The notes beneath the pieces were generated by a model. The model made no database searches and was not told the DNA's origin. It saw nothing but the letters and a program-made list of their open reading frames with translations. Below are positions 1 through 64,000 of a stretch of DNA of 64,000 nucleotides, piece by piece. The position numbers and the translations under genes are program-made. This DNA is from Caecitellus pseudoparvulus (lineage: Eukaryota > Protista > Bigyra: Bicosoecida). The first letter of the stretch is position 1, and each line of letters starts with the position of its first letter. The stretch is taken from assembly GCA_965644315.1 (NCBI GenBank), contig CBFFRQ010000066.1, positions 310,001 through 374,000 on the forward strand. Reading direction: 5' to 3'.

Positions 1-3000
1 CCAGCTCACACCCACCAGCCCCGCAGCTCGCGAGGCGGCCAGCAAGCAAGGCAAGTTCACCGTGCCAGCGGCGGCACCGGATGAGGCGCCATCACTTCCG
101 TGCAACAAAGCCGTCAAGCGGGGGTGCATGGCGGTGCAGCCGGCAGCGCTGGGGTGCAGCACACCGGGAAACGCACTGCAAGCAGCCGGCAGGGTTGCAC
201 TGCCGGGCTTCTGGCCTTGGCCTTGGTGCAGGCGGGGAGCTGTGGTGAGGAAGGCATCCTTGCCACCCCGGCGGGCCAGGCTGGAGCTACTCTGAGCTGC
301 TGCGCTGTTCACCAACCGGGAGCTGCGGCCAAGCTCTGCCAAGCCAAAGAATGCGCCTCCATGCAACCTTGCCTGGGAGCAAAGCGCGCCCAGGTTCAGC
401 GTGGTGCCACTGCCATGCCATAGGCTCTGGAGCATGGCCAGCGACAGAGACGTACGGAGTCCGGCCAGCCGGCGCACCTGGCTTGTCGCCACTTGCTGCA
501 GTTGCCGCATTTCGGCTGGCTTGCATCCATTGCGACTGAGTTCCAGAAATTTGTTGGACAGGCTGGCCTGGCGCTCCTCCAGCACCTGCACGAGGGCCGA
601 CACATGGGCAATGGCCGCCGAGGTGGAGGTGAGCAGCAGCTGATTCCACAGACTGGGTGCGCCCACACCCTGCACGCTGGCTTGGGTGGCCTGGGCAATG
701 TCGAGCGGCGCGTCGAAGGGGGTGCCAAACAGTGCCACACGTGCATCCACCAAGCACCTCCACTCGTTCGCCAGGTGCCCTGCCTTGCCCTGCTGCACCA
801 ACGCCGCGGCGGCACTGCGAGCACAGGCCAGCAGGTCCTCCTGCAGGGGCTGTGGCAGGGCGGGTAGAGGCGAAGGGGAAGGCCCGAACGCGGGCGATCC
901 GGCGCTCCAAGACACAAGGGGCGGCAGAAGAGGAGCTGTAGCAAGTATGAGCGGCGAGACGGGTTGGTGCAAGTGCTCAGCAGCATCGCGAAGGAGGGGC
1001 AGCAGGAGGAGCGGATCAGGAACCTGCGGTGGGTCAGCGATGAGAATGGACGTGGGCATGGCGGGGTCGGGTCCCAGCGTGCCACGCAGGAGGGAGACAG
1101 CCCCCTCTTCAGCTCCCACACGGGGGCTGGTGCTGGGCGCCGCTCCACGCCGCAGTGCCGGCCGCATGGCCGCTTCGTCGTCGTACTTGCGCACGAGGGC
1201 GGCCTGGGCGGCGGCGGCAGCTGCCAGCGCAGAGACCGCGCGGGAGACCTCACCAGCAAGGGGGGACAGAGTGTGCCCCTCCACCCACGCAGCACCCATG
1301 GCATACTGTGTTTCCAGCCGGTCGGCGGCCCACGCCCGCATGATGGCCCACGCCACGTCATCCAGTCCAACCCACAGCGGAGTAGCGCCAGCTTTGCCCC
1401 CTCCCACGCTGCACGCGGCAGCCTGAAATGCCTCAGCGGCGGCCCGAACATCGGGATCTTTCACTGATGCGTGCACTGATGGCGTGCCATCGTCGCCTGA
1501 TTCATCCCGGCCGTGGTGCGCCGTGTACGTTAGGGCCTGCAGTCGCTCCTGCAGCCGCTGGGAGATGGTGCCGCCCTTGCCGTGGGTAGCGCCTGCCAGC
1601 ACCTGACACAGGGGCTCCGTCACTGCAAGCACAGCAGCCAGCGGCACCTTCGCATCGGCGCCCGACGCGGAGTAAGCGCCAAGGGCCACCTCCACTGCCG
1701 CAGGCACGTACGAGGCGGAGTCCATGCCGGGTGGTGCAGTGGCTTCCTGGGCTGCGCTGGCGACAGCATTGCCTGGCACCGCCTGGACATCCCCCGGTGG
1801 CATGCAGTTCCCCTGCCACATGCCCGGCGCAGGGAACAGGGGGTGGTACGTTTCCAGCCCCGAGCCCTTCAAGTGCACCCGAAAGGCCCCCACACTGCTG
1901 GCCCCTTTGGGGGGGTGCGGTAGCGGCGTCGCAGCACCGGGCGGGAGCCGGTCAATGCCCACACTCTGAGACCGCGACCCTGAAGTCTCAGCAAGGCCTG
2001 TCCGCAGGCTTATCGGCTCCTGTTCTGTGGTGCTCCGGCTGCGAGCGTGCCTGCGCCGCACTGAAGAGGCGGGGGACGAGGCGGCCGACGCTCCCTTGGC
2101 TCGGGGCGAAGCCCGTGCCGCTGGTGTGCGCTCATCGAAGCTGGCACCGGAGTCGCTGTCAGAGTCACCCTCCAGGCCTGTAACCGAGGCAGATGCATGC
2201 CTGAAGGTGGTGGGAGTTGCCGCAGGGGGACCGCTTGTCGACCGTGGAGACACCGCACGGGCAAAAGTCAGTCCATGCCCCGACATACCTGCTACAAGGG
2301 CTTGAGCGTGCGTGTGCAGCAGCAGGAGCAGCTGGGTGTAGAAGGCCAGTGCGTCGTCGCACGCCAGCTCACGCTGCAACTCCCACTCCTTGTCGGCCGG
2401 CGTGAGGGCTGGAAGGGGAGCGCCGTCGCTGCCGATGCCGCCCCCGCAAGACTGCGTGTCACTCTTGGTACCCTGTGCGCCAGCGCCGCCCACAGAGGAA
2501 TCCCGGCCAGTGCCACCAGCGGCCGTGGCAGCAGTGGCAGTGTCCAGGGACGGCACAGCCCTGGGTCGATGGGGGACCGTGTGGCTGGCGCCACCTCCCT
2601 CTCGCCACCAGGGGGATGCTTGCACTGCCCAGGTGGCAAGGGCCGTGTCCGCCGCCTCGCGCGCGAGGGGGGGCAAGGCATCCAACGTGAGGCCGCTCAC
2701 AGCACCAGCGCCACTGTCGCCCTCTGCTCCATTTTTGTCTTTCTTTGAGCCCACGGCCCCCGCGCGGGCCTGAGCGTCCAGCCGCCGGTCATCCAAGTGG
2801 AGCAGGTCGCTGTGTCCCCGCAGCGCTGCACGGAGCAGGGAGTGGGGCAGTGCATCCCCCACCTGGTGTCCACCCCGCAAGGCAGGGTGGAAGTCGGTGG
2901 GCGTCCGCACGAAAGCGCCTACACTCAGGGCTGAGGCGTACGCAGCCGTGCCCCAGGCCCGTCGCCAAGCGTCCCACCTTGCGCCAGGGGACTCCCGCCG

Positions 3001-6000
3001 CCGCGCGTAGGTCTTGGCAGGGCCGCCAGCGGATGAACCTGATGTCGGCCCTGCCGCACCACCTGACAGCCCCTGAGCCGGCAGGGACTTGCCCAGGACG
3101 CCAGACCAGACGCCAGTGAGAGCAAGGTCGGCCAGGTGGCCTCGTCCAGCCTCCGCCTCCCAACCAGACAAACCCGGCTTGCCTATGGTGCTGTCGGGGG
3201 CTCCATGTGCCCACCTCATGGCCTGCATGTCCTCCACTGTCCCGCCACGGCAGGAGAAGGCTTCTGAGGAACCTGGCACTGGTACGACGGGGATGCCGCA
3301 AAAGATGCAGAACATGGTCAGGCGCCGGTGGTGGGGGGCGTGCCGTCGCAGGGAGCGGAAGAACTGGTGCTCCAGACACCCCGCCAACTCTCCGCCCACG
3401 CCCTGCTGGAACCACCAATGCACAAAAGTTGGCAGGGAAGAGGCCACTTTGCCTGTCACCGCCTGCGCTTGAGTGGCGCTTGGAGCGCTTTGGAACGAGC
3501 GGAGGCGGCCCAACGCACAATGCAATGTGCCTGTTGTGCCCGCACCCCCTCCTGCATCACCTTCAAAGTACCAGGGCACGGCGACTGGGGAGGTCTGGCT
3601 GTCTGCCATGTGGCCCGTGAGGCAAGAGGGGGGCGGCGTCGCACCCCCCTGGAGCGGCTGTTGGGGGGGGCTCCGAGCCCACACCTCCAAGATGCCGGCC
3701 GCGACAGCAGCGGTGTCGGCAAGGGATAACAGGGGTAGCTCCAGGGTCGACGTGGGTGCTGTGTGGGCCCATGCACTGGGCCTGGCGTTGCGCAGCACCG
3801 CAGTTGGGACCGCCCCTCCCTCCCGCGTCGCAGGCAACAACAGGTGCGCCGCGGCGGCAGCAGCTGCTGCTGGGTTCATGGCCAACATCGTCACCTTGTC
3901 AGCCACCTGCTGCCCCATGTCCAGCGCATTGGTGAGTGCTATGAGGAAGGCCAGCGGGGCGCGTGCCTGCAGGGGAGCTGCCTCGAAGCAGCAGCGCACG
4001 TTAACGTACATGGCTGGGTACAGCTCTGAAGGGAGGGCACGGGAAGTGCTGCGACTGAGGGGGCCCCCTTGCCCGGACTGCCGGGTCTGTGGCCCTGCAA
4101 TTGCGCCCTCTGAAACGACTTGCCACGCCCGCCCCAGCGCAGCCTGTGTCACCACGTGTGCCGCCGCGTCCGCTGCTGGCCTCACGCCCGCTGCGGGGGG
4201 CAGGGTGTCCCCTGCGCTGGCTGGGATGGCCACCATCTGCGCCAACAAGCGGCCTTCAGACTCATTTGCACCTGCTCCACCCGTCGTGGACACGTACGCT
4301 GCCGAAGCCGGCGGTGGCAGCATCCGTAGGCCGCCAAACACACGCTCCCTGCCCCGCCACACAGGACGCAAGGCAGGCGCCGTGCCATGGGGCAGCAACA
4401 AATGCAGACGCACGAAGCGTTGGATGCGCACGGCACTGACACGGCGCATGATGGCTTGAATGCGCTCAGCCGTGGTGGGAGCGTGGTGCAGGGCACGGGT
4501 GCTCCAGGTGCAACCTGTCGCAGTGGCGGGCCCACCTCCCCACTGGCGCTCCAGCGGTACTTGGAGCAGCTGCAAAGCCATCTGGCTGTCCAAGGGCGCG
4601 GCGGACCCTGCCCTGGGCGTGCCTCCCAACACCAGGTCTAGTATGGCTGCGAGGGCGGATGGGTCGCCTCTGATGGAATCTACACTAAGACTCTTTCCTG
4701 AGGGTTGCCCTGCTAGCCAGGGCAGGAGAGCTTGGCCGGCTACTGCAGCCTCCCGAAAGGCAGCCACGCGTGCTGTACCTGCCCATGGACTGGCCCGAGG
4801 CGAGAGGCGCAGACTGGAGGTGGTGCGGTGGCGGCCTTTGGACGTAGGGGAGCGCAGCCCCCCCCCGCCCATTTCCACCAGTTCTACCCCATCCCCACGC
4901 ATGTTGGTCAACCCCGCATCCCCACTGCAGAGGGTATCCGTGAAGAACACGACTGAGGAAGCTAGCCATTGAGGCAAGTGCAGCAAAAGCCACGCTGGCG
5001 TCCCTGCGGGCGCTCTCGCAGCCACTCGCACAATTGCTGCAAGGGACTGCCCCCTGCGCAGGCGGGGACCTGTCACGGCCGAGCCCTCCGTTGCTAGCAG
5101 GCGTTCGTACACGTCCATGAGCGCGTCGGAGGTTGCTGTGGAGCTGCCTGGCTCTGGCCTGGAGGTGGGGGATCCCCTTGGCGGCACGAGGTGCTCGCCT
5201 CCCATGCTGGCCACCACTGCCGTGGCGGAGAGGGTGGCTCGTGCTTGCTTCTGCCGCAAGAAGGAAGCTGCCTCACTGGAAGCCTCCCTGCGCAGGAGAC
5301 CCTCCAGCGTCTCACACTCGCGCTCCACACCCTGCACCCACCCTGACGTGGCACGCAAGATGGTGGCCGGCACGTGGCCAGTTTGATCCCCGTCCCCAGA
5401 TTCACTCCACAAGCGTGTCACTTCTGAAGAGGCCAGTCGCTGGCACAGCGCCTCCAGTCCCACCTCGCCACCGCCCTCCCGCCCAGCACTGCGCGCTGCC
5501 AGAAGCGTGAGCAGATACGCCCGGTATGCTGGCAGGACGCGCAGACCATCCCGCAGGCGAATGACGTCATCGTCCCCCACCACGCCGCCTGCCCGCGGCA
5601 CCTGCCCCCCTGAGTCTGCCCCCGGTGCAGGGGTTGTGGTGAGCCCCTTCGCTGCGGCAGCTGCACCAGCCAGCTCGCGCAGTGCAGTGGCCTGGGCGCC
5701 AAGGGAGTGCACTGTGAGGATGCTGCTGCCCCCCAGCTCCTCCAACAAGCTGAACCATGAGTTGGGAGCAGCAGTGCCCACGACAGTGGACGCGAGGGGG
5801 TCCAGCGCTGCACGAAGCTCGGACCGAACAGCAGCTTGCGCTGCTGCCACCTGCAGCTGCTGTGTCAGGGGCAGAGTCTGCACCCACGGCCCTAGGTCCT
5901 CACTGAGCATGCGGTAGCGCGAGTTCAAGGCGTGGGCCAGGGATGCCGATGCAGTGGCGAGAACAACTTGCCGCACACCAGCCCGATGGGCAGACTCCCT

Positions 6001-9000
6001 TGCCGCAGCTGCCGCGGCAAGGATGGCCCTGCTGGTGCCTGCCGATGAGCTGGGCGGGGACATTGCAATGCCTCGAGAGGGGGACGGGGTGGAAACGGGC
6101 GCCTGTTCAGCGCCGCCCAGCACAACTGGTGGCGGGGGCAACTCCGCAGCTAGGCTCAGCAGCCCGTGGTGCGTGTAAGGGGACAGGAGCAAAGAACGTC
6201 GGAACACCTGCTGACTTTCGGCAGCTGCCATGAGGGCAGGGTAGGTGACTGCGCCGCCGCCCAAGACCAGGGCGTCTCTGTACACCGCTGCAACGTCCGC
6301 GGACGGCAGCCAGGGAGCGATGGCCCGCAGCATGATGGCCACCTGGGCCACGTCCACAGTCAGCTGGATGACGCCTTGCTGGCCGTCTTCGCCTGCCTCT
6401 TGGATCTGATGCACCGGCTGCAGGTCGCTGCGCACACGCCAAAGACGGGAGTCGCGCAGGGACGCTGGCGTCTCCAAGTGCCCGTTCGCGTGGCTGGTGC
6501 CAGGGGCACTGCTCGGGGTCCGGGGCGCCACTGTCGCAGGCACGCCTGTCAAGGCTTCCGTGTCGCCGAGCGTGGTCTTGCCGCCCTGCGTGCCGCCCTC
6601 CTTCTGAGCCAGCTGGCTGCGGGCGGCTGCCACAGTGTGCATGACGGCTGTGTCGTACAACACGCGCATGAGGGCCGCTCGGTGCGCCTGTTCCTCCCTG
6701 TACTCGCGACTCCATATGGCAAGCAGGCTGAAGAGATCAATGCAGGGCAGGGGCTGGGCAGCGAAGGACTTTTGCGCCCGGGTACCGTCCCGCTCAGCCG
6801 CTGCTGCCGCAGCGGCGTGCGGCGCTACTGTGTCGGGCGTGTCCCCCAGGACGCCGATGCCCGCGGCAGGGCCGTAGCGTGTGCGGGCAGCCAGATCTGC
6901 TGCACCCATGTGCTGGCGCAGCCACTCCAGCCGCCTGCCTGTGGCAGGGACACAACCCGACACCACGCGGCCGACAATGCGCCGCCGCTCTGCCGCAGGC
7001 AAGCGCACGAACAGGCGCCGTGTGGCGTCCACGGCTGGCTGCTGCCACAGCCAGATGTTGCATGGGACCAAATCGGCAGCTGTGGCTGTGGCAGAGGCAA
7101 GGAGGTGGGCGCTGTCTGACTCCTGCACCGCTGACTGTTCGGCGGAAGGGGGCCCCGCCGCCGCCGCTGTCCCGGGCTTCTTCCCCTTGAAGTCCCGCTG
7201 GCGCAGGATGCGGGAACGCGCCATGAAGCGGGCCACACGCTGCATGGACGGGCGCTGCACGAACAATGCCTGCCGCTGCCTTTCGCTGGGCCCATCTGCG
7301 AAGCCGCGGGCCGCACCGCCAGTGCCTGCCGCCGCCCGCGCATTGCTGAGCACTGCGTGTTCCTCATCGACTGTGCTGCCGACGCCGGAGTACCCCCCTT
7401 CGGCCGTGGCAGCTAACCAGATGGGCAAGGGTGTGTGCGCGGGGGACGTGGAGTGCGGGTCAGGTCCCCAGTGCAGCGCCCCCCGCGGCAGGCACGCCAC
7501 GGTGACATCCAAAGCATGCAGCGCAAAAGCCATGTCATCGCCACCGTGCCGCTCGTCCAGCCAATTCAGCATGAGCTGCGCCTCCACACTGCCTTGCACG
7601 CCTGGCGTGGCGCCGCTGCTGGTGCTGCTGTGCTTCGGCTCGAAGGCCTTGCGAGCGGCCAACTCTCGTAGTCCATAGAACCATGCCCACCGCAGATCAT
7701 CGTCGGTCACCGGCAAGCCATCCTGCGTGCGCAAGGTGTCAATCAGTGCCCACACGTCATGGAATGCGAGAACAGGTGTGTCGTCCTCTGCTGCCACTGC
7801 GTCTGTGGCGCTTGCCGCGCCAGTCTCGCTGGCACCAGCCCGTGCCCCGCCGCCACCAGATTCACCACTTTGCGTGCCTTGGCCGTGCCGTGCTGAGCGC
7901 GGGGGCGTCGCACCCGACATGGCAACCTCCGCTGCAGATTTAGCTACAGTCGCAGGATGTGACAGTGTCGCTGGTAGGTGCACTGCGTCCGAGTAACGTC
8001 CGCTAGTGCCGGTAGCTTGCAGCGCAGAGGCAAGCAGGGGGCTTTGTCGCGCTGCAGCGCTCCGCGCGTGTGGAGCAACTCCCACCTCGCTTGACGGTGC
8101 TGCTAGCACTGCGGCTGCCACTCCACTTTCCCAGGCGGCACTGGCCAAGGCTGTGACGCTGGGGGCTGCGTGGGAAGTGGGGGCTGGCTCCGCCCTCACA
8201 GACGGTGGGAGCAGCAGTCCAGCGGCAAGCACGTCTGAGCGAGCAGCCCCAGTGTCAAACCACGCCCAAGCGAACTCCGGGAACCTAGTGAATGGCCGCC
8301 CGCTCTTTGCTGCGGCAGCGTCTTCAGCGCGCTTTGCGATGAGCATGGCTCGGGACACCCACCGCACCCATGCAGCTGACATGCGCAGAGGCGGGCGTGG
8401 TCTGCCGAACAGCCCTGGCAACAGGGATCGGAAGAAAAGGCAAGGGATGGCGGGCGTTGCCTTTGCCTCCCGCATGACAGCTTGCATGTGCGTGTGGACA
8501 GCGGCGTCGACAGTGTCAGCGTCGGGCAGCTCCAGTCGCTCCCGCATGCTCCGCTCTGTGCCCCGAAGGCGCGCGAGCTCGTGCACTGGCTCGCAGTCCT
8601 CCTGACCCACTGACTCAGCAGAAGTGGATACCTGTACGTCTTCAGCGTGGGGGCCCGCTCTCGGTGCGTGGCGGGGAACTGCAACTGTGGCGAGCGTGCC
8701 ACCACCCAGCCCAGCGTGTACGGGCTGCAAGCCTTTCTCCAACGCACGCGCTTCGCCCGCTACATGCACTTCCTGATCAGCTTTCTGTTCGTGCTGCTCA
8801 ATGTACTGCGTGAGTAGCTCGCCCTGCTGAGCTGCTTGCTGCTTCAGCGCAGCGTTCTCTGACAGGGCTGCCCGCAGCTGGGCTGCCATGTCGTCCACTT
8901 TCTCACGAGGCATGGCTCCTTCCAGCTCAGCCTCTGCGTCAGCCTTGTCGCGTTCAGCAGCCTCCAAAGCTTGCTTCAAGCTGGTGACCTCGGACTGCAA

Positions 9001-10410
9001 CGCTTCACACTGCAGTCTCATTCCTTCCAAGACGCCTGCTTCCTGCCGAATGTGACTCGGGGTTGCCGTTACTGCCTCACTCCTCGCCGGTAGCGGTGCG
9101 AGGCGGGCTTGTCTAGACGTCTCTAGGGCCTTGATTTGAGCTCGAGTCTCTGCCATCGCGGCCTCCGCTCTCTGAGATGCTGCGTGGGCACTTGCCGTCT
9201 CCTTCCGAGCCGCGCTGAGCGCGCCCTGCAGCTGGCTCAGCGAGTGTGTAAAGTCCGCCATGGCCCGGTCAGTGTCCCCTTCCACACATTCATAAGCTTG
9301 AAGGATGCAGTCCACTACCATGGCATGCTGGCGCTGACCAACTGACAACTGCTCGCGCAACTGCTGCAGGGCCACCTTACTCAGTGCTGAGCGCAGGCGG
9401 GCAGCGGTCCACCCACGCAATGCACGCTCTGCACGAGGACCCGTGGTTCGGATAGCACTCAGCATGTCAGCAAGGGCAGGTGCCTGCTTCCACTCTGACC
9501 AGGCCTCCTCATGTACGCCGGAGATGATGCCGGCAAAGAACCGGTCAACGTGCGGCAGGGGCGAGTGCGGCGCCCCTGCAGCGCTGGTGACGCGTGCAGT
9601 GAATGATTGCCCAGACACGGGGCCCACATCGCAGCTCTTTCCTTCTTGCTGCACATACGCTTTGGCCAGGGTGTCGGCCACGGCAAGCGTGGCGGCGGTG
9701 CGAGCGTGGAGCGCTTCAGCTGCTCCGCGGGACACACGCTGATCCCCAGCCACAGTGGACCTGCGCGTGGCAGAGGAGCCACCGGTGAGCATGTGCTCAA
9801 TACTAGCAAGGGCGGCTTGCAAGGGAGTGGAGCCCAAAGCTGGGTGCGTCGTTGGGTCGTGCGAGGCGGGCCCAGCTCTGCCGGGTCTTGCGTCCGGGCT
9901 GGCCTTTTGTCGAGGCGGCGACGGCGCACCGCGCAGCGAGCTGCTAATGTCGTGCAGCAGCGCATTTTGGCTCTGATCTAGAGTCTCTGCCCGAGTCTTT
10001 GCGTCGCCGAGGGCCCCACGCTGCCGTCCAGCCTTGGCTGGCGAGGACCTGCTGGGCAGCAGGCGCGGCAGAGCAGCCTGTGCGGCTCTGAGCGGGGACA
10101 GGGCTGCAAATAGGCGTTTGCTTTCTGACACCGCGTCATCCCCACCAGTCACTGGCACTGCTGACCAAGAGCTGACTCCGCCTTCATCACCTGCAACGCC
10201 CAAGTTGGGCGCCGACTCTGATCCTCGCAGGGCTGGCTGGGCGGGCGTTGCTGAGCCAGGCCTGGCAACGGCTGATACTTGCAGTGCAGAAGAAGATGTG
10301 GCGCCTTGGAGGCGAAGGTGATCGGGACCTTGCCTTGTTCGCCCTCTGCGAAGACCGTGGATGCGCTGACCCAAGCTGGTAGCCCCGCTGGGCTGCTGTT
10401 TGTCTGCCAT
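1..10410 (-). CDS. Giant hypothetical protein (at least 3,470 aa, 3' end outside window) with an N-terminal coiled coil
   Basis: ATG at 10410 (MADKQQPSGATS...) follows an in-frame TGA near 10464. The ORF track lists no stop-terminated ORF in this frame below 10410, while both other minus frames are fragmented. Spot translations at 1-60, 2701-2760, 3301-3360, 7201-7740 and 9241-10020 are open. Heptad-rich segment about 8760-9240 (LQCEALQSEVTSLKQALEAAERDKADAEAELEE). Confidence 0.85.
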   Translation of the reverse strand, partial: MADKQQPSGATSLGQRIHGLRRGRTRQGPDHLRLQGATSSSALQVSAVARPGSATPAQPALRGSESAPNLGVAGDEGGVSSWSAVPVTGGDDAVSESKRLFAALSPLRAAQAALPRLLPSRSSPAKAGRQRGALGDAKTRAETLDQSQNALLHDISSSLRGAPSPPRQKASPDARPGRAGPASHDPTTHPALGSTPLQAALASIEHMLTGGSSATRRSTVAGDQRVSRGAAEALHARTAATLAVADTLAKAYVQQEGKSCDVGPVSGQSFTARVTSAAGAPHSPLPHVDRFFAGIISGVHEEAWSEWKQAPALADMLSAIRTTGPRAERALRGWTAARLRSALSKVALQQLREQLSVGQRQHAMVVDCILQAYECVEGDTDRAMADFTHSLSQLQGALSAARKETASAHAASQRAEAAMAETRAQIKALETSRQARLAPLPARSEAVTATPSHIRQEAGVLEGMRLQCEALQSEVTSLKQALEAAERDKADAEAELEGAMPREKVDDMAAQLRAALSENAALKQQAAQQGELLTQYIEQHEQKADQEVHVAGEARALEKGLQPVHAGLGGGTLATVAVPRHAPRAGPHAEDVQVSTSAESVGQEDCEPVHELARLRGTERSMRERLELPDADTVDAAVHTHMQAVMREAKATPAIPCLFFRSLLPGLFGRPRPPLRMSAAWVRWVSRAMLIAKRAEDAAAAKSGRPFTRFPEFAWAWFDTGAARSDVLAAGLLLPPSVRAEPAPTSHAAPSVTALASAAWESGVAAAVLAAPSSEVGVAPHARSAAARQSPLLASALQATGTSGRYSDAVHLPATLSHPATVAKSAAEVAMSGATPPRSARHGQGTQSGESGGGGARAGASETGAASATDAVAAEDDTPVLAFHDVWALIDTLRTQDGLPVTDDDLRWAWFYGLRELAARKAFEPKHSSTSSGATPGVQGSVEAQLMLNWLDERHGGDDMAFALHALDVTVACLPRGALHWGPDPHSTSPAHTPLPIWLAATAEGGYSGVGSTVDEEHAVLSNARAAAGTGGAARGFADGPSERQRQALFVQRPSMQRVARFMARSRILRQRDFKGKKPGTAAAAGPPSAEQSAVQESDSAHLLASATATAADLVPCNIWLWQQPAVDATRRLFVRLPAAERRRIVGRVVSGCVPATGRRLEWLRQHMGAADLAARTRYGPAAGIGVLGDTPDTVAPHAAAAAAAERDGTRAQKSFAAQPLPCIDLFSLLAIWSREYREEQAHRAALMRVLYDTAVMHTVAAARSQLAQKEGGTQGGKTTLGDTEALTGVPATVAPRTPSSAPGTSHANGHLETPASLRDSRLWRVRSDLQPVHQIQEAGEDGQQGVIQLTVDVAQVAIMLRAIAPWLPSADVAAVYRDALVLGGGAVTYPALMAAAESQQVFRRSLLLSPYTHHGLLSLAAELPPPPVVLGGAEQAPVSTPSPSRGIAMSPPSSSAGTSRAILAAAAAARESAHRAGVRQVVLATASASLAHALNSRYRMLSEDLGPWVQTLPLTQQLQVAAAQAAVRSELRAALDPLASTVVGTAAPNSWFSLLEELGGSSILTVHSLGAQATALRELAGAAAAAKGLTTTPAPGADSGGQVPRAGGVVGDDDVIRLRDGLRVLPAYRAYLLTLLAARSAGREGGGEVGLEALCQRLASSEVTRLWSESGDGDQTGHVPATILRATSGWVQGVERECETLEGLLRREASSEAASFLRQKQARATLSATAVVASMGGEHLVPPRGSPTSRPEPGSSTATSDALMDVYERLLATEGSAVTGPRLRRGQSLAAIVRVAARAPAGTPAWLLLHLPQWLASSVVFFTDTLCSGDAGLTNMRGDGVELVEMGGGGLRSPTSKGRHRTTSSLRLSPRASPWAGTARVAAFREAAVAGQALLPWLAGQPSGKSLSVDSIRGDPSALAAILDLVLGGTPRAGSAAPLDSQMALQLLQVPLERQWGGGPATATGCTWSTRALHHAPTTAERIQAIMRRVSAVRIQRFVRLHLLLPHGTAPALRPVWRGRERVFGGLRMLPPPASAAYVSTTGGAGANESEGRLLAQMVAIPASAGDTLPPAAGVRPAADAAAHVVTQAALGRAWQVVSEGAIAGPQTRQSGQGGPLSRSTSRALPSELYPAMYVNVRCCFEAAPLQARAPLAFLIALTNALDMGQQVADKVTMLAMNPAAAAAAAAHLLLPATREGGAVPTAVLRNARPSAWAHTAPTSTLELPLLSLADTAAVAAGILEVWARSPPQQPLQGGATPPPSCLTGHMADSQTSPVAVPWYFEGDAGGGAGTTGTLHCALGRLRSFQSAPSATQAQAVTGKVASSLPTFVHWWFQQGVGGELAGCLEHQFFRSLRRHAPHHRRLTMFCIFCGIPVVPVPGSSEAFSCRGGTVEDMQAMRWAHGAPDSTIGKPGLSGWEAEAGRGHLADLALTGVWSGVLGKSLPAQGLSGGAAGPTSGSSAGGPAKTYARRRESPGARWDAWRRAWGTAAYASALSVGAFVRTPTDFHPALRGGHQVGDALPHSLLRAALRGHSDLLHLDDRRLDAQARAGAVGSKKDKNGAEGDSGAGAVSGLTLDALPPLAREAADTALATWAVQASPWWREGGGASHTVPHRPRAVPSLDTATAATAAGGTGRDSSVGGAGAQGTKSDTQSCGGGIGSDGAPLPALTPADKEWELQRELACDDALAFYTQLLLLLHTHAQALVAGMSGHGLTFARAVSPRSTSGPPAATPTTFRHASASVTGLEGDSDSDSGASFDERTPAARASPRAKGASAASSPASSVRRRHARSRSTTEQEPISLRTGLAETSGSRSQSVGIDRLPPGAATPLPHPPKGASSVGAFRVHLKGSGLETYHPLFPAPGMWQGNCMPPGDVQAVPGNAVASAAQEATAPPGMDSASYVPAAVEVALGAYSASGADAKVPLAAVLAVTEPLCQVLAGATHGKGGTISQRLQERLQALTYTAHHGRDESGDDGTPSVHASVKDPDVRAAAEAFQAAACSVGGGKAGATPLWVGLDDVAWAIMRAWAADRLETQYAMGAAWVEGHTLSPLAGEVSRAVSALAAAAAAQAALVRKYDDEAAMRPALRRGAAPSTSPRVGAEEGAVSLLRGTLGPDPAMPTSILIADPPQVPDPLLLLPLLRDAAEHLHQPVSPLILATAPLLPPLVSWSAGSPAFGPSPSPLPALPQPLQEDLLACARSAAAALVQQGKAGHLANEWRCLVDARVALFGTPFDAPLDIAQATQASVQGVGAPSLWNQLLLTSTSAAIAHVSALVQVLEERQASLSNKFLELSRNGCKPAEMRQLQQVATSQVRRLAGLRTSLSLAMLQSLWHGSGTTLNLGALCSQARLHGGAFFGLAELGRSSRLVNSAAAQSSSSLARRGGKDAFLTTAPRLHQGQGQKPGSATLPAACSAFPGVLHPSAAGCTAMHPRLTALLHGSDGASSGAAAGTVNLPCLLAASRAAGLVGVSW

Positions 10411-10494
10411 CGTCGCTCAGCGACGCACAACCTCCGCGGCAGAAAGACGCCTGTCGGAGGCTCAGAAAACGCAGGGAAGCAATGCCGAAGGAGA

Positions 10495-10524
10495 AACAAA
10501 ATTTACTTAGATATTACAATTGTT
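10495..10524. promoter_or_regulatory. AT-rich patch, candidate core promoter in the divergent gene 1 / ABCC intergenic region
   Basis: aacaaaatttacttagatattacaattgtt in otherwise GC-rich DNA, about 85-115 nt upstream of ATG 10410. Confidence 0.35.
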
Positions 10525-11151
10525 CGCGCTTCTCGCTCACTGTGTTCTTGAACAGAGCGCCAACCAGAGGACTAGCTGCCCTGGCCTATTGGAGCTCTTG
10601 GTGGGTGAGGTTGCCCGAGTACGACAGGCCGCATGCGCACCAAGACAGAGGGATCTGAACCTCAAGCACTTGGAGGAGTCGAAGCCTGGTCCAGGAATAG
10701 TGGGAAAAGTGTGGTTTGAAATTCCACGGGCACCTGCGCGGGTGGCTTGGTGTTCGTCCCGGCATGGCTCGCTGGCCATTGGCGCTCGTGAAAGCGCACG
10801 ATGGGGCTCTCAAGCTTACACGGGGCAAGATCACGGGATTCGGGATTCACAGACTCTGTCATCTACGTGCCTGCTTTGCGTATGTGTGTCATGGTATCAC
10901 ATGAGGCCTGTCACGCGGCAGGGCATCAGTTTAGACGTTCAGCAAAAAGGTTGGGAACTCAAACTTGCAAACGCAGCGAAAATCTTCTCGATTCAGCAGG
11001 CAGCCTTTGCAGTGCCCTCGCACGTACAGGTGGGATTCGCGTGGGTTTCCCTGCACGCCTCCCCCCGACTGCTGGTCGGTTGGCGCAACTGGTTGCCAGA
11101 GGCACTGTGCGTCCCAACCCGAACGGCGTTCCCTTCCATCAACTCACCAAA

Positions 11152-14100
11152 ATGGCAAGCCATGGACAACTGAAGACGCCCCTTTTGAAAGAGCGAAGCC
11201 GAGAAGGCCGACAAGGTGTAGCGGATGCCGCCGCAGGGGAAGACTCGGCGAGTTGCTGGTCTGCGGCTTTCTACCACTTTGCCAACACCCTCGTGGCCAG
11301 CCCTGGATACAAGCGGGGGTACGTCGCATGGCGACACCTGCCCCAGCCTTCTTCTGCCGACGTCTCACAGCATGTGTGGCAAGTGTGGGACGCCCGCCCT
11401 CTTCCTGCTGCCGCATCCGGCATGCTCCTCCGCGCTCTCACGCTGTTCCCGGGCCGCTTGGGCCGCGCGGCGATGCTGGAGCTGTTCAGCGCCCTGTGCA
11501 GCATTGCCACGCCCCTGATCCTGCAAGCCTTTCTCCAGGGTCTGGAGGAGGGCAGCCCGCCAGGCCAAGGCTGGCAGCTGTACCTGCTCGCTGTCGCATT
11601 GTACGCTTCCATGTTCCTGAACGCCATTGCCAAGCACCGGTTCTGGTACGACGCGGCGCGTGTGGGCGCCCACGTCGCAGCGGCCCAGTCCATCGCTGTG
11701 CTCCGTCATGCGCTGCAAGGCGCCACCAGCGTGGGGGACGTCAGCCTGGCGAACCTCGTCACAGTGGATGCATGCCGCATCCACAGTACGTACTTCCTCC
11801 CCTTCGCCATGTGGGCGACCATTGGGGGCCTAGTCATTGGGATTCCTGGGGCTTACTGGCTGTGGAGGCTGCTGTCCTGGTCAGGCCTGGTGGGGCTGCT
11901 CGTGTGTGCGCTGACGCCGCCCGTGTGCGCACAGCTGGGCAAACTTGTGCGAGCGACCACCACGACGCTGCAGGGCAAGCGAGACAAGCGCAGCAACGCA
12001 GTGGCCCAGGCCCTCAGCTCTGTGCTCACTGCGAAAGTCTTTGCGTGGGAGGGTCGCTGGCTGGACGCGCTGACGGCATTGCGGGATGCCGAGCACTCGG
12101 CACTGATTGCATCCCTGCTGGCCAGCTCCAGCGTCAGCCTCATGGGTGGTTTCCTCCCGGCCATAGCGCCTGCAGTGGCATTTGCCCTGTACACACAAGT
12201 CCAAGGCCACACGCTCCTACCATCGGTGGCTTTTTCTGCGTTGCTCTGGTTCTCCCTGCTTGACTCGCAGCTGAACTTGGCAGCACGAGTGATCACAAGC
12301 GCAGCTCGCAACGACGCCAGTTTCCGCCGCCTCCACGCCTACTTGTCATCGCCCGTGGCGAAGTGCAGCTTGCTTGAAGATCAGCGAGCCTCTCCTGGCG
12401 CGGGAGCTGCACCAGGACCTGTCGTACCGGACGGCGCGGTGGGTGTTGTGGCTGGCGCAAAGTGGACGCACTCTTTGGACTCGACATTCATCGTGTCAGC
12501 CCCACCCAGTGCAGTTCTCCCACATACGGGCTTGATTCTCGTCACTGGCAACATTGGCTCGGGCAAGTCCAGTCTCCTGAGAGGCCTGTGGGGCGACTTG
12601 CCCCGCTGTGGCGGCACTATCGCTTGGGCTGGCGGCGAGCGCCCCCCCCTAGCCGTCATGCAGCAGCCGCCGTGGCTAGGCAACATGAGCGTCCGCGACA
12701 ACATCACTCTCCTGGGACCACACTCCCCTGAAAGGTACGACGCGGTTGTGCGCCGGTGTGCCCTGGCCCCAGTGTTCCAACGCCTGGCGCAAGCCGATGG
12801 AGTGCTCGTTGGCGAGGGGCGTGCGTCAGCACTGTCCGGGGGTGAGCGCGCTCGCGCCGCCCTGGCTCGATGCCTGTACAGCGACGCTGCCATTCTGTGT
12901 CTGGATGACCCGCTCTCTGCCCTGGATGAAGCCACACGCACAGCTGTGTGGCTGCAGGCCATCCTGCCAGAAGCTGCGACGCGATGTGTCATCGTCGCGG
13001 TGAGCCAACTTCCCCCCGGATGCACTGTTCCCGGGGGCGCACGCATCTGGGAAGCACGCGAGGGGGCCGTGCGCGATCTGGGCACAGCTGGGGAGCTGCG
13101 CCCAGATGAGACGCAAATTGCGCTGCAAGTTGGTGATGGTGCTGCAGTGCAATCCTTGCCGTCCCTACCCCCCTTGGGCGCCGAGGTTGACGAGGATCAC
13201 TACAAGCAGGCTGCAGGTGTGGTTGAGAGTGACAGCGATGACGAAGAGGGTGCCACTGCCCAATGCGCGACACAGCGGCATGCTGCCAGAGGCGAACGCA
13301 GCGCGAAGGGCGGGGTCCAGCTGAGCGTGCTGGCACGGTACCTGACCGCTTTCGTGCACTGGAGCGTGGTCGTCGTCCTCGTCATGTTGCTGTTGGTGAA
13401 GGACGTTTCTGCTCTGGTAGCGTCTTGGTGGCTGGCGTCGTGGACAGCAGTCGAGGCGGCGCAGGCAAGTGCGTCAAACGGCACATCCACCGCGTCAGGC
13501 ATCTTCGGCGATTCGTTGTCCCGGGCTGACCTTTCAAGCTGGTCCTTTGCCCAAGGCTACCTCGGCATCATTGGAAGCCAGAGCGTGTGTCAAGCCATCG
13601 CCCTGGCCTTGATGGCCGTCGGGGCAGCTCATGCCAGCACCACCTTGCACAACGGCATGGTGAAGGCGCTGCTGCACGCGCCCTGTGACTTCTTCGTCAA
13701 GACCCCCATGGGCCAGATGATGAACCGGTGTGTCGCAGATGTGCAGTCACTTGACACTGGCCTCATGAAATCTGTCACCACATTCCTGCGCAACGTGCAG
13801 ACGGTGTTGGTGAACTTCACAGCAATCGGCCTCGTGCACCCGCTGACGTTGCTGGGGGTTCCTCCCCTGGCAGCAATCTACTCGTGGTTCGCAGTGCGCT
13901 TCCGCGTTGCAGCGAGGGACTTGCGGCGGATGGGCTCTGTGCTGCGCTCTCCTCAGCTGGACTGGATGCACGTCATCCTGGACGGCGGAGTCATCTTCCG
14001 GGCGGCGCGGCGTGAAGCCGGCGCGCTGCAAACGTACATGTCGCGACAGACCTCCGTGACACACGCGAACATGACCCGAAGCGCCGTGCAACAGTGGGTG

Positions 14101-15225
14101 ACGGTCACGTTGGAGGTCATCAGCGCCCTCATCGTGCTCCTGCTTGCATTGTTAGCTGCTGCCGGAGCTGCACGGGGCGGCGTCGTCGCGGCTCGCCTGG
14201 GGCTCGCCTTGACCTCTGCCCTGTCCTTGCCCCCGTCCCTCTTTTGGCTTGTGCGAAGTGCTACAACACTAGAGGTGGAGATGGTGGCTGCAGAGCGTGT
14301 GCTGGCGTATTCTGACATGCCCAGCGAAGGCTCCCTTTGGCCAGGCCACGCTTCGCAGGCGACCGTGGCGGCACGTACTCCGGCCGCAGAAGTGAAGCTG
14401 GACAACCTTGCAGTGGTGTACCCAGGCTGCACCGAGCAAGCAATCAGCCTTGAGCGCGTGCGCATTCCTGCAGGGGCCAAGGTCATTGTCGCAGGGCCTT
14501 CGGGCTGTGGCAAGAGCACGCTGACGAAAGCCCTCCTGGCCATGGTGCAGTCCACAGGCAGCCTGGTGGTGGACGGCCAAGACTTGCACAGGCTCCCGCT
14601 GCATGCCTCCCGCAAGCTCGTTGGCACCGTCCTGCAGGATGCTGCCACCTGGTCCGCCTCGGTAGCTGACAACGTTCTTGGGCCAGCGCCAAAGCAGCAA
14701 CAAGGTGGGCTGGGGAGCAGCCCGGGCATGGACAGCTTCTCACATTCGCGGGCCGACCTCGAACGATGCAGGGGAGTCCTGCAGCAGGTGGGTCTGTGGG
14801 AGCAGCTGAGAGGCTTGAATCGCGACCAGGAGTCGCCGGCCTCAACCGCACAAGGTGCAGCAAGTCGAAAGCGCTTGGAAGGTGACGAGGACCGCCTGTC
14901 GCTGCACCTTGAAGCTGATGGTGCGCCTTTGTCGGCAGGCCAACGGCAACTGCTGCTCATGGCGAGAGCACTCGCCCAGCCACGCCCCGTGCTGGTCGCT
15001 GACGAGGTGTCCAGCCACGCAGACGATGCCAGCGAGGAACTCCTGCACGACATCGTGCTGGACCTCCCATGCACGGTGCTGTTCATCGCGCACAGGCTGA
15101 CGCACATGAAGCGCTTTGACTATGTGCTGTACCTGCGGGATGGTGAGGTGGCGTTCTGGGGCCCGCCAGGCGAGTTTTCGGCGCTGCAACAAACCCACCG
15201 CTGGGCATGCTTGCCCGGGGAATAA
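11152..15225 (+). CDS. ABC transporter, subfamily C (MRP-like, TMD1-NBD1-TMD2-NBD2), about 1,357 aa
   Basis: NBD1: Walker A GNIGSGKS, signature LSGGERAR, Walker B ILCLDDPLSALD. NBD2: GPSGCGKS, LSAGQRQL, VLVADE, IAHRL. ABCC-typical TMD motifs KVFAWE, FFVKTPMGQMMNR and EMVAAERV. Frame is open from ATG 10801; I prefer ATG 11152 (aaaATGg) as start. Confidence 0.93.
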   Translation: MASHGQLKTPLLKERSREGRQGVADAAAGEDSASCWSAAFYHFANTLVASPGYKRGYVAWRHLPQPSSADVSQHVWQVWDARPLPAAASGMLLRALTLFPGRLGRAAMLELFSALCSIATPLILQAFLQGLEEGSPPGQGWQLYLLAVALYASMFLNAIAKHRFWYDAARVGAHVAAAQSIAVLRHALQGATSVGDVSLANLVTVDACRIHSTYFLPFAMWATIGGLVIGIPGAYWLWRLLSWSGLVGLLVCALTPPVCAQLGKLVRATTTTLQGKRDKRSNAVAQALSSVLTAKVFAWEGRWLDALTALRDAEHSALIASLLASSSVSLMGGFLPAIAPAVAFALYTQVQGHTLLPSVAFSALLWFSLLDSQLNLAARVITSAARNDASFRRLHAYLSSPVAKCSLLEDQRASPGAGAAPGPVVPDGAVGVVAGAKWTHSLDSTFIVSAPPSAVLPHTGLILVTGNIGSGKSSLLRGLWGDLPRCGGTIAWAGGERPPLAVMQQPPWLGNMSVRDNITLLGPHSPERYDAVVRRCALAPVFQRLAQADGVLVGEGRASALSGGERARAALARCLYSDAAILCLDDPLSALDEATRTAVWLQAILPEAATRCVIVAVSQLPPGCTVPGGARIWEAREGAVRDLGTAGELRPDETQIALQVGDGAAVQSLPSLPPLGAEVDEDHYKQAAGVVESDSDDEEGATAQCATQRHAARGERSAKGGVQLSVLARYLTAFVHWSVVVVLVMLLLVKDVSALVASWWLASWTAVEAAQASASNGTSTASGIFGDSLSRADLSSWSFAQGYLGIIGSQSVCQAIALALMAVGAAHASTTLHNGMVKALLHAPCDFFVKTPMGQMMNRCVADVQSLDTGLMKSVTTFLRNVQTVLVNFTAIGLVHPLTLLGVPPLAAIYSWFAVRFRVAARDLRRMGSVLRSPQLDWMHVILDGGVIFRAARREAGALQTYMSRQTSVTHANMTRSAVQQWVTVTLEVISALIVLLLALLAAAGAARGGVVAARLGLALTSALSLPPSLFWLVRSATTLEVEMVAAERVLAYSDMPSEGSLWPGHASQATVAARTPAAEVKLDNLAVVYPGCTEQAISLERVRIPAGAKVIVAGPSGCGKSTLTKALLAMVQSTGSLVVDGQDLHRLPLHASRKLVGTVLQDAATWSASVADNVLGPAPKQQQGGLGSSPGMDSFSHSRADLERCRGVLQQVGLWEQLRGLNRDQESPASTAQGAASRKRLEGDEDRLSLHLEADGAPLSAGQRQLLLMARALAQPRPVLVADEVSSHADDASEELLHDIVLDLPCTVLFIAHRLTHMKRFDYVLYLRDGEVAFWGPPGEFSALQQTHRWACLPGE

Positions 15226-15241
15226 CAAAAGCTGCAATACA

Positions 15242-18200
15242 TTATTTTCTCTCTGCGCTTGGTGGCTTCGCTGTGCTGCTTCGGCGGGCTGCTCCCGTGA
15301 AGGATATCCGCCCTCGCGCGTCTGTGGAGCGTCGACCAGCCAGGGATTCCCTCCTTTGGCGACGACGCTCACCCCATTCTTCCGTGGGTGGTGTCTGGCC
15401 AGCACTCAAGCGGCATGCGCGGCCCAAGGGGCCGTGGGCCTCTTCACATTTAGGTTCAGGCTGCCCCCTATGGCTTGGGCGTGCACCGCTTGCGGGTGCC
15501 AACGGAGTCTGGTTTAGTCCAACCTGCGTGGAAATGAAGCCATCGCGCCGCTGAAGCACTGACATACCTGACGGCTGCCCTGACATGTTTACTGCGCATA
15601 GCGGTAGGTCTGGTGCCAGCGTGGCATTGCGAGCCTTTTGTGCATCTCCTGGGTGCTTCTTGGCTGGCATGCCGGTCCGTAGCGGGTTGGTGGCAGTTAG
15701 TCGTGCTTCAGTGATTGGGTGATCTGAGCTGTTTTGCAGATCCAGCAGGGATGCTGGCTGTGCCTTCATGGCATGGCGAGACTGTGATCGGCCGAGTGAT
15801 TTGGCCTGCGCTTGTCCTGTACGCCCGGGGTCTGCAGATATAGGCGCAGAAGGCGACCTTGATGCACTTTCTTTTGGCCTGGATGCCACGGAGACGAGGG
15901 CGGCCCCCCTTGGACCCAAAGCCTGCAGCACGGCATCAACATCGCTACATGGACTACCAAGTCCACTCCGCCGCGCCACGCCACGAGGGAATGATAGCAC
16001 AGTGCTCAAGCTGGTGGCGATGCGTGGGGCGGCTGGCTGGATGTGACCACACCTCGCCAGTCGCTGCGCGAGGGCTGATGCAATGTCCACGAGACTCGGC
16101 ACGCGACTGTCCACGATCTGCCCCACAGTGCTGTCCCCTGCGCTGTCTGCGCTGCCCAGCTCAGGCAACAGAGCCCGGATCCGGGCTCCGACACGAGCCA
16201 GCACTGCTCGTGCCGCAGAGCTGTACCCACGCACCACCACCAGCAGAATGGCCAGCAGGATGACGCCCTGTGAAATATACAGCAGAGCATCTGTGACTCC
16301 CCGCACACCTGCAGGTGGGCGGAGGCTGTTCACGCCCACCAGGATCACCTGCAGCAGGATGCCGCCATGGGCCATGACGTCCAGGTCTGTCAGCTCCTCC
16401 AGACACCAGGGCCGCCGCCACCGCACGAGAAGCAGGCTGCCCAGCACTACGCCACCCACCATACACAGACGCAGAATGATTTCAGTGGATAGCCATGTGA
16501 CACATGCCACGACAGCGACGAGAGTGGTCTGCATCGCGAGAAACGTGTGTGTGGGCAGCAGCCACGCGAAGCCCCAGCATGCCGCCCGAGCTTGCACAGC
16601 CTCAGCGACAGAAGCCTCTGCAATGGCACTGCTCTTGTCACCGCCTGCATGAGCCACAAGGTTCCGAGCTTGCTGTTGTGTCATCTGGATGCGGTAGCCG
16701 TTGGACAGGAAGCCACGCACCGTGGCGCCTCGCAATGCAGCTGTGCTCGCTCCTCGCCACTGCCGCCAAGCCATGAAGGCGACGAAGCCCACGCAGCCTG
16801 CAAGAATGTGCAGCACAAGCGGAAAGATGAAGGGAACTGCAGCCTTCATGGTGCCAGCTGGCGCGTTTGCGTCGGTCAGTGCTTCATGCTGGGGCCGCAA
16901 CCCAACCAACTCGGCGTGCAGCTGCAACAGAGCTGGCAGCAGGCGGACGTACGCAGCTGCTGGGAGCAACAGCAACACACTGCACCACACACCACGCGCT
17001 GCGTTGGCTGCAGGCTTGGTAAGACCCAGCGTCAGTGCCGAAGCCAGGAGCAAGAAGGCACCCAGCGCCACCATGACCAGGTTGCCAGCGTTGTCTGGAC
17101 TAGATGGGTCGCCACCACCTGCAGCACATGCCACAGAAGGCAAGCTTGCCAAGCTGCTGGAGCCTGTGATGGCAGACAGCACAGCCATGCCGCCTGCACC
17201 AGCCGAGTCAGTGTCAGCATTGCGAGTGTACAGCGTGCCGTTCAGATTTGCGGTGGGTTGGCCTGTCCACGGCCTGGCCAGCTCACATGCGCCTGCCCAC
17301 TGGTGCAGGGAGTGTGCTGACGCCTGGAGAGAGTCTGGACCTGAAGGAGCGAGGATGGCGATCTGCGCAGATATGCCGATGAACCACAGCATGATCCGCA
17401 GTCCACCCGAGAAAAGGCTGGTGGTGAGGTTTTCAGGAGACTTGGCATACTTGTGGAGAGCAAACACAGCCAAAGCAAGAGTCACGATGGCCTGGATGGC
17501 AGCAAATCCGATGCTTGCAGCTATTGGAGAGACTCCAGTATCGGGGCACTGCTCACAAACTGAACAAGGGGACGTGGCCGCCCAGCCTTGGACACAAGTG
17601 CCGCACGCTGCTCCGGTGTGGCCTTGAGCGCAGCCACTGATGCCTGCCAAGGTACTAGACACTGCACAAGCACCTTGACGGGGACAAGGAAGCAGCTGAG
17701 CTGTGTTGGCGCTGTCACATCCAGCATGGCACGTGGCCGAGCCAGGAAACGCAAGATGAAAGGCAGAAGACGAGGTTCCTGCTCCCCCCGCTTGCCATGC
17801 CCAGCTCGAGCCTGCTGCAATGGGCGCTGAGGGCGACGGCGATGTGGTGGGCAGTGATGATGCAGTGCTGGTCGCGGTGGGCGTGGCGGTGGCCGTGCTG
17901 GAGGCAGTGGCGTTGGGCGAGCTGGATGGCGATGTGGTGGGCAGTGATGATGCAGTGCTGGTCGCGGTGGGCGTGGCGGTGGCCGTGCTGGAGGCAGTGG
18001 CGTTGGGCGAGCTGAATGGCGATGTGGTGGGCAGTGATGATGCAGTGCTGGTCGCGGTGGGCGTGGCGGTGGCCGTGCTGGACACTGTGGGTGTGGCCGT
18101 GCCGGACACGGTGGCGTTGGGCGAGGCGGATGCCGTGGCGGAGGCCGTGGCGGAGGCCGTGGGTGTGGCCGTGCTGGACACTGTGGGTGTGGCCGTGCCG

Positions 18201-21125
18201 GACACGGTGGCGTTGGGCGAGGCGGATGCCGTGGCGGAGGCCGTGGGTGTGGCCGTGCTGGACACTGTGGGTGTGGCCGTGCCGGACACGGTGGCGTTGG
18301 GCGAGGCGGATGCCGTGGCGGAGGCCGTGGCGGAGGCCGTGGGTGTGGCCGTGCTGGACACTGTGGGTGTGGCCGTGCCGGACACGGTGGCGTTGGGCGA
18401 GGCAGATGCCGTGGCGGAGGCCGTGGCGGAGGCCGTGGGTGTGGCCGTGCTGGACACTGTGGGTGTGGCCGTGCCGGACACGGTGGCGTTGGGCGAGGCG
18501 GATGCCGTGGCGGAGGCCGTGGGTGTGGCCGTGCCGGACACGGTGGCGTTGGGCGAGGCGGATGCCGTGGCGGAGGCCGTGGCGGAGGCCGTGGGTGTGG
18601 CCGTGCTGGACACTGTGGGTGTGGCCGTGCCGGACACGGTGGCGTTGGGCGAGGCGGATGCCGTGGCGGAGGCCGTGGCGGAGGCCGTGGGTGTGGCCGT
18701 GCTGGACACTGTGGGTGTGGCCGTGCCGGACACGGTGGCATTGGGCGAGGCAGATGCCGTGGCGGAGGCCGTGGCGGAGGCCGTGGGTGTGGCCGTGCTG
18801 GACACTGTGGGTGTGGCCGTGCCGGACACGGTGGCGTTGGGCGAGGCAGATGCCGTGGCGGAGGCCGTGGGTGTGGCCGTGGGTGTGGCCGTGCTGGACA
18901 CTGTGGGTGTGGCCGTGCCGGACACGGTGGCGTTGGGCGAGGCAGATGCCGTGGCGGAGGCCGTGGCGGAGGCCGTGGGTGTGGCCGTGCTGGACACTGT
19001 GGGTGTGGCCGTGCCGGACACGGTGGCGTTGGGCGAGGCAGATGCCGTGGCGGAGGCCGTGGCGGAGGCCGTGGGTGTGGCCGTGCTGGACACTGTGGGT
19101 GTGGCCGTGCCGGACACGGTGGCGTTGGGCGAGGCGGATGCCGTGGCGGAGGCCGTGGCGGAGGCCGTGGGTGTGGCCGTGCTGGACACTGTGGGTGTGG
19201 CCGTGCTGGACACTGTGGGTGTGGCCGTGCCGGACACGGTGGCGTTGGGCGAGGCGGATGCCGTGGCGGAGGCCGTGGCGGAGGCCGTGGGTGTGGCCGT
19301 GCTGGACACTGTGGGTGTGGCCGTGCCGGACACGGTGGCGTTGGGCGAGGCAGATGCCGTGGCGGAGGCCGTGGCGGAGGCCGTGGGTGTGGCCGTGCTG
19401 GACACTGTGGGTGTGGCCGTGCCGGACACTGTGGGTGTGGCCGTGCCGGACACGGTGGCGTTGGGCGAGGCAGATGCCGTGGCGGAGGCCGTGGCGGAGG
19501 CCGTGGGTGTGGCCGTGCTGGACACTGTGGGTGTGGCCGTGCCGGACACGGTGGCGTTGGGCGAGGCAGATGCCGTGGCGGAGGCCGTGGCGGAGGCCGT
19601 GGGTGTGGCCGTGCTGGACACTGTGGGTGTGGCCGTGCCGGACACGGTGGCGTTGGGCGAGGCAGATGCCGTGGCGGAGGCCGTGGGTGTGGCCGTGGGT
19701 GTGGCCGTGCTGGACACTGTGGGTGTGGCCGTGCCGGACACGGTGGCGTTGGGCGAGGCAGATGCCGTGGCGGAGGCCGTGGCGGAGGCCGTGGGTGTGG
19801 CCGTGCTGGACACTGTGGGTGTGGCTGTGCCGGACACGGTGGCGTTGGGCGAGGCAGATGCCGTGGCGGAGGCCGTGGCGGAGGCCGTGGGTGTGGCCGT
19901 GCTGGACACTGTGGGTGTGGCCGTGCCGGACACTGTGGGTGTGGCCGTGCCGGACACGGTGGCGTTGGGCGAGGCAGATGCCGTGGCGGAGGCCGTGGCG
20001 GAGGCCGTGGCGGAGGCCGTGCTGGACACTGTGGGTGTGGCCGTGCCGGACACGGTGGCGTTGGGCGAGGCAGATGCCGTGGCGGAGGCCGTGGCGGAGG
20101 CCGTGGGTGTGGCCGTGCTGGACACTGTGGGTGTTGTTGATGCTGTGGGCGAGGGTATGTACGACGCAGACGGTGTGGGAGAAGGGTCCTCGAGTCTTCT
20201 CTTTTCGACTTTGTTCCTTTTCCGGCCGCGATTAGCTTTAGTCTGTGCCCGGATGCTGTCACCCTCGTGTAGCGACTGAAGTTCTTTGGCGACCGGTGTG
20301 GAAGGAGCTCTCAAGTATGTCCGCCATTGGACTTTCGATTTTGGCGATGCTGTCCCCCCTGCCTGGCAAGCTGGCGAGGGACAAGTCGCAGATCTGCTTG
20401 CAGACCCACAGCCCGTGCAAAGAAGACACGAGGATATGTTCTTGCTGTTGTTTGCATCCAGAGTGTAGGTTTGGGGTGGGCACTTTACGCACTGCATGGG
20501 TGCGAAGGGCAAGTGTGAATGAAAGACGAATCGCTCGGAAAGAATTGGCAGGACATCTCACGGTCGGGGCAATGAAACAGTTCGGAGCTTGCAAAGCGGA
20601 ATTCTTCGTGATGTCCAGCGTGGTCCGACTCTCATGTGATTTGTCCACATGCTGCTGAGCCCGGCTTCGTACCAGTCGCTCCACTTGTTTGTGGAGAGTC
20701 CTGTCTTTGTTCGAACTGACGCCATCCACCTCTGGCAGGCGGCATAGTTTGTCCCCGTTGCAATTTCCATGCTCCTGATAGTATCCTACGGGGCCTGGAT
20801 CGCGAAAGGGGGCGAGTTTGAGAAGAGTTCAGTTGGGGGGTGTGCGCCAGGATTCGGCGTGGAGCTACATACAGCAGCAGCCAAGCTGGCCTGGAAGGCA
20901 GGGTTTAAGGATTGAAGACGACAAGTCTGCAGTAAGGGTCCTGGTAGTTTTGCGTGCTGTGGATGGGCTGCCGCCCCCTGCACCCCTCCCTGCTCCTGTC
21001 TGACTCTCAATCCTCGGGACAGCAGGACCACGGGCTGGCCGCCAGGTTGCTTGGCCAAGAACCCCGGTTGCGATGGCCATCACCAGGCTGATAGTCACCA
21101 AATGAGACCTGGTGAAGTCCTTCAT
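15242..21125 (-). CDS. Cell-surface multi-pass membrane protein with signal peptide, Cys-rich head, Ser/Thr/Ala mucin-like stalk and about 9 TM helices; exons 21125-20873, 20794-20562, 20491-15242 (1,911 aa)
   Basis: Signal peptide MKDFTRSHLVTISLVMAIATGVLG. Two GT-AG introns join frames into CCCPVGYYQEHGNC and CVKCPPQTY (GCC2/GCC3-like). Juxtamembrane CAQGHTGAACGTCVQGW...CEQCP, then about 9 hydrophobic helices with FLSNGYR and RRPW motifs reminiscent of protist TRP-like C-terminal domains. Confidence 0.85.
17836..18080 (-). repeat. Coding tandem repeat, 90-nt period, about 2.7 copies (STATATPTATSTASSLPTTSPSSSPNATAS)
   Basis: gatgtggtgggcagtgatgatgcagtgctgg starts at 17841, 17931 and 18021. 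Confidence 0.95.
18071..20133 (-). repeat. Coding minisatellite, about 21 copies of a modal 96-nt unit (TPTVSSTATPTASATASATASASPNATVSGTA) built from 12/24-nt modules
   Basis: Anchor ttgggcgaggc recurs 21 times from 18117 to 20061 with spacings of 60, 84, 96 or 120 nt, all multiples of 12. Confidence 0.97.
20492..20561 (-). other. Spliceosomal intron (70 nt)
   Basis: GTGAGA...CCCATGCAG, phase 0; joins APNCFIAPT to CVKCPPQTY. Confidence 0.8.
20795..20872 (-). other. Spliceosomal intron (78 nt)
   Basis: GTATGT...pyrimidine tract...TCCAG; removes an in-frame TAG and restores C-C-C-PVGYYQ. Confidence 0.8.
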
Positions 21126-21535
21126 ACTCTGCGCTTTCAGAAGAGCTTCGCGGGGAAGGGAAGCAGAGGCAGCCGGCTGGTGGAGTGTGCGCACAGCTTT
21201 TGAGCCACAATCGCGGCCTTCTCCATGCAGCGCACGGTGCGCCCCGATGCAAAGCCGTGTGCCAACAGAAGCAAGTCAGATTCCAGCGCGTCCTTTGCTG
21301 CAGCTGCGGCTAGAGTAGCGTGGCGGCTGGGCCATGCAGGTGCTGCCTTGCGGGGCGGTGAAGGCGGTTGACCCTGAAGCAGTTGACGTGCGTGTGGCAC
21401 GTGGGACGGCCGCTCAGCAAAATGAACTTTACAGATGTGTCATTCTGGAAGTCCGTTTCGTTTGCCTTTCCCGAGTGACTTTGAAGTGGGCCTTCGCAAC
21501 TTCCATTGTTGCTCCCTTGGCAGGTGGAAGCAGGC

Positions 21536-24500
21536 ATGAGCAAGGCCGTGCCAGTTACCCTGCAGTTGGCAGGGCGGCCACCTGCGACACGGCAGCGGCT
21601 GGTCGTGGAGCTGGACTGGAGTGCTGGCACGTTGCATGAGCGAGTAGCCCAACGCCTGGGGATCTCAGGCGTGGAGAGCGTGCGTGTGGGCGCTGCTGTG
21701 GCAAGGCCTGGCGTTTCCCCTGGCTGACGACCGTTGCTTGTTTTTCGCACAGATGGACGTGGAGGGCAGTAGAGGGGCTGTCAGCAATGTCAGAGATCTG
21801 AGTCCAGAAGACGTCATCGTCGTGACGCCCATGGAGCATGAGCTGGTCTCCATGAGCAAGGAAGAGGCTGTGTTGGAGGCACAGGTGTGTCGCCAGCGTT
21901 TCACCTTTGAGCATGCGGTTCTGCAGGCACTGGCGACCCGTGCGCGAGAGGCCAGGCGATGCCATGCTTTGCCTTTGCTGCAACCTTGGGCTGTGCCTTG
22001 ATTTGCCTGCTTTCTGCTGTGTTGGAGGGCTTCGGTCTGGCCCTGGGCAGCTTGGCGTGGTGCGTACACTCGTTTCTTCCCCCGTCGCCCTTACGCAGCT
22101 GCTTGGCACTGCCAGCCTGGAGGACTTCACTGACTTTCGGTGCCTGGGGCTGGTTGGGGGGGAGCAGTCCAGTGCGCTGCTGTGTGCGTCCTGTTCCATT
22201 CCCGACCTGCCTGCACCCGACAAGGCCTTCGCGTTGCGCGTGGGCGCTGGTGCTGTGGGGCGTGCGCTGTTGGCAGAGAGCCGCGTGCTGGCTCGCGTGC
22301 CCCCGCACCCCCTCGTGCAGCGCCCGCTCGTCACATTTCGTTCGTCCGTGCAGGGCCCCCTGGCAGCTGCTCTGGCTGAGTCGGGATGCGGGCTGGAGGT
22401 GGGCACGCCCATCGTCGTGGCTGTGTCGGGTCTCGCCGAGTCCACGCTGGCAGGGGTGTTGGAGGGCTGTGCGCAGCCCCTGCCGTACCCCCACTTCCTG
22501 CAGCTGGGCGTGGACTTGTTGTCAGCCGTGGCTGCCTGCTCTGAGGCCGGCGTCTGCCACGGCAGCTTGCACCCGGGCATCGTCACCGTGCGACCTGGGC
22601 TGGGGCTGGGCACACCCTCCCTCACCACCTTCACCACTGCCAGTTGCTGCCTGCCCCACGCACGGGACAAGTGGAGTAAACCAGCCGGGCTGGGCAGCCC
22701 TCGCGCACTGGACTCTGAGGTGGCTGGGTTCATGGCCCCTGAGTTGCGGAATTTGTGGGCCGAAGCACACACGATGGGCAGCTCCGCGGCAGACTTTGAC
22801 GGCAGCAAGGCTGACGTGTGGTCAGTCGCTGCAATGCTGCTGTTTGCAGCAACTGGCAGCGAGGTGGTGCCGGGGTACGCTGGCGCAGACTTCGCCGCTG
22901 GGTACACGTACAGTTTGGAGGAGGTGTCTGACCTACCGACCAACTTCCCTGCCAGCATGCACGGCCTGCTGCGGTGGATGCTGCACCCAGACGCGGCAGA
23001 GCGACTGACTGCGACGGCTGCTTTGGCCAAGCTGCAGGAGTTGGCACCGCACGTGCGGCCAGCGGGCGTGGCGGCCTTGCCAGGGCTGGCTCCCGCGCCC
23101 CACACGCTGTTTCCCAGCCGGCGTGGCCAGGCCCTGCTGCGTGGGACGCGGGGTAGCTCTTCCTTCTCCCCTGTGCCAGCTGGGGCGGGGGACGGAGGGG
23201 GGGACGCCCACCAGACAGGGCTCGTGTGTGTGCGCACGTTGACTGGTGCCCACAGTGTCGTGCGTTTCGCCGCCAAGGCGCGGGTATCGGATGTGCTCGT
23301 CACAGCTGCCGACACTCTGCGTGTTTCGGCCCCCCTCAGTTCCTGCGCTCTCTTCCTGGGCGGGCGGCGCCTGGCTCCGGGTGCTGAGCTGCAGAAGGCC
23401 GTGCCTGCCACGGCCCACACCCTGGGCCGCGATGCGAGCTTAGTGGACGCCACCGCCTTGCCAACGGTGTACCTTGTCACGCACCTGAATGGGGATGCGC
23501 TGTTCTTCGCATCTGCTGCCGCCACAGCGGCGGCGGGGGCGGGCGGCGGCGGCGGCGGGGAGGGCGCCTCCCCCGGTGGCCTCATCACCGCCACACCCTT
23601 CCAGCCCTCCGTGCTGTCTCTGGCGGCGCTGGGGGGGCAGATGGTGGTGCCGCTGGCGCTGCAGTTGGGCCTGGGAGCGGGCGCCCTGCCTGCCGCCGCA
23701 GCCATGGCGGGCGTGAGCTCGGGGCCCAGCGTCGGGGAGGGCAACTTGCCCGGCCTGCCCCCTGTGGTGGAGGAGAGCTTGGCGAGGCCGGCAGGCATGG
23801 ACAGCGCCGAGGGAGGGGGGGTGTTGGTGCAGAAAACAGGCGGCGCTGCGGCGGGGGGTGGTGGGGCCCCGCCCACGTTTGCCGGCGGCGCTGCCGGCAG
23901 TGGCGCCACCGTTTCACTGGACGAGCACTTCTCCTTCGGCGTGCTGACGCCAGCTGGGTACGTGTTCGACCCGCGGTCCAAGAACAAGAACGTGGAGCTG
24001 AGCGCGAACAACACCGTGGCAGAGTGCAACGGCAAGTGGGCCTCTGTCGCGCTGCGCATGAAGGCGATGGATGAGGGGCGCCTGGTGTTCAGCGTGCGCC
24101 TGCTGAGCGCCGAGTCAGGGTGCGGCTTCGCCATCGGCGTCGCGTGTGTGGACGGGCCCAACCCCTTCGACCCCGAGTCGCACTCCCTGGGCGCCCACGT
24201 GTCCTCCTTCGCCTACTCCAAGACGGGCAAGAAGGGCGGCGGCAGCCTGGAGGGCTTTACCCCCTACGGCAGCCCCATGGTGACGGGGGACATCATCATG
24301 TGCGACGCCGACGTGTCGCGTGGCACTGTGCGCTTCTACCGCAACGGCATGGACCAGGGCATCGCCTTCGACGTCGGCATCAAGGGGCGCAAGCTGCTGC
24401 CCGTCGTGTGCCTGGGCTCCAACAACGGCGGCAAACTGACTCGGGTGGAGCTGCAGAACCCCGTGCCCATGACCTTCGACAGCATGCGCTCTCACACCCG

Positions 24501-26088
24501 CATGCAGGTGCCGACGGGCCCCCGCAGCCTGCACACCCTCATGAACCACCGCAAGTGGGCCACTTCCATCTGCGCCCACAACGGCATGGTGCGAGGCAAG
24601 ATGGAGTACTCCGTGCGCCTGTCAGACGTGCAGAGCGGGGGCGGCGTCGCACTGGGCGTCGTGGATGCACTGCAGTTCGACTGGAAAACCTCCAACCTTG
24701 GCGCGTCAGAGCAGTCCTGGGGCTTCTCCAAGACGGGCAAGAAGGGGGACGGCAGGGGCTTCGTGGACTACGGCATGCCCTTCACCAATGGAGACGTCGT
24801 GACCATCTGCGTGGACATGGACGCCGGCACCCTGGGCTTCCGCGTCAACGGCATCGACCAGGGCATCGCGTACGGCCCAGGCGCCGAGGACTACAGCCCG
24901 GCCAACCCAGGCCTCAAGGGGCGCTGCGTCGTGCCGGCGGTGTGCCTGGGCTCCTCCGACGGAGACAAGAACTGCAAAGTGGAGCTGGGCGACTGGCACC
25001 GCCACTACGAGGTGGCCCGCTTCGACCCCCTGCGGTGCAAGGCCACGACGCAGATCACGGGGCAGGGCCGGGAGGCCTCCACGGCGCAGAAGTGGGGCAC
25101 CGTCTTCGTCGCGGGCAACCCGGTGCTGTCCGGCACGTACTCTGTGGGGGTGGAGATCACCTCCGCCGAGCAGGGCTGCGGCGCGGCTGTCGGTGTGGCT
25201 GACGCCCTCGGCTTCAAGCCCACCACGGCCAACCTCGGCGCCTCGGACAACTCCTGGGCATACTCCAAGACGGGCAAGGCGTCCAGCGGCCGGCGGTTCG
25301 AGCGGTACGGCGAGCCCTTCGGCAACGGCGACATCGTCACCGTGGACATCGACATGACCCTGGAGCGCATTGAGTTCTACCTGAACGGCGTGTCACAGGG
25401 CGTGCTGCACAGCGGCCACCTGGCCAGCCGCGCACTGGTGCCGGCCGTCTGCATCGGCAACACAGAGGGCGGCCTGTACACGTCGGTGCGCCTGGTGCCG
25501 CCTGCAGTCATCCGCTTCGACCCGGGGCGCAAGTCCTCCCAGATATCACTAGCGAACCACGGCCGCACGGCGGAGACGTCGCAGAAGTGGGCCTCAGTCT
25601 TCGCGCTGCACCCTGGGCAGATGTCTGGCGTGCTGCGTTTCGCGATGGAGCTGCAGGGCTCCGGCGGCATCGCCGTCGGCATCGCCGACGCGAACCACTT
25701 CAAACCCCAGTACCAGAACGTCGGTGCGGCAGAGCACTCGTGGGCGCTCAGCAAGAGCGGCAAGATCTCCTGCGGCGAGGGGTGGCAGGCGTACTCCAGC
25801 AAGCTGGACCCCGGCGACATCGTCGGCGTGGAGATGAACTTCGAAGAGGGCACGCTGACATTTTACCGCAACGGCAAGAGCCTCGGCGTGGCGTTCCGGA
25901 ACCTGGACGGGCGGGGGTACCTCATGATGCCGGCGGTATGCCTGGGGTCCAACTACGGCGAGAGGGAGTCCTCTGCCACCTTCGTGCCGCTCAAGGCGGC
26001 AGCGGATGGCCAGTCTCCCTTCCCAGTCCCCGCGCACCTGGAGGGGGGCGTGCGCGCCAGCGGCATGTTCACGCGCAGTGGACGCTAG
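21536..26088 (+). CDS. Multi-domain protein: N-terminal beta-grasp-like domain, pseudokinase, ubiquitin-like domain, four SPRY/B30.2 domains; exons 21536-21679, 21753-21939, 22028-26088 (about 1,463 aa)
   Basis: Kinase C-lobe motifs VCHGSLHPG, FMAPEL, KADVWSV and MLHPDAAERLT. Ubl-like VRTLTG...LFLGGRRL. Four repeats of FD...KW...GV...SW/FxYSKTGK...YG.PF..GDIV...DM..GT..FY.NG..QG.AF...P.VCLG. Introns GTGCGT..CTGAC..CACAG (21680-21752) and GTGCGC..GGAG (21940-22027; acceptor less certain). Confidence 0.85.
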
Positions 26089-26131
26089 ACACCACATCCC
26101 CCACTCCACCCCTCGTTGACAATGCAAGGCC

Positions 26132-27328
26132 ATGCAGTTGTTGCTCGGCATGTTGACCACGTTGCTCACTGCGCGTCGTGCCATGGCCGCCGTCGCTGGG
26201 TCCGCCCCACCGCCGCGAATCTTTACCCTGCTCCCCGCCACGTCAGATGGAGCAGAGGCATCTTCAGAACCCCTGTCGGCCTTCCCTGACGCAGAGTTCC
26301 CAGGTACGGAAGCACCGCGCAGAAGGAGCCCTACCCGGTGCTGCAGGCATGCATTGAGCGTGAAGTGACCCATCCGCCGCGCTGCCGCAGATGTTTGCCT
26401 TGCTGCGGAATATGCGCCCCTGCTCGCCGCGGCTGGCACCGCCCAAGACGGCATCGGCGCGACGATCGCCTTTGCAGACACAGTAGACAGCACTCAAAAG
26501 ATGCCAGCAGCAGTGTGGGGCGTAGCTGGCGCCCCCCACGGCAGTGTCGCGGTCGCTCGGCACCAAACGGAGGGCCGCGGCCGCAGCAGCAACACCTGGA
26601 CTTCTCCGGAAGGGTGCCTGATGTTCACAACCGCCCTCCGAGCTCCCGCAGCGTGGGGGGCGCACGTCGCCTTGCTTCAGCACGCCATGGCCATTGCAGT
26701 TGTGGAGGGCGCGCAGGCGGCCATTGCTGCGACCGGCGCAAAACCCGCCCAGCTCCACATCAAGTGGCCCAATGACATCTACGCCACGCCACCAGCAGCC
26801 AGCGAGGGCTCGGGCGCGCCTGTGAAGGTGGGCGGCATCCTCGTCCAGTCCGAATTCGACTCCGCCGCCTCTGCCTTCCTGCTCAAGGTCGGCTGCGGGC
26901 TGAACGTGTACGACACGCCGCCGTACGCTGCGTTGAACGACTGGGTCGAACCGCCCCTGCGCAAGGCAGCGCTGCTGGCCCACATCATGCTGGCCCTGCA
27001 AGATGTCTGGCAAGCCTTTGAAGCCGGGGAGGCGGCGGGGGACCCCTTCAAGGCCCTCCTGCCGCGGTACCACGCACTGTGGCTGCACAGCGACATGCGC
27101 GTCACAGCGGGAGATGCGCCCGTGGCCACGCCTGCCGAGGGCACCGCCGGGACCGCCATGTCCACCGGCACAGAAGTGCGCATTTTCTCCCTGTGCCCCA
27201 CGTCAGGTGCCTTGCTGGCCAGCGAGGACCTGGACGGCAGCGGCCCCGGCGCCGGGCCCGTGTGGAGCCTGCACCCAGACGGCAACAGCCTGGACATGAT
27301 GGCAGGCCTCATCAAGCGCAAGGCCTGA
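26132..27328 (+). CDS. Biotin--protein ligase / holocarboxylase synthetase; exons 26132-26303, 26391-27328 (up to 369 aa)
   Basis: BPL motifs VDSTQ, QTEGRGR..NTWTSPEGCLMFT, IKWPNDIY, KVGGILV and GCGLN, plus eukaryotic C-terminal HPDGNSLDMMAGLI. Intron GTACGG...CCGCAG (26304-26390) removes an in-frame TGA. Start could be 26132, 26150 or 26183. Confidence 0.93.
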
Positions 27329-27346
27329 CGCGACGCATGCATTGCT

Positions 27347-28323
27347 TCAGGCCTCCTCCTTGGCCTTCTGCTCCTTGGCCTTGGTGATCAGCGCGCCGAC
27401 GGCAGCCTCCGACAGCGTCTCGTAGCCACCCTCCGGCGTTACCGTCACGAACTCGCAGTTGTCGCCTGACACGGCGTCCTCCATCGTCTCCACCAGCACC
27501 CGCATGGTCGTGGTCAGCGCGTCCTCCAGGGTCATTTCGCTGTCGTACCGCTCCTGCAGCATGCCACGGGCGCCCTCGCCACCGCTGCCAATGGCGTGAG
27601 CGTGGTACTGCACGAAGGTGCCCGAGGGGTCAATGCAGTACATGACAGGCTTGCCGCCATCCACGCCGCCCAGCAGCAAAGACACACCAAAGGGGCGCCC
27701 CATCTTCACCTTGCGGTCATCGCTGTCGCCCTCCCCGAAGGATATCATCGTGTCGCTGAGGGACTGCATCAGGCTCTCGGGCCGCATGGGCTCCGCATAC
27801 ACAAACGTGTGGTTTTGCGCCTCCACACGCACGCGGTCCACAAGAGTCCGGGCATCAGCTGTCAGTCCAGACGCTGCCACACCAACGTGTGTATCAACCT
27901 CATAGACCTTCTCGATGCTGAGAAGGGGGGAGGTGGAGCTGCACTGCGCTTGCGTTTCGCAGCCTGCTGACGCGTGCGGCTCCGCACCTGGACTTTTCCA
28001 ACAAAGGGGACGTCGTGCGCTTCTCGGCAGCCAGAACAATGCCCTGAGCAGTCTGAATGCCAACAGCGAGGGAGCCCAGCTGTGCAGTGGGGCAGGGATG
28101 AGCGAAGGGTGCCCGGCTGCGCTGCTCGGCGTGGTGCTGGCGTTTCACCGCGCACCTCAATGGCTTTGATGGCGTACTCCACTTGAAACAGGCGCCCATC
28201 AGGGTTGAATGTGTTCACACCCCGATCGTAACCCGATCTGCGCTTGATGTGCAAGGGTGGCGGGTGGTGTGGGCGCACATAGCTCCGTGCCACCACAAAG
28301 CTGCCTCACCGGTTCTCATACAT
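27347..28323 (-). CDS. PSMA5: 20S proteasome subunit alpha type-5; exons 28323-28310, 28237-28156, 28079-27988, 27917-27347 (252 aa)
   Basis: Spliced product [40 protein letters not shown]...[47 protein letters not shown]-like..[25 protein letters not shown]. Three GT-AG introns of 72, 76 and 70 nt restore the frame. Confidence 0.96.
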
Positions 28324-28425
28324 GTCTGACGCTGGAGTGAAGTGGCAAACCTGACAGAGATGCAGAGGGACTGACTGCCAAACGCCGCGGCTACAGCATG
28401 TGGATGAAACAGGACGGTGCGCGGG

Positions 28426-28441
28426 TGAATTTTATATCTTC
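28426..28441 (-). promoter_or_regulatory. TATA-like element upstream of PSMA5
   Basis: Minus strand reads AAGATATAAAATTC about 105-115 nt upstream of ATG 28323. Confidence 0.4.
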
Positions 28442-28890
28442 CTTGGCATGTCACAAACTCCGTGTCTGGTGTTGGCCCGTTAGTGGTGCCGCCTACCCCA
28501 GGAACTCCCCTTGAAATGCGAGCTTTGCTGGTGGGCCACACCCAAGGGGGCTAACGAGCGCGATCTTGAAGGCTAATGTACTCGGTAGGTACACGGCAGT
28601 CTTCAACGCAGCCATCTGGCCCAGGGGCTTGCGTGCCCTTGGCTGCTCAAGAACAGCTCACAACAAAGGAGCAGCTTGCAGAAAGAAGCGGGCTGGACCA
28701 AGCGAGAGGAATCCACCCGGAAGCAGATTCATGCGCCTCCCAGTCCTGGCAATCTGCGCTTGCAGCGGGTGCAGTATGAAGAGAGAGTCAAGCGGCTTCA
28801 CAGGCAAGCCGCGTAGCCTGGGGGGTGCATTAAAACCATTTTCCAGGCAGAAAGCACAGAAAAAGCGAAATGGTGCGCGGTGAGCAGCCA

Positions 28891-31800
28891 TCAATGGCTT
28901 TCGGCGATGTGCATGCACACCACATGGCGACTGTCCTCCTCACACTCAAGCGATGCCTCGGGGTCACACAGGGCGCGGGCAGGCGGCCCACTTGCCTCGC
29001 TCCACAAGTCGGCGGCATTCCGTGCGCGCACGGTCACGTACAACAAGCGCCCACCTGGCCAGACCAGCCCTGACTCCTCGTGAATCAGGGCCGAGGCGTG
29101 GGTAGCCATGCCGACACTGGCGCAGGCCTTGACATCGTCAACGACCCCGCTGGCAGGATCCGTGCCAAGGCACCATTCGTACTCTTGCACAGGCGACTCG
29201 TCGTCCTCAGCAGGAGCCCATGTGACGTGGAAGGTATCTCCTTCTCCCCCAATCAAACAAGTTGCGTGGGTATGCTCGGCTGTGTTGAAGATGCTGCCTG
29301 CCGCAAGAACTGGTGGAGTACCGTCGACGACGACCTTGGTGGAAGCCAAGTGCACAGTGCTGCCTGAGCCACTGACCGCCGTCACGGTCGCATTTAACAC
29401 CATGCCGTGTTCTCCTGGGTACACAGTATTGAAGGAGATGAGCGGCGGCGACTGCGCGGGCAGCTCAACAGGAGCAGCTCCACCCCCGACGACAAGCGTG
29501 GGGGAGGCAAAGCTGCCAGTGACGGCTTCGAAAGCCATGCGGCCCACCTTGATGCGGGCTGACTGCGGGCTGGTCGCAGCTGCCTGCCACACTAGTACTG
29601 CAGGGCTTGTCAGAGAGCCTGCAGTGGTCACAGACGACAGCGCCACCTCCAACGCCTGTAGCCCTGACTGGGGGTCTGAAACGCCAGCCAGAACCAGCTG
29701 CAGCCCAGCAGACAGCTGCTCTGGCTGCAAGAAAACGTCGCTGCTCAGTTGTGCTGTGCCAGATGAAGACCCTGAAGGGAGCAAGAATGCACGCGGCGTC
29801 GCGCCTGGGTGCATGCCTGGAGCGGAGGTGTCCCACGTCCCAACCACACCAACTGCGCGAGTAGCGAGGCCCACGCTGTCCTCAGCGGTGATGGAGATCC
29901 ACAATGGGCCGTCAGGGGCCGTGGCAAAGTCTAAGGGCAACTCGGTGGGCTGGCTCTGCAGGGACACCTCAGAGGCCACTCCCTCGCCCAGGGCCATGGA
30001 CCCGATTGCAACGCGCACTTGAACTGGCGCGCCACTCGCATCTGTCCACCCGTCTGCAGACACGAAAAGGGGGCTGCTTGCCGCGGACAGCACGTGCAGG
30101 CTACCTTCAGCTTCTAGGACTGCGCTCTGAAGGGATGCGAGAACGCCAGTGGTCAATGTGCTCACCTGCCCGACCAGCGACAAGGAAGGCTGGAACTGCA
30201 CGGTGAAGCCTGAAGAGGCTGCAGGAGATGTTGCGATCGTCACAGAGCCCATGGCAGGAGGACTGATGTCCACTAGCACCGGTTTAGAGGCTGTCATGGC
30301 TTCACGTCCCAGGACATCCACAACACGAACAGAAACCGTGACCAAGGAGCCAGCCAGCTCAAGCCCTGAAGTATCCAGCAAGACTGGGGTGAAAGGAAGG
30401 CTGCCTTCATCTGCACAGCACGCTCCACAAGCTGACGCATCCGTGCTCAATGTGACAGCCGTCCATGTCTGGGCAACCCGTGTCACCGTGTCTCCAGATG
30501 CTTGCACAGAGTACTCGGCAGAGGCCAAGGGGGCGCCTGCCAGAGACCACGCGGGAAGGTGCACCAGGACATCGTCGCTCCCGAGCACGGCACCATGCAC
30601 TGCTAGAGGGAGAGAAACAGCCAGGTTGCTATCGCTGCCGCAGAGAACGACGGGAGCTGGCGTTGGCGGCTCAGTTACGAAAACAGATACAGGCGTAGTG
30701 CTGGGAGTGCCAGCCCCATTCACGGCGCGCAGGAGAAGGACTGAGTGCCCCGCTGGTAGACCAGCCACAGGCAGTTGCAACACGTAGTGCCCGCCGATGC
30801 CGCTCCACTCGGCTTCCCCAAGCTCTTGCCATGCAGGGTTGGAGCCGTCCAGGGGCAACATAGCGAAAGCCATTTCGCGCACGCCGCTCTCTGGATCAGT
30901 AAAGGGCGTGATAGTCGCTGAAACGATGCCCTCAGAGGCGTCACTGATCACAACATGGTCGATGAAGCCTCCAGCGAGAGAGGCACTCCATTGCGACGTG
31001 TTCCTGCCACTGCTTTCGGCAGATAAGCAATCACCAGCGAGGGGAACTGCTGCCTCAAAGAGCGCATTTCCCAGCGTCAATCGATGGGCGGTCCCAAGTT
31101 CACGTGGACCGCTCCAGATACCTCCCAGTGGCTCTCCGGCTTCGTCACTCAGTGCCAAAGCAACCACACCCGGAATGGGTGTGCTCAAGGGGCCGTCGAT
31201 GAGCACATTTGTGCTTGCCCTCGTGACGATGCCAGCCGCGGACGTGGCTTCCATGCTGACAAAGTACGTGTGCCCACTGAGAAGGGCCAGGTCTGTCCAC
31301 GAAGCAGACCCGTTCAGGCCAGGGGAGCTAACCTCGTACGGTGCAATCACGTCCCCACCCCACAGCTCCGAGCCTACACGCAGAGAAATGCCGTCCAGTG
31401 CCACTGCTGACTCAATAGTCCACTGGACAGCCAATTGAGTCATGCTGCTTTGCATGCCAAGCGTTGCCTTTTGGCAGCCATGTCCAACAGGTTGTACCTG
31501 AAGGGAGGCAACGTGTGGTGCTTGAGCCTGGATCGTGGCACCGGCTGATCTCGTTGAAGACACAAGACCAGCAGCGTTTGTGGCGTTCACCTCCACCAAC
31601 ACTTGTTGCCCATCTTGAAGTGGGGTCTGCAAGTTGAAGGTTACCTTGGAATCTCGCCCTGTGCCCACTGGCTCAGCAATCCAGGCCATGGTTGCCGCAT
31701 CCCTCAGGCCAGCAGAGAAGGTGAACCCGGCTGCACCACTTTCAGTGTCCAAAAACACCCAGCACGCTTGCACTCTGCGAGCGGAGGGCAGAAACAATGC

Positions 31801-34800
31801 GTCTGTGCCGCGCTCGCAGGCTGGCCCAAGAGCCACTCTCAACGCGTCAGGAGCCGTGACGTCCACAACCAGCCCAGTGCTAGCCTTCGATACCACGGAG
31901 CTTGGAGCGTGGGCGACGATTGTACCAAACACAGAGGTGCCTTGAGGTACGGCAGCTGATGCAACCAAACGAATGCTGCAAGTGCCAAACTGAAGATTTG
32001 CGCGAGATACCTCTGCGGAACCCACATCTGAGCTGCCAGGGCTCGTTCCCCACAAGCACTCGACTTTCTGAATAAACGAGCCCTCTACAACAGCTTGGCT
32101 CCAGCGCATGGAGAAGGCTGTGCCATTCGCCGTGTATCCTGCGTCTGTGCCGATGCCAGGTGGCACCATGGCCACAGCTCCCAGCGGCAATTCTGCTGCG
32201 GGCAATGCAACGTCCCACACAGCCCCGATGGTTGGGCGCCTCGTCACGTATTTTCGGGTCACAATGCGGGAGGCAGTGGACAAGCCAGCCGCGTTGGTCG
32301 CGACGAGGGACACCACTGCGCGGCCACTTGCCCCCACAAACACTGTCGGCGCCCACACTCCGCCAACACTCACGTCAGCCGGCACAGAGGACACCAGAAG
32401 AGGCGTCGTGTTGGCATCTGCACCATCCAGGCTGTGTCCTGTCGAAGCCACAAGGTCAGTGACGCCACTTGTTCCATCGGCAATCTTGCGAGTGTCAACA
32501 GCCACGGAAATGCCGGTTGCTCCTGTCGGTTGCGCACACGGTAGGCAGAGAGCCGGCTCGTTCCCCTGTCCAGCCTTGAACGTTCCCAACGGGCAAGCTA
32601 CACACGCGCCGACCAAGTTGAGAACTTCGCCCGCAGGGCATGTGATCGGTGGTGGAATGGAGGGGGTGAAAGCTGGTGGTGAGGGCACAGCCATTCCATC
32701 AGAGGCAGAGCCTGGGCAAGTCCCGCACAGCGCTGCATCGTTGCCGATGCTGGGCTTGCAAGCGGGAGCAGCACAGGCAGTGCACTGGCTGGTTGTCACG
32801 TTCAAGACGAAGCCAGGGCCACAAAAGCAGCCCCCCCCACCGTGCTCAAAGTCTGGAACGAAGACAGCGTGCTCATCAGAGCACAGGCAGGTGTCCCGCC
32901 CGGTCGGTGCGGCGACGGGAATTGGAAGCAACACGCTGGAGTGCACCTGCACCAGGTCCAGGCCAAGCGGCCCGCTCTCGTCGCAAGTCGCACCAGAGCT
33001 GGTGACTGTGGATGACAAGCCAGCGAAGTTGGTTGCTTGCACAGTGACAAAGACTTGCACCCCTTCTGGCAGTGTAACTTGCGCACTACCCCATGTGGCT
33101 TCTCCTCGCCCCTCGGATTCCAGCACGTCGTCTGCACCGGGGCTGGTCCCTGCCCACCAGGCGTAGCTGTGGATCCCCGAAGCATCGCTGAAGTCCTTCC
33201 ACGTGGCTCGCAACACAGAGCAAGATGCAAGGAAGTCTGCGTCTTGTGCGGTCGCGGGTCCGTCCAGCACAACACCTCCAACTGGGCCGCTTGTCACAAC
33301 TGCAATCGGCTGCGATACGGCAGTGGTCGTCAAACCCGCGCCGTTGATGAAGGTGACCGAACAGACATACTTCTTTTGGTTCTCCAGAGGCACTGGGAGG
33401 GAGCCGTCACTGGTGGAGAAGTCAGCACTCTGCTCGGCTGGGTCAGGGGATGCCACGACTGAAATGATCGTGCTCACAGGGCTAAGCGAGCCTGTGCTGC
33501 TCTGCAGCATGAGCTGAGCATCGAAAGCTGCAATGGAAGAGACTGGGTCTTGTCCTCGTTCCCATGCACACTTCGCAGCGCTCGTAGAAGTCTGGAAGCG
33601 AGAGCGACTTGCATGGAAAACACTGCCTGGGAGAGGCGCAGTGTCGTCGGCCACGACGGGCAGCGCAGCCACTGCAGCCCGCAGCCCAGATGGGTTTTCA
33701 CCCACAACAGACACAAAATACTGCACTCCTGGTGTGAGAGACAAGCCAGTGATGCTGGCAGAGAGAGCTGCTCCGTAGTCCTCGTACTCCTTCGCATTTG
33801 CCGCGTAAGGGGAAGTGCCGACAGCAACGAAGTAGCTCATGTGTGCTGGGTTTGCTTCAGCATCTAGGAAGGCTGCCCAACGCACTTCAAGCTCAGATGT
33901 GGACTGCACGTACAGTGCAGAGGGTGCATGCGCTGGCCGCTCCACTGTCACGGTCTGCGCAACAGGGGCAGTTGTGTCAGGGGTGAACACAGCCGTGGCC
34001 ACAGCGCTGACAGCCCCTTCCGCCGCCGAGGCAACAACTGTGATCGTGTACTGCTGTCCCGGGACAAGAGGGAGGTTTGAGGCTTCAGCAAATGTCGCAA
34101 AGCCGACATCCTGCTGGGCCATGATGCTGGTGTCTCCAGCTCCGATCCCGATGGACCACTTAAAAGCCAAGACCTGGTGCGGGTCACGCGAGTGCACGTC
34201 GGTGTCATCCCGCCATGCAGACCAGTCCACAAGCACAGTGTCATTGCTGGAAATGTACTCTGCATGCACAAGTGCGTTGGGCAGCACAATGTCTCCATCC
34301 AGAACTGGGGCCGAAGTGTCCACCACAACGCCATCCGAGGACACACTGACAGGCACGAGAGCCCGGTTGTACATGGTGACCGTAACGAAGTACTGCACCC
34401 CAGATACCAGAGCAACTGGCGGTGTCAAAGTGCACTGAGTTGCAGAGGCCGGGAGTGTGATGACAGCTGCAGTGTCGCACGCCCCCGCGCTGGTGCCAGC
34501 ACAGCACTCAAAGTGATCCACCTGCGAGTCAGGGTCGTAGAAGGCGTCGTGGATCCATGAGCCATTCTCGAGGCGGGCATCTTGGTACAGCCACGTGGCA
34601 GTCAGGGACTGGTCATCAGCCGTGTACCGCTTACTGACTCCGTGCACGTCCCCGTCGTACACAACGCCGGGGATAGGCGGCGTTGAGTCGGTGATTGCAC
34701 CTGCACTCTCAACTGCTGCACTGACAAGCCCACCAGGGTTGACAGCACGAATCTGGAAGCAATACTCCAGGCCATTTTGCATCGCCAGGCCTGTTGCAGT

Positions 34801-37800
34801 GAACGAAGTGGCTGTTGCAGGAGTCACATCTGTCCACCCTCGCACGTCCAGCAAGCCCGGATCCCCGTTTCCACACCAGCGGATGGCATACTGGTATTGC
34901 ACGATGCTAGACACGTCCTCTGTGAAGCCAGACCACGAGGCTGTCGCTGTGCTTTGGGTAGGTCTGTGCAGAACAGTCGGACCACCGTGGGTCGCAGTGT
35001 CCCGCACCACAGCGTTCGTTGCGTCGGGGGGTGTCGTGTCGGACACGAAGCCGTCGGAGGCCACATCTGCCCACAGGCCGTTGCTGGCTACGCCGCGCAC
35101 AACGACATAGTACGTGCTGCCCACGACCAACGAAGTGACACTGGGATTGGAAGCTGCCGTGACATTGCTGCCTACGAATGTAAGGGGCAGCACATCCATG
35201 GGGTGCGTGGAGAGGTCGTCGATTCCAGCAGGCGGAGGGGTGGTGGTGACTCCCCAAAGGTAGCTCACCATTACAGCATCTCCCGCATCCCACCCACCCC
35301 AGCTGGCCACGACCTCCAACTGGGAGTGGCCATCTGTGTCGTGCAGCAATGATTCCAGCGGGTTGATGTCGTTCACATAAGCTGCGGCTGTTGATGGGCG
35401 ACTCTGTTCGATGGCCAGCAGCTGCGGCGGTGCGACGATCAGGTTGCCAGCTCTGTCATGACAGCGCACCCAGGCATGAACCTCTCCAGATGCAGGCATG
35501 GAGAAGGAGCCTTGCGTGCGCCACGGCACACTTGAGATGCACCTGCCATGCTGTGGACCGGGTTCAGGACTGAGGGCAGTCCAAGGTGTGAACGAGTCCT
35601 CCACAGTGTCGGTGCCAATGCTTGCTTCACAGGTTGCAAGGCACGACTCGGAGTCCAAGAAGGAAACTAGCACACGGAGGTGATCAGCTGCTGCAGAGGC
35701 AAGCACTGGTGTGGAGTCAGCGTCAAATGCCGCGGGATTGTCTCCGAACGTGCCGTACTGCATGAGGCTTCCTGGAACATCTGCCGCCAAAACGGAAGCG
35801 CTCGCTTCGGGCGCAATGGTGTCAATCATCACACCGTCGGACAGCCTCGTCGTAGAGAGCCCAGCCGCATTGAGCGCAGTGATGAAGGTATACACTGTCG
35901 TCCCAGAGCGGATGCTGTAATCCAGCTGGAAAACAGTCGACAGGTCTCCTGCGGGCACGATCCGAGCTTGGGCAATGTCATCGGTGGGCCGACCAAGAAC
36001 CGAGCCAATTCCAACCGTAAAGTGAACGATGGGGCTCGCATCCTCAGTCCACTGCGGCCAGTGCACGTGAAGCTGGTCAGGGGAGTTCTGGTAGTCAATG
36101 TCACACGTCGTCAAGTCTCCATTGTTCTCCAGGGGCGGGAGTCCGGTGCCAGCCGCGATGCAGTCAACGCCGTCTCGCAGCCCATTGAAGACGGGGGCTG
36201 TGTTGTCATATGTGATGTTGTCAGAAGACAGGATGGTGAACAAACCACCTCGGTTAGAAGCTTTCATGTGCACCGTGTACGTGCTGGCGTGAACCATGGC
36301 CAGAGTTTGGAAGGTGAAGAATGCAACCGGCGCGACGTCTATCCAGGTATCAGTGGGGGAGCCCGTGTTCACAAGCGAGCACGAGGAAACGTCAGCATGG
36401 TCTCTGGTAACACAGAACTGATAGTCAAGCAGCCCCCCGCGCGAGCTCTCTGAATCGAAGAAGCCATTCCACTGCCAAGACAGCACGTTGCGTCGTGTGT
36501 AATCTCTGTCCACGTCGGGGGACACATCCCCGAATACGTACTCCGACACGTCAACCTCCCGCACCCCCGCGCCAGCTGCAAGCAGAGGACGGGTCGTGTC
36601 AACCACAAATACTGGACTGCAAGCTGTGACGGAATCTCCGCCCACCGTTGAGTATTGGGCGACCCACTTGTAGGACCCGCCTGGTCTCATGGGCACTACG
36701 GGTGGCACAGAGAAGTAAACGTCGGACAGAGGGAGAAGGTCTGCATATCCACTTGCCAAGATATCCACTGCCAGGTGAGTGGTTGCTTTGGAGTAGGCGT
36801 GCAGGGCGTCCCGGAGGATCCATGAACCGCCGCTACTGCTGGCTCCTGCAGCTGCGGCTGTGGAAGCGACCGCGTTTGCTGGCGTACTGACATCCTTACA
36901 CTCGCTGCTCCACGACTGTGTGGCGGACTGCGCAGGCTGCATGGTATGCTCTGCAAAGGCCCCCGCGGGACATATTTCTGGCGGCAGCAGGCACAAAGAT
37001 GGCAAGGACCTGCCACACTGCTCAGCACGCAGCACACTCTGCGCGCCAAGCTCTGCACACGAGCCTTCGACGCGGAGCGCAGGCTCGCCTGCAGCCCAAG
37101 GCAAGCCACTGGTGTCTGAAGGTAGCCTGTGCGAGCCTGCTGCTGCCCAAATGCCGGGGCTGGCGCCGTCATTCAGAGATGTCCAGCAGGCACTTCCACA
37201 TAGCTCACGCAGCTGCCTCGCTTCACTTTCCGTGCGGGGTGTGGCCAGCTGCCCCCCTGTGGCTGCACATGCAGTTGCCGCATTGGCCCAAGTGGCGCTG
37301 CTCTGCAGCTTGGCGCAGGCGGGCTGCCCGACACCTTGCTGAACGTACTGCGTCCCGCTTGGGCACACATGCACAGGGGATACGCAGATGCCATGGTGCT
37401 GCTGCGTGCTGCTCACAGGAATGGCACGGAGAGTCCGGGAGTCGGCATGAAGCAGCACCCTGGCTCCAGAAGCGTCTGGTTCGGCTGCTGCCCAAGGCAG
37501 ACGAGACTGCTCTTCGCCTTCCCACAGCTCACCTGTCGGCAGCCAATCTTGCGAGAACCAGACTCCGCCAGCCTTGCGTGTGCCGAGCCAGCATTCTGAA
37601 CCTGTCGGGCAAATTGCTGCCAAGGAAGCAAGCGCATCTGGGCTGCTTGTGGAGACTGAAGCCAGCACTGCCCCAAATGTTGAACATTCACTGTCAGCCG
37701 CTGTGAAAGTTGATGCGCCTGCGGTCAATCGGGCACAGGTGCTTTCTCCAGAAGAGGAGACTATCGGAGAGAACCCGGCAGGGCAATCGAACACAGCTCG

Positions 37801-40800
37801 TTCACAGACGAATGCATGAAGCTCACTGCGCGCAGCGGTGGTCAGCTGCACGGTAAGATCATTCAACGAGCTTGAGAAACGGGCGGCATCTCCACCCACA
37901 GACGGGGAAGCGGGGGGGAAGGTTGAAGCCCATGGAAGGGATGACAGCTGCCCTGCCCCAAGAGTTGGCTGAGTCAGCTCCCATGCTCCTGACCCTGTCG
38001 CATCCTGCAAGCCCACCCAGCAGTCCAAGTCCAGCGCAAAGCACTCAGCAAAGGCGCTCACACGCAGCGTTGGTTCTTCAATGGAAGAAAACAGCCAAGC
38101 CCCTTCTGCTTCACATGTTGTTTGTGCAGCTGCAAAGTCAGCCTTGTCAGCGTGGAACTTGATGCAGCGGGAGTTCGTGCTGTTTCGGCTACTAACCAAC
38201 CTCCAGCCGGATGGGCATGACTGTAGTGGGACTCGCCCGCCAAGTGTATCATCAATCAAGTCAGTGTCACACCGTGCAGCCTCAGATTCCGCCGAGATGG
38301 CGGCGAGGCCCAGAGAGACGCTCAGCGCATCACATGAAACACCAAAGTCAGAGAGTTTGATGCTCATGCCGCTGTGGACAGGGACAATTGGACTTGGATC
38401 TTCAATGGCACCTTCGGCGGTAAACAGGCCATGGGGGTGATCAGAGCTCCAGAGAAGGTCCACTGTGCCCGGCTCCGCAAAAGATGGCACTGTTGGCTGG
38501 CCCGCAGTGTAACCTACACAAATTGCCGTGTCGTCGCAGATGGGAGAGAGGCGGCACTCGTTAATGCGCTTTTCCCCACACATGTGCTCATCGGCAAGCT
38601 GATAGAATACGGCATCACAGCTGCCGAGTCCATTGCACACGTAGCTGGAGTGACACTCCTGTGCATCGCAAGTGTATCCGGTGCCACCACACACGCCCGA
38701 CGTGCATGTGTCGTCGAAAGTGCAGAGGTCAGAATCGTCACAAGCCAGACCATCAACCCTGTTCGTCCAGGCTGTTTCGTCCTGCACCACATCACAGTAC
38801 TGGCAGTACGGCGCACTTGGGTTCACGTCGCCGTGGGCGTAGTCCACACCGTTGATTGTGCAGCCGCACAGCTTGTCTGGGCCCCGCACGACAACAGAGC
38901 CTCCGTATCCAGGCTTGATAGAGCATCCTCCGGTGCCATCGCACACCTCGCAGTCCTTTGCTTCATCAAGGGTAAACTCATACATATTACAGGTCGTGTA
39001 CGGCGTACCTTGACAGGTTCCGGCTGATGAACACTGGTCGGAGTGCGTGCAGGCAAGCTCATCATCGCAAGTGGTTGTCGCCTCCTTCTTCGTCCACAGC
39101 ATGAACGCCCCAGCGCCACCCGGGTCACACCAAAAGCATTGCGCATGGATGTCATCAGGGGTGTCCCTAGGACGATCAGAGTGGTACGCGTGGCACTGCC
39201 GCTCGCCGTTGCGGTCCAATATGGAGCACGCGTCGTCGTCGTTGCACTCTGTGCAACGGAACGACACCATCATTGCGCCGGGTTGCTCTAGCTCTCCTGC
39301 TTGAAGGGCTGTGCGCCACTCGTCTGCCTGGAGCGCAGGCGCGGATCCAGAGCTTGCTGTGAGAGCAGGGTCAGGCGTCCCAGGCCTGTCAGTCGAGCTT
39401 ATGGTAAAGTCTATGGAAAAGAAACCGGAACCTCCGCCACCTCCAGATCGCCCATCGCCTGCTACAGCACCCCCACCTCCGCCCCACAGCCCCCCGCCGC
39501 CATCAGCAGCGTAGTCCACACACGCAACGCCTGGCGAGCACTGCTGCACGGCGCCACTGCCTCCAATCCCACGCCTTCCACGGCTTCCAATGCCCGGCAA
39601 GTTTGCAAGGGGCGTCGTGGCCACACCACCAGCTCCACCTTGGACTCCGGTGCCGGCAGTTCCACCTGAAGCGGTCAAGGCAGCACCTCCCGCAGTGCCA
39701 GCGGCGCCACCACCGCTACCACCAGCTCCACACACTCGTGCATCTGGGCCAATTGAACCACCGCCACCACCACCCCCTCCAGCGACAAGCCACGAATCAG
39801 CGGGGTTTGTAGAGTACAGAGCAGCGCCTCCACCTGCGCCTCGATTCGCTCGAGGCTGCCCGGTTGAAAGGTCCCAAGGGAAGCCCATGCCCAGGCCAGA
39901 AGTGCCGTTACTCAGCACAGTCCAAGAGCTGGATGCAGGACCAAAGGCAAAAGAGTGTGTCTCAGGCGCCACTGAGTACTTCTCGGCCACTTTGCCGATG
40001 CTCATGGAGAGCTGCAGATCTGGCGTGACTCGAATGCGGGCCGTGGCGGCCCCCCCACCGCCGCCAACACAAGAAGTATCTGAGAGTCCTTGCGGGGAAG
40101 GGCCACCTCCACCACCCCATGCGGTCACGTCAGCTGCAAGTGCGCCTGGGGGGGTGCGGATGAGGTGTGTTCCTGGCGCTTGCACTGCTACACTGCGCCT
40201 GAAGGGGCAAAGGGGGGCCAGCGCAATGGCGTGGATGGCCACCGATCCCAGCCCCAGACCTCCGACTCCCACACCGGGGCCCAACATTGTCGACGTGACG
40301 GAGCCCGGGAGAGCACCGTAACCAGGGATCATCGTAGCGTACTCAATCGCAGGGCCGAGGAAGCTTGTCCCTCCACCACCTCCAGTGGCAATTCCGTGAG
40401 AGGACGCCCCAGCGCCCCCCCCGATATATCCCCCACCCCCGCCTCCACCATGGCGTAAAGCACTAGGTTCAACACAAGCACTCACACCCTGCCGATGACG
40501 CCCCCCTGGGGCTCCCCAGGTGCAGTCTTCAGCGGCATGGGCAGTGTCTGAGAAAGCCAAGCCACCTCCACCGGAAGCAGATTGCGGCAGGAGGGTCACC
40601 GAGGCAGGGTTCACGCCTCCAACTCCACCTGACACAAGTGTGACATCTCCACCACTCTCCTCAAGGAGAGTCGGCGCAGTCTGACCTTCAGTGCCACCCC
40701 CTGCACCCCCAGGTCCAGTCCCCGCACCGCCTCCTCCGCCAGCCACGAGCAACTCGCGCTGCGCATCGAATGCTCCACCAACAGCAGAGGCATCCAGCAC

Positions 40801-43800
40801 GGCTGACCTCGAGCCGCCAGATGAGGCTCGAGCCTTGTCCTCCAGTCCACGTTGGCTGAACGACCAGGGCGACCAAAGTCCCCCAGTTTGGACAAAGAGG
40901 GTGTCGCCCGGGGACACTTGGAGATACCCCCCTGCATACGCGCCACCACCTCCAGGCACGTGCTGCTCGGCGTGGGACAGCTCTGGGCTCAAGAACCCGT
41001 CCTGGTCAGTGCTAAATGCACCACCAGCACCCCACGCATGAACTTCCAGCCATGATGTTGCCGCCGGAACAGTCCACTTGCACGTGTGCCCTGGCTCTGT
41101 GTTGAACCAGTACACGCCATCGCGCACAGCGGGAGACGCGCAAGGCGGAACGACTTCGCAGAAGAAGAAGCGGTTGTCTGAGGGGCTGTACTTGCCCAGC
41201 ACCTCCGTCGTTGAGAGCGCTGTCGCTCGCGGATTCACCACTGCGTGGGGTGTTGCAGCATCGGCTACTTCCACATTGGGACAGGTGCCAGGCGAATCGC
41301 AGAAACCGTGCAGGCTGCCGAAGTGAACTTTTGCAGGCTCTGTGGCTGCTGCTGCAAGAGTTGATGCAATGAAGGCAGGGTCTGTGTTGTCAACGAATTG
41401 CCACCCTTCGCTGGGCGAGAGCAGCTCAGCTCCCACGTGGCCCAACTGAACATTCTTGAAGACGCGCCAAGCCACCAAGTCCACTTCTAGCCGCTCGCTC
41501 GGAGTCCACAGACTGCCCCCATGGGTATCACGGCAAGTGCTAGTTGCGCTCGCCACATCTGTGCTTGTGAGGAAGCCTCGAACGCAAGAGCCTGACAGTG
41601 GGGACCAGAACCAACCAGGCTCACAGGTTGAAGCGACGCTGCAGAGCGGCATCTTGTTCAAGGAGCAAGCGTCCACGCGCAACCCACCTCGCTCATCTGC
41701 CTTGGCATACCCACACTGATTATCTGCAGCAGACACGATGGGAAGAGTGTTCACATCATCGTTGTTCCCATCATCCCACGTTCGCGTGCTGGAGGAACCC
41801 GTTTTCAGCCCCAGCCAAGCATCTTGCCCGTTCAGCAAAATCCCAGCTATCATGGCGTTGGACCAGACCGAGTCCTCTTCATCCCAGATGCGGGCCAGAA
41901 AAGCGCCATCCACTGAAGCGCAGGTAGAAGATGCGGCAGACCAGCTTTCGCCGCTGGCGGTAGGGTCCAGCACAAAGCACTGACCTGTGAAAGGAGACGC
42001 AAACGCGATGGAGCTGGACGACGCACCACTTGGCACTGAGCATCCAAGGGCAGCTCTGGTGCACATGTAAGTTGTGCGCACACTGGGTGAGACGCTGCAA
42101 TCTGCGGCCCGAAGCAGGCCACTTGTGGCATTCATCATCGCACAGTGCCCCGTGGCAACCTGGGGCTCCCCCGCCTCCCAATCACCGCTTGCCACTTGGT
42201 CTCCGTTGGTCCACTGCCACTGGCTTGCACCGGTATTGTATCTTGCCCCAACAACCACAAAATCGACAGGGGCGCCAGTGAGAAGCCCGCCTCGAGCTGT
42301 GTACCGCAACCAGGCACTGCTCTCTACAGCCCCTGCCATGCCAGGCAAGGTTCCTCCTTGTGGCGAGGCAATCTCTCCACCACCTTGTTGGCACGCAGCA
42401 TTTGCATCTCCCAGCGTCTTGATGTGCCCAGCAGCGGTGGAAGCCGCGTTCATGGTGATGCACCGACCACTGAGTGGGTGGCGCTGCCACCCGAGAGGGC
42501 AGCCTGGCAAGTAAGCACAGAGCGCAGCATTAGCTTTGTCATGAGGCCCTTTGGGAATGAGCGTTCCTTCCCGCCCAACAGCGACAGACACGCCAAAAGC
42601 AGTGATACTTGGGCCTCGCGGAGAGTCTCCAGCTCGCCGGTCCCAAGCCACCCCAGCGACAGTTGCGGTGGGATCCAAGGCAGCATCGGCAGATGGAGCG
42701 AAGGGCCAGAAAAACCCAGAGCTAGCACCTGCTTGCGGGTCTGCTGCAGTTGCGTCAATCCACAGAGACATGTGCCGCTCGTCTGCCGCGAACGTGGACG
42801 AGAGCCAGTCCAGCTCCTCTGAGCCAGTTGCCCACGAGAGGAGGCGTGTGTTCGGGTGCAATGCTCGGCAGACATCGCGTGCCTCTTGAAGCGTCAAAGG
42901 TTCATGCGCATGGGTCGCCCGAATGCACGTGCCGGACAGAGGGGACTGCACAAAGCCGTCAGGACACAACACTTGCGGGGCCACTTGGGGCACGTGGACG
43001 TCTGCCTCTGCCAAAGCAGCGCGAGAGGCAGTGGCACCCTTGGCTCGCCCTTCATCCCATACACAAAATGGATATGCAACCTCAGTGGCACAGTCCACAG
43101 TTCGAGCACCTCGAACGTTGGTGCCCAGCACGACACAGTCGTGGCCAGACACGACAGGCTCAGGAAAGCCAGCGGTCCAAGGACCAAGACCGGTTGGATA
43201 GGAAGCGTCCTCAAACACTTGCATCCCCATGTGACCACCCCATCGCCGGGTGAAGGTGCTTGTGGCTGACGCATCTCGACGCCAGCCCGTCCACACTCCT
43301 GTCCCAAGGTGAACGGCTGTGTCCAGGGCGGTGCCCAGTGCTCGCACAGTGCCCAGATCCTGCCGGACTCTGTCTAGCATCCACTGCGTCTCGGCGATTG
43401 AGCTTCCCATTGCCAGAGAGGCGCCTGCCTGTTCAGCACATGCTTCGCGAGCGGCAGATTCAGAAACCGCTGCGCCAGTGAGCAACTTGTAGCAGCGGCC
43501 ATCGGTCGGAGATGGTTCAAAGCCAACAGGGCATGGCTCGCGCAGGTGTACCTCCTGGTCCGCCAAGTCGAAGGTGCACATGCCGCGCAGGTCAGGCGCC
43601 CCCGAGCAGGCGCGAGTGCCCAGTTTGCCGGTGACAGTGTTTACAACCACGCAAGACTCGGAGGCATTAGGGGCTCCCGCCTCCCAAGCAGGAGAGTCCC
43701 ACAGTAGCACAGAGTCTTTGTCTAGCCCAGAAGAGAAGCCCGTGGCAGCTCCCACGGGGTTGGCATCCCAACGCCAAACCTCCGTCGAACCGACCTGCTG

Positions 43801-46068
43801 CGCGCCAACCCACACGTCCCCGCTCTCCATGGTTTCAAACATCGTCATCCACTCAACCTCGGCGCTTGATCGCATGGTCGCCAATTGTGAGCCGGCTTGT
43901 AGGATCTGACACTCTCGCTCGGCGTCATCCCGGGAGAGAGCCGCATCCGTCATGCGGAAGCACTTGTTGGACATGTACCCTCGCACCCACAAGGGGGGAC
44001 AGTCGCCGGCTGGAAGCCGGATTGAGCACAGTGCCTTGTCAGACAGGTGGGTACTCGCGCATTGCCGGGCAACGGCCGTGGTGCCTGACACGTCGTACCA
44101 AAGGCAGTCCTCTGAGAGGTCAGTGTCTGGACCAGAAGGGGACACCGCGTCAAAAAGAGGCCCGATGACGTTAGGTACCAGAATCTCACCAGCATTGCTG
44201 CCATCGACCCACTGAAATGCCTTGGGGCCTGTTGGGGTGGACAGCTGTGCGCCAATCCAAGGCTTCGTTCCAGGCAGCACACCCGGCAAGCCCAAGGCAA
44301 TGGACAAGTCAGCTTCGGATGCACCGACAGTGAGGAGATCTGCCTTGGCCAGCACCTCTTTGTTGGTGGCAATGTCTTCCAGTTGACAAGCTAGCCGCGC
44401 CTCTTGAGCTGTGCTGGCTCCAGCTAGGGTGATGACCTTGAAGCACCGCTGCTCCGGGTCCACCAAGCTGCCCGGAACCCAGGAGGAGGGGCAGTCCCCA
44501 CTTGGCCCAAGGTGAAACGCTGATGTAGGATCCACGTAGTCAGGCAGCGACTCGTCGAAGTACTCAACTGCGACTCCGTCAGCTCCAGCAGCACCATTTG
44601 GGTAGCTCGCCGCAGGTCCGCCGACGCCAGCGCTGCCCAGTGCGCAACTGACTGCATAAGCACTACCGGTAAGGGAGGTGGTGGACATAATGCACGTGCT
44701 GTGCCCGCCTCTGCCGGAGGCCCCAGCGCCACCGGCGCCCCCCGAGCCGCCGTGCCCACCAAGCCCACCATGGGAGGCATCTTGTTGGAACTCGTGAGCA
44801 AAATAAGGGCTCTCAGGCCCAGGCCCCCCACCTGAGCCGCCATTCCCACCACGTCCACCTTGGCCTCCATTGCCACCGGTTCCTACTTGAATGTCCACGT
44901 GCCAAACTCGCAGACCAGAGCCGCCGTGGACAAAGACGCCGATTGAAGAGCCGCCACTCTCACCTCCCCCACCGCTGCCGCCACCGTAGCCTCCACCCCC
45001 TCCACCGCTCCCGCCACCACCCAGGGAGTCACAACTACCAGCAACTCCGCGACTACCTCCGCCCCCTCCACCTCCTCCACTGCCGCACTGCCCTGTAACA
45101 CCATCCCCACCCCCTCCGGCAGCAAAGCCAGATGTGAAGAACAGACCCAACGGGGCGTCGGTCCCTCGAGACCCTTGAGCACCAGCGCTTCCAGATGCGC
45201 CATTGGCATCTGGACAAGAGAGGTTATCACCCCGATGAGGGCAAGGCGGGCCTCCTGAGCCGCCACCTGGGCCATTGCCGCTGTGGCCGCTGTTCATAGA
45301 GCTTCCTCCCCCTCCTCCATTGTTGCAGCCTGACCCACCGTGACCACCGGCAGGATAGCGAGTCCAACCTTCACATCCACCATAGTGATCATGCTCGCCT
45401 CCACCTTCGCCTCGGCCGCCCGATGACCCTGAGCCTCCGTTGCCACCATTCGAGCCAGCTGCACCATCAGAGCCGTCGTCGGCAGTGATGGTCAGATCGT
45501 GAAGGAGAACGTCAGTGCAGTCTCCCAGCACGACAGCTTGAGCAGAACGCCCATCATTTGAGCCATGCAGTGAAAAGCCATCCAGCACCACGTCAGTTTG
45601 GCTTGTGCAGCGCGCGGCAACTGGCTGGCCGGTCACACGCGACACATTTCCCGCCGGGTGACGGAGCGCAAAGTCCCGCGAGAACCCGCCGTACACGTAC
45701 ACGCCACCCTTCAGAGCAACCTCTTCGTGGTATTCACCAATAGCGACGAGGACAGGGGTATCAGCGGAGGCTTGGGCGATGGCAGCACTTAGCGTGCGCT
45801 TGGCAACGACGGGCGAACTGCCATCAAAGCCATCGTCCCCGTCCGGGGCCACGTAGATGGGGGCATCCAAGGTCAGGTACCGGCGATTTCCAGCACTCCA
45901 TGACTTGGACATCATGATGGGTGGTAGCCCAAGGGGTGAAGGCGGATGCAGCAGTCTTTTGGTCGGCTTGGCGAGAGCTGGTGAGGCTCCGCTGTCTCGG
46001 CCAGCCTCGTCCGCGAACGCCACGGCACTCAGCGCCATGAATGCAAAGAATGCGGTAAAAGCCTTCAT
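28891..46068 (-). CDS. Giant secreted mosaic lectin/adhesin-like protein (5,725 aa): beta-helix (DUF1565-like) and Gly-rich head, 7 CTLDs, 2 Gly-rich domains, Cys-rich repeats, 3 CTLDs, about 17 Ig/FN3-like repeats
   Basis: Uninterrupted 17-kb ORF. Signal peptide MKAFTAFFAFMALSAVAFA from ATG 46068. CTLD patterns CP.GW...C....A...C....LA...WIG/WVG/WLG...W...C...C. Repeats CDD.L.CT..D.C..G.C.G and D-T-(A/P)-P...W..F.D.ES....Y...GT..G. No C-terminal TM helix seen. Confidence 0.92.
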   Translation of the reverse strand: MKAFTAFFAFMALSAVAFADEAGRDSGASPALAKPTKRLLHPPSPLGLPPIMMSKSWSAGNRRYLTLDAPIYVAPDGDDGFDGSSPVVAKRTLSAAIAQASADTPVLVAIGEYHEEVALKGGVYVYGGFSRDFALRHPAGNVSRVTGQPVAARCTSQTDVVLDGFSLHGSNDGRSAQAVVLGDCTDVLLHDLTITADDGSDGAAGSNGGNGGSGSSGGRGEGGGEHDHYGGCEGWTRYPAGGHGGSGCNNGGGGGSSMNSGHSGNGPGGGSGGPPCPHRGDNLSCPDANGASGSAGAQGSRGTDAPLGLFFTSGFAAGGGGDGVTGQCGSGGGGGGGGSRGVAGSCDSLGGGGSGGGGGGYGGGSGGGGESGGSSIGVFVHGGSGLRVWHVDIQVGTGGNGGQGGRGGNGGSGGGPGPESPYFAHEFQQDASHGGLGGHGGSGGAGGAGASGRGGHSTCIMSTTSLTGSAYAVSCALGSAGVGGPAASYPNGAAGADGVAVEYFDESLPDYVDPTSAFHLGPSGDCPSSWVPGSLVDPEQRCFKVITLAGASTAQEARLACQLEDIATNKEVLAKADLLTVGASEADLSIALGLPGVLPGTKPWIGAQLSTPTGPKAFQWVDGSNAGEILVPNVIGPLFDAVSPSGPDTDLSEDCLWYDVSGTTAVARQCASTHLSDKALCSIRLPAGDCPPLWVRGYMSNKCFRMTDAALSRDDAERECQILQAGSQLATMRSSAEVEWMTMFETMESGDVWVGAQQVGSTEVWRWDANPVGAATGFSSGLDKDSVLLWDSPAWEAGAPNASESCVVVNTVTGKLGTRACSGAPDLRGMCTFDLADQEVHLREPCPVGFEPSPTDGRCYKLLTGAAVSESAAREACAEQAGASLAMGSSIAETQWMLDRVRQDLGTVRALGTALDTAVHLGTGVWTGWRRDASATSTFTRRWGGHMGMQVFEDASYPTGLGPWTAGFPEPVVSGHDCVVLGTNVRGARTVDCATEVAYPFCVWDEGRAKGATASRAALAEADVHVPQVAPQVLCPDGFVQSPLSGTCIRATHAHEPLTLQEARDVCRALHPNTRLLSWATGSEELDWLSSTFAADERHMSLWIDATAADPQAGASSGFFWPFAPSADAALDPTATVAGVAWDRRAGDSPRGPSITAFGVSVAVGREGTLIPKGPHDKANAALCAYLPGCPLGWQRHPLSGRCITMNAASTAAGHIKTLGDANAACQQGGGEIASPQGGTLPGMAGAVESSAWLRYTARGGLLTGAPVDFVVVGARYNTGASQWQWTNGDQVASGDWEAGEPQVATGHCAMMNATSGLLRAADCSVSPSVRTTYMCTRAALGCSVPSGASSSSIAFASPFTGQCFVLDPTASGESWSAASSTCASVDGAFLARIWDEEDSVWSNAMIAGILLNGQDAWLGLKTGSSSTRTWDDGNNDDVNTLPIVSAADNQCGYAKADERGGLRVDACSLNKMPLCSVASTCEPGWFWSPLSGSCVRGFLTSTDVASATSTCRDTHGGSLWTPSERLEVDLVAWRVFKNVQLGHVGAELLSPSEGWQFVDNTDPAFIASTLAAAATEPAKVHFGSLHGFCDSPGTCPNVEVADAATPHAVVNPRATALSTTEVLGKYSPSDNRFFFCEVVPPCASPAVRDGVYWFNTEPGHTCKWTVPAATSWLEVHAWGAGGAFSTDQDGFLSPELSHAEQHVPGGGGAYAGGYLQVSPGDTLFVQTGGLWSPWSFSQRGLEDKARASSGGSRSAVLDASAVGGAFDAQRELLVAGGGGGAGTGPGGAGGGTEGQTAPTLLEESGGDVTLVSGGVGGVNPASVTLLPQSASGGGGLAFSDTAHAAEDCTWGAPGGRHRQGVSACVEPSALRHGGGGGGGYIGGGAGASSHGIATGGGGGTSFLGPAIEYATMIPGYGALPGSVTSTMLGPGVGVGGLGLGSVAIHAIALAPLCPFRRSVAVQAPGTHLIRTPPGALAADVTAWGGGGGPSPQGLSDTSCVGGGGGAATARIRVTPDLQLSMSIGKVAEKYSVAPETHSFAFGPASSSWTVLSNGTSGLGMGFPWDLSTGQPRANRGAGGGAALYSTNPADSWLVAGGGGGGGGSIGPDARVCGAGGSGGGAAGTAGGAALTASGGTAGTGVQGGAGGVATTPLANLPGIGSRGRRGIGGSGAVQQCSPGVACVDYAADGGGGLWGGGGGAVAGDGRSGGGGGSGFFSIDFTISSTDRPGTPDPALTASSGSAPALQADEWRTALQAGELEQPGAMMVSFRCTECNDDDACSILDRNGERQCHAYHSDRPRDTPDDIHAQCFWCDPGGAGAFMLWTKKEATTTCDDELACTHSDQCSSAGTCQGTPYTTCNMYEFTLDEAKDCEVCDGTGGCSIKPGYGGSVVVRGPDKLCGCTINGVDYAHGDVNPSAPYCQYCDVVQDETAWTNRVDGLACDDSDLCTFDDTCTSGVCGGTGYTCDAQECHSSYVCNGLGSCDAVFYQLADEHMCGEKRINECRLSPICDDTAICVGYTAGQPTVPSFAEPGTVDLLWSSDHPHGLFTAEGAIEDPSPIVPVHSGMSIKLSDFGVSCDALSVSLGLAAISAESEAARCDTDLIDDTLGGRVPLQSCPSGWRLVSSRNSTNSRCIKFHADKADFAAAQTTCEAEGAWLFSSIEEPTLRVSAFAECFALDLDCWVGLQDATGSGAWELTQPTLGAGQLSSLPWASTFPPASPSVGGDAARFSSSLNDLTVQLTTAARSELHAFVCERAVFDCPAGFSPIVSSSGESTCARLTAGASTFTAADSECSTFGAVLASVSTSSPDALASLAAICPTGSECWLGTRKAGGVWFSQDWLPTGELWEGEEQSRLPWAAAEPDASGARVLLHADSRTLRAIPVSSTQQHHGICVSPVHVCPSGTQYVQQGVGQPACAKLQSSATWANAATACAATGGQLATPRTESEARQLRELCGSACWTSLNDGASPGIWAAAGSHRLPSDTSGLPWAAGEPALRVEGSCAELGAQSVLRAEQCGRSLPSLCLLPPEICPAGAFAEHTMQPAQSATQSWSSECKDVSTPANAVASTAAAAGASSSGGSWILRDALHAYSKATTHLAVDILASGYADLLPLSDVYFSVPPVVPMRPGGSYKWVAQYSTVGGDSVTACSPVFVVDTTRPLLAAGAGVREVDVSEYVFGDVSPDVDRDYTRRNVLSWQWNGFFDSESSRGGLLDYQFCVTRDHADVSSCSLVNTGSPTDTWIDVAPVAFFTFQTLAMVHASTYTVHMKASNRGGLFTILSSDNITYDNTAPVFNGLRDGVDCIAAGTGLPPLENNGDLTTCDIDYQNSPDQLHVHWPQWTEDASPIVHFTVGIGSVLGRPTDDIAQARIVPAGDLSTVFQLDYSIRSGTTVYTFITALNAAGLSTTRLSDGVMIDTIAPEASASVLAADVPGSLMQYGTFGDNPAAFDADSTPVLASAAADHLRVLVSFLDSESCLATCEASIGTDTVEDSFTPWTALSPEPGPQHGRCISSVPWRTQGSFSMPASGEVHAWVRCHDRAGNLIVAPPQLLAIEQSRPSTAAAYVNDINPLESLLHDTDGHSQLEVVASWGGWDAGDAVMVSYLWGVTTTPPPAGIDDLSTHPMDVLPLTFVGSNVTAASNPSVTSLVVGSTYYVVVRGVASNGLWADVASDGFVSDTTPPDATNAVVRDTATHGGPTVLHRPTQSTATASWSGFTEDVSSIVQYQYAIRWCGNGDPGLLDVRGWTDVTPATATSFTATGLAMQNGLEYCFQIRAVNPGGLVSAAVESAGAITDSTPPIPGVVYDGDVHGVSKRYTADDQSLTATWLYQDARLENGSWIHDAFYDPDSQVDHFECCAGTSAGACDTAAVITLPASATQCTLTPPVALVSGVQYFVTVTMYNRALVPVSVSSDGVVVDTSAPVLDGDIVLPNALVHAEYISSNDTVLVDWSAWRDDTDVHSRDPHQVLAFKWSIGIGAGDTSIMAQQDVGFATFAEASNLPLVPGQQYTITVVASAAEGAVSAVATAVFTPDTTAPVAQTVTVERPAHAPSALYVQSTSELEVRWAAFLDAEANPAHMSYFVAVGTSPYAANAKEYEDYGAALSASITGLSLTPGVQYFVSVVGENPSGLRAAVAALPVVADDTAPLPGSVFHASRSRFQTSTSAAKCAWERGQDPVSSIAAFDAQLMLQSSTGSLSPVSTIISVVASPDPAEQSADFSTSDGSLPVPLENQKKYVCSVTFINGAGLTTTAVSQPIAVVTSGPVGGVVLDGPATAQDADFLASCSVLRATWKDFSDASGIHSYAWWAGTSPGADDVLESEGRGEATWGSAQVTLPEGVQVFVTVQATNFAGLSSTVTSSGATCDESGPLGLDLVQVHSSVLLPIPVAAPTGRDTCLCSDEHAVFVPDFEHGGGGCFCGPGFVLNVTTSQCTACAAPACKPSIGNDAALCGTCPGSASDGMAVPSPPAFTPSIPPPITCPAGEVLNLVGACVACPLGTFKAGQGNEPALCLPCAQPTGATGISVAVDTRKIADGTSGVTDLVASTGHSLDGADANTTPLLVSSVPADVSVGGVWAPTVFVGASGRAVVSLVATNAAGLSTASRIVTRKYVTRRPTIGAVWDVALPAAELPLGAVAMVPPGIGTDAGYTANGTAFSMRWSQAVVEGSFIQKVECLWGTSPGSSDVGSAEVSRANLQFGTCSIRLVASAAVPQGTSVFGTIVAHAPSSVVSKASTGLVVDVTAPDALRVALGPACERGTDALFLPSARRVQACWVFLDTESGAAGFTFSAGLRDAATMAWIAEPVGTGRDSKVTFNLQTPLQDGQQVLVEVNATNAAGLVSSTRSAGATIQAQAPHVASLQVQPVGHGCQKATLGMQSSMTQLAVQWTIESAVALDGISLRVGSELWGGDVIAPYEVSSPGLNGSASWTDLALLSGHTYFVSMEATSAAGIVTRASTNVLIDGPLSTPIPGVVALALSDEAGEPLGGIWSGPRELGTAHRLTLGNALFEAAVPLAGDCLSAESSGRNTSQWSASLAGGFIDHVVISDASEGIVSATITPFTDPESGVREMAFAMLPLDGSNPAWQELGEAEWSGIGGHYVLQLPVAGLPAGHSVLLLRAVNGAGTPSTTPVSVFVTEPPTPAPVVLCGSDSNLAVSLPLAVHGAVLGSDDVLVHLPAWSLAGAPLASAEYSVQASGDTVTRVAQTWTAVTLSTDASACGACCADEGSLPFTPVLLDTSGLELAGSLVTVSVRVVDVLGREAMTASKPVLVDISPPAMGSVTIATSPAASSGFTVQFQPSLSLVGQVSTLTTGVLASLQSAVLEAEGSLHVLSAASSPLFVSADGWTDASGAPVQVRVAIGSMALGEGVASEVSLQSQPTELPLDFATAPDGPLWISITAEDSVGLATRAVGVVGTWDTSAPGMHPGATPRAFLLPSGSSSGTAQLSSDVFLQPEQLSAGLQLVLAGVSDPQSGLQALEVALSSVTTAGSLTSPAVLVWQAAATSPQSARIKVGRMAFEAVTGSFASPTLVVGGGAAPVELPAQSPPLISFNTVYPGEHGMVLNATVTAVSGSGSTVHLASTKVVVDGTPPVLAAGSIFNTAEHTHATCLIGGEGDTFHVTWAPAEDDESPVQEYEWCLGTDPASGVVDDVKACASVGMATHASALIHEESGLVWPGGRLLYVTVRARNAADLWSEASGPPARALCDPEASLECEEDSRHVVCMHIAESH

Positions 46069-46843
46069 GTTGCTTTCAATCAGGGCGCAGCTTTGGTCGT
46101 TGACCTCTGTGAAACACGCCAAGCGCGAAACAGATGGTTGGTGACACGAGGCTCATTGGGGACCGCGGCGGCCTGGGGAGCCGAGAAAATGACATGACTC
46201 GCATCAAGGCTCACCTGGACGACACGACTGCCTGGGTTGGAGTCCTGGGTGAGGAAGGCGCGACCTCGTGGTCTCAGCAAACGTTGCGAGAGCAATGTCA
46301 GCTGACAGGCCGCACTCAGCTCGACAAGCTGACACTCCCTCGGCAGGAATGGGCGCTATGAAAGCTTTCCAATGCACGGCAAGCAGGTGCAAGCCAGCAT
46401 GGGGGGCTTGTGTTTAAAGCTTGTGAGTCCGGAGGTGCAAGTGCAAGCGCTGTTCTTCAAGGTGCTGCAGCCCCCCCCCCCCCGCGTTGAATAGCGCGCT
46501 TGGAAACGCCGACAGTTTGGCAGGCTGGCGTTTCATTCTTCGGAGCTGCCTAGCTCAGTGAGCTTGGAGAGTTGGGATGAGCCTCGGGGGTAACACGTTT
46601 GGATCATGCATATCATGACTGTGATTGCTTGGGAAGGCATTGGGTGCCGTGCAGCAGCCAAATTGAGGGGCGGAGGGTGGTCGGTGTCGCAGACGCGCCG
46701 TTGATGCGCTCTGACACTAGACGCGGACGGGAAGCGACGCACTGCTGCGGTAGTCCAGCAGATCAGGTCATTTTCAAACCGCTTCCAGGCTCAACAGCCT
46801 CAACTTCGTTACTCTCTCTGCATTCGCCTTCCTCTGCTGTGCG
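46069..46843. promoter_or_regulatory. Probable bidirectional promoter region between the two giant genes
   Basis: 775 nt between divergent ATGs. Central C13 run at 46471-46483, GTGCAAG at about 46387, 46435 and 46441, and TTTAAA at about 46413. Confidence 0.5.
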
Positions 46844-49800
46844 ATGGGTGCGTTCTCCATCCTCGCAGTGGGAGCGGCAGTTGGCGCGGTTGGCGCTGCT
46901 TTCGCTCCGCCCCACTCTTCGCCCGGCTCTGTCTGGGAGTATGAGTGGACAACGCAGCTTCAAGACCCCTCCCGATCAACCAAGACACCTGGGCTTCAGG
47001 GTGAAGATGCCGGTTTGCGCTGCCGTGTTGTCCTGTCTGCGCCAGAGTCCTCGCTTCACGCACTGTCTGTGCGAGGATGCCGCTGGCTCAGAGCTGCTCC
47101 AGGAGGGGAGCTGCTCCCAGTCGGCGCCGACGCAGACAGCGTGCCGATCGAGACGGACTTCCACGAGCCCTTCTTGCTTGAGACGTTTGCGAATGGCTCC
47201 CTCTCTCACGTGTGGCACGCTGGAGAGTCGGTGGAGTCCCTGAACAAGTGCGTGATGCTTCAGTCAGCTGACACGGCCAACTAACCCGAGCAGCAGCCTT
47301 GCCGCGATAAGCTCACACACTCTCGCCCCGTCGCCGCTTTCGCAGCAAGAAAGGCCTCGCCTCGTCTCTTCACTACACGTTCACCCCCTCTGGTGAAGAG
47401 ACCACCACCGTGTGGGAGGGGGATGACATTGGCGGCGCATGGTGGCACTACACGCGCCGTTCTCGAACTGGCGGAGGCTGGGTGCTGACCAAGAGCGTGA
47501 GCCAAGATGACTATGCCGCAGGATACCTGCAAGAAGGAGCCTTTGTCAAGAAGCACTTCACCTACGAGCTCGATGAGCGGGGTAGGATGCTCAGCATGCA
47601 CGGGCACGCAGAGGTTGGCGGTGGTGCACTTCTAGGCGCCACGCGAACGAACCGGCCCGAGCTGCTGAAAGGCGAGACGGACATCATGGGGCACAGGGTG
47701 AAGATGCCTGGCATGCAGCAAGTTCGTACTCGGCACTTCTACATGTCTGCCTCACTAATCGCCGAGCACACTCATCAGCGCGCTGACGAAGGGCAGGCGC
47801 CGTGGATAGACGCCGTCGCAAGCGACGCCCTCCACTTCGTGCCGTTCAGCTTGGAGGAGGAAGCTGAAGGACTTCGGACCCGCCGCGTGCTGCAGATGTC
47901 ATCCACGCATCCTCTGCACGGCCGCCATCTGCAGAAGGAGCACCTGCACGCTGTAACGTCCGCCGAAAAGACCGCCAAGTTGGTTCCGCGGCACTTCCAA
48001 CCTCACGTAGACGCGGCACGAGAGGGAACCGAGACCCTCTCTCAATACCTGGAGTGCTTTGCTCGCATTTCCGACGCGAACTCGGCGGGCGGCCCCGATG
48101 AGGACGGGCATTCCATGGAGGACGACATCACCAAAGCGTCCCCAGCGCAGTGCAGCGTGCAGCTGAAGATTGTCATGGTGAACGTCCCAAGCATGCACAC
48201 CGATGTGATCGAGGCGTTGGGCGACCTGGACTTTCTGAAAGCTCTGCCGCCGCGAAGCTTCAACTCCCTGCTCATGGCAGCCACGCAAGTTGGTGATGCC
48301 GCCTGCCAGGCAGCCGTTTTGCCGCTGCTCCTTGTGTCAGGACTGCCGACAGAGGACGGCAACCCTGACAGCGGGCAGAATCACGTCGGGCTGGCTGTGA
48401 TGCAAATAGCCAACCCGACAGACGAAACAGTCACCACATTGCTGACTTTCCTTGAGCAAGAAGCCCTGGATTGGTACGCACGAGCCCGCATCTTGCTCGA
48501 CCTTGGCGCGCTGGCCTCGCGCCCATCGCTGTCCGACTCATCGAAGGCTGCCATCGCCGAAGCGCTGCATGACGAGTGGACTATCGTCTCATCACTTCAT
48601 GCAGCCCATGATGCTTTGTGGGAGGAGTTCCGAGACCAAGCTCGGGACCATTTGAGTGCTCTCCCGGAGGCCAACCGTCACCAAATGCTCCTCGGCATGC
48701 TGCACCTTGCGTCGCCCCTTGCCGCGCAAGAAGCGTGGGAGACAGCGGGACCAGGACAGCAAGCCAAGTGGGAAGATGATCTCATCGAGGCTGTGGCCCA
48801 TGAAATCAAGTCTTCCAAGGACTCGGCGCACATTGAGGCGGTTTCCTGGCGTGCTGCTCGACACGCCTGTCACGACAACTCGCAGCTCTTCCAGTCCAAG
48901 ATTTCCGTTGTGGCACAGAAGCACCCAAAGGCTTCGAAAGACAACATTGCACGCCTGGCGCGCCAAGTGTGCAAGGATGAAGCGCGCAAGGCTCTACTGG
49001 CAGGCGAAAGGCTGGACGACCTCCCCCGCGCTGCAGGCGCCCATCACCACGCGTCCTTTGGGCCCGGAGGCCGCCGCTTGCCCTCGGAAGGGCACCAGCT
49101 GATGACTGCACTGCCTGGCCTTGGACAGTCTGCCTCAAACCTTGGGATCATGATGCACGCGCTGGCCAACGCGAGGCTACCTGGCACGGAGCAGCACGTT
49201 CTGGACATGGTAACACATCGCCGGCGCCATGTCAGGACTCAGGCGCTAGCGGCGATTGAAACGTGGCCAGAGGCTGCCCAAGAAGCCGAACACCACTTCA
49301 GGCGCATCCTGTTGGACGAGGCATCCCACGATGGGGAGCGAGTTTCGGCGCTCTCAGCGTTGGAGACGCTGCCTGCCTTCAGCTTGTCAAGCGAGACAGT
49401 GCAAACTGCCGTGGCGTTGTTTGAAGCTGAGAGGTACAGGGACTGGCACGCCTGCATTCCAACGTGCATGTCGCACTGTATCCACATCCCTGCTGAGCGC
49501 TGCAACTCAACGTGCACTGCCAAGTGCGAGGTTGAGCTGAACTTGCACGTTGGGGTCGCTCGCGTGCTGGCTAGGCACCTGCCCCACCCTGACATCGACC
49601 ACCCAGTCGAAACCATGGAGAAAGCTGTCGTTCCCAGCATGTTGGGCCCCAATGCTAGGGCTCTTGCCTTGCGGGGTGTGAGCTCAGCGCTGGGTGTGCA
49701 AAGCAGCCGAGCCCTCGCTGACTCGTTGAGCTCAACCCTGCCGAAGCGCAGGCAGCTTCGAAACTTTTGGGACGCCATTGCTGAGCGGCTGGCACCGGAG

Positions 49801-52800
49801 TTCACTCGTTTCTTCTTCCACCTGGGCAACGATAACCTGTACGAGTTCGTCTTGGGCAACTCCAAGGTTGGAGCCGTTGCGCGCGTGGTGTCACGCAACT
49901 CCCTGACAGTGTCCATGGGCCTGTTTGGTGGGTTTTTTGAGCTGGACTGCTTCAACACTGCTCGCATGTTCATGTCACTGCTCGATTTTGAGGTGAACTT
50001 CATCGATGCCAAGGCTGCCATTCACTTCGGCTTCGAGTTCCTCGGCCTGTTGCCACGCGATTTGACACAGCGCTTCACGCCAAACGCTCCAAACATGGGC
50101 CTGGCAGCGAAAACTACCGCACGACGTGCCATTGGCGAGGCACAGAAAGTTCAGTCTCTTGTGCAATCAGATGCGGAGCAGTTCCTGGACCTCTTTGTGT
50201 CTGCTGCTGATGAGCTGGTGAACGGCACGACTGAGTTTGTCGCCGTCCTGCCAGCGATGCAGGAGTTCGCACAGCAAGTAGACGTGTACGCGGACAGCGT
50301 GGATGACTTCCTGGGGGTCTCCACATTCCTGGAGAACTCCCGCGAACTCCTTGTCTTGATCGACGAAGCACTTCAAGCCAGCTCTACTCCCGACATGCTG
50401 GCCGACGGCAAGGCTGCCTTGCAAGGTGTCTCGTCAAGCTCACAAGCTGCAGCTGCGCTTGCTGGGCTTGCAGAGGGGGTGCTTCTGCAAGTCTCGCGCG
50501 CTGAGGCTGTGATGGACGGAGACGGGGCTGCCAGCCCGGGGCTCCCTGAGGTTGTCGCTCGCATCAACGCTGACGCGCGCATTGCAGCTGAAGCAGTGAA
50601 TCTTGCTGCTGACACTCTGGCATCCCTCCACGAAAAGATCTCAGCCATTTTTACGCCCGGTTTGCTGGATGATAGCATCGCTGCTGCGGACGATGCTGGT
50701 GCCGCGGTTCTTGCGCTGTCTTCAGACATGTACGAGGTCTACACTCAGCGCATGGACGCGATCCGCACCACCATACGCAAGTTCGCATCTCTGTTGGAAG
50801 TGGGGTCCTCTGCTGATCTGACTGTAGCGCCCACGGAGGCCATTCTACGAGCTGCAGCAGCAGAGCTGGAGGTGGGAGCCGAGGAGCTCATCCATGAATC
50901 GGCCCAGCATGTCGCTGACGTGCTTGGGCAGGCGGCTGCGCCCCTTGCTGAAGCCACAGCCCTGAATTCCCTAGAAAGCGAGCTCTCTCCGCTGCAAAGA
51001 CGGGACGTCCTCGAACAGCTAAATGATGAGGCATTGGGCGTCGTGGCCTCGTCCGAGGCCGCCGTGCACTCTTTCGTCTCAACGGTATTGGGCGGTGTCC
51101 TCCCCAACATGAACTTGGCCGAAGCGAGGTCAACCAGCTCCCGCGCCTTAACCACCCATGCAACTCATTGGCTACAGACACCTTTGATGCGATGGGCCGA
51201 TGCATCACATGCTGCCCTGACACACTTGCAAGGCCCAGTTCGACAGGGTCTGATTCTTCTTCGGGATACTCTTCAGAGTGATGCCGCTGAGAGAGCAAGC
51301 ATGCTACTGTCTGACAACCTCAACCAGCGGATGACCGTGCTTGAACCAGCATTGGAGACTGACATCGCCACCCTTCTAAACGTGACGCGCGCGTCATTGC
51401 TTGTGCAAGTGGCCGAGCCAGTGCGAGCACACACCCAGACTGAGTTTCTGAAACTGGTTTCTGACTTTGAAGCGTTGCGCTTGGTGGAGGACTTGGATCA
51501 GTATACACAAGCCGCTGAGCGCACTTCTGCTTCTCATGTGTTGAAGATGTCCTTGTTGCACGGCGCCGCTTTGTTGAATGGTGGGGCATTGTCGGATGCC
51601 TTGGAGGCCGGCCAAGGTGCTTTTCACTTCCGAACTAGGGAGCTTGTGGACAGCTTTCCTTCTGAGGTGCGGGCGATGGCGGAGTGCACTGGTTCTGCGG
51701 CAGGAGCGCTTGCCAACCTCATCGTCATGCGCGAGTCCCTGGAGCAAGAGGCGCGCGCAAGTTGCGCGCAACTGGAAGGCAGCACGTTCAACAATACTCC
51801 GGCTTGGCAGCACCTGGAGCCGCTCCTCGCTAGTGGCCGTTCAACCGGAACCCTATTTGGATTCTTGTCAACCCCACAGGCGTCACAGAAAGTGGACCAG
51901 GCCTTGGATTCCCTGCATTCCTGCTCGCACAGCACTTGCCTCGATGCATCTGATGTGCTAGGAATTGCTTCGACGACTAGTATGCTGTCCGATCTCGCTT
52001 CCACTCTGCCTTTGTCGGGCAGCAGCGGCGTTGCGAAAGTTCCTTCGGCCAGGACGATCGCAGCAAGTAGTATTTCTATGGCACTTCAGCCCATGTCCCG
52101 TGCCAGTCACCACAGAGTACGAGCACTGCAACTAAACCAGCTGCAAGCGGCTCTGGCGAGTATCTCTCTTGCGCTTCTATCAAGCAATGCCACTGCCCCT
52201 GTCGTGTTGCCCGGTGGTGGAACGTGCCTGGCGCCACAGAGTCGCTCAGAAGAATTGACAACGGCGGAGGGAGAAGCCAAGAAGCAACTTGTGCTGTTGG
52301 CAGCATCTTGTGCAGCCGGAGCTCATGCTGCAGCAGATACAGGGACGTTTTTTGTCCTTCCATTCCAGGCCGCGTGTGCGGTCTTGCATGAGCAGTTGGC
52401 CAAGGCAGGCTGTGAGTGGCCAGGCTCGCATGCCTCTCTCCTGGAGCAAACCTGGTCCATGTACGCACCGTGGAGCGGCCATGACCAAGAGTGGCTCCTT
52501 TCTTCACTTGCATCTCTTCAAATCGCCTCACACCATGTCGCTGCATCAGATGTGTCATCCACCGCACTCCTTAGCCTGTCTGAAGTGCTTCCAGGCATGC
52601 TGCAAGCCTACCCCCTAGCTGCAGTGCAGCTTTCGTCAGAAGCAGAGCAACTCATCCAAGATGGGATCTCTGCCAGCTCGGAGTGGGAGGTTGTGCAAGC
52701 TGGCCACAGCTTGATCAGCGCAGCAGAGGGCGCCAAGCATGCTGTCGCCGTCCTCCACAGGCTTCAAGCGGGCCGATCCCCGCCATCTGCGCCCACATCA

Positions 52801-55800
52801 TTTGCCGCGAACTGTGCACCTGAACCAGGGAACACTATGACCACCTTGCAAGCATGGGACCAGGAACGCCAAGCATTGAGCGCGATTCATGATGCTCATG
52901 CAGCATTTGCTGCGCTGGTTCGCGCTGCAGCTGGGGATATGGACCTGCCTGTGTCTCTTCCCGGTGCGGTCGCTGCCCAGGCCCACTTTGTCCAAGAGAG
53001 CCAGGACCTTGAAGAGCGACTTGCGAATCTCACGACAAGTACAGCCAGGAGCATCTCTTCTGTAGTCTGTTCTAGCCAGGTGCTCGTGCAAGGTGGCGAT
53101 GCTTTGTCGGTCCGGTCTGCTTTGTTGGACAGTCTTGAGGAGGACCTCGAGTGGCCCGACCTGCGGAGTTTGGCACTGAACAGCATCGTGGCAGTTGCAA
53201 ACTCTGATGCTGCGGCAAGCTCTTCTTCGAAGCTTCTGCGGGCTTGTGGCGCTAGCCTTGGCCACCCCAGCTCTTTGACCAGCCTGCAGAGCTCCCTTGT
53301 CTCGGCAAGCCTCCCTTCCGCCGTTGCTGAGGCGAGCTCAGAAGCCCTTGTGCAGCTTGCGGATGCAGTGCAGGCTGTCAGGGACCAGCTGACTTCTGTG
53401 CAGCAAGTGTGGGCGTCGATTGACCGTGCCGTCGCAGCTCTGCAATCCCTGAGCTTGTCTATTCCAACAGGACAAGCGACCGAACTGTCAGACGGGGCAC
53501 TTTTGGCTGCTGTGACCGCCATCTCAAGTGACGCAGTTTCGTTGGATGCACTCAGCTCACTGCCAGGTGCAGCTGCTCATGCCTTTTCCAAGCTTGCCAA
53601 CGCCTCCGCGGCCACCCACACCCTCCATGCCTCCCCCTCTTCTGGTTCAGCTTCTCTCGCAGCAGCACAAATTGAAGCTCTGCTTTCATCTAAAGAGGTG
53701 CTTGTGAGAGGCTTGGTAGGATTGAATGTCTACAGGACGCTTGAGAAGCTTGGCTCAGCAAGTGTGCTCATGGAGGACTTGGGTAGCGCCGCCTTGGCGA
53801 GTGAGGCGGCTGCGCAGCTTGCCGAGGCAATCTCCAACGGCGATTGGACTAGTGCTCAGTCCTCCAATGCTGAACTGCTTCCAGCTAGTACTAGTGCTGT
53901 GCCGAAACTTAGCGGCACTGAGGTAGAGGACGTCCTGAGATCCTGCAGTGAGTTGAGCTTGTGGTTGTCTGAGGGTTCGTTGTGGAATCAAAATGCCCAG
54001 GGCAACCTCGAGCACGCCACTCTGACCCTCTCAAAGGCACTGCAGAGCATGGGCGCTGATCTTCGCTTTTCTGTTCAGTGGCAAGCGGCTGCTCTTGAGG
54101 CTCGTGAAGGCGCGAGTCAGCGCTCGTGGCTATCTGAAGTGAATGCTTCCATTGCAGCTGGCCAAGTCTCGGGAGAAATGCTGTCAGAATCAATCGATAT
54201 GGCGAGCAAGTGTACTATGGGTCAATGTGATGCATTTAAGCGTGCGGTGCAGTCAGTGTCTGCATTCAAGCTGGTGGCTTCCCTTGAGCGATCTTTGTCG
54301 GAAGCGACGAGCGATAGAATTGCTGCAGATGTCCTCCACTTCGGTGTGGCTCCCTTGGCCTTTTTTGTGAACGTCTCACAGGCTGGGAAAAGCAAAGAAC
54401 TTGCATCCGACCTCTTGGCCGTCGTTACTCAGCCTGCGTCACTCTCGCTGGACCTGCCTCCCGCCCGCGTTTGGCCTGCAGATGACGTCCACACACTGCT
54501 CACGACAACTATGCAAGCGCTTGCTGAAGCCATGCAACTACAGGATCACCCGAACATTGTCTGGGCAAGTGCAAAGAAGGATTGGTATGGCTCCATGCTG
54601 CGCGCCTTTCACGAACCAGGCTCACGCTCTCACGCCTTGTCAGAAGCTGCCACAGTCACCGCCACTGGTGCTGCCTCTGCGGCAGTGTCAAAGGCCTTCA
54701 CAAACTCACACATGCTTCGTTTGACTTCCACTGAGAGCTCCAGTGACTTGATTTCACTTGTGCGGGACCTGCTGCGACAAACCATCGTGCCTCCGTCCGG
54801 CAGCTCTTCCCTGTTGCACCAAGCCACGTTGTCCTCATTGAGTGGAGAGGTGCTGAAAGACGAAAGTGATCCGAATGCTTCAGTCACTCCAGCTTGGCCC
54901 GCTGCGCCGGCCTGGGGTGTTCAGATCAGCGTGCTCCAACGTCGCATTGCTGACGTAGAAGCCAGCTTGGATGCCTCAGCTGGCCAGGGTGATGCAGAAG
55001 CTCTTTCCTTGCTTCTTGGACCCGAAGTACCGTCCCAGCTGGTCTCTACCATTGCCGAAGAGCTTCACCGTGTGGATCCTTTGTTGAAGCTTCAAGCGGC
55101 AGCTGACTCTGTTTTGGGCACCCTTGACTCGTTGGGGCTGCTGTTTGAATTTGAAAGCTCTCGCCCAGCTGAGTATGAGGCGGTCCGTGATGCCTTGCAA
55201 GCTGTCCAGACAACCACCCAGGCTGCGCTCTTGCAGCTTCCTTCACTAGTGAAGTGCTCACCAGACTGTGCCTCTGGGTACTCGGCAGATGGCGCGCTTC
55301 AAGTCAGCCCTGAGTTCATCAGTCAAGTGCACGGCGCAGTGGGCCAGGCCACGGAGGCTCTGCGTGCTGCAAGATCGGTGGTAGCACCACATTTAGCTGT
55401 GGCGTTGTATGCAGCTGTTCCAGCTCAGGAGCGTGAAGCGTTAGTGGAGGTAGCGGACGTGCTCATGGACAGAGGCGATAGCTCCTTCGAGCAAGCGCTG
55501 CTGGCTACCATGGTGTCTCTTCGCTGGATGCTCACCCTCCGTACGCTCATGTCCGTTCCTGAAGGTGACACCGATACCTTCAAGGAGTGGGCAGAGCGAG
55601 TCCCGTCATCTTGGCTTCTCCCTGCAGCCGGCACGCTTGCGGATATTGTTGCTTCACCAAGCGAAGGACCTGTAAAGCTGCTGCACAGGCTGCAAACACC
55701 CTTCATGCAGTCAGTTCCGGTACCAATGGTAGCTATTGGGGCACCTCTGCACGTTACCACAAGCTTGACCGATGCGCCGAGCCTTTTCGACGCAACTTGC

Positions 55801-58800
55801 CTCAGTTCGAGCTTCAGTGCGGGCCATCCTTTCAGTTTCGAGTACACTGCAGGCCAAGTTCTGCCCAACTTGGCTGCAAGCTCACCTAGCTTGCCAGGCG
55901 ACGCTACAAGGGCCAAGATGTTTGCTATGGTACATGCTTTGGTTGTGTCACTACCATGCCCAAGTTCCACAGAGGGTGCCACCATGTCCGCGCTGCCTGG
56001 CTTTTCTGCTTTCGTTGCAAGCATGAGCGAGGTAGCAGCGCCTGTGCTGGTGAACGCATCAAGTATGTTAGCCCAATCTGCAGCCTCGCTACAGTTGAAT
56101 AGCTCCGCCCAAGCAATTTTTCTGCGTGCCTCACACACGACGCGGCAGCTCTCAACCGTAGCTGGTTTCGAAGGGAGCCTCAAACTCCGTCAGAGCGTGG
56201 CCGAGGATGCTTCGTCACTGCTGGCGCAAGCAGCGGACATCTTGTCAGAACGTGGTTCTGTGGGCATGAGACCAGACTCTGAATGTGCTACTTCCATGCG
56301 TGTTTTGCCAGAGGCAGTCGAGGCAGACATTGCTGCTCCAGGCTTTGAAGAGCTTCTTCCTGCGGCTAACTTCACAGGCGCCTGCCCTTCACCCGAAAGC
56401 CTTGGAAGGATGGTTTCTTTGGCAACAAAAGCCATGTCAGCTGCACGCCTCATCGAGGCCAGTTCCGCTCGCGTGCGTCTTGGGGCACTCCTCGCCCTGC
56501 GCTCGGCTGTTAGCGATCCTGCATATGCGACCCCGTTCCTCTTCAGCACTTCGTTGAGCGGCTCTGAGACAGGTGTAGTTTCTCGCATTGTAGCTGCACT
56601 TGAGAACAGCCCCGCCAAGTCGCTACTCGAACTGGAGAGTTTGACCAGCGCACGAGCTGCACAGCTTGCTCGGCCAGGTCCGCTCTCACAGCTCGTGCTT
56701 GTATTGGGCTTGACTGGTAGCGGTAGCATTGATCAGCCTACGCTGGCGCAGATTCTTCTTGAGCAGAGCCCCATGAATAGTGTGTGGCCCATTATCTTGC
56801 ACGAAGAGCTGCCCAAGGACACATTCGGTGCACTAGCAGAAGCCGTCATCTACAGCGCTCTGGGCACCAGCATCCCTGAGGTTGAACTTGATGCAACCTG
56901 CATGTCAGCGCTTTCTTCCTTCACCCAGGGCCTGCCCCCTTCAGGTACCAGCATGTCTGTCCAGTGTCCTTTGACTGACGAAGGGCTGAACGGACTTTCG
57001 GCTGCAAGCGTGCATGCTTCAGTGGCTGACATCCTCCAGCACCGGTCTACGATCCGTACTGATTTCGCACACGAGCTTGCCCAAGCTCAGGCTGCTATCA
57101 GTAACTCCTCCCGGTCTCTGTCAGTATCTGTGGTGCTGCACGAACTCCGAAGTAGCGAAGAGGCTCTGAAAATGGCTGGCTTCGAATTTGCGGCTTTGCT
57201 CCACGCTGTGCCGAGCGCCATGCCAGGTTCTTCTGTGACAGACGTTCTCTTGTCCACTGCGGGGGCCATCGAGCAGGCATCTGTATGCAAACTGGCAGCC
57301 CATGTGCGTTGTCCTTCAAGTCTGACCCTCAACGCTTTGCACACGCTTGCTCGGGTGGTTGCCCAAGCTACCACCTTGGTGAGTCAAGTGCCTGTATCAC
57401 CACATGTATCGAGCCCTGCAGCTTGCGCTGCCCAAACGCTCGCTGCCTTGACCTCGGCCACCGGATCAGTCTCTTGCCAGACTGTCAAGGCGGCACGGCT
57501 GTCTACTTTGACCATGTCTGAGCTTTTGTCAGTCCAGGCAGCCGTCTGGGAGGGACCGAAGCTGATGGGCTCAGAGCCTTGGCTTATGGAATCTGCACCT
57601 GCTGGACTGCTGAGCACCTTGCAGCAAGTTGATGCGCTTCCATGGACGTTGTCACCGGAACCTGGGCTTTGTGCGTGCGCACAGGGCAGCAGTGTGCTGC
57701 GTTTCCACAACGCAACCGACTCTCATTTGACCGAGTTGGTGGACTCGTTGCTGAGCAAGTCTCCGGCCGACCAGCTGGGTGTTTCGGTCGGCGGAGGAAC
57801 GATACGCCTGTCTTTGTCACAAGCAACCGTGGGGCGAATCTTGCTTGTCGCCCCCCATGCCCTTGAAGTGCAGCAGGCAAAGTCGGTGCCAGCCCTCGCA
57901 CATCTCCCTAGCCCACCACCGGCTGGCAGTTCTCTCGGCTCTGGTGTGTCAGGGGCACATGTTGCTCCCTGGCGAGCGCTGCGGGCAGCATGGGATACTC
58001 TGCACTTGCAAGTGGAGCAATCGCTAGCGGCACCACTCCGTGAGGCAGCAGAAGCCGCTACTCTGCAAAGCGTGGCGCACAGCACAGCGCGGCTCCCTAC
58101 CCCTCTTGCAAGTGAGACTGCAAGGCACGCATTGTTGAGCAGCAAGGTAGCAGATCCGTCGCAGAATTGCTCTCTTGCGAGTTTCATTCCTTCTTCTGGT
58201 GTCCACATTTGGGCTGACCTGAGTTCTACCACGCAAGTAGATTCCACGCCTTCCCAGATGTGCACGGGATCTCTCATCGCAGCAGCTCTACAGGAGGTGC
58301 AGCTATCGGGCACATCGACCCCTCTCTCGCTTCGTGTGACAGCCTTGCTTAAGGATGCCGATTCGCTCCTGAGCGCAAGGGAACCTGATCACACCCCAAC
58401 TCCGGCTGAACAAGCTCATGCGCTGAAACTTGCCAGTCAGTTGACCACAGCAGCTCATACTGCGACTGCATTCAGTGGTAGTCTTGGGGCTCGTCTGGGG
58501 GCGGTGTCTTTGGCACTACTTCGCCCGGCTTTACTGCAGGATTTCGTGGTCACAGCAGCCCTGGATGCGGCAGCTGGCGTGCATGACACAGCGGCCGGCA
58601 CTTGGGAAGTGCTCATTTCTGAGACTGAGAGTATTGCGCTGCCTTTTGACAAGTCTATGCAAGCCTCTTCGCTTGCTGCTGAGCTGACTGTGGGTTTGGC
58701 AAAGAATGCGTCGGTCGCGGTGTCAGCAGCGGTGAACCCATCCACTCTGGGAGCGCTACTGGTAGAAGCCCAGGCATGTCGTGGACTTGATGACGCTTCC

Positions 58801-61800
58801 GCAGATGTTCTTTCAGAGGCATCATTTCTACTGGCATCAAGCTCGCTTTCTGCTGCGGAGCAGTCGCTGGCAGCGAGTGTGGCTCTTGCGTCCATGAACT
58901 CTGCACCAGCTTGCGTGCAGGAGGCGCTCGCCCCCTACAACGCAGTGCAGCTTCCGGCGCCCTTGCTACACGTGGCTCAACGTGCACTTGACACTACGAT
59001 CCTTCGAGCTGCATCAGCCTCGGCCCTTTCTTCGCGCGAGACAGTGGAGGCAGCAGTGAATGGTCAGGTCAACTCAGAGGACCTTGCATCTGCTCAGAGG
59101 GGCATCCTCAGTGCAGGCGACGAATGGGGCTTGACCCTGAGCTTCACTGCGCAGATTCTCCCCCATGACTTCGCTGGCTGCTTGGCACAGTTGCCCCTCT
59201 CCCACGCCTGCGCAACGCAGGCCATGTACAGCGCGGAACGTGACGCTCGCCAACTACACGCTCTTCTTGCAATAGACGGGGCAGTTGAAGCAGCAGGCAA
59301 TGCTATCCTGAGCATTCCTGCAGTCCCATTGCCCTTCTCATCTGCTGGCGCTTCTGCATCTGTTCTGGAGTCTGCGGTTGATCCGTTGAAGGGGTCCATT
59401 TCTGGTGCTGTCGCGACATTGCTGCAAGATTTCGTCTTGAGTGTCGGTTGCAGCGCCCAAGAGCCCCTGCGCCTTGTCCGAGAATCCTGCGAACATCTTT
59501 TGCTTCCACTGGACTCTTCCATCTCGAAGCCTGCCCAAGCACTGGCGGAAGTTTGCACAAAGCTGGCAGGTGTTCAGCAAGCACCAACTGCCCCTTGTTA
59601 CACTGACTTCGAGTCCACCAGTCAGAAGCTGCAGGCTATTTCCGAGGCCTTGCATTCAAACGCAACACTTCGATCTTCCTGGGCCTATTTTGCAGAGGAA
59701 GTGTCTGATGCTCTGGGCGGCTTGCTGGGACTGAACATCTCAACGTGGTCCAGCTGGGCGTCAGAGTTGGGCAACGATTCTGGTAGCGAAGTCTCGGAGT
59801 CTCTTGAACTCCTGGAACAGAGCATTTCAGATCTGGGTCTGCACGCCGGCCACGCTGTTGTGTTGCGTGGGGTTGGCTCACTGGACGGGATAATTTCAGG
59901 CGCAACATCTTTTGCCGATTCTGCTGCCCAAGCCGTTAAAGCCCTAGGCGAGGCAGCATCCAGTTCCAGTGCCTCCTCCAGCGACGCTTGGAAGCTTGCT
60001 GTTGAAGCTTCCTCCTCGTCATTGGGCCAGTCAAGCCTGCTGGCACCTTCCCTGCGCCACAGTCTAGGTGCGACCCTCCGGGCACGTAACACCACGATGT
60101 GCACAGAGGCTGAAGCAATCGGTGAAGTTCCTTGCGCCAATGTGACAGCAGTCTTGTTGAACGAGTCTTTGCGGTCAGCATTGGCCGTCCTGAGCCAATT
60201 CTCAGCCTGGCCGCTCTTGCAGCCGGTTGAAGCAGGGGAGCTCCACAGTGCTCTTGCTGATCCACTTCAACTCACATCAGACTACTCCCAGGCTGGGCTA
60301 CTGGTAGATCCGCGCGGTATCCTGGATTCCACTGTCCAAGTTCTGGCTTCGGTTGAGCATCTCGGCCAAGCTGCACTCCTCGCAGCTGTCTTAGGTCTGG
60401 CTTCCCACACCACGCAAGTGCTTGGTGTTGCAGCATCGGGACAGACAGCTGCTCAGCTGGCTGAGGCAGCCGTCCCCGCGTCAATATCTGCCTTGACTTC
60501 AGTGCAGCAAGCATTGGCACCATTGTCAGCGGTTGCAGATGTCAATATTCGCAGGATGTCGTCCGCCCAACTCAACCACTCTGTTGCTGTGGTTGTCAAT
60601 GTTCTGGAATCCTTCGAAGCCGCACATGCCTCCAGCACTTCCGTGCTTGGCGGATCCTTACCGCTTGCACTGAACAGCTCTTCCTTCAGTAAGCATGCTG
60701 TTGTGTCAGCTCTAACGACAATCAAGGACACTTTGAGATTCGCGGCGCTTGCCGCTCCTTCTCTTGCAACTGCTGGCGGTTTCTGGCACTCGGCTCCAGA
60801 GTGGCCTCAGGAATCGAGACTTCCAAGCCAGGCTGTGTCATTTGGATCGTCCGTTGCTCCCGCGGTGGCTTCTCTTGGCAATCTTTTGGTCCACAACCAG
60901 GCCCAAGTGCAAGCTGACCAAGTGCCCATTCTTGCGGGTGTGCTGCACGCGCTCGGTGCGACTTGGTCACACCACCTTGCCCCTGCCGTTGAAGCATCCG
61001 CTGGCCTAGAATGCTCGGTGCTCATGCATGACGCATTCCAGGCCTCACAAGCCTTGGTGTTCGCCTTGAACAACCCTCTGGCCGGTTCAACTGCGTCAAC
61101 TTCTTTTACAACCAGCATTGAGAAGCTTCACATGGCACGTGAACAAGTACAGCTGTGCCATGCATGGTATCTGCAGGTGTCTACTTCCCGTCAGTACGAG
61201 CTGGAGACCATGTTCGACGACCTTGCGGCTTTGCAGACATCCCTGCAAGATCTGCAGGAGTCTGCTACTTTTGAGACCACGACGAGCGCCCAGCTTCACG
61301 ATGTTACGGCAGCAATTACGCGTGTCCTGCAACTCCAAGGGAGTGCACAAGGCAGGAGGCTCGGAGACCTTGGACTTCACGACCTTGCTGCCCTATCTGA
61401 CAGGCTGAGTGTTGTGCGAAGTAGGCAGGCCAGCGCACTGCCTCTGCTTGCAACTCTCCCACTTCCCCAAGGATTGGCTGGGAGAGCTCTTTCGAGTGTT
61501 GTGGTGGGTTTGGGGAGTGTGCAGGCGAGGGGTGTGGATCTGGCTGGTGCTGCTGCACTTCTGGAGCTCGACAGCCTGCTTCGGCTTGAAACATCGCTGG
61601 GGGTGGTTCAGCGCTGTCGAAGTGAGTCCTTGGCGCCGGCTGCCAAGATCTTAGACTCTCTTGACGATGTATCATTGATCACTGACGATCTTGTGTCTGA
61701 CTCGATGGCATGGACCATGTGGCAGTGGGCTGAACTCGTGCCAAGCGCTGCACGCGGCTCCAAGTTGGTGGCCAGCCTGTCCCACCTGACCCGAACGCTT

Positions 61801-64000
61801 GAGGCAGCTTCGGCATCTCTGTCAGGTATCGCCACTGCAGCCGACATCGAGGCGGCTCATACTGTGCTTGAGCTCGCTCGATCTGCACAGGATCACCTTG
61901 CAGTGTGGCTGGATCCTTCGAGTGGAGAATTCGCACTTGGCACCCCAGCATCTCAGAAGCAGCTCGCCCTCACCGTTCTGGCATTGGCCAAGCTCAAGCA
62001 AGCGTCCTGCTCGGCATCTAGCGAGGCAGCTTCCCTTTTGCAACATGTTGCAGCTGCACTCCGCGCGACTTGCGTGGACAACCTGGCCGGTGTTGTGACC
62101 TTTGACACCCTGCGTTCTTCCGCACGCTTCCTTGAAGTCCACGAAACAGTCCAAGAAAGGCTGGGAGCAGCATCAGATGTCTTGCTCCTGGAGCTGCAAG
62201 GCGCCCAAGAGAGTGACATCATTGATGTTGCACGGCCGGCTATGGAGGCAGCGGCTGCGGTTGCAACTCGCAGCGCAGACATGCTAGCAGTCGAACTTGA
62301 AGAACGATTAGTGCTCCTCAACGAGGGAGTTCTTAGCAGCATTCCAAGGCCAGCTGAGTTGAGCCAGTTGGTTAATGTGATGCAGGGCATGCAAAGCACC
62401 CTCCAGGATAGTGTACGAGCTGCAGCTGAGGCTGAAGCAGAGATGCAGCCAGTTCTAGACGATGCTGCCTTCGTGCTGCGCGCTTTGGCGACCACCGCAG
62501 ATGACGCCTCCACCGTGTTCGACCAGCTAGATATGTTCTCAGACCTATTAGACACGTTGAATCACTTCTTGCAAGAAGCGCCGGTGCACGTGCGGTCGGT
62601 TGAAGCAAACGCTGAGGAAGCACTCGCTGAAGTGCAAAGCTGGGCGCAAGATGCTCTCCAAATGGGAATCAGCGACCTTAGTACGCAGTTGACACTGGTG
62701 GCTGGATCCATTGCACGTGAGATGGAGGCAAGCCTCGTTGTCGGGACTGAAGCACTGCTCGAGGCAGGCGAAGGGATGGCTGCCAACGGCTCTCTCCACT
62801 TGCCCTCGTCGCCATTCAGCGCGATGTCCACCGTAGCTACTGCTGCCCATCAAAACCTTCTGGACACTCTGTTTGAAGGTGACTGCAGCCGATTTGACAC
62901 CTTCTCCAAGATCGTCGGCAGCCTTGCAGGAGTCGCAACAACGACAGATGAACCAGCAGTTCGCCAGGCAGCTCTGGAAGCCACCGGCGCTCTTCAGGGC
63001 ATTTCACGGCATGCGATTGGAGTTCGTCACTTCTCTTCGCGCACAAACACGTCAGCTGAGCGATACATGCAGTTTGCTCAGCATGTGCCTGCTCTCCTTG
63101 CCGAGCTTGACGGCATTCAAGCGTCGGCAAGCGTTTTGGACACCGCCTTCGTTCAGACCCTGCAGCACGCCGCGGCTCAGTGGGCCAAACGCATTCCTGC
63201 CTCGCTCCAGAAGCTTGCTGCGTCAGCACAAGGTGCAGCTGGCTCAGCTCGCGAAGCCCTCATTCCATCCGTTGCTACCGTTGCCGAAGCCGTGTCCCGA
63301 CACGCTGATTCGTTGGACTCACAACTCACACAGGCAAAGAGCGGCCGAGAAGTTGTATCTGTCATGTATCAGACAATTGACTTGTTGCAGGACGAGCTTG
63401 ACTCCATCTCTCAATCCCTTTCCCAGCTCACCTCGGCAGCCGAGGAATCATCGCGAGCACTGCAGAGCATGAGCCCCATCCTGCAGTTGGTGAATGGAGC
63501 GAGTCCGTTGATGTCAGAGTTCAACGATCTGCAGCAGCAAGCATTGAGCGTGTCTGCTGCCCTTCCCAGCATGCTTCGGACGTATGCCTCGCAGTCATGC
63601 GTTGAGGGCGCTTTGTGCATCCGCACGGCGATGAACGGGCAGCTTGGAGAGCTGCACGACGTAGTCACTCGCATCAGCGACGGAGTGGTTGGCAGCAACG
63701 CGCTGCTACGGGGCATTAATAACCTCCTTCCCCCATCTCTTGAAGCCGCTGCTGCGGCGTCGGAAATGCTCAACGGAGTTGCACAGGCGGTGCAGCATCA
63801 TGCGGTCGAAGGCCCGCTCGGCGCAAAAGGTGCCATGCGATCAGCCGCAGTGGCTGCCATCTCAAGCGCTTCCAAGCTCACTGAAGTAAGTGACACTGTT
63901 GGTGGTTTCTTGCTGCGAGCATCAGCTGCCGTCCATGAATACGGCCGCATCGGCCCGTCTGTTGCCCACGACCTCACCATCATTGCTGAGTCAGGCTGGG
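46844..64000 (+). CDS. Giant secreted protein (at least 5,680 aa, 3' end outside window) with a vitellogenin/MTP-like lipid-transport N-terminal module and a very long Ala/Leu/Ser-rich helical body; exons 46844-47247, 47346->64000
   Basis: Signal-like MGAFSILAVGAAVGAVGA. Motifs PGSVWEYEWTTQL, FHEPFLLETFANGSLSHVW..ESVESLNNKKGLASSL and VWEGDDIGGAWWHY, then helical repeats (IANPTDETVTTLL, ILLDLGALA, MHALANARLP, VRTQALAAI). The ORF track has no stop-terminated ORF in this frame after 47347, and the lines I translated read open through 64000. Confidence 0.88.
47248..47345 (+). other. Spliceosomal intron (98 nt)
   Basis: GTGCGT...TTTCGCAG, phase 2; joins ..ESLN-N-KKGLASSL, a vitellogenin-like N-x-K-K-G motif. 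Confidence 0.85.

Follow-up and report, generated by a model that had tools for sequence, protein, structure and literature searches.

The window analysed here is a 64,000-nt stretch of Caecitellus pseudoparvulus contig C66, and it holds two giant genes, A and B, that are transcribed away from each other. Their features are listed below in window coordinates, with residue numbers referring to the protein concerned.

28891..46068 (− strand): gene A, single-exon coding sequence, 5,725 aa plus stop
46012..46068 (− strand): A signal peptide (MKAFTAFFAFMALSAVAFA), read from sequence
44569..45891 (− strand): A head, residues ~60–500; a beta-helix-like segment, then a long Gly-rich stretch
41290..44454 (− strand): A array 1 of seven C-type lectin-like domains (CTLDs), residues 539–1593
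39289..41151 (− strand): two A glycine-rich modules resembling the ALK/LTK-type glycine-rich domain, residues ~1640–2260
38239..39276 (− strand): A 32-cysteine domain, residues 2265–2610
37027..38175 (− strand): A array 2 of three CTLDs, residues 2632–3014
28972..36600 (− strand): A FN3-like repeats, at least 14 of ~110 aa, residues 3157–5699
28894..28971 (− strand): A C-terminal tail with three Cys (..CDPEASLECEEDSRHVVC..)
46069..46843 (no strand): A/B intergenic region, 775 bp, divergent; putative bidirectional promoter
46844..47247 (+ strand): B exon 1 (134 codons and 2 nt), encoding the signal peptide and the first part of the head
47248..47345 (+ strand): B intron, 98 nt, GT..AG; predicted from sequence, then seen spliced
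47346..64000 (+ strand): window part of B exon 2, which runs on to G000:C66:394333
46844..50310 (+ strand): B head module, ~1,100 aa; candidate large-lipid-transfer (vitellogenin/MTP-like) module
within 47974..49686 (+ strand): confident alpha-solenoid in the B head, two blocks, pLDDT around 90
50311..64000 (+ strand): B helical region, Ala/Leu/Ser-rich, ~4,600 aa; its end lies ~260 nt beyond the window

The initial annotation had placed divergent starts at 46068 and 46844 and described two proteins of more than 5,600 aa, each with a signal peptide, and the ORFs read from the sequence bear this out. The ATG of A lies inside a minus-strand ORF (28891..46122) whose frame has no internal stop. 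Left unspliced, the plus-strand frame that begins at the ATG of B hits a stop after 146 codons; from 47311 a second frame is open through the window end. We found the joint of the predicted intron (47247->47346, 98 nt skipped) in a marine metatranscriptome contig, exactly as predicted, and the C34 paralogue of B has an intron at the identical site. Since A has a single exon and the one intron of B is seen spliced, the pair was correctly described as nearly intron-free. Following the B frame along the contig, as had been suggested, completed the second gene: B extends 20.3 kb beyond the window, with an exon 2 of 12,340 codons and a whole protein of 12,463 aa.

The N-termini of both proteins resemble signal peptides, and we found no TM-like stretch either in the whole of A or in that part of B which lies in the window, in agreement with the earlier statement that no membrane anchor is visible there. 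The sequence of B beyond the window includes a middle domain that is conserved, at exon-2 residues ~6,536–7,062, an array of at least 28 FN3-like repeats and membrane-proximal PKD domains; the last of these match Pfam PF22352 (K319L-like_PKD) and PF18911 with 53.5 and 36.7 bits, where the cut-off is 27. The protein ends in a single TM helix followed by a tail of 69 aa, and B is therefore, by predicted topology, a type I membrane protein and not a free secreted one. The description of the pair as giant secreted proteins thus holds for A, which is predicted to be secreted without a TM or GPI-like tail, but not for B. No Pfam family matched the first 5,563 aa of B, nor its head at E <= 10, exon 1 and exon 2 having been used separately in this as in every search and fold of the protein. 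An Atlas feature search with its best-conserved middle domain gave no lead (top score 0.76). In the helical region, BLAST detected no internal repeats; hydrophobic periodicity at 3.4–3.75 residues is enriched 1.7–1.8x, and there are 48 Cys, many of them closely paired.

Pfam PF00059 (C-type lectin-like domain) matches A at 97.7 bits against a cut-off of 22.6, and an iterated HMM set the boundaries of the ten CTLDs. We looked in each for the sugar-binding motifs, taking EPN or QPD plus WND as the criterion, and 0/10 domains carried EPN, QPD or WND; the proposal that one chain recognises glycans therefore lacks sequence support. The glycine-rich modules give a borderline match to Pfam PF12810 (ALK/LTK glycine-rich domain; 24.8 bits against a cut-off of 24.5, residues 1676–1905). 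The head of A has a single other copy in the genome, a weak one on C18. No Pfam family matched the 32-Cys domain. Its Cys are conserved without exception (32/32) in the paralogues on C2 and C34, as they are in the partner gene of the environmental contig L028. A protein homologue search with residues 1600–3300 of A found none, and one with residues 2230–3229 found a bacterial protein, P0048, as its sole match. The three-Cys tail is kept at the extreme C-terminus of the C2 and C34 paralogues, which indicates that it is the true C-terminus and that a downstream exon of A is not to be expected.

We found that one family of ~110-aa FN3-like repeats is common to A and B. An HMM built from six B repeats matches about 15 repeats in A (best 1.5e-15), and iteration then recovers at least 14 from A and at least 28 from B; the A repeats carry the motifs W.gF.D.eSGI..Y and SDGv.vD.TPP. 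Profiles for fn3 and Ig-like domains reach 27.7–33.6 bits over the whole proteins (cut-off 25), but no single stretch passes alone, and the repeats are for this reason labelled FN3-like. The genome carries dozens of giant ORFs bearing this repeat, so that giant neighbouring genes are in themselves unremarkable here.

We regarded two genes as head-to-head when their strands are opposite and ~1 kb or less separates their starts, as is the case for A and B. Three such A-like/B-like pairs are present in this genome, on contigs C66, C2 and C34, with start-to-start gaps of 775 bp (ATG to ATG), ~900–950 bp and 728 bp, respectively. A metagenome scaffold from a near relative matches the 775-bp region at 91% identity. 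From one pair to another, both partners have diverged to about 30–36% identity in full-length or N-terminal comparison. As read from match tables, the three B paralogues are full-length and colinear (29–36% identity at the N-terminus, 35–44% in the middle and 33–36% in the PKD tail), and the A-like partners are 33–34% identical over 4,000–5,000 aa, with a matching C-terminal Cys tail. Judged by these identities, the three pairs are anciently diverged. The unpaired B copy C34-minus is a 97–99% inverted duplicate that ends ~530 bp into the intergenic region; plus-strand ORFs beside it were considered as an A-like partner and rejected, as they belong to a reverse-transcriptase element. The A-like genes on C37, C44 and C140 match that on C2 at 92% DNA identity across the gene body and about 89–95% in protein. 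By the same yardstick, these four unpaired copies are recent. At least five A-like loci (C27, C33/C86, C37, C44 and C140) have no B-like neighbour.

On C31 and C57 the arrangement is different: a secreted gene of 4,402 aa, weakly matching the Cys-rich region of A, is followed in tandem, 0.4 kb downstream, by a B-like gene. We considered an A–B fusion here and rejected it, since a stop and ~0.4 kb precede the B-like ORF, which has a Met and a signal peptide of its own. Since this pair is tandem and not divergent, whatever links both genes does not require a shared promoter.

The initial annotation had proposed a linked two-gene unit, an idea to be given up should homologues prove unlinked. The idea survives this test: homologues are again adjacent and divergent, on C2 and C34 and on environmental contigs from two lineages other than that of this genome. 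In both of these, L028 (GC 51%) and L037/L038 (GC 64.5%), at 23–38% identity, the head-to-head neighbour of a B-like gene is a giant gene bearing the 32-Cys domain. This domain is the portion of A that accompanies B-like genes across lineages. On L024 and L026 the B-like gene instead faces, head-to-head, a secreted mosaic that is TSP1/ephrin-receptor-like and truncated where the contig stops, and on L027 the B-like gene has only a small membrane-protein gene upstream. The common repeats, the three old pairs and the two environmental lineages together support a functional linkage. Because the pairing recurs in the genome and in environmental relatives, A and B probably work together on the cell surface.

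We therefore favour the reading, to which we would give a probability of roughly 45%, that A and B form a conserved unit encoding two chains of a giant cell-surface structure of this marine protist. B would be the membrane-anchored chain, leading outward from a short cytoplasmic tail and one TM helix through PKD domains, about 28 FN3-like repeats, the conserved middle domain and about 4,600 aa of amphipathic helix to a distal head, perhaps one of the large-lipid-transfer type. A would be made simultaneously with B from a common ~0.8-kb divergent promoter and then secreted, and we infer that it stays at the surface through binding B, the 32-Cys domain, the FN3-like arrays and the C-terminal Cys tail being candidate sites of contact. 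Its CTLD, glycine-rich and 32-Cys modules would serve in recognition, whether of prey, of particles or of partner cells.

Divergent spacing of this kind would also be expected if A and B never touched, that is, if they were independent parts of one surface or feeding programme, such as a coat or capture apparatus, and a bidirectional promoter ensured only their joint production. The short spacing is preserved in all three old pairs, and in mammals co-expression is the rule for head-to-head genes less than 1 kb from each other (PMC2194621). Contigs of one metatranscriptome library lie on both A and B, although such contigs cannot rank expression and RNA origin is proven for B only, via its splice joint. 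Co-regulation without binding nonetheless leaves unexplained both the retention of the 32-Cys domain in the partner across distant lineages and the tandem C31/C57 pair, and we consider it doubtful as a full account, if a serious one.

The pairing could alternatively be inherited and without function, an ancestral ~55-kb block with two unrelated giant adhesin genes having been duplicated and the neighbours not yet separated. After a block duplication, neighbours can persist without selection, and both families are duplicating actively, as the 97–99% and 92–95% copies attest. Many A-like genes stand without a B neighbour in a genome full of giant ORFs with the same repeat, and a search for k-mers or motifs common to the C66, C2 and C34 intergenic regions yielded none beyond shuffled sequence, as would be expected if no promoter motif had been conserved. 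Against this, partners that have diverged to about 30–36% identity still keep a spacing of 0.7–0.95 kb, the pairing extends to environmental contigs of differing GC, and each examinable unpaired copy of the close B family is recent. We thus find mere inherited adjacency unlikely, and return to the reading of A and B as two chains of one surface structure.

What the distal head of B contributes to such a structure depends on its identity. The initial annotation called 46844–50100 vitellogenin-like, and the order of parts agrees: a beta-rich part at the N-terminus, then a HEAT-like alpha-solenoid, a small piece rich in Cys and, last, a piece of beta-sheet. The alpha-helical solenoid that follows the N-terminal sheet is confident in two independent models, those of the B head and of the relative P0013; in the B head, 47974..49686 is the only span with confident modelled structure. 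Chain 6i7s_H of MTP matches the two models with a probability of 1.00 and TMq of 0.19–0.20 (E 3.7e-3 and 4.9e-4), and MTP ranks first by TM-score among natural proteins for each; generic HEAT/ARM proteins score equal to or above MTP. In language-model features, the B head lies nearest the Vitellogenin_N/MTP clusters (score 0.90, 184–185 shared features). What we take to be a motif of the large lipid transfer family, ..N.KKG..S.L.., stands at the expected place, reading IMSMKRGMLSALQ in the C31 paralogue. PF01347 (Vitellogenin_N) scores 26.7–47.7 bits, against a cut-off of 24, in the distant family members P0003, P0007, P0009, P0011, P0013, P0016 and P0017, in matches that cover only profile positions ~479–562 and overlap HEAT_2, but it finds no match on exon 1 or exon 2 of B even at E <= 10. 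A search of PDB sequences with the head-family profile returned only HEAT-type alphaRep proteins, VIA and Atlas shape searches returned HEAT/ARM proteins only, and a protein homologue search with the head profile returned only the near-identical fragment P0001. The beta parts of the head, which would supply the N-terminal beta-barrel and the C and A beta-sheets of a putative lipid cavity, have pLDDT below 50 in both models; when P0013 was folded with a contiguous N-terminus, its N-terminal 550 residues came out at pLDDT 25–50, so that the beta-barrel stays putative.

On this evidence, with a HEAT-like solenoid as the sole confident part of the folds and a Pfam match in some relatives that B itself lacks, a vitellogenin-like identity of the B head is plausible but unproven. 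A lipid-transfer head is likewise suggested, by the Pfam matches of the relatives, the shared features and the MTP fold match, rather than demonstrated. A broader version, in which the head and amphipathic helices of B bind lipid or membranes like vitellogenin/apoB and A binds glycans, so as to seize prey membranes or carry lipid, could draw besides on the amphipathic periodicity of the helical region, but the HEAT-type search results, the poorly modelled cavity and the CTLDs devoid of sugar-binding motifs make it improbable. A long shot is an undescribed ancient marine-protist two-gene module in which a ~1.3-MDa membrane-anchored filament with a true large-lipid-transfer tip and an obligatory secreted 32-Cys-domain partner would assemble into a surface organelle that seizes prey membranes or particles; such a module would have multiplied to give several variants of different specificity.

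If the pairing is functional, it offers a testable handle on the role and assembly of giant extracellular proteins in heterotrophic marine protists, comprising a membrane-anchored chain, a secreted partner and, in the 32-Cys domain, a candidate interaction domain. The pair would then also stand as a protist counterpart to the paired collagen IV genes of animals. The initial annotation knew of no named system with this layout, but COL4A1/A2, A3/A4 and A5/A6 are a precedent, being head-to-head collagen IV pairs that derive from a duplicated ancestral pair (PMC12141075, PMC2120565). As with A and B, there are three paralogous head-to-head pairs arising by duplication of an ancestral one, with a short common promoter region (putative in A/B) and pair members that are extracellular chains with a common repeat architecture. 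COL4 partners are, however, paralogous over their whole length, whereas A and B have only the FN3-like array in common and unrelated heads; COL4 partners are known to co-assemble, whereas A and B are known here from their genes, from which we infer co-regulation, physical association and biological role. A and B have no sequence relationship to collagen.

The large lipid transfer family has been described in animals (PMC1783640). Its members there (vitellogenin, apoB, apolipophorin and MTP; PF01347) resemble B in having a signal peptide, a beta-rich N-terminus, an alpha-solenoid and a beta-sheet piece; relatives of B pass the PF01347 cut-off and B does not. In those proteins the module belongs to a soluble lipoprotein, whereas in B, a predicted type I membrane protein of 12,463 aa, it would form the tip. 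Were the B head a true lipid-transfer module, it would be the first outside animals and would shift the origin of the vitellogenin/apoB/MTP superfamily beyond them.

The FRAS1/FREM complex of the animal extracellular matrix combines giant membrane-anchored and secreted giant chains that have repeat types in common and depend on each other at the surface. Its domains are unrelated to those of A and B and its genes are not adjacent, which makes it a mere analogy for A riding on B. Bacterial giant repeat adhesins likewise hold their binding modules far from the cell on a long Ig/FN3-like extender array; A and B differ from them in being eukaryotic, in their signal peptides and predicted type I TM anchor, in forming a two-gene pair and in the 4,600-aa helical segment.

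The minus-strand giant gene (gene A) predicted by the initial annotation, with its start at 46068, was borne out as a single uninterrupted reading frame in a source assembly of 30.6 Mb and 215 contigs, of which the window covers G000:C66:310001-374000, and the plus-strand giant (gene B) facing it extends far beyond the window.

Coding features of genes A and B
28891..46122, minus strand: ORF of gene A, ATG at 46068, 5,725 codons without a stop
L002:2763-3545 = G000:C66:376763-377545 (host contig downstream of the window), within gene B: hydrophobic beta-rich Cys-containing domain, exon-2 residues ~6,485-6,745

Protein A begins with MKAFTAFFAFMALSAVAFA and matches the Pfam families Lectin_C (97.7 bits), ALK_LTK_GRD (24.8, cut-off 24.5) and, weakly, fn3. 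Ten CTLDs were delimited with an iterated HMM, in one array of seven (residues 539-1593) and one of three (residues 2632-3014), and EPN, QPD and WND were found in none of the ten. The two CTLD arrays are separated by a pair of glycine-rich modules and by a block of 346 aa that contains 32 cysteines and matched no Pfam family, and residues 3157-5699 comprise at least 14 repeats of ~110 aa each. A hydrophobicity scan of A found no strongly hydrophobic stretch comparable to that of B (described below), and its C-terminus is a three-Cys tail, likewise the final element of its paralogues, indicating that A is complete and lacks an anchor. A bacterial 1,027-aa protein (P0048, L035:10001-13084), encoded among Omp85/OmpH neighbours on a contig of 5 Mb, resembles part of the Cys-rich region of A (37% identity over 16% of the query) and weak Dicty_CTDC repeats. 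Elsewhere in the window, positions 18001-20000 are unusual in composition, with a GC content of 0.737, a GC skew of +0.39, an AT skew of -0.32 and long overlapping ORFs in several frames.

The frame of gene B from its ATG at 46844 stops after 146 codons, and a second frame, open from 47311, is uninterrupted up to the window end; a GT..AG intron was placed from the DNA sequence at 47248-47345. A marine metatranscriptome contig (95-99% identity to the window) carries the joint 47247->47346, skipping 98 nt, which is exactly this intron. Reading a further 30 kb downstream took exon 2 to C66:394333 (12,340 codons), for a total of 12,463 aa with exon 1 included; the start and giant size first proposed for B both stood. 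The sole strongly hydrophobic stretch of B, at exon-2 residues 12,246-12,271, is followed by 69 residues, and B is therefore predicted to be a type I membrane protein of ~1.3 MDa rather than free and secreted. The initial description of the pair as secreted giants thus holds for A, which lacks an anchor, and not for B.

For searches and folding, exons 1 and 2 of B were treated as separate sequences, and Pfam matched nothing in exon 2 up to residue 5,563. A head of ~1,000 aa precedes an Ala/Leu/Ser-rich region of ~4,600 aa that contains 48 cysteines and a hydrophobic periodicity of 3.4-3.75 residues in 1.7-1.8-fold excess, and in which internal repeats were not found. Outside the window follow, in order, a globular stretch, the hydrophobic beta-rich domain, at least 28 FN3-like repeats, PKD domains (K319L-like, 53.5 bits in Pfam), a TM helix and the tail. 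The beta-rich domain sits within the best-conserved part of B (42-44% identity among paralogues); it had no Pfam match, an Atlas feature search gave no lead (top score 0.76), and it could be a functional core or a contact site. A 1,089-aa product on a 3.6-kb contig (GCA_905221625.1, CAJNDU010023231.1) matches the beta-sheet piece of B (E 1.7e-8).

We favor, at a probability of roughly 45%, the reading that A and B make up a two-chain surface structure, in which B would be a membrane-anchored filament and A a secreted partner, co-expressed with B, that would ride on B and display binding modules. That the two genes are co-regulated while their products make no contact is rather unlikely, and an inherited, functionless adjacency is still less probable. 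Mammalian head-to-head gene pairs less than 1 kb apart are in general co-expressed (PMC2194621), and the starts of A and B are 775 bp apart. Contigs of one metatranscriptome lie on both A (45252-45705) and B (46880-49868), and these contigs cannot rank expression levels; the splice joint is in B only, so RNA is proven for B only. Mid-spacer, positions 46400-46800 had no contig from either of two runs, with both flanks at a depth of ~100 in run X2, and are covered by the metagenome scaffold L025 at 91% identity.

Paralogues of both genes, some of them paired in the same way, occur at other loci of the genome. With the head of B as query, full-length relatives were found on C34 plus (an 11,839-aa frame), C34 minus (12,430 aa) and C2 (13,507 aa), and weaker ones on C31, C57 and C36. 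The C34 and C2 frames are colinear with B through the middle domain (35-44% identity) and PKD tail (33-36%), and the intron site of B is the same in the C34 paralogue. The central 1,000 aa of A retrieved eleven A-like genes at 37-41% identity, and on C2 and C34 an A-like gene faces the B-like gene, with start-to-start spacings of ~900-950 bp and 728 bp, respectively.

A-like frames facing B-like genes
C2, 20567-35296, minus strand: 4,910 aa
C34, 159943-176043, minus strand: 5,367 aa; additional 5' exons reach ~178.1 kb

Over 4,000-5,000 aa, these two proteins share 33-34% identity with A. The C34-minus gene, whose protein N-terminus is 99% identical to that of C34-plus, is an inverted duplicate (97% DNA identity) that takes in ~530 bp of the spacer and excludes the A-like gene; a reverse-transcriptase (RVT_1) ORF lies at the duplication edge on its head side (L009:5962-8136 = G000:C34:145962-148136). 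No B-like neighbour was present beside the A-like genes of C37, C44, C140, C33/C86 and C27; with the C2 gene body, those of C37, C44 and C140 share 92% identity in DNA and about 89-95% in protein, and the homology ends within the ORF. The unpaired copies that could be examined are recent. The close B family thus has three deep lineages (C66, C2 and C34), each of them head-to-head with a separate deep lineage of A-like genes. On C31/C57, a more distant B-like gene, which carries the motif IMSMKRGMLSALQ and a signal peptide of its own, follows in tandem, not divergently, 0.4 kb after an anchorless gene of 4,402 aa that weakly matches the Cys-rich region of A. Frames on C4 and C172, both truncated by contig ends, score exactly as the two B-like genes of C34 do and probably represent haplotigs or duplicates of assembly. 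The A-like gene of C27 is closely preceded, on the same strand, by an open frame that runs for at least 4,352 aa (L022-L023, G000:C27:56002-69057) and for which BLAST found no similarity to A or B. On C36, a frame with LRR_6 repeats, at least 2,886 aa long (L033:2-8659, G000:C36:58002-66659), lies in tandem upstream of the distant B-like gene.

Scanned in full with HMMER, 1.84 billion representatives yielded only 18 matches to the head of B, and gene neighbourhoods were inspected on contigs bearing some of them. On L028 (GC 51%) the head-to-head partner of the B-like gene encodes at least 3,110 aa, and its residues 364-703 match the Cys block of A at 32% identity (E 1e-28) with 32 of 32 cysteines kept. 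On L037/L038 (GC 64.5%) a distance of 577 bp separates a B-like gene from one called as 828 + 5,863 aa, which is homologous to the L028 partner and also bears the 32-Cys block. On L024/L026 (GC 65%), a B-like gene with calls of ~1,000 aa then ~10,900 aa is head-to-head with a secreted TSP1/ephrin-receptor-like mosaic, ended by the contig end, and upstream of the L027 B-like gene is only a small membrane-protein gene. L025 is a copy of the present locus (91-98% identical) and so offers no independent evidence. The initial proposal of a two-gene system was to fall if homologues lay apart elsewhere; it withstood this check, since the linkage recurs on C2, C34 and environmental contigs. On the environmental stretch L005, a 1,075-aa minus-strand ORF (6346-9573), transposase-like by eye, lies between two B-like helical coding stretches and may be an insertion inside a B homologue.

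An HMM built from six B repeats matched ~15 repeats in A (best 1.5e-15), indicating that A and B are partly related, via a stalk-like array; their heads are unrelated. This repeat is widespread: a genome search returned 399 candidates, spread over dozens of open frames that are 4,000-13,500 aa long. The vitellogenin-like label initially given to B is a plausible candidate identity for its head. In its favor, seven distant family members score above the PF01347 cut-off, Atlas language-model features fall nearest Vitellogenin_N/MTP clusters (score 0.90, 184-185 shared features), two independent models both rank MTP first among natural proteins by TM-score, and a KKG..S.L-type motif lies at what we take to be the position expected for the family. 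Against it, B itself has no PF01347 match in Pfam, matches in relatives span just the last HEAT-like part of the profile, a PDB profile search, VIA and an Atlas shape search returned HEAT/ARM proteins only, and the beta parts were modelled at pLDDT <50. The lipid-plus-glycan division of labor first proposed for the pair, which overlaps the two-chain surface structure, is improbable.

No description of the A and B protein families was found in the literature searched. The initial annotation knew of no named system with this layout; a precedent exists in the collagen IV genes, whose three head-to-head pairs the arrangement of A and B resembles (PMC12141075, PMC2120565).
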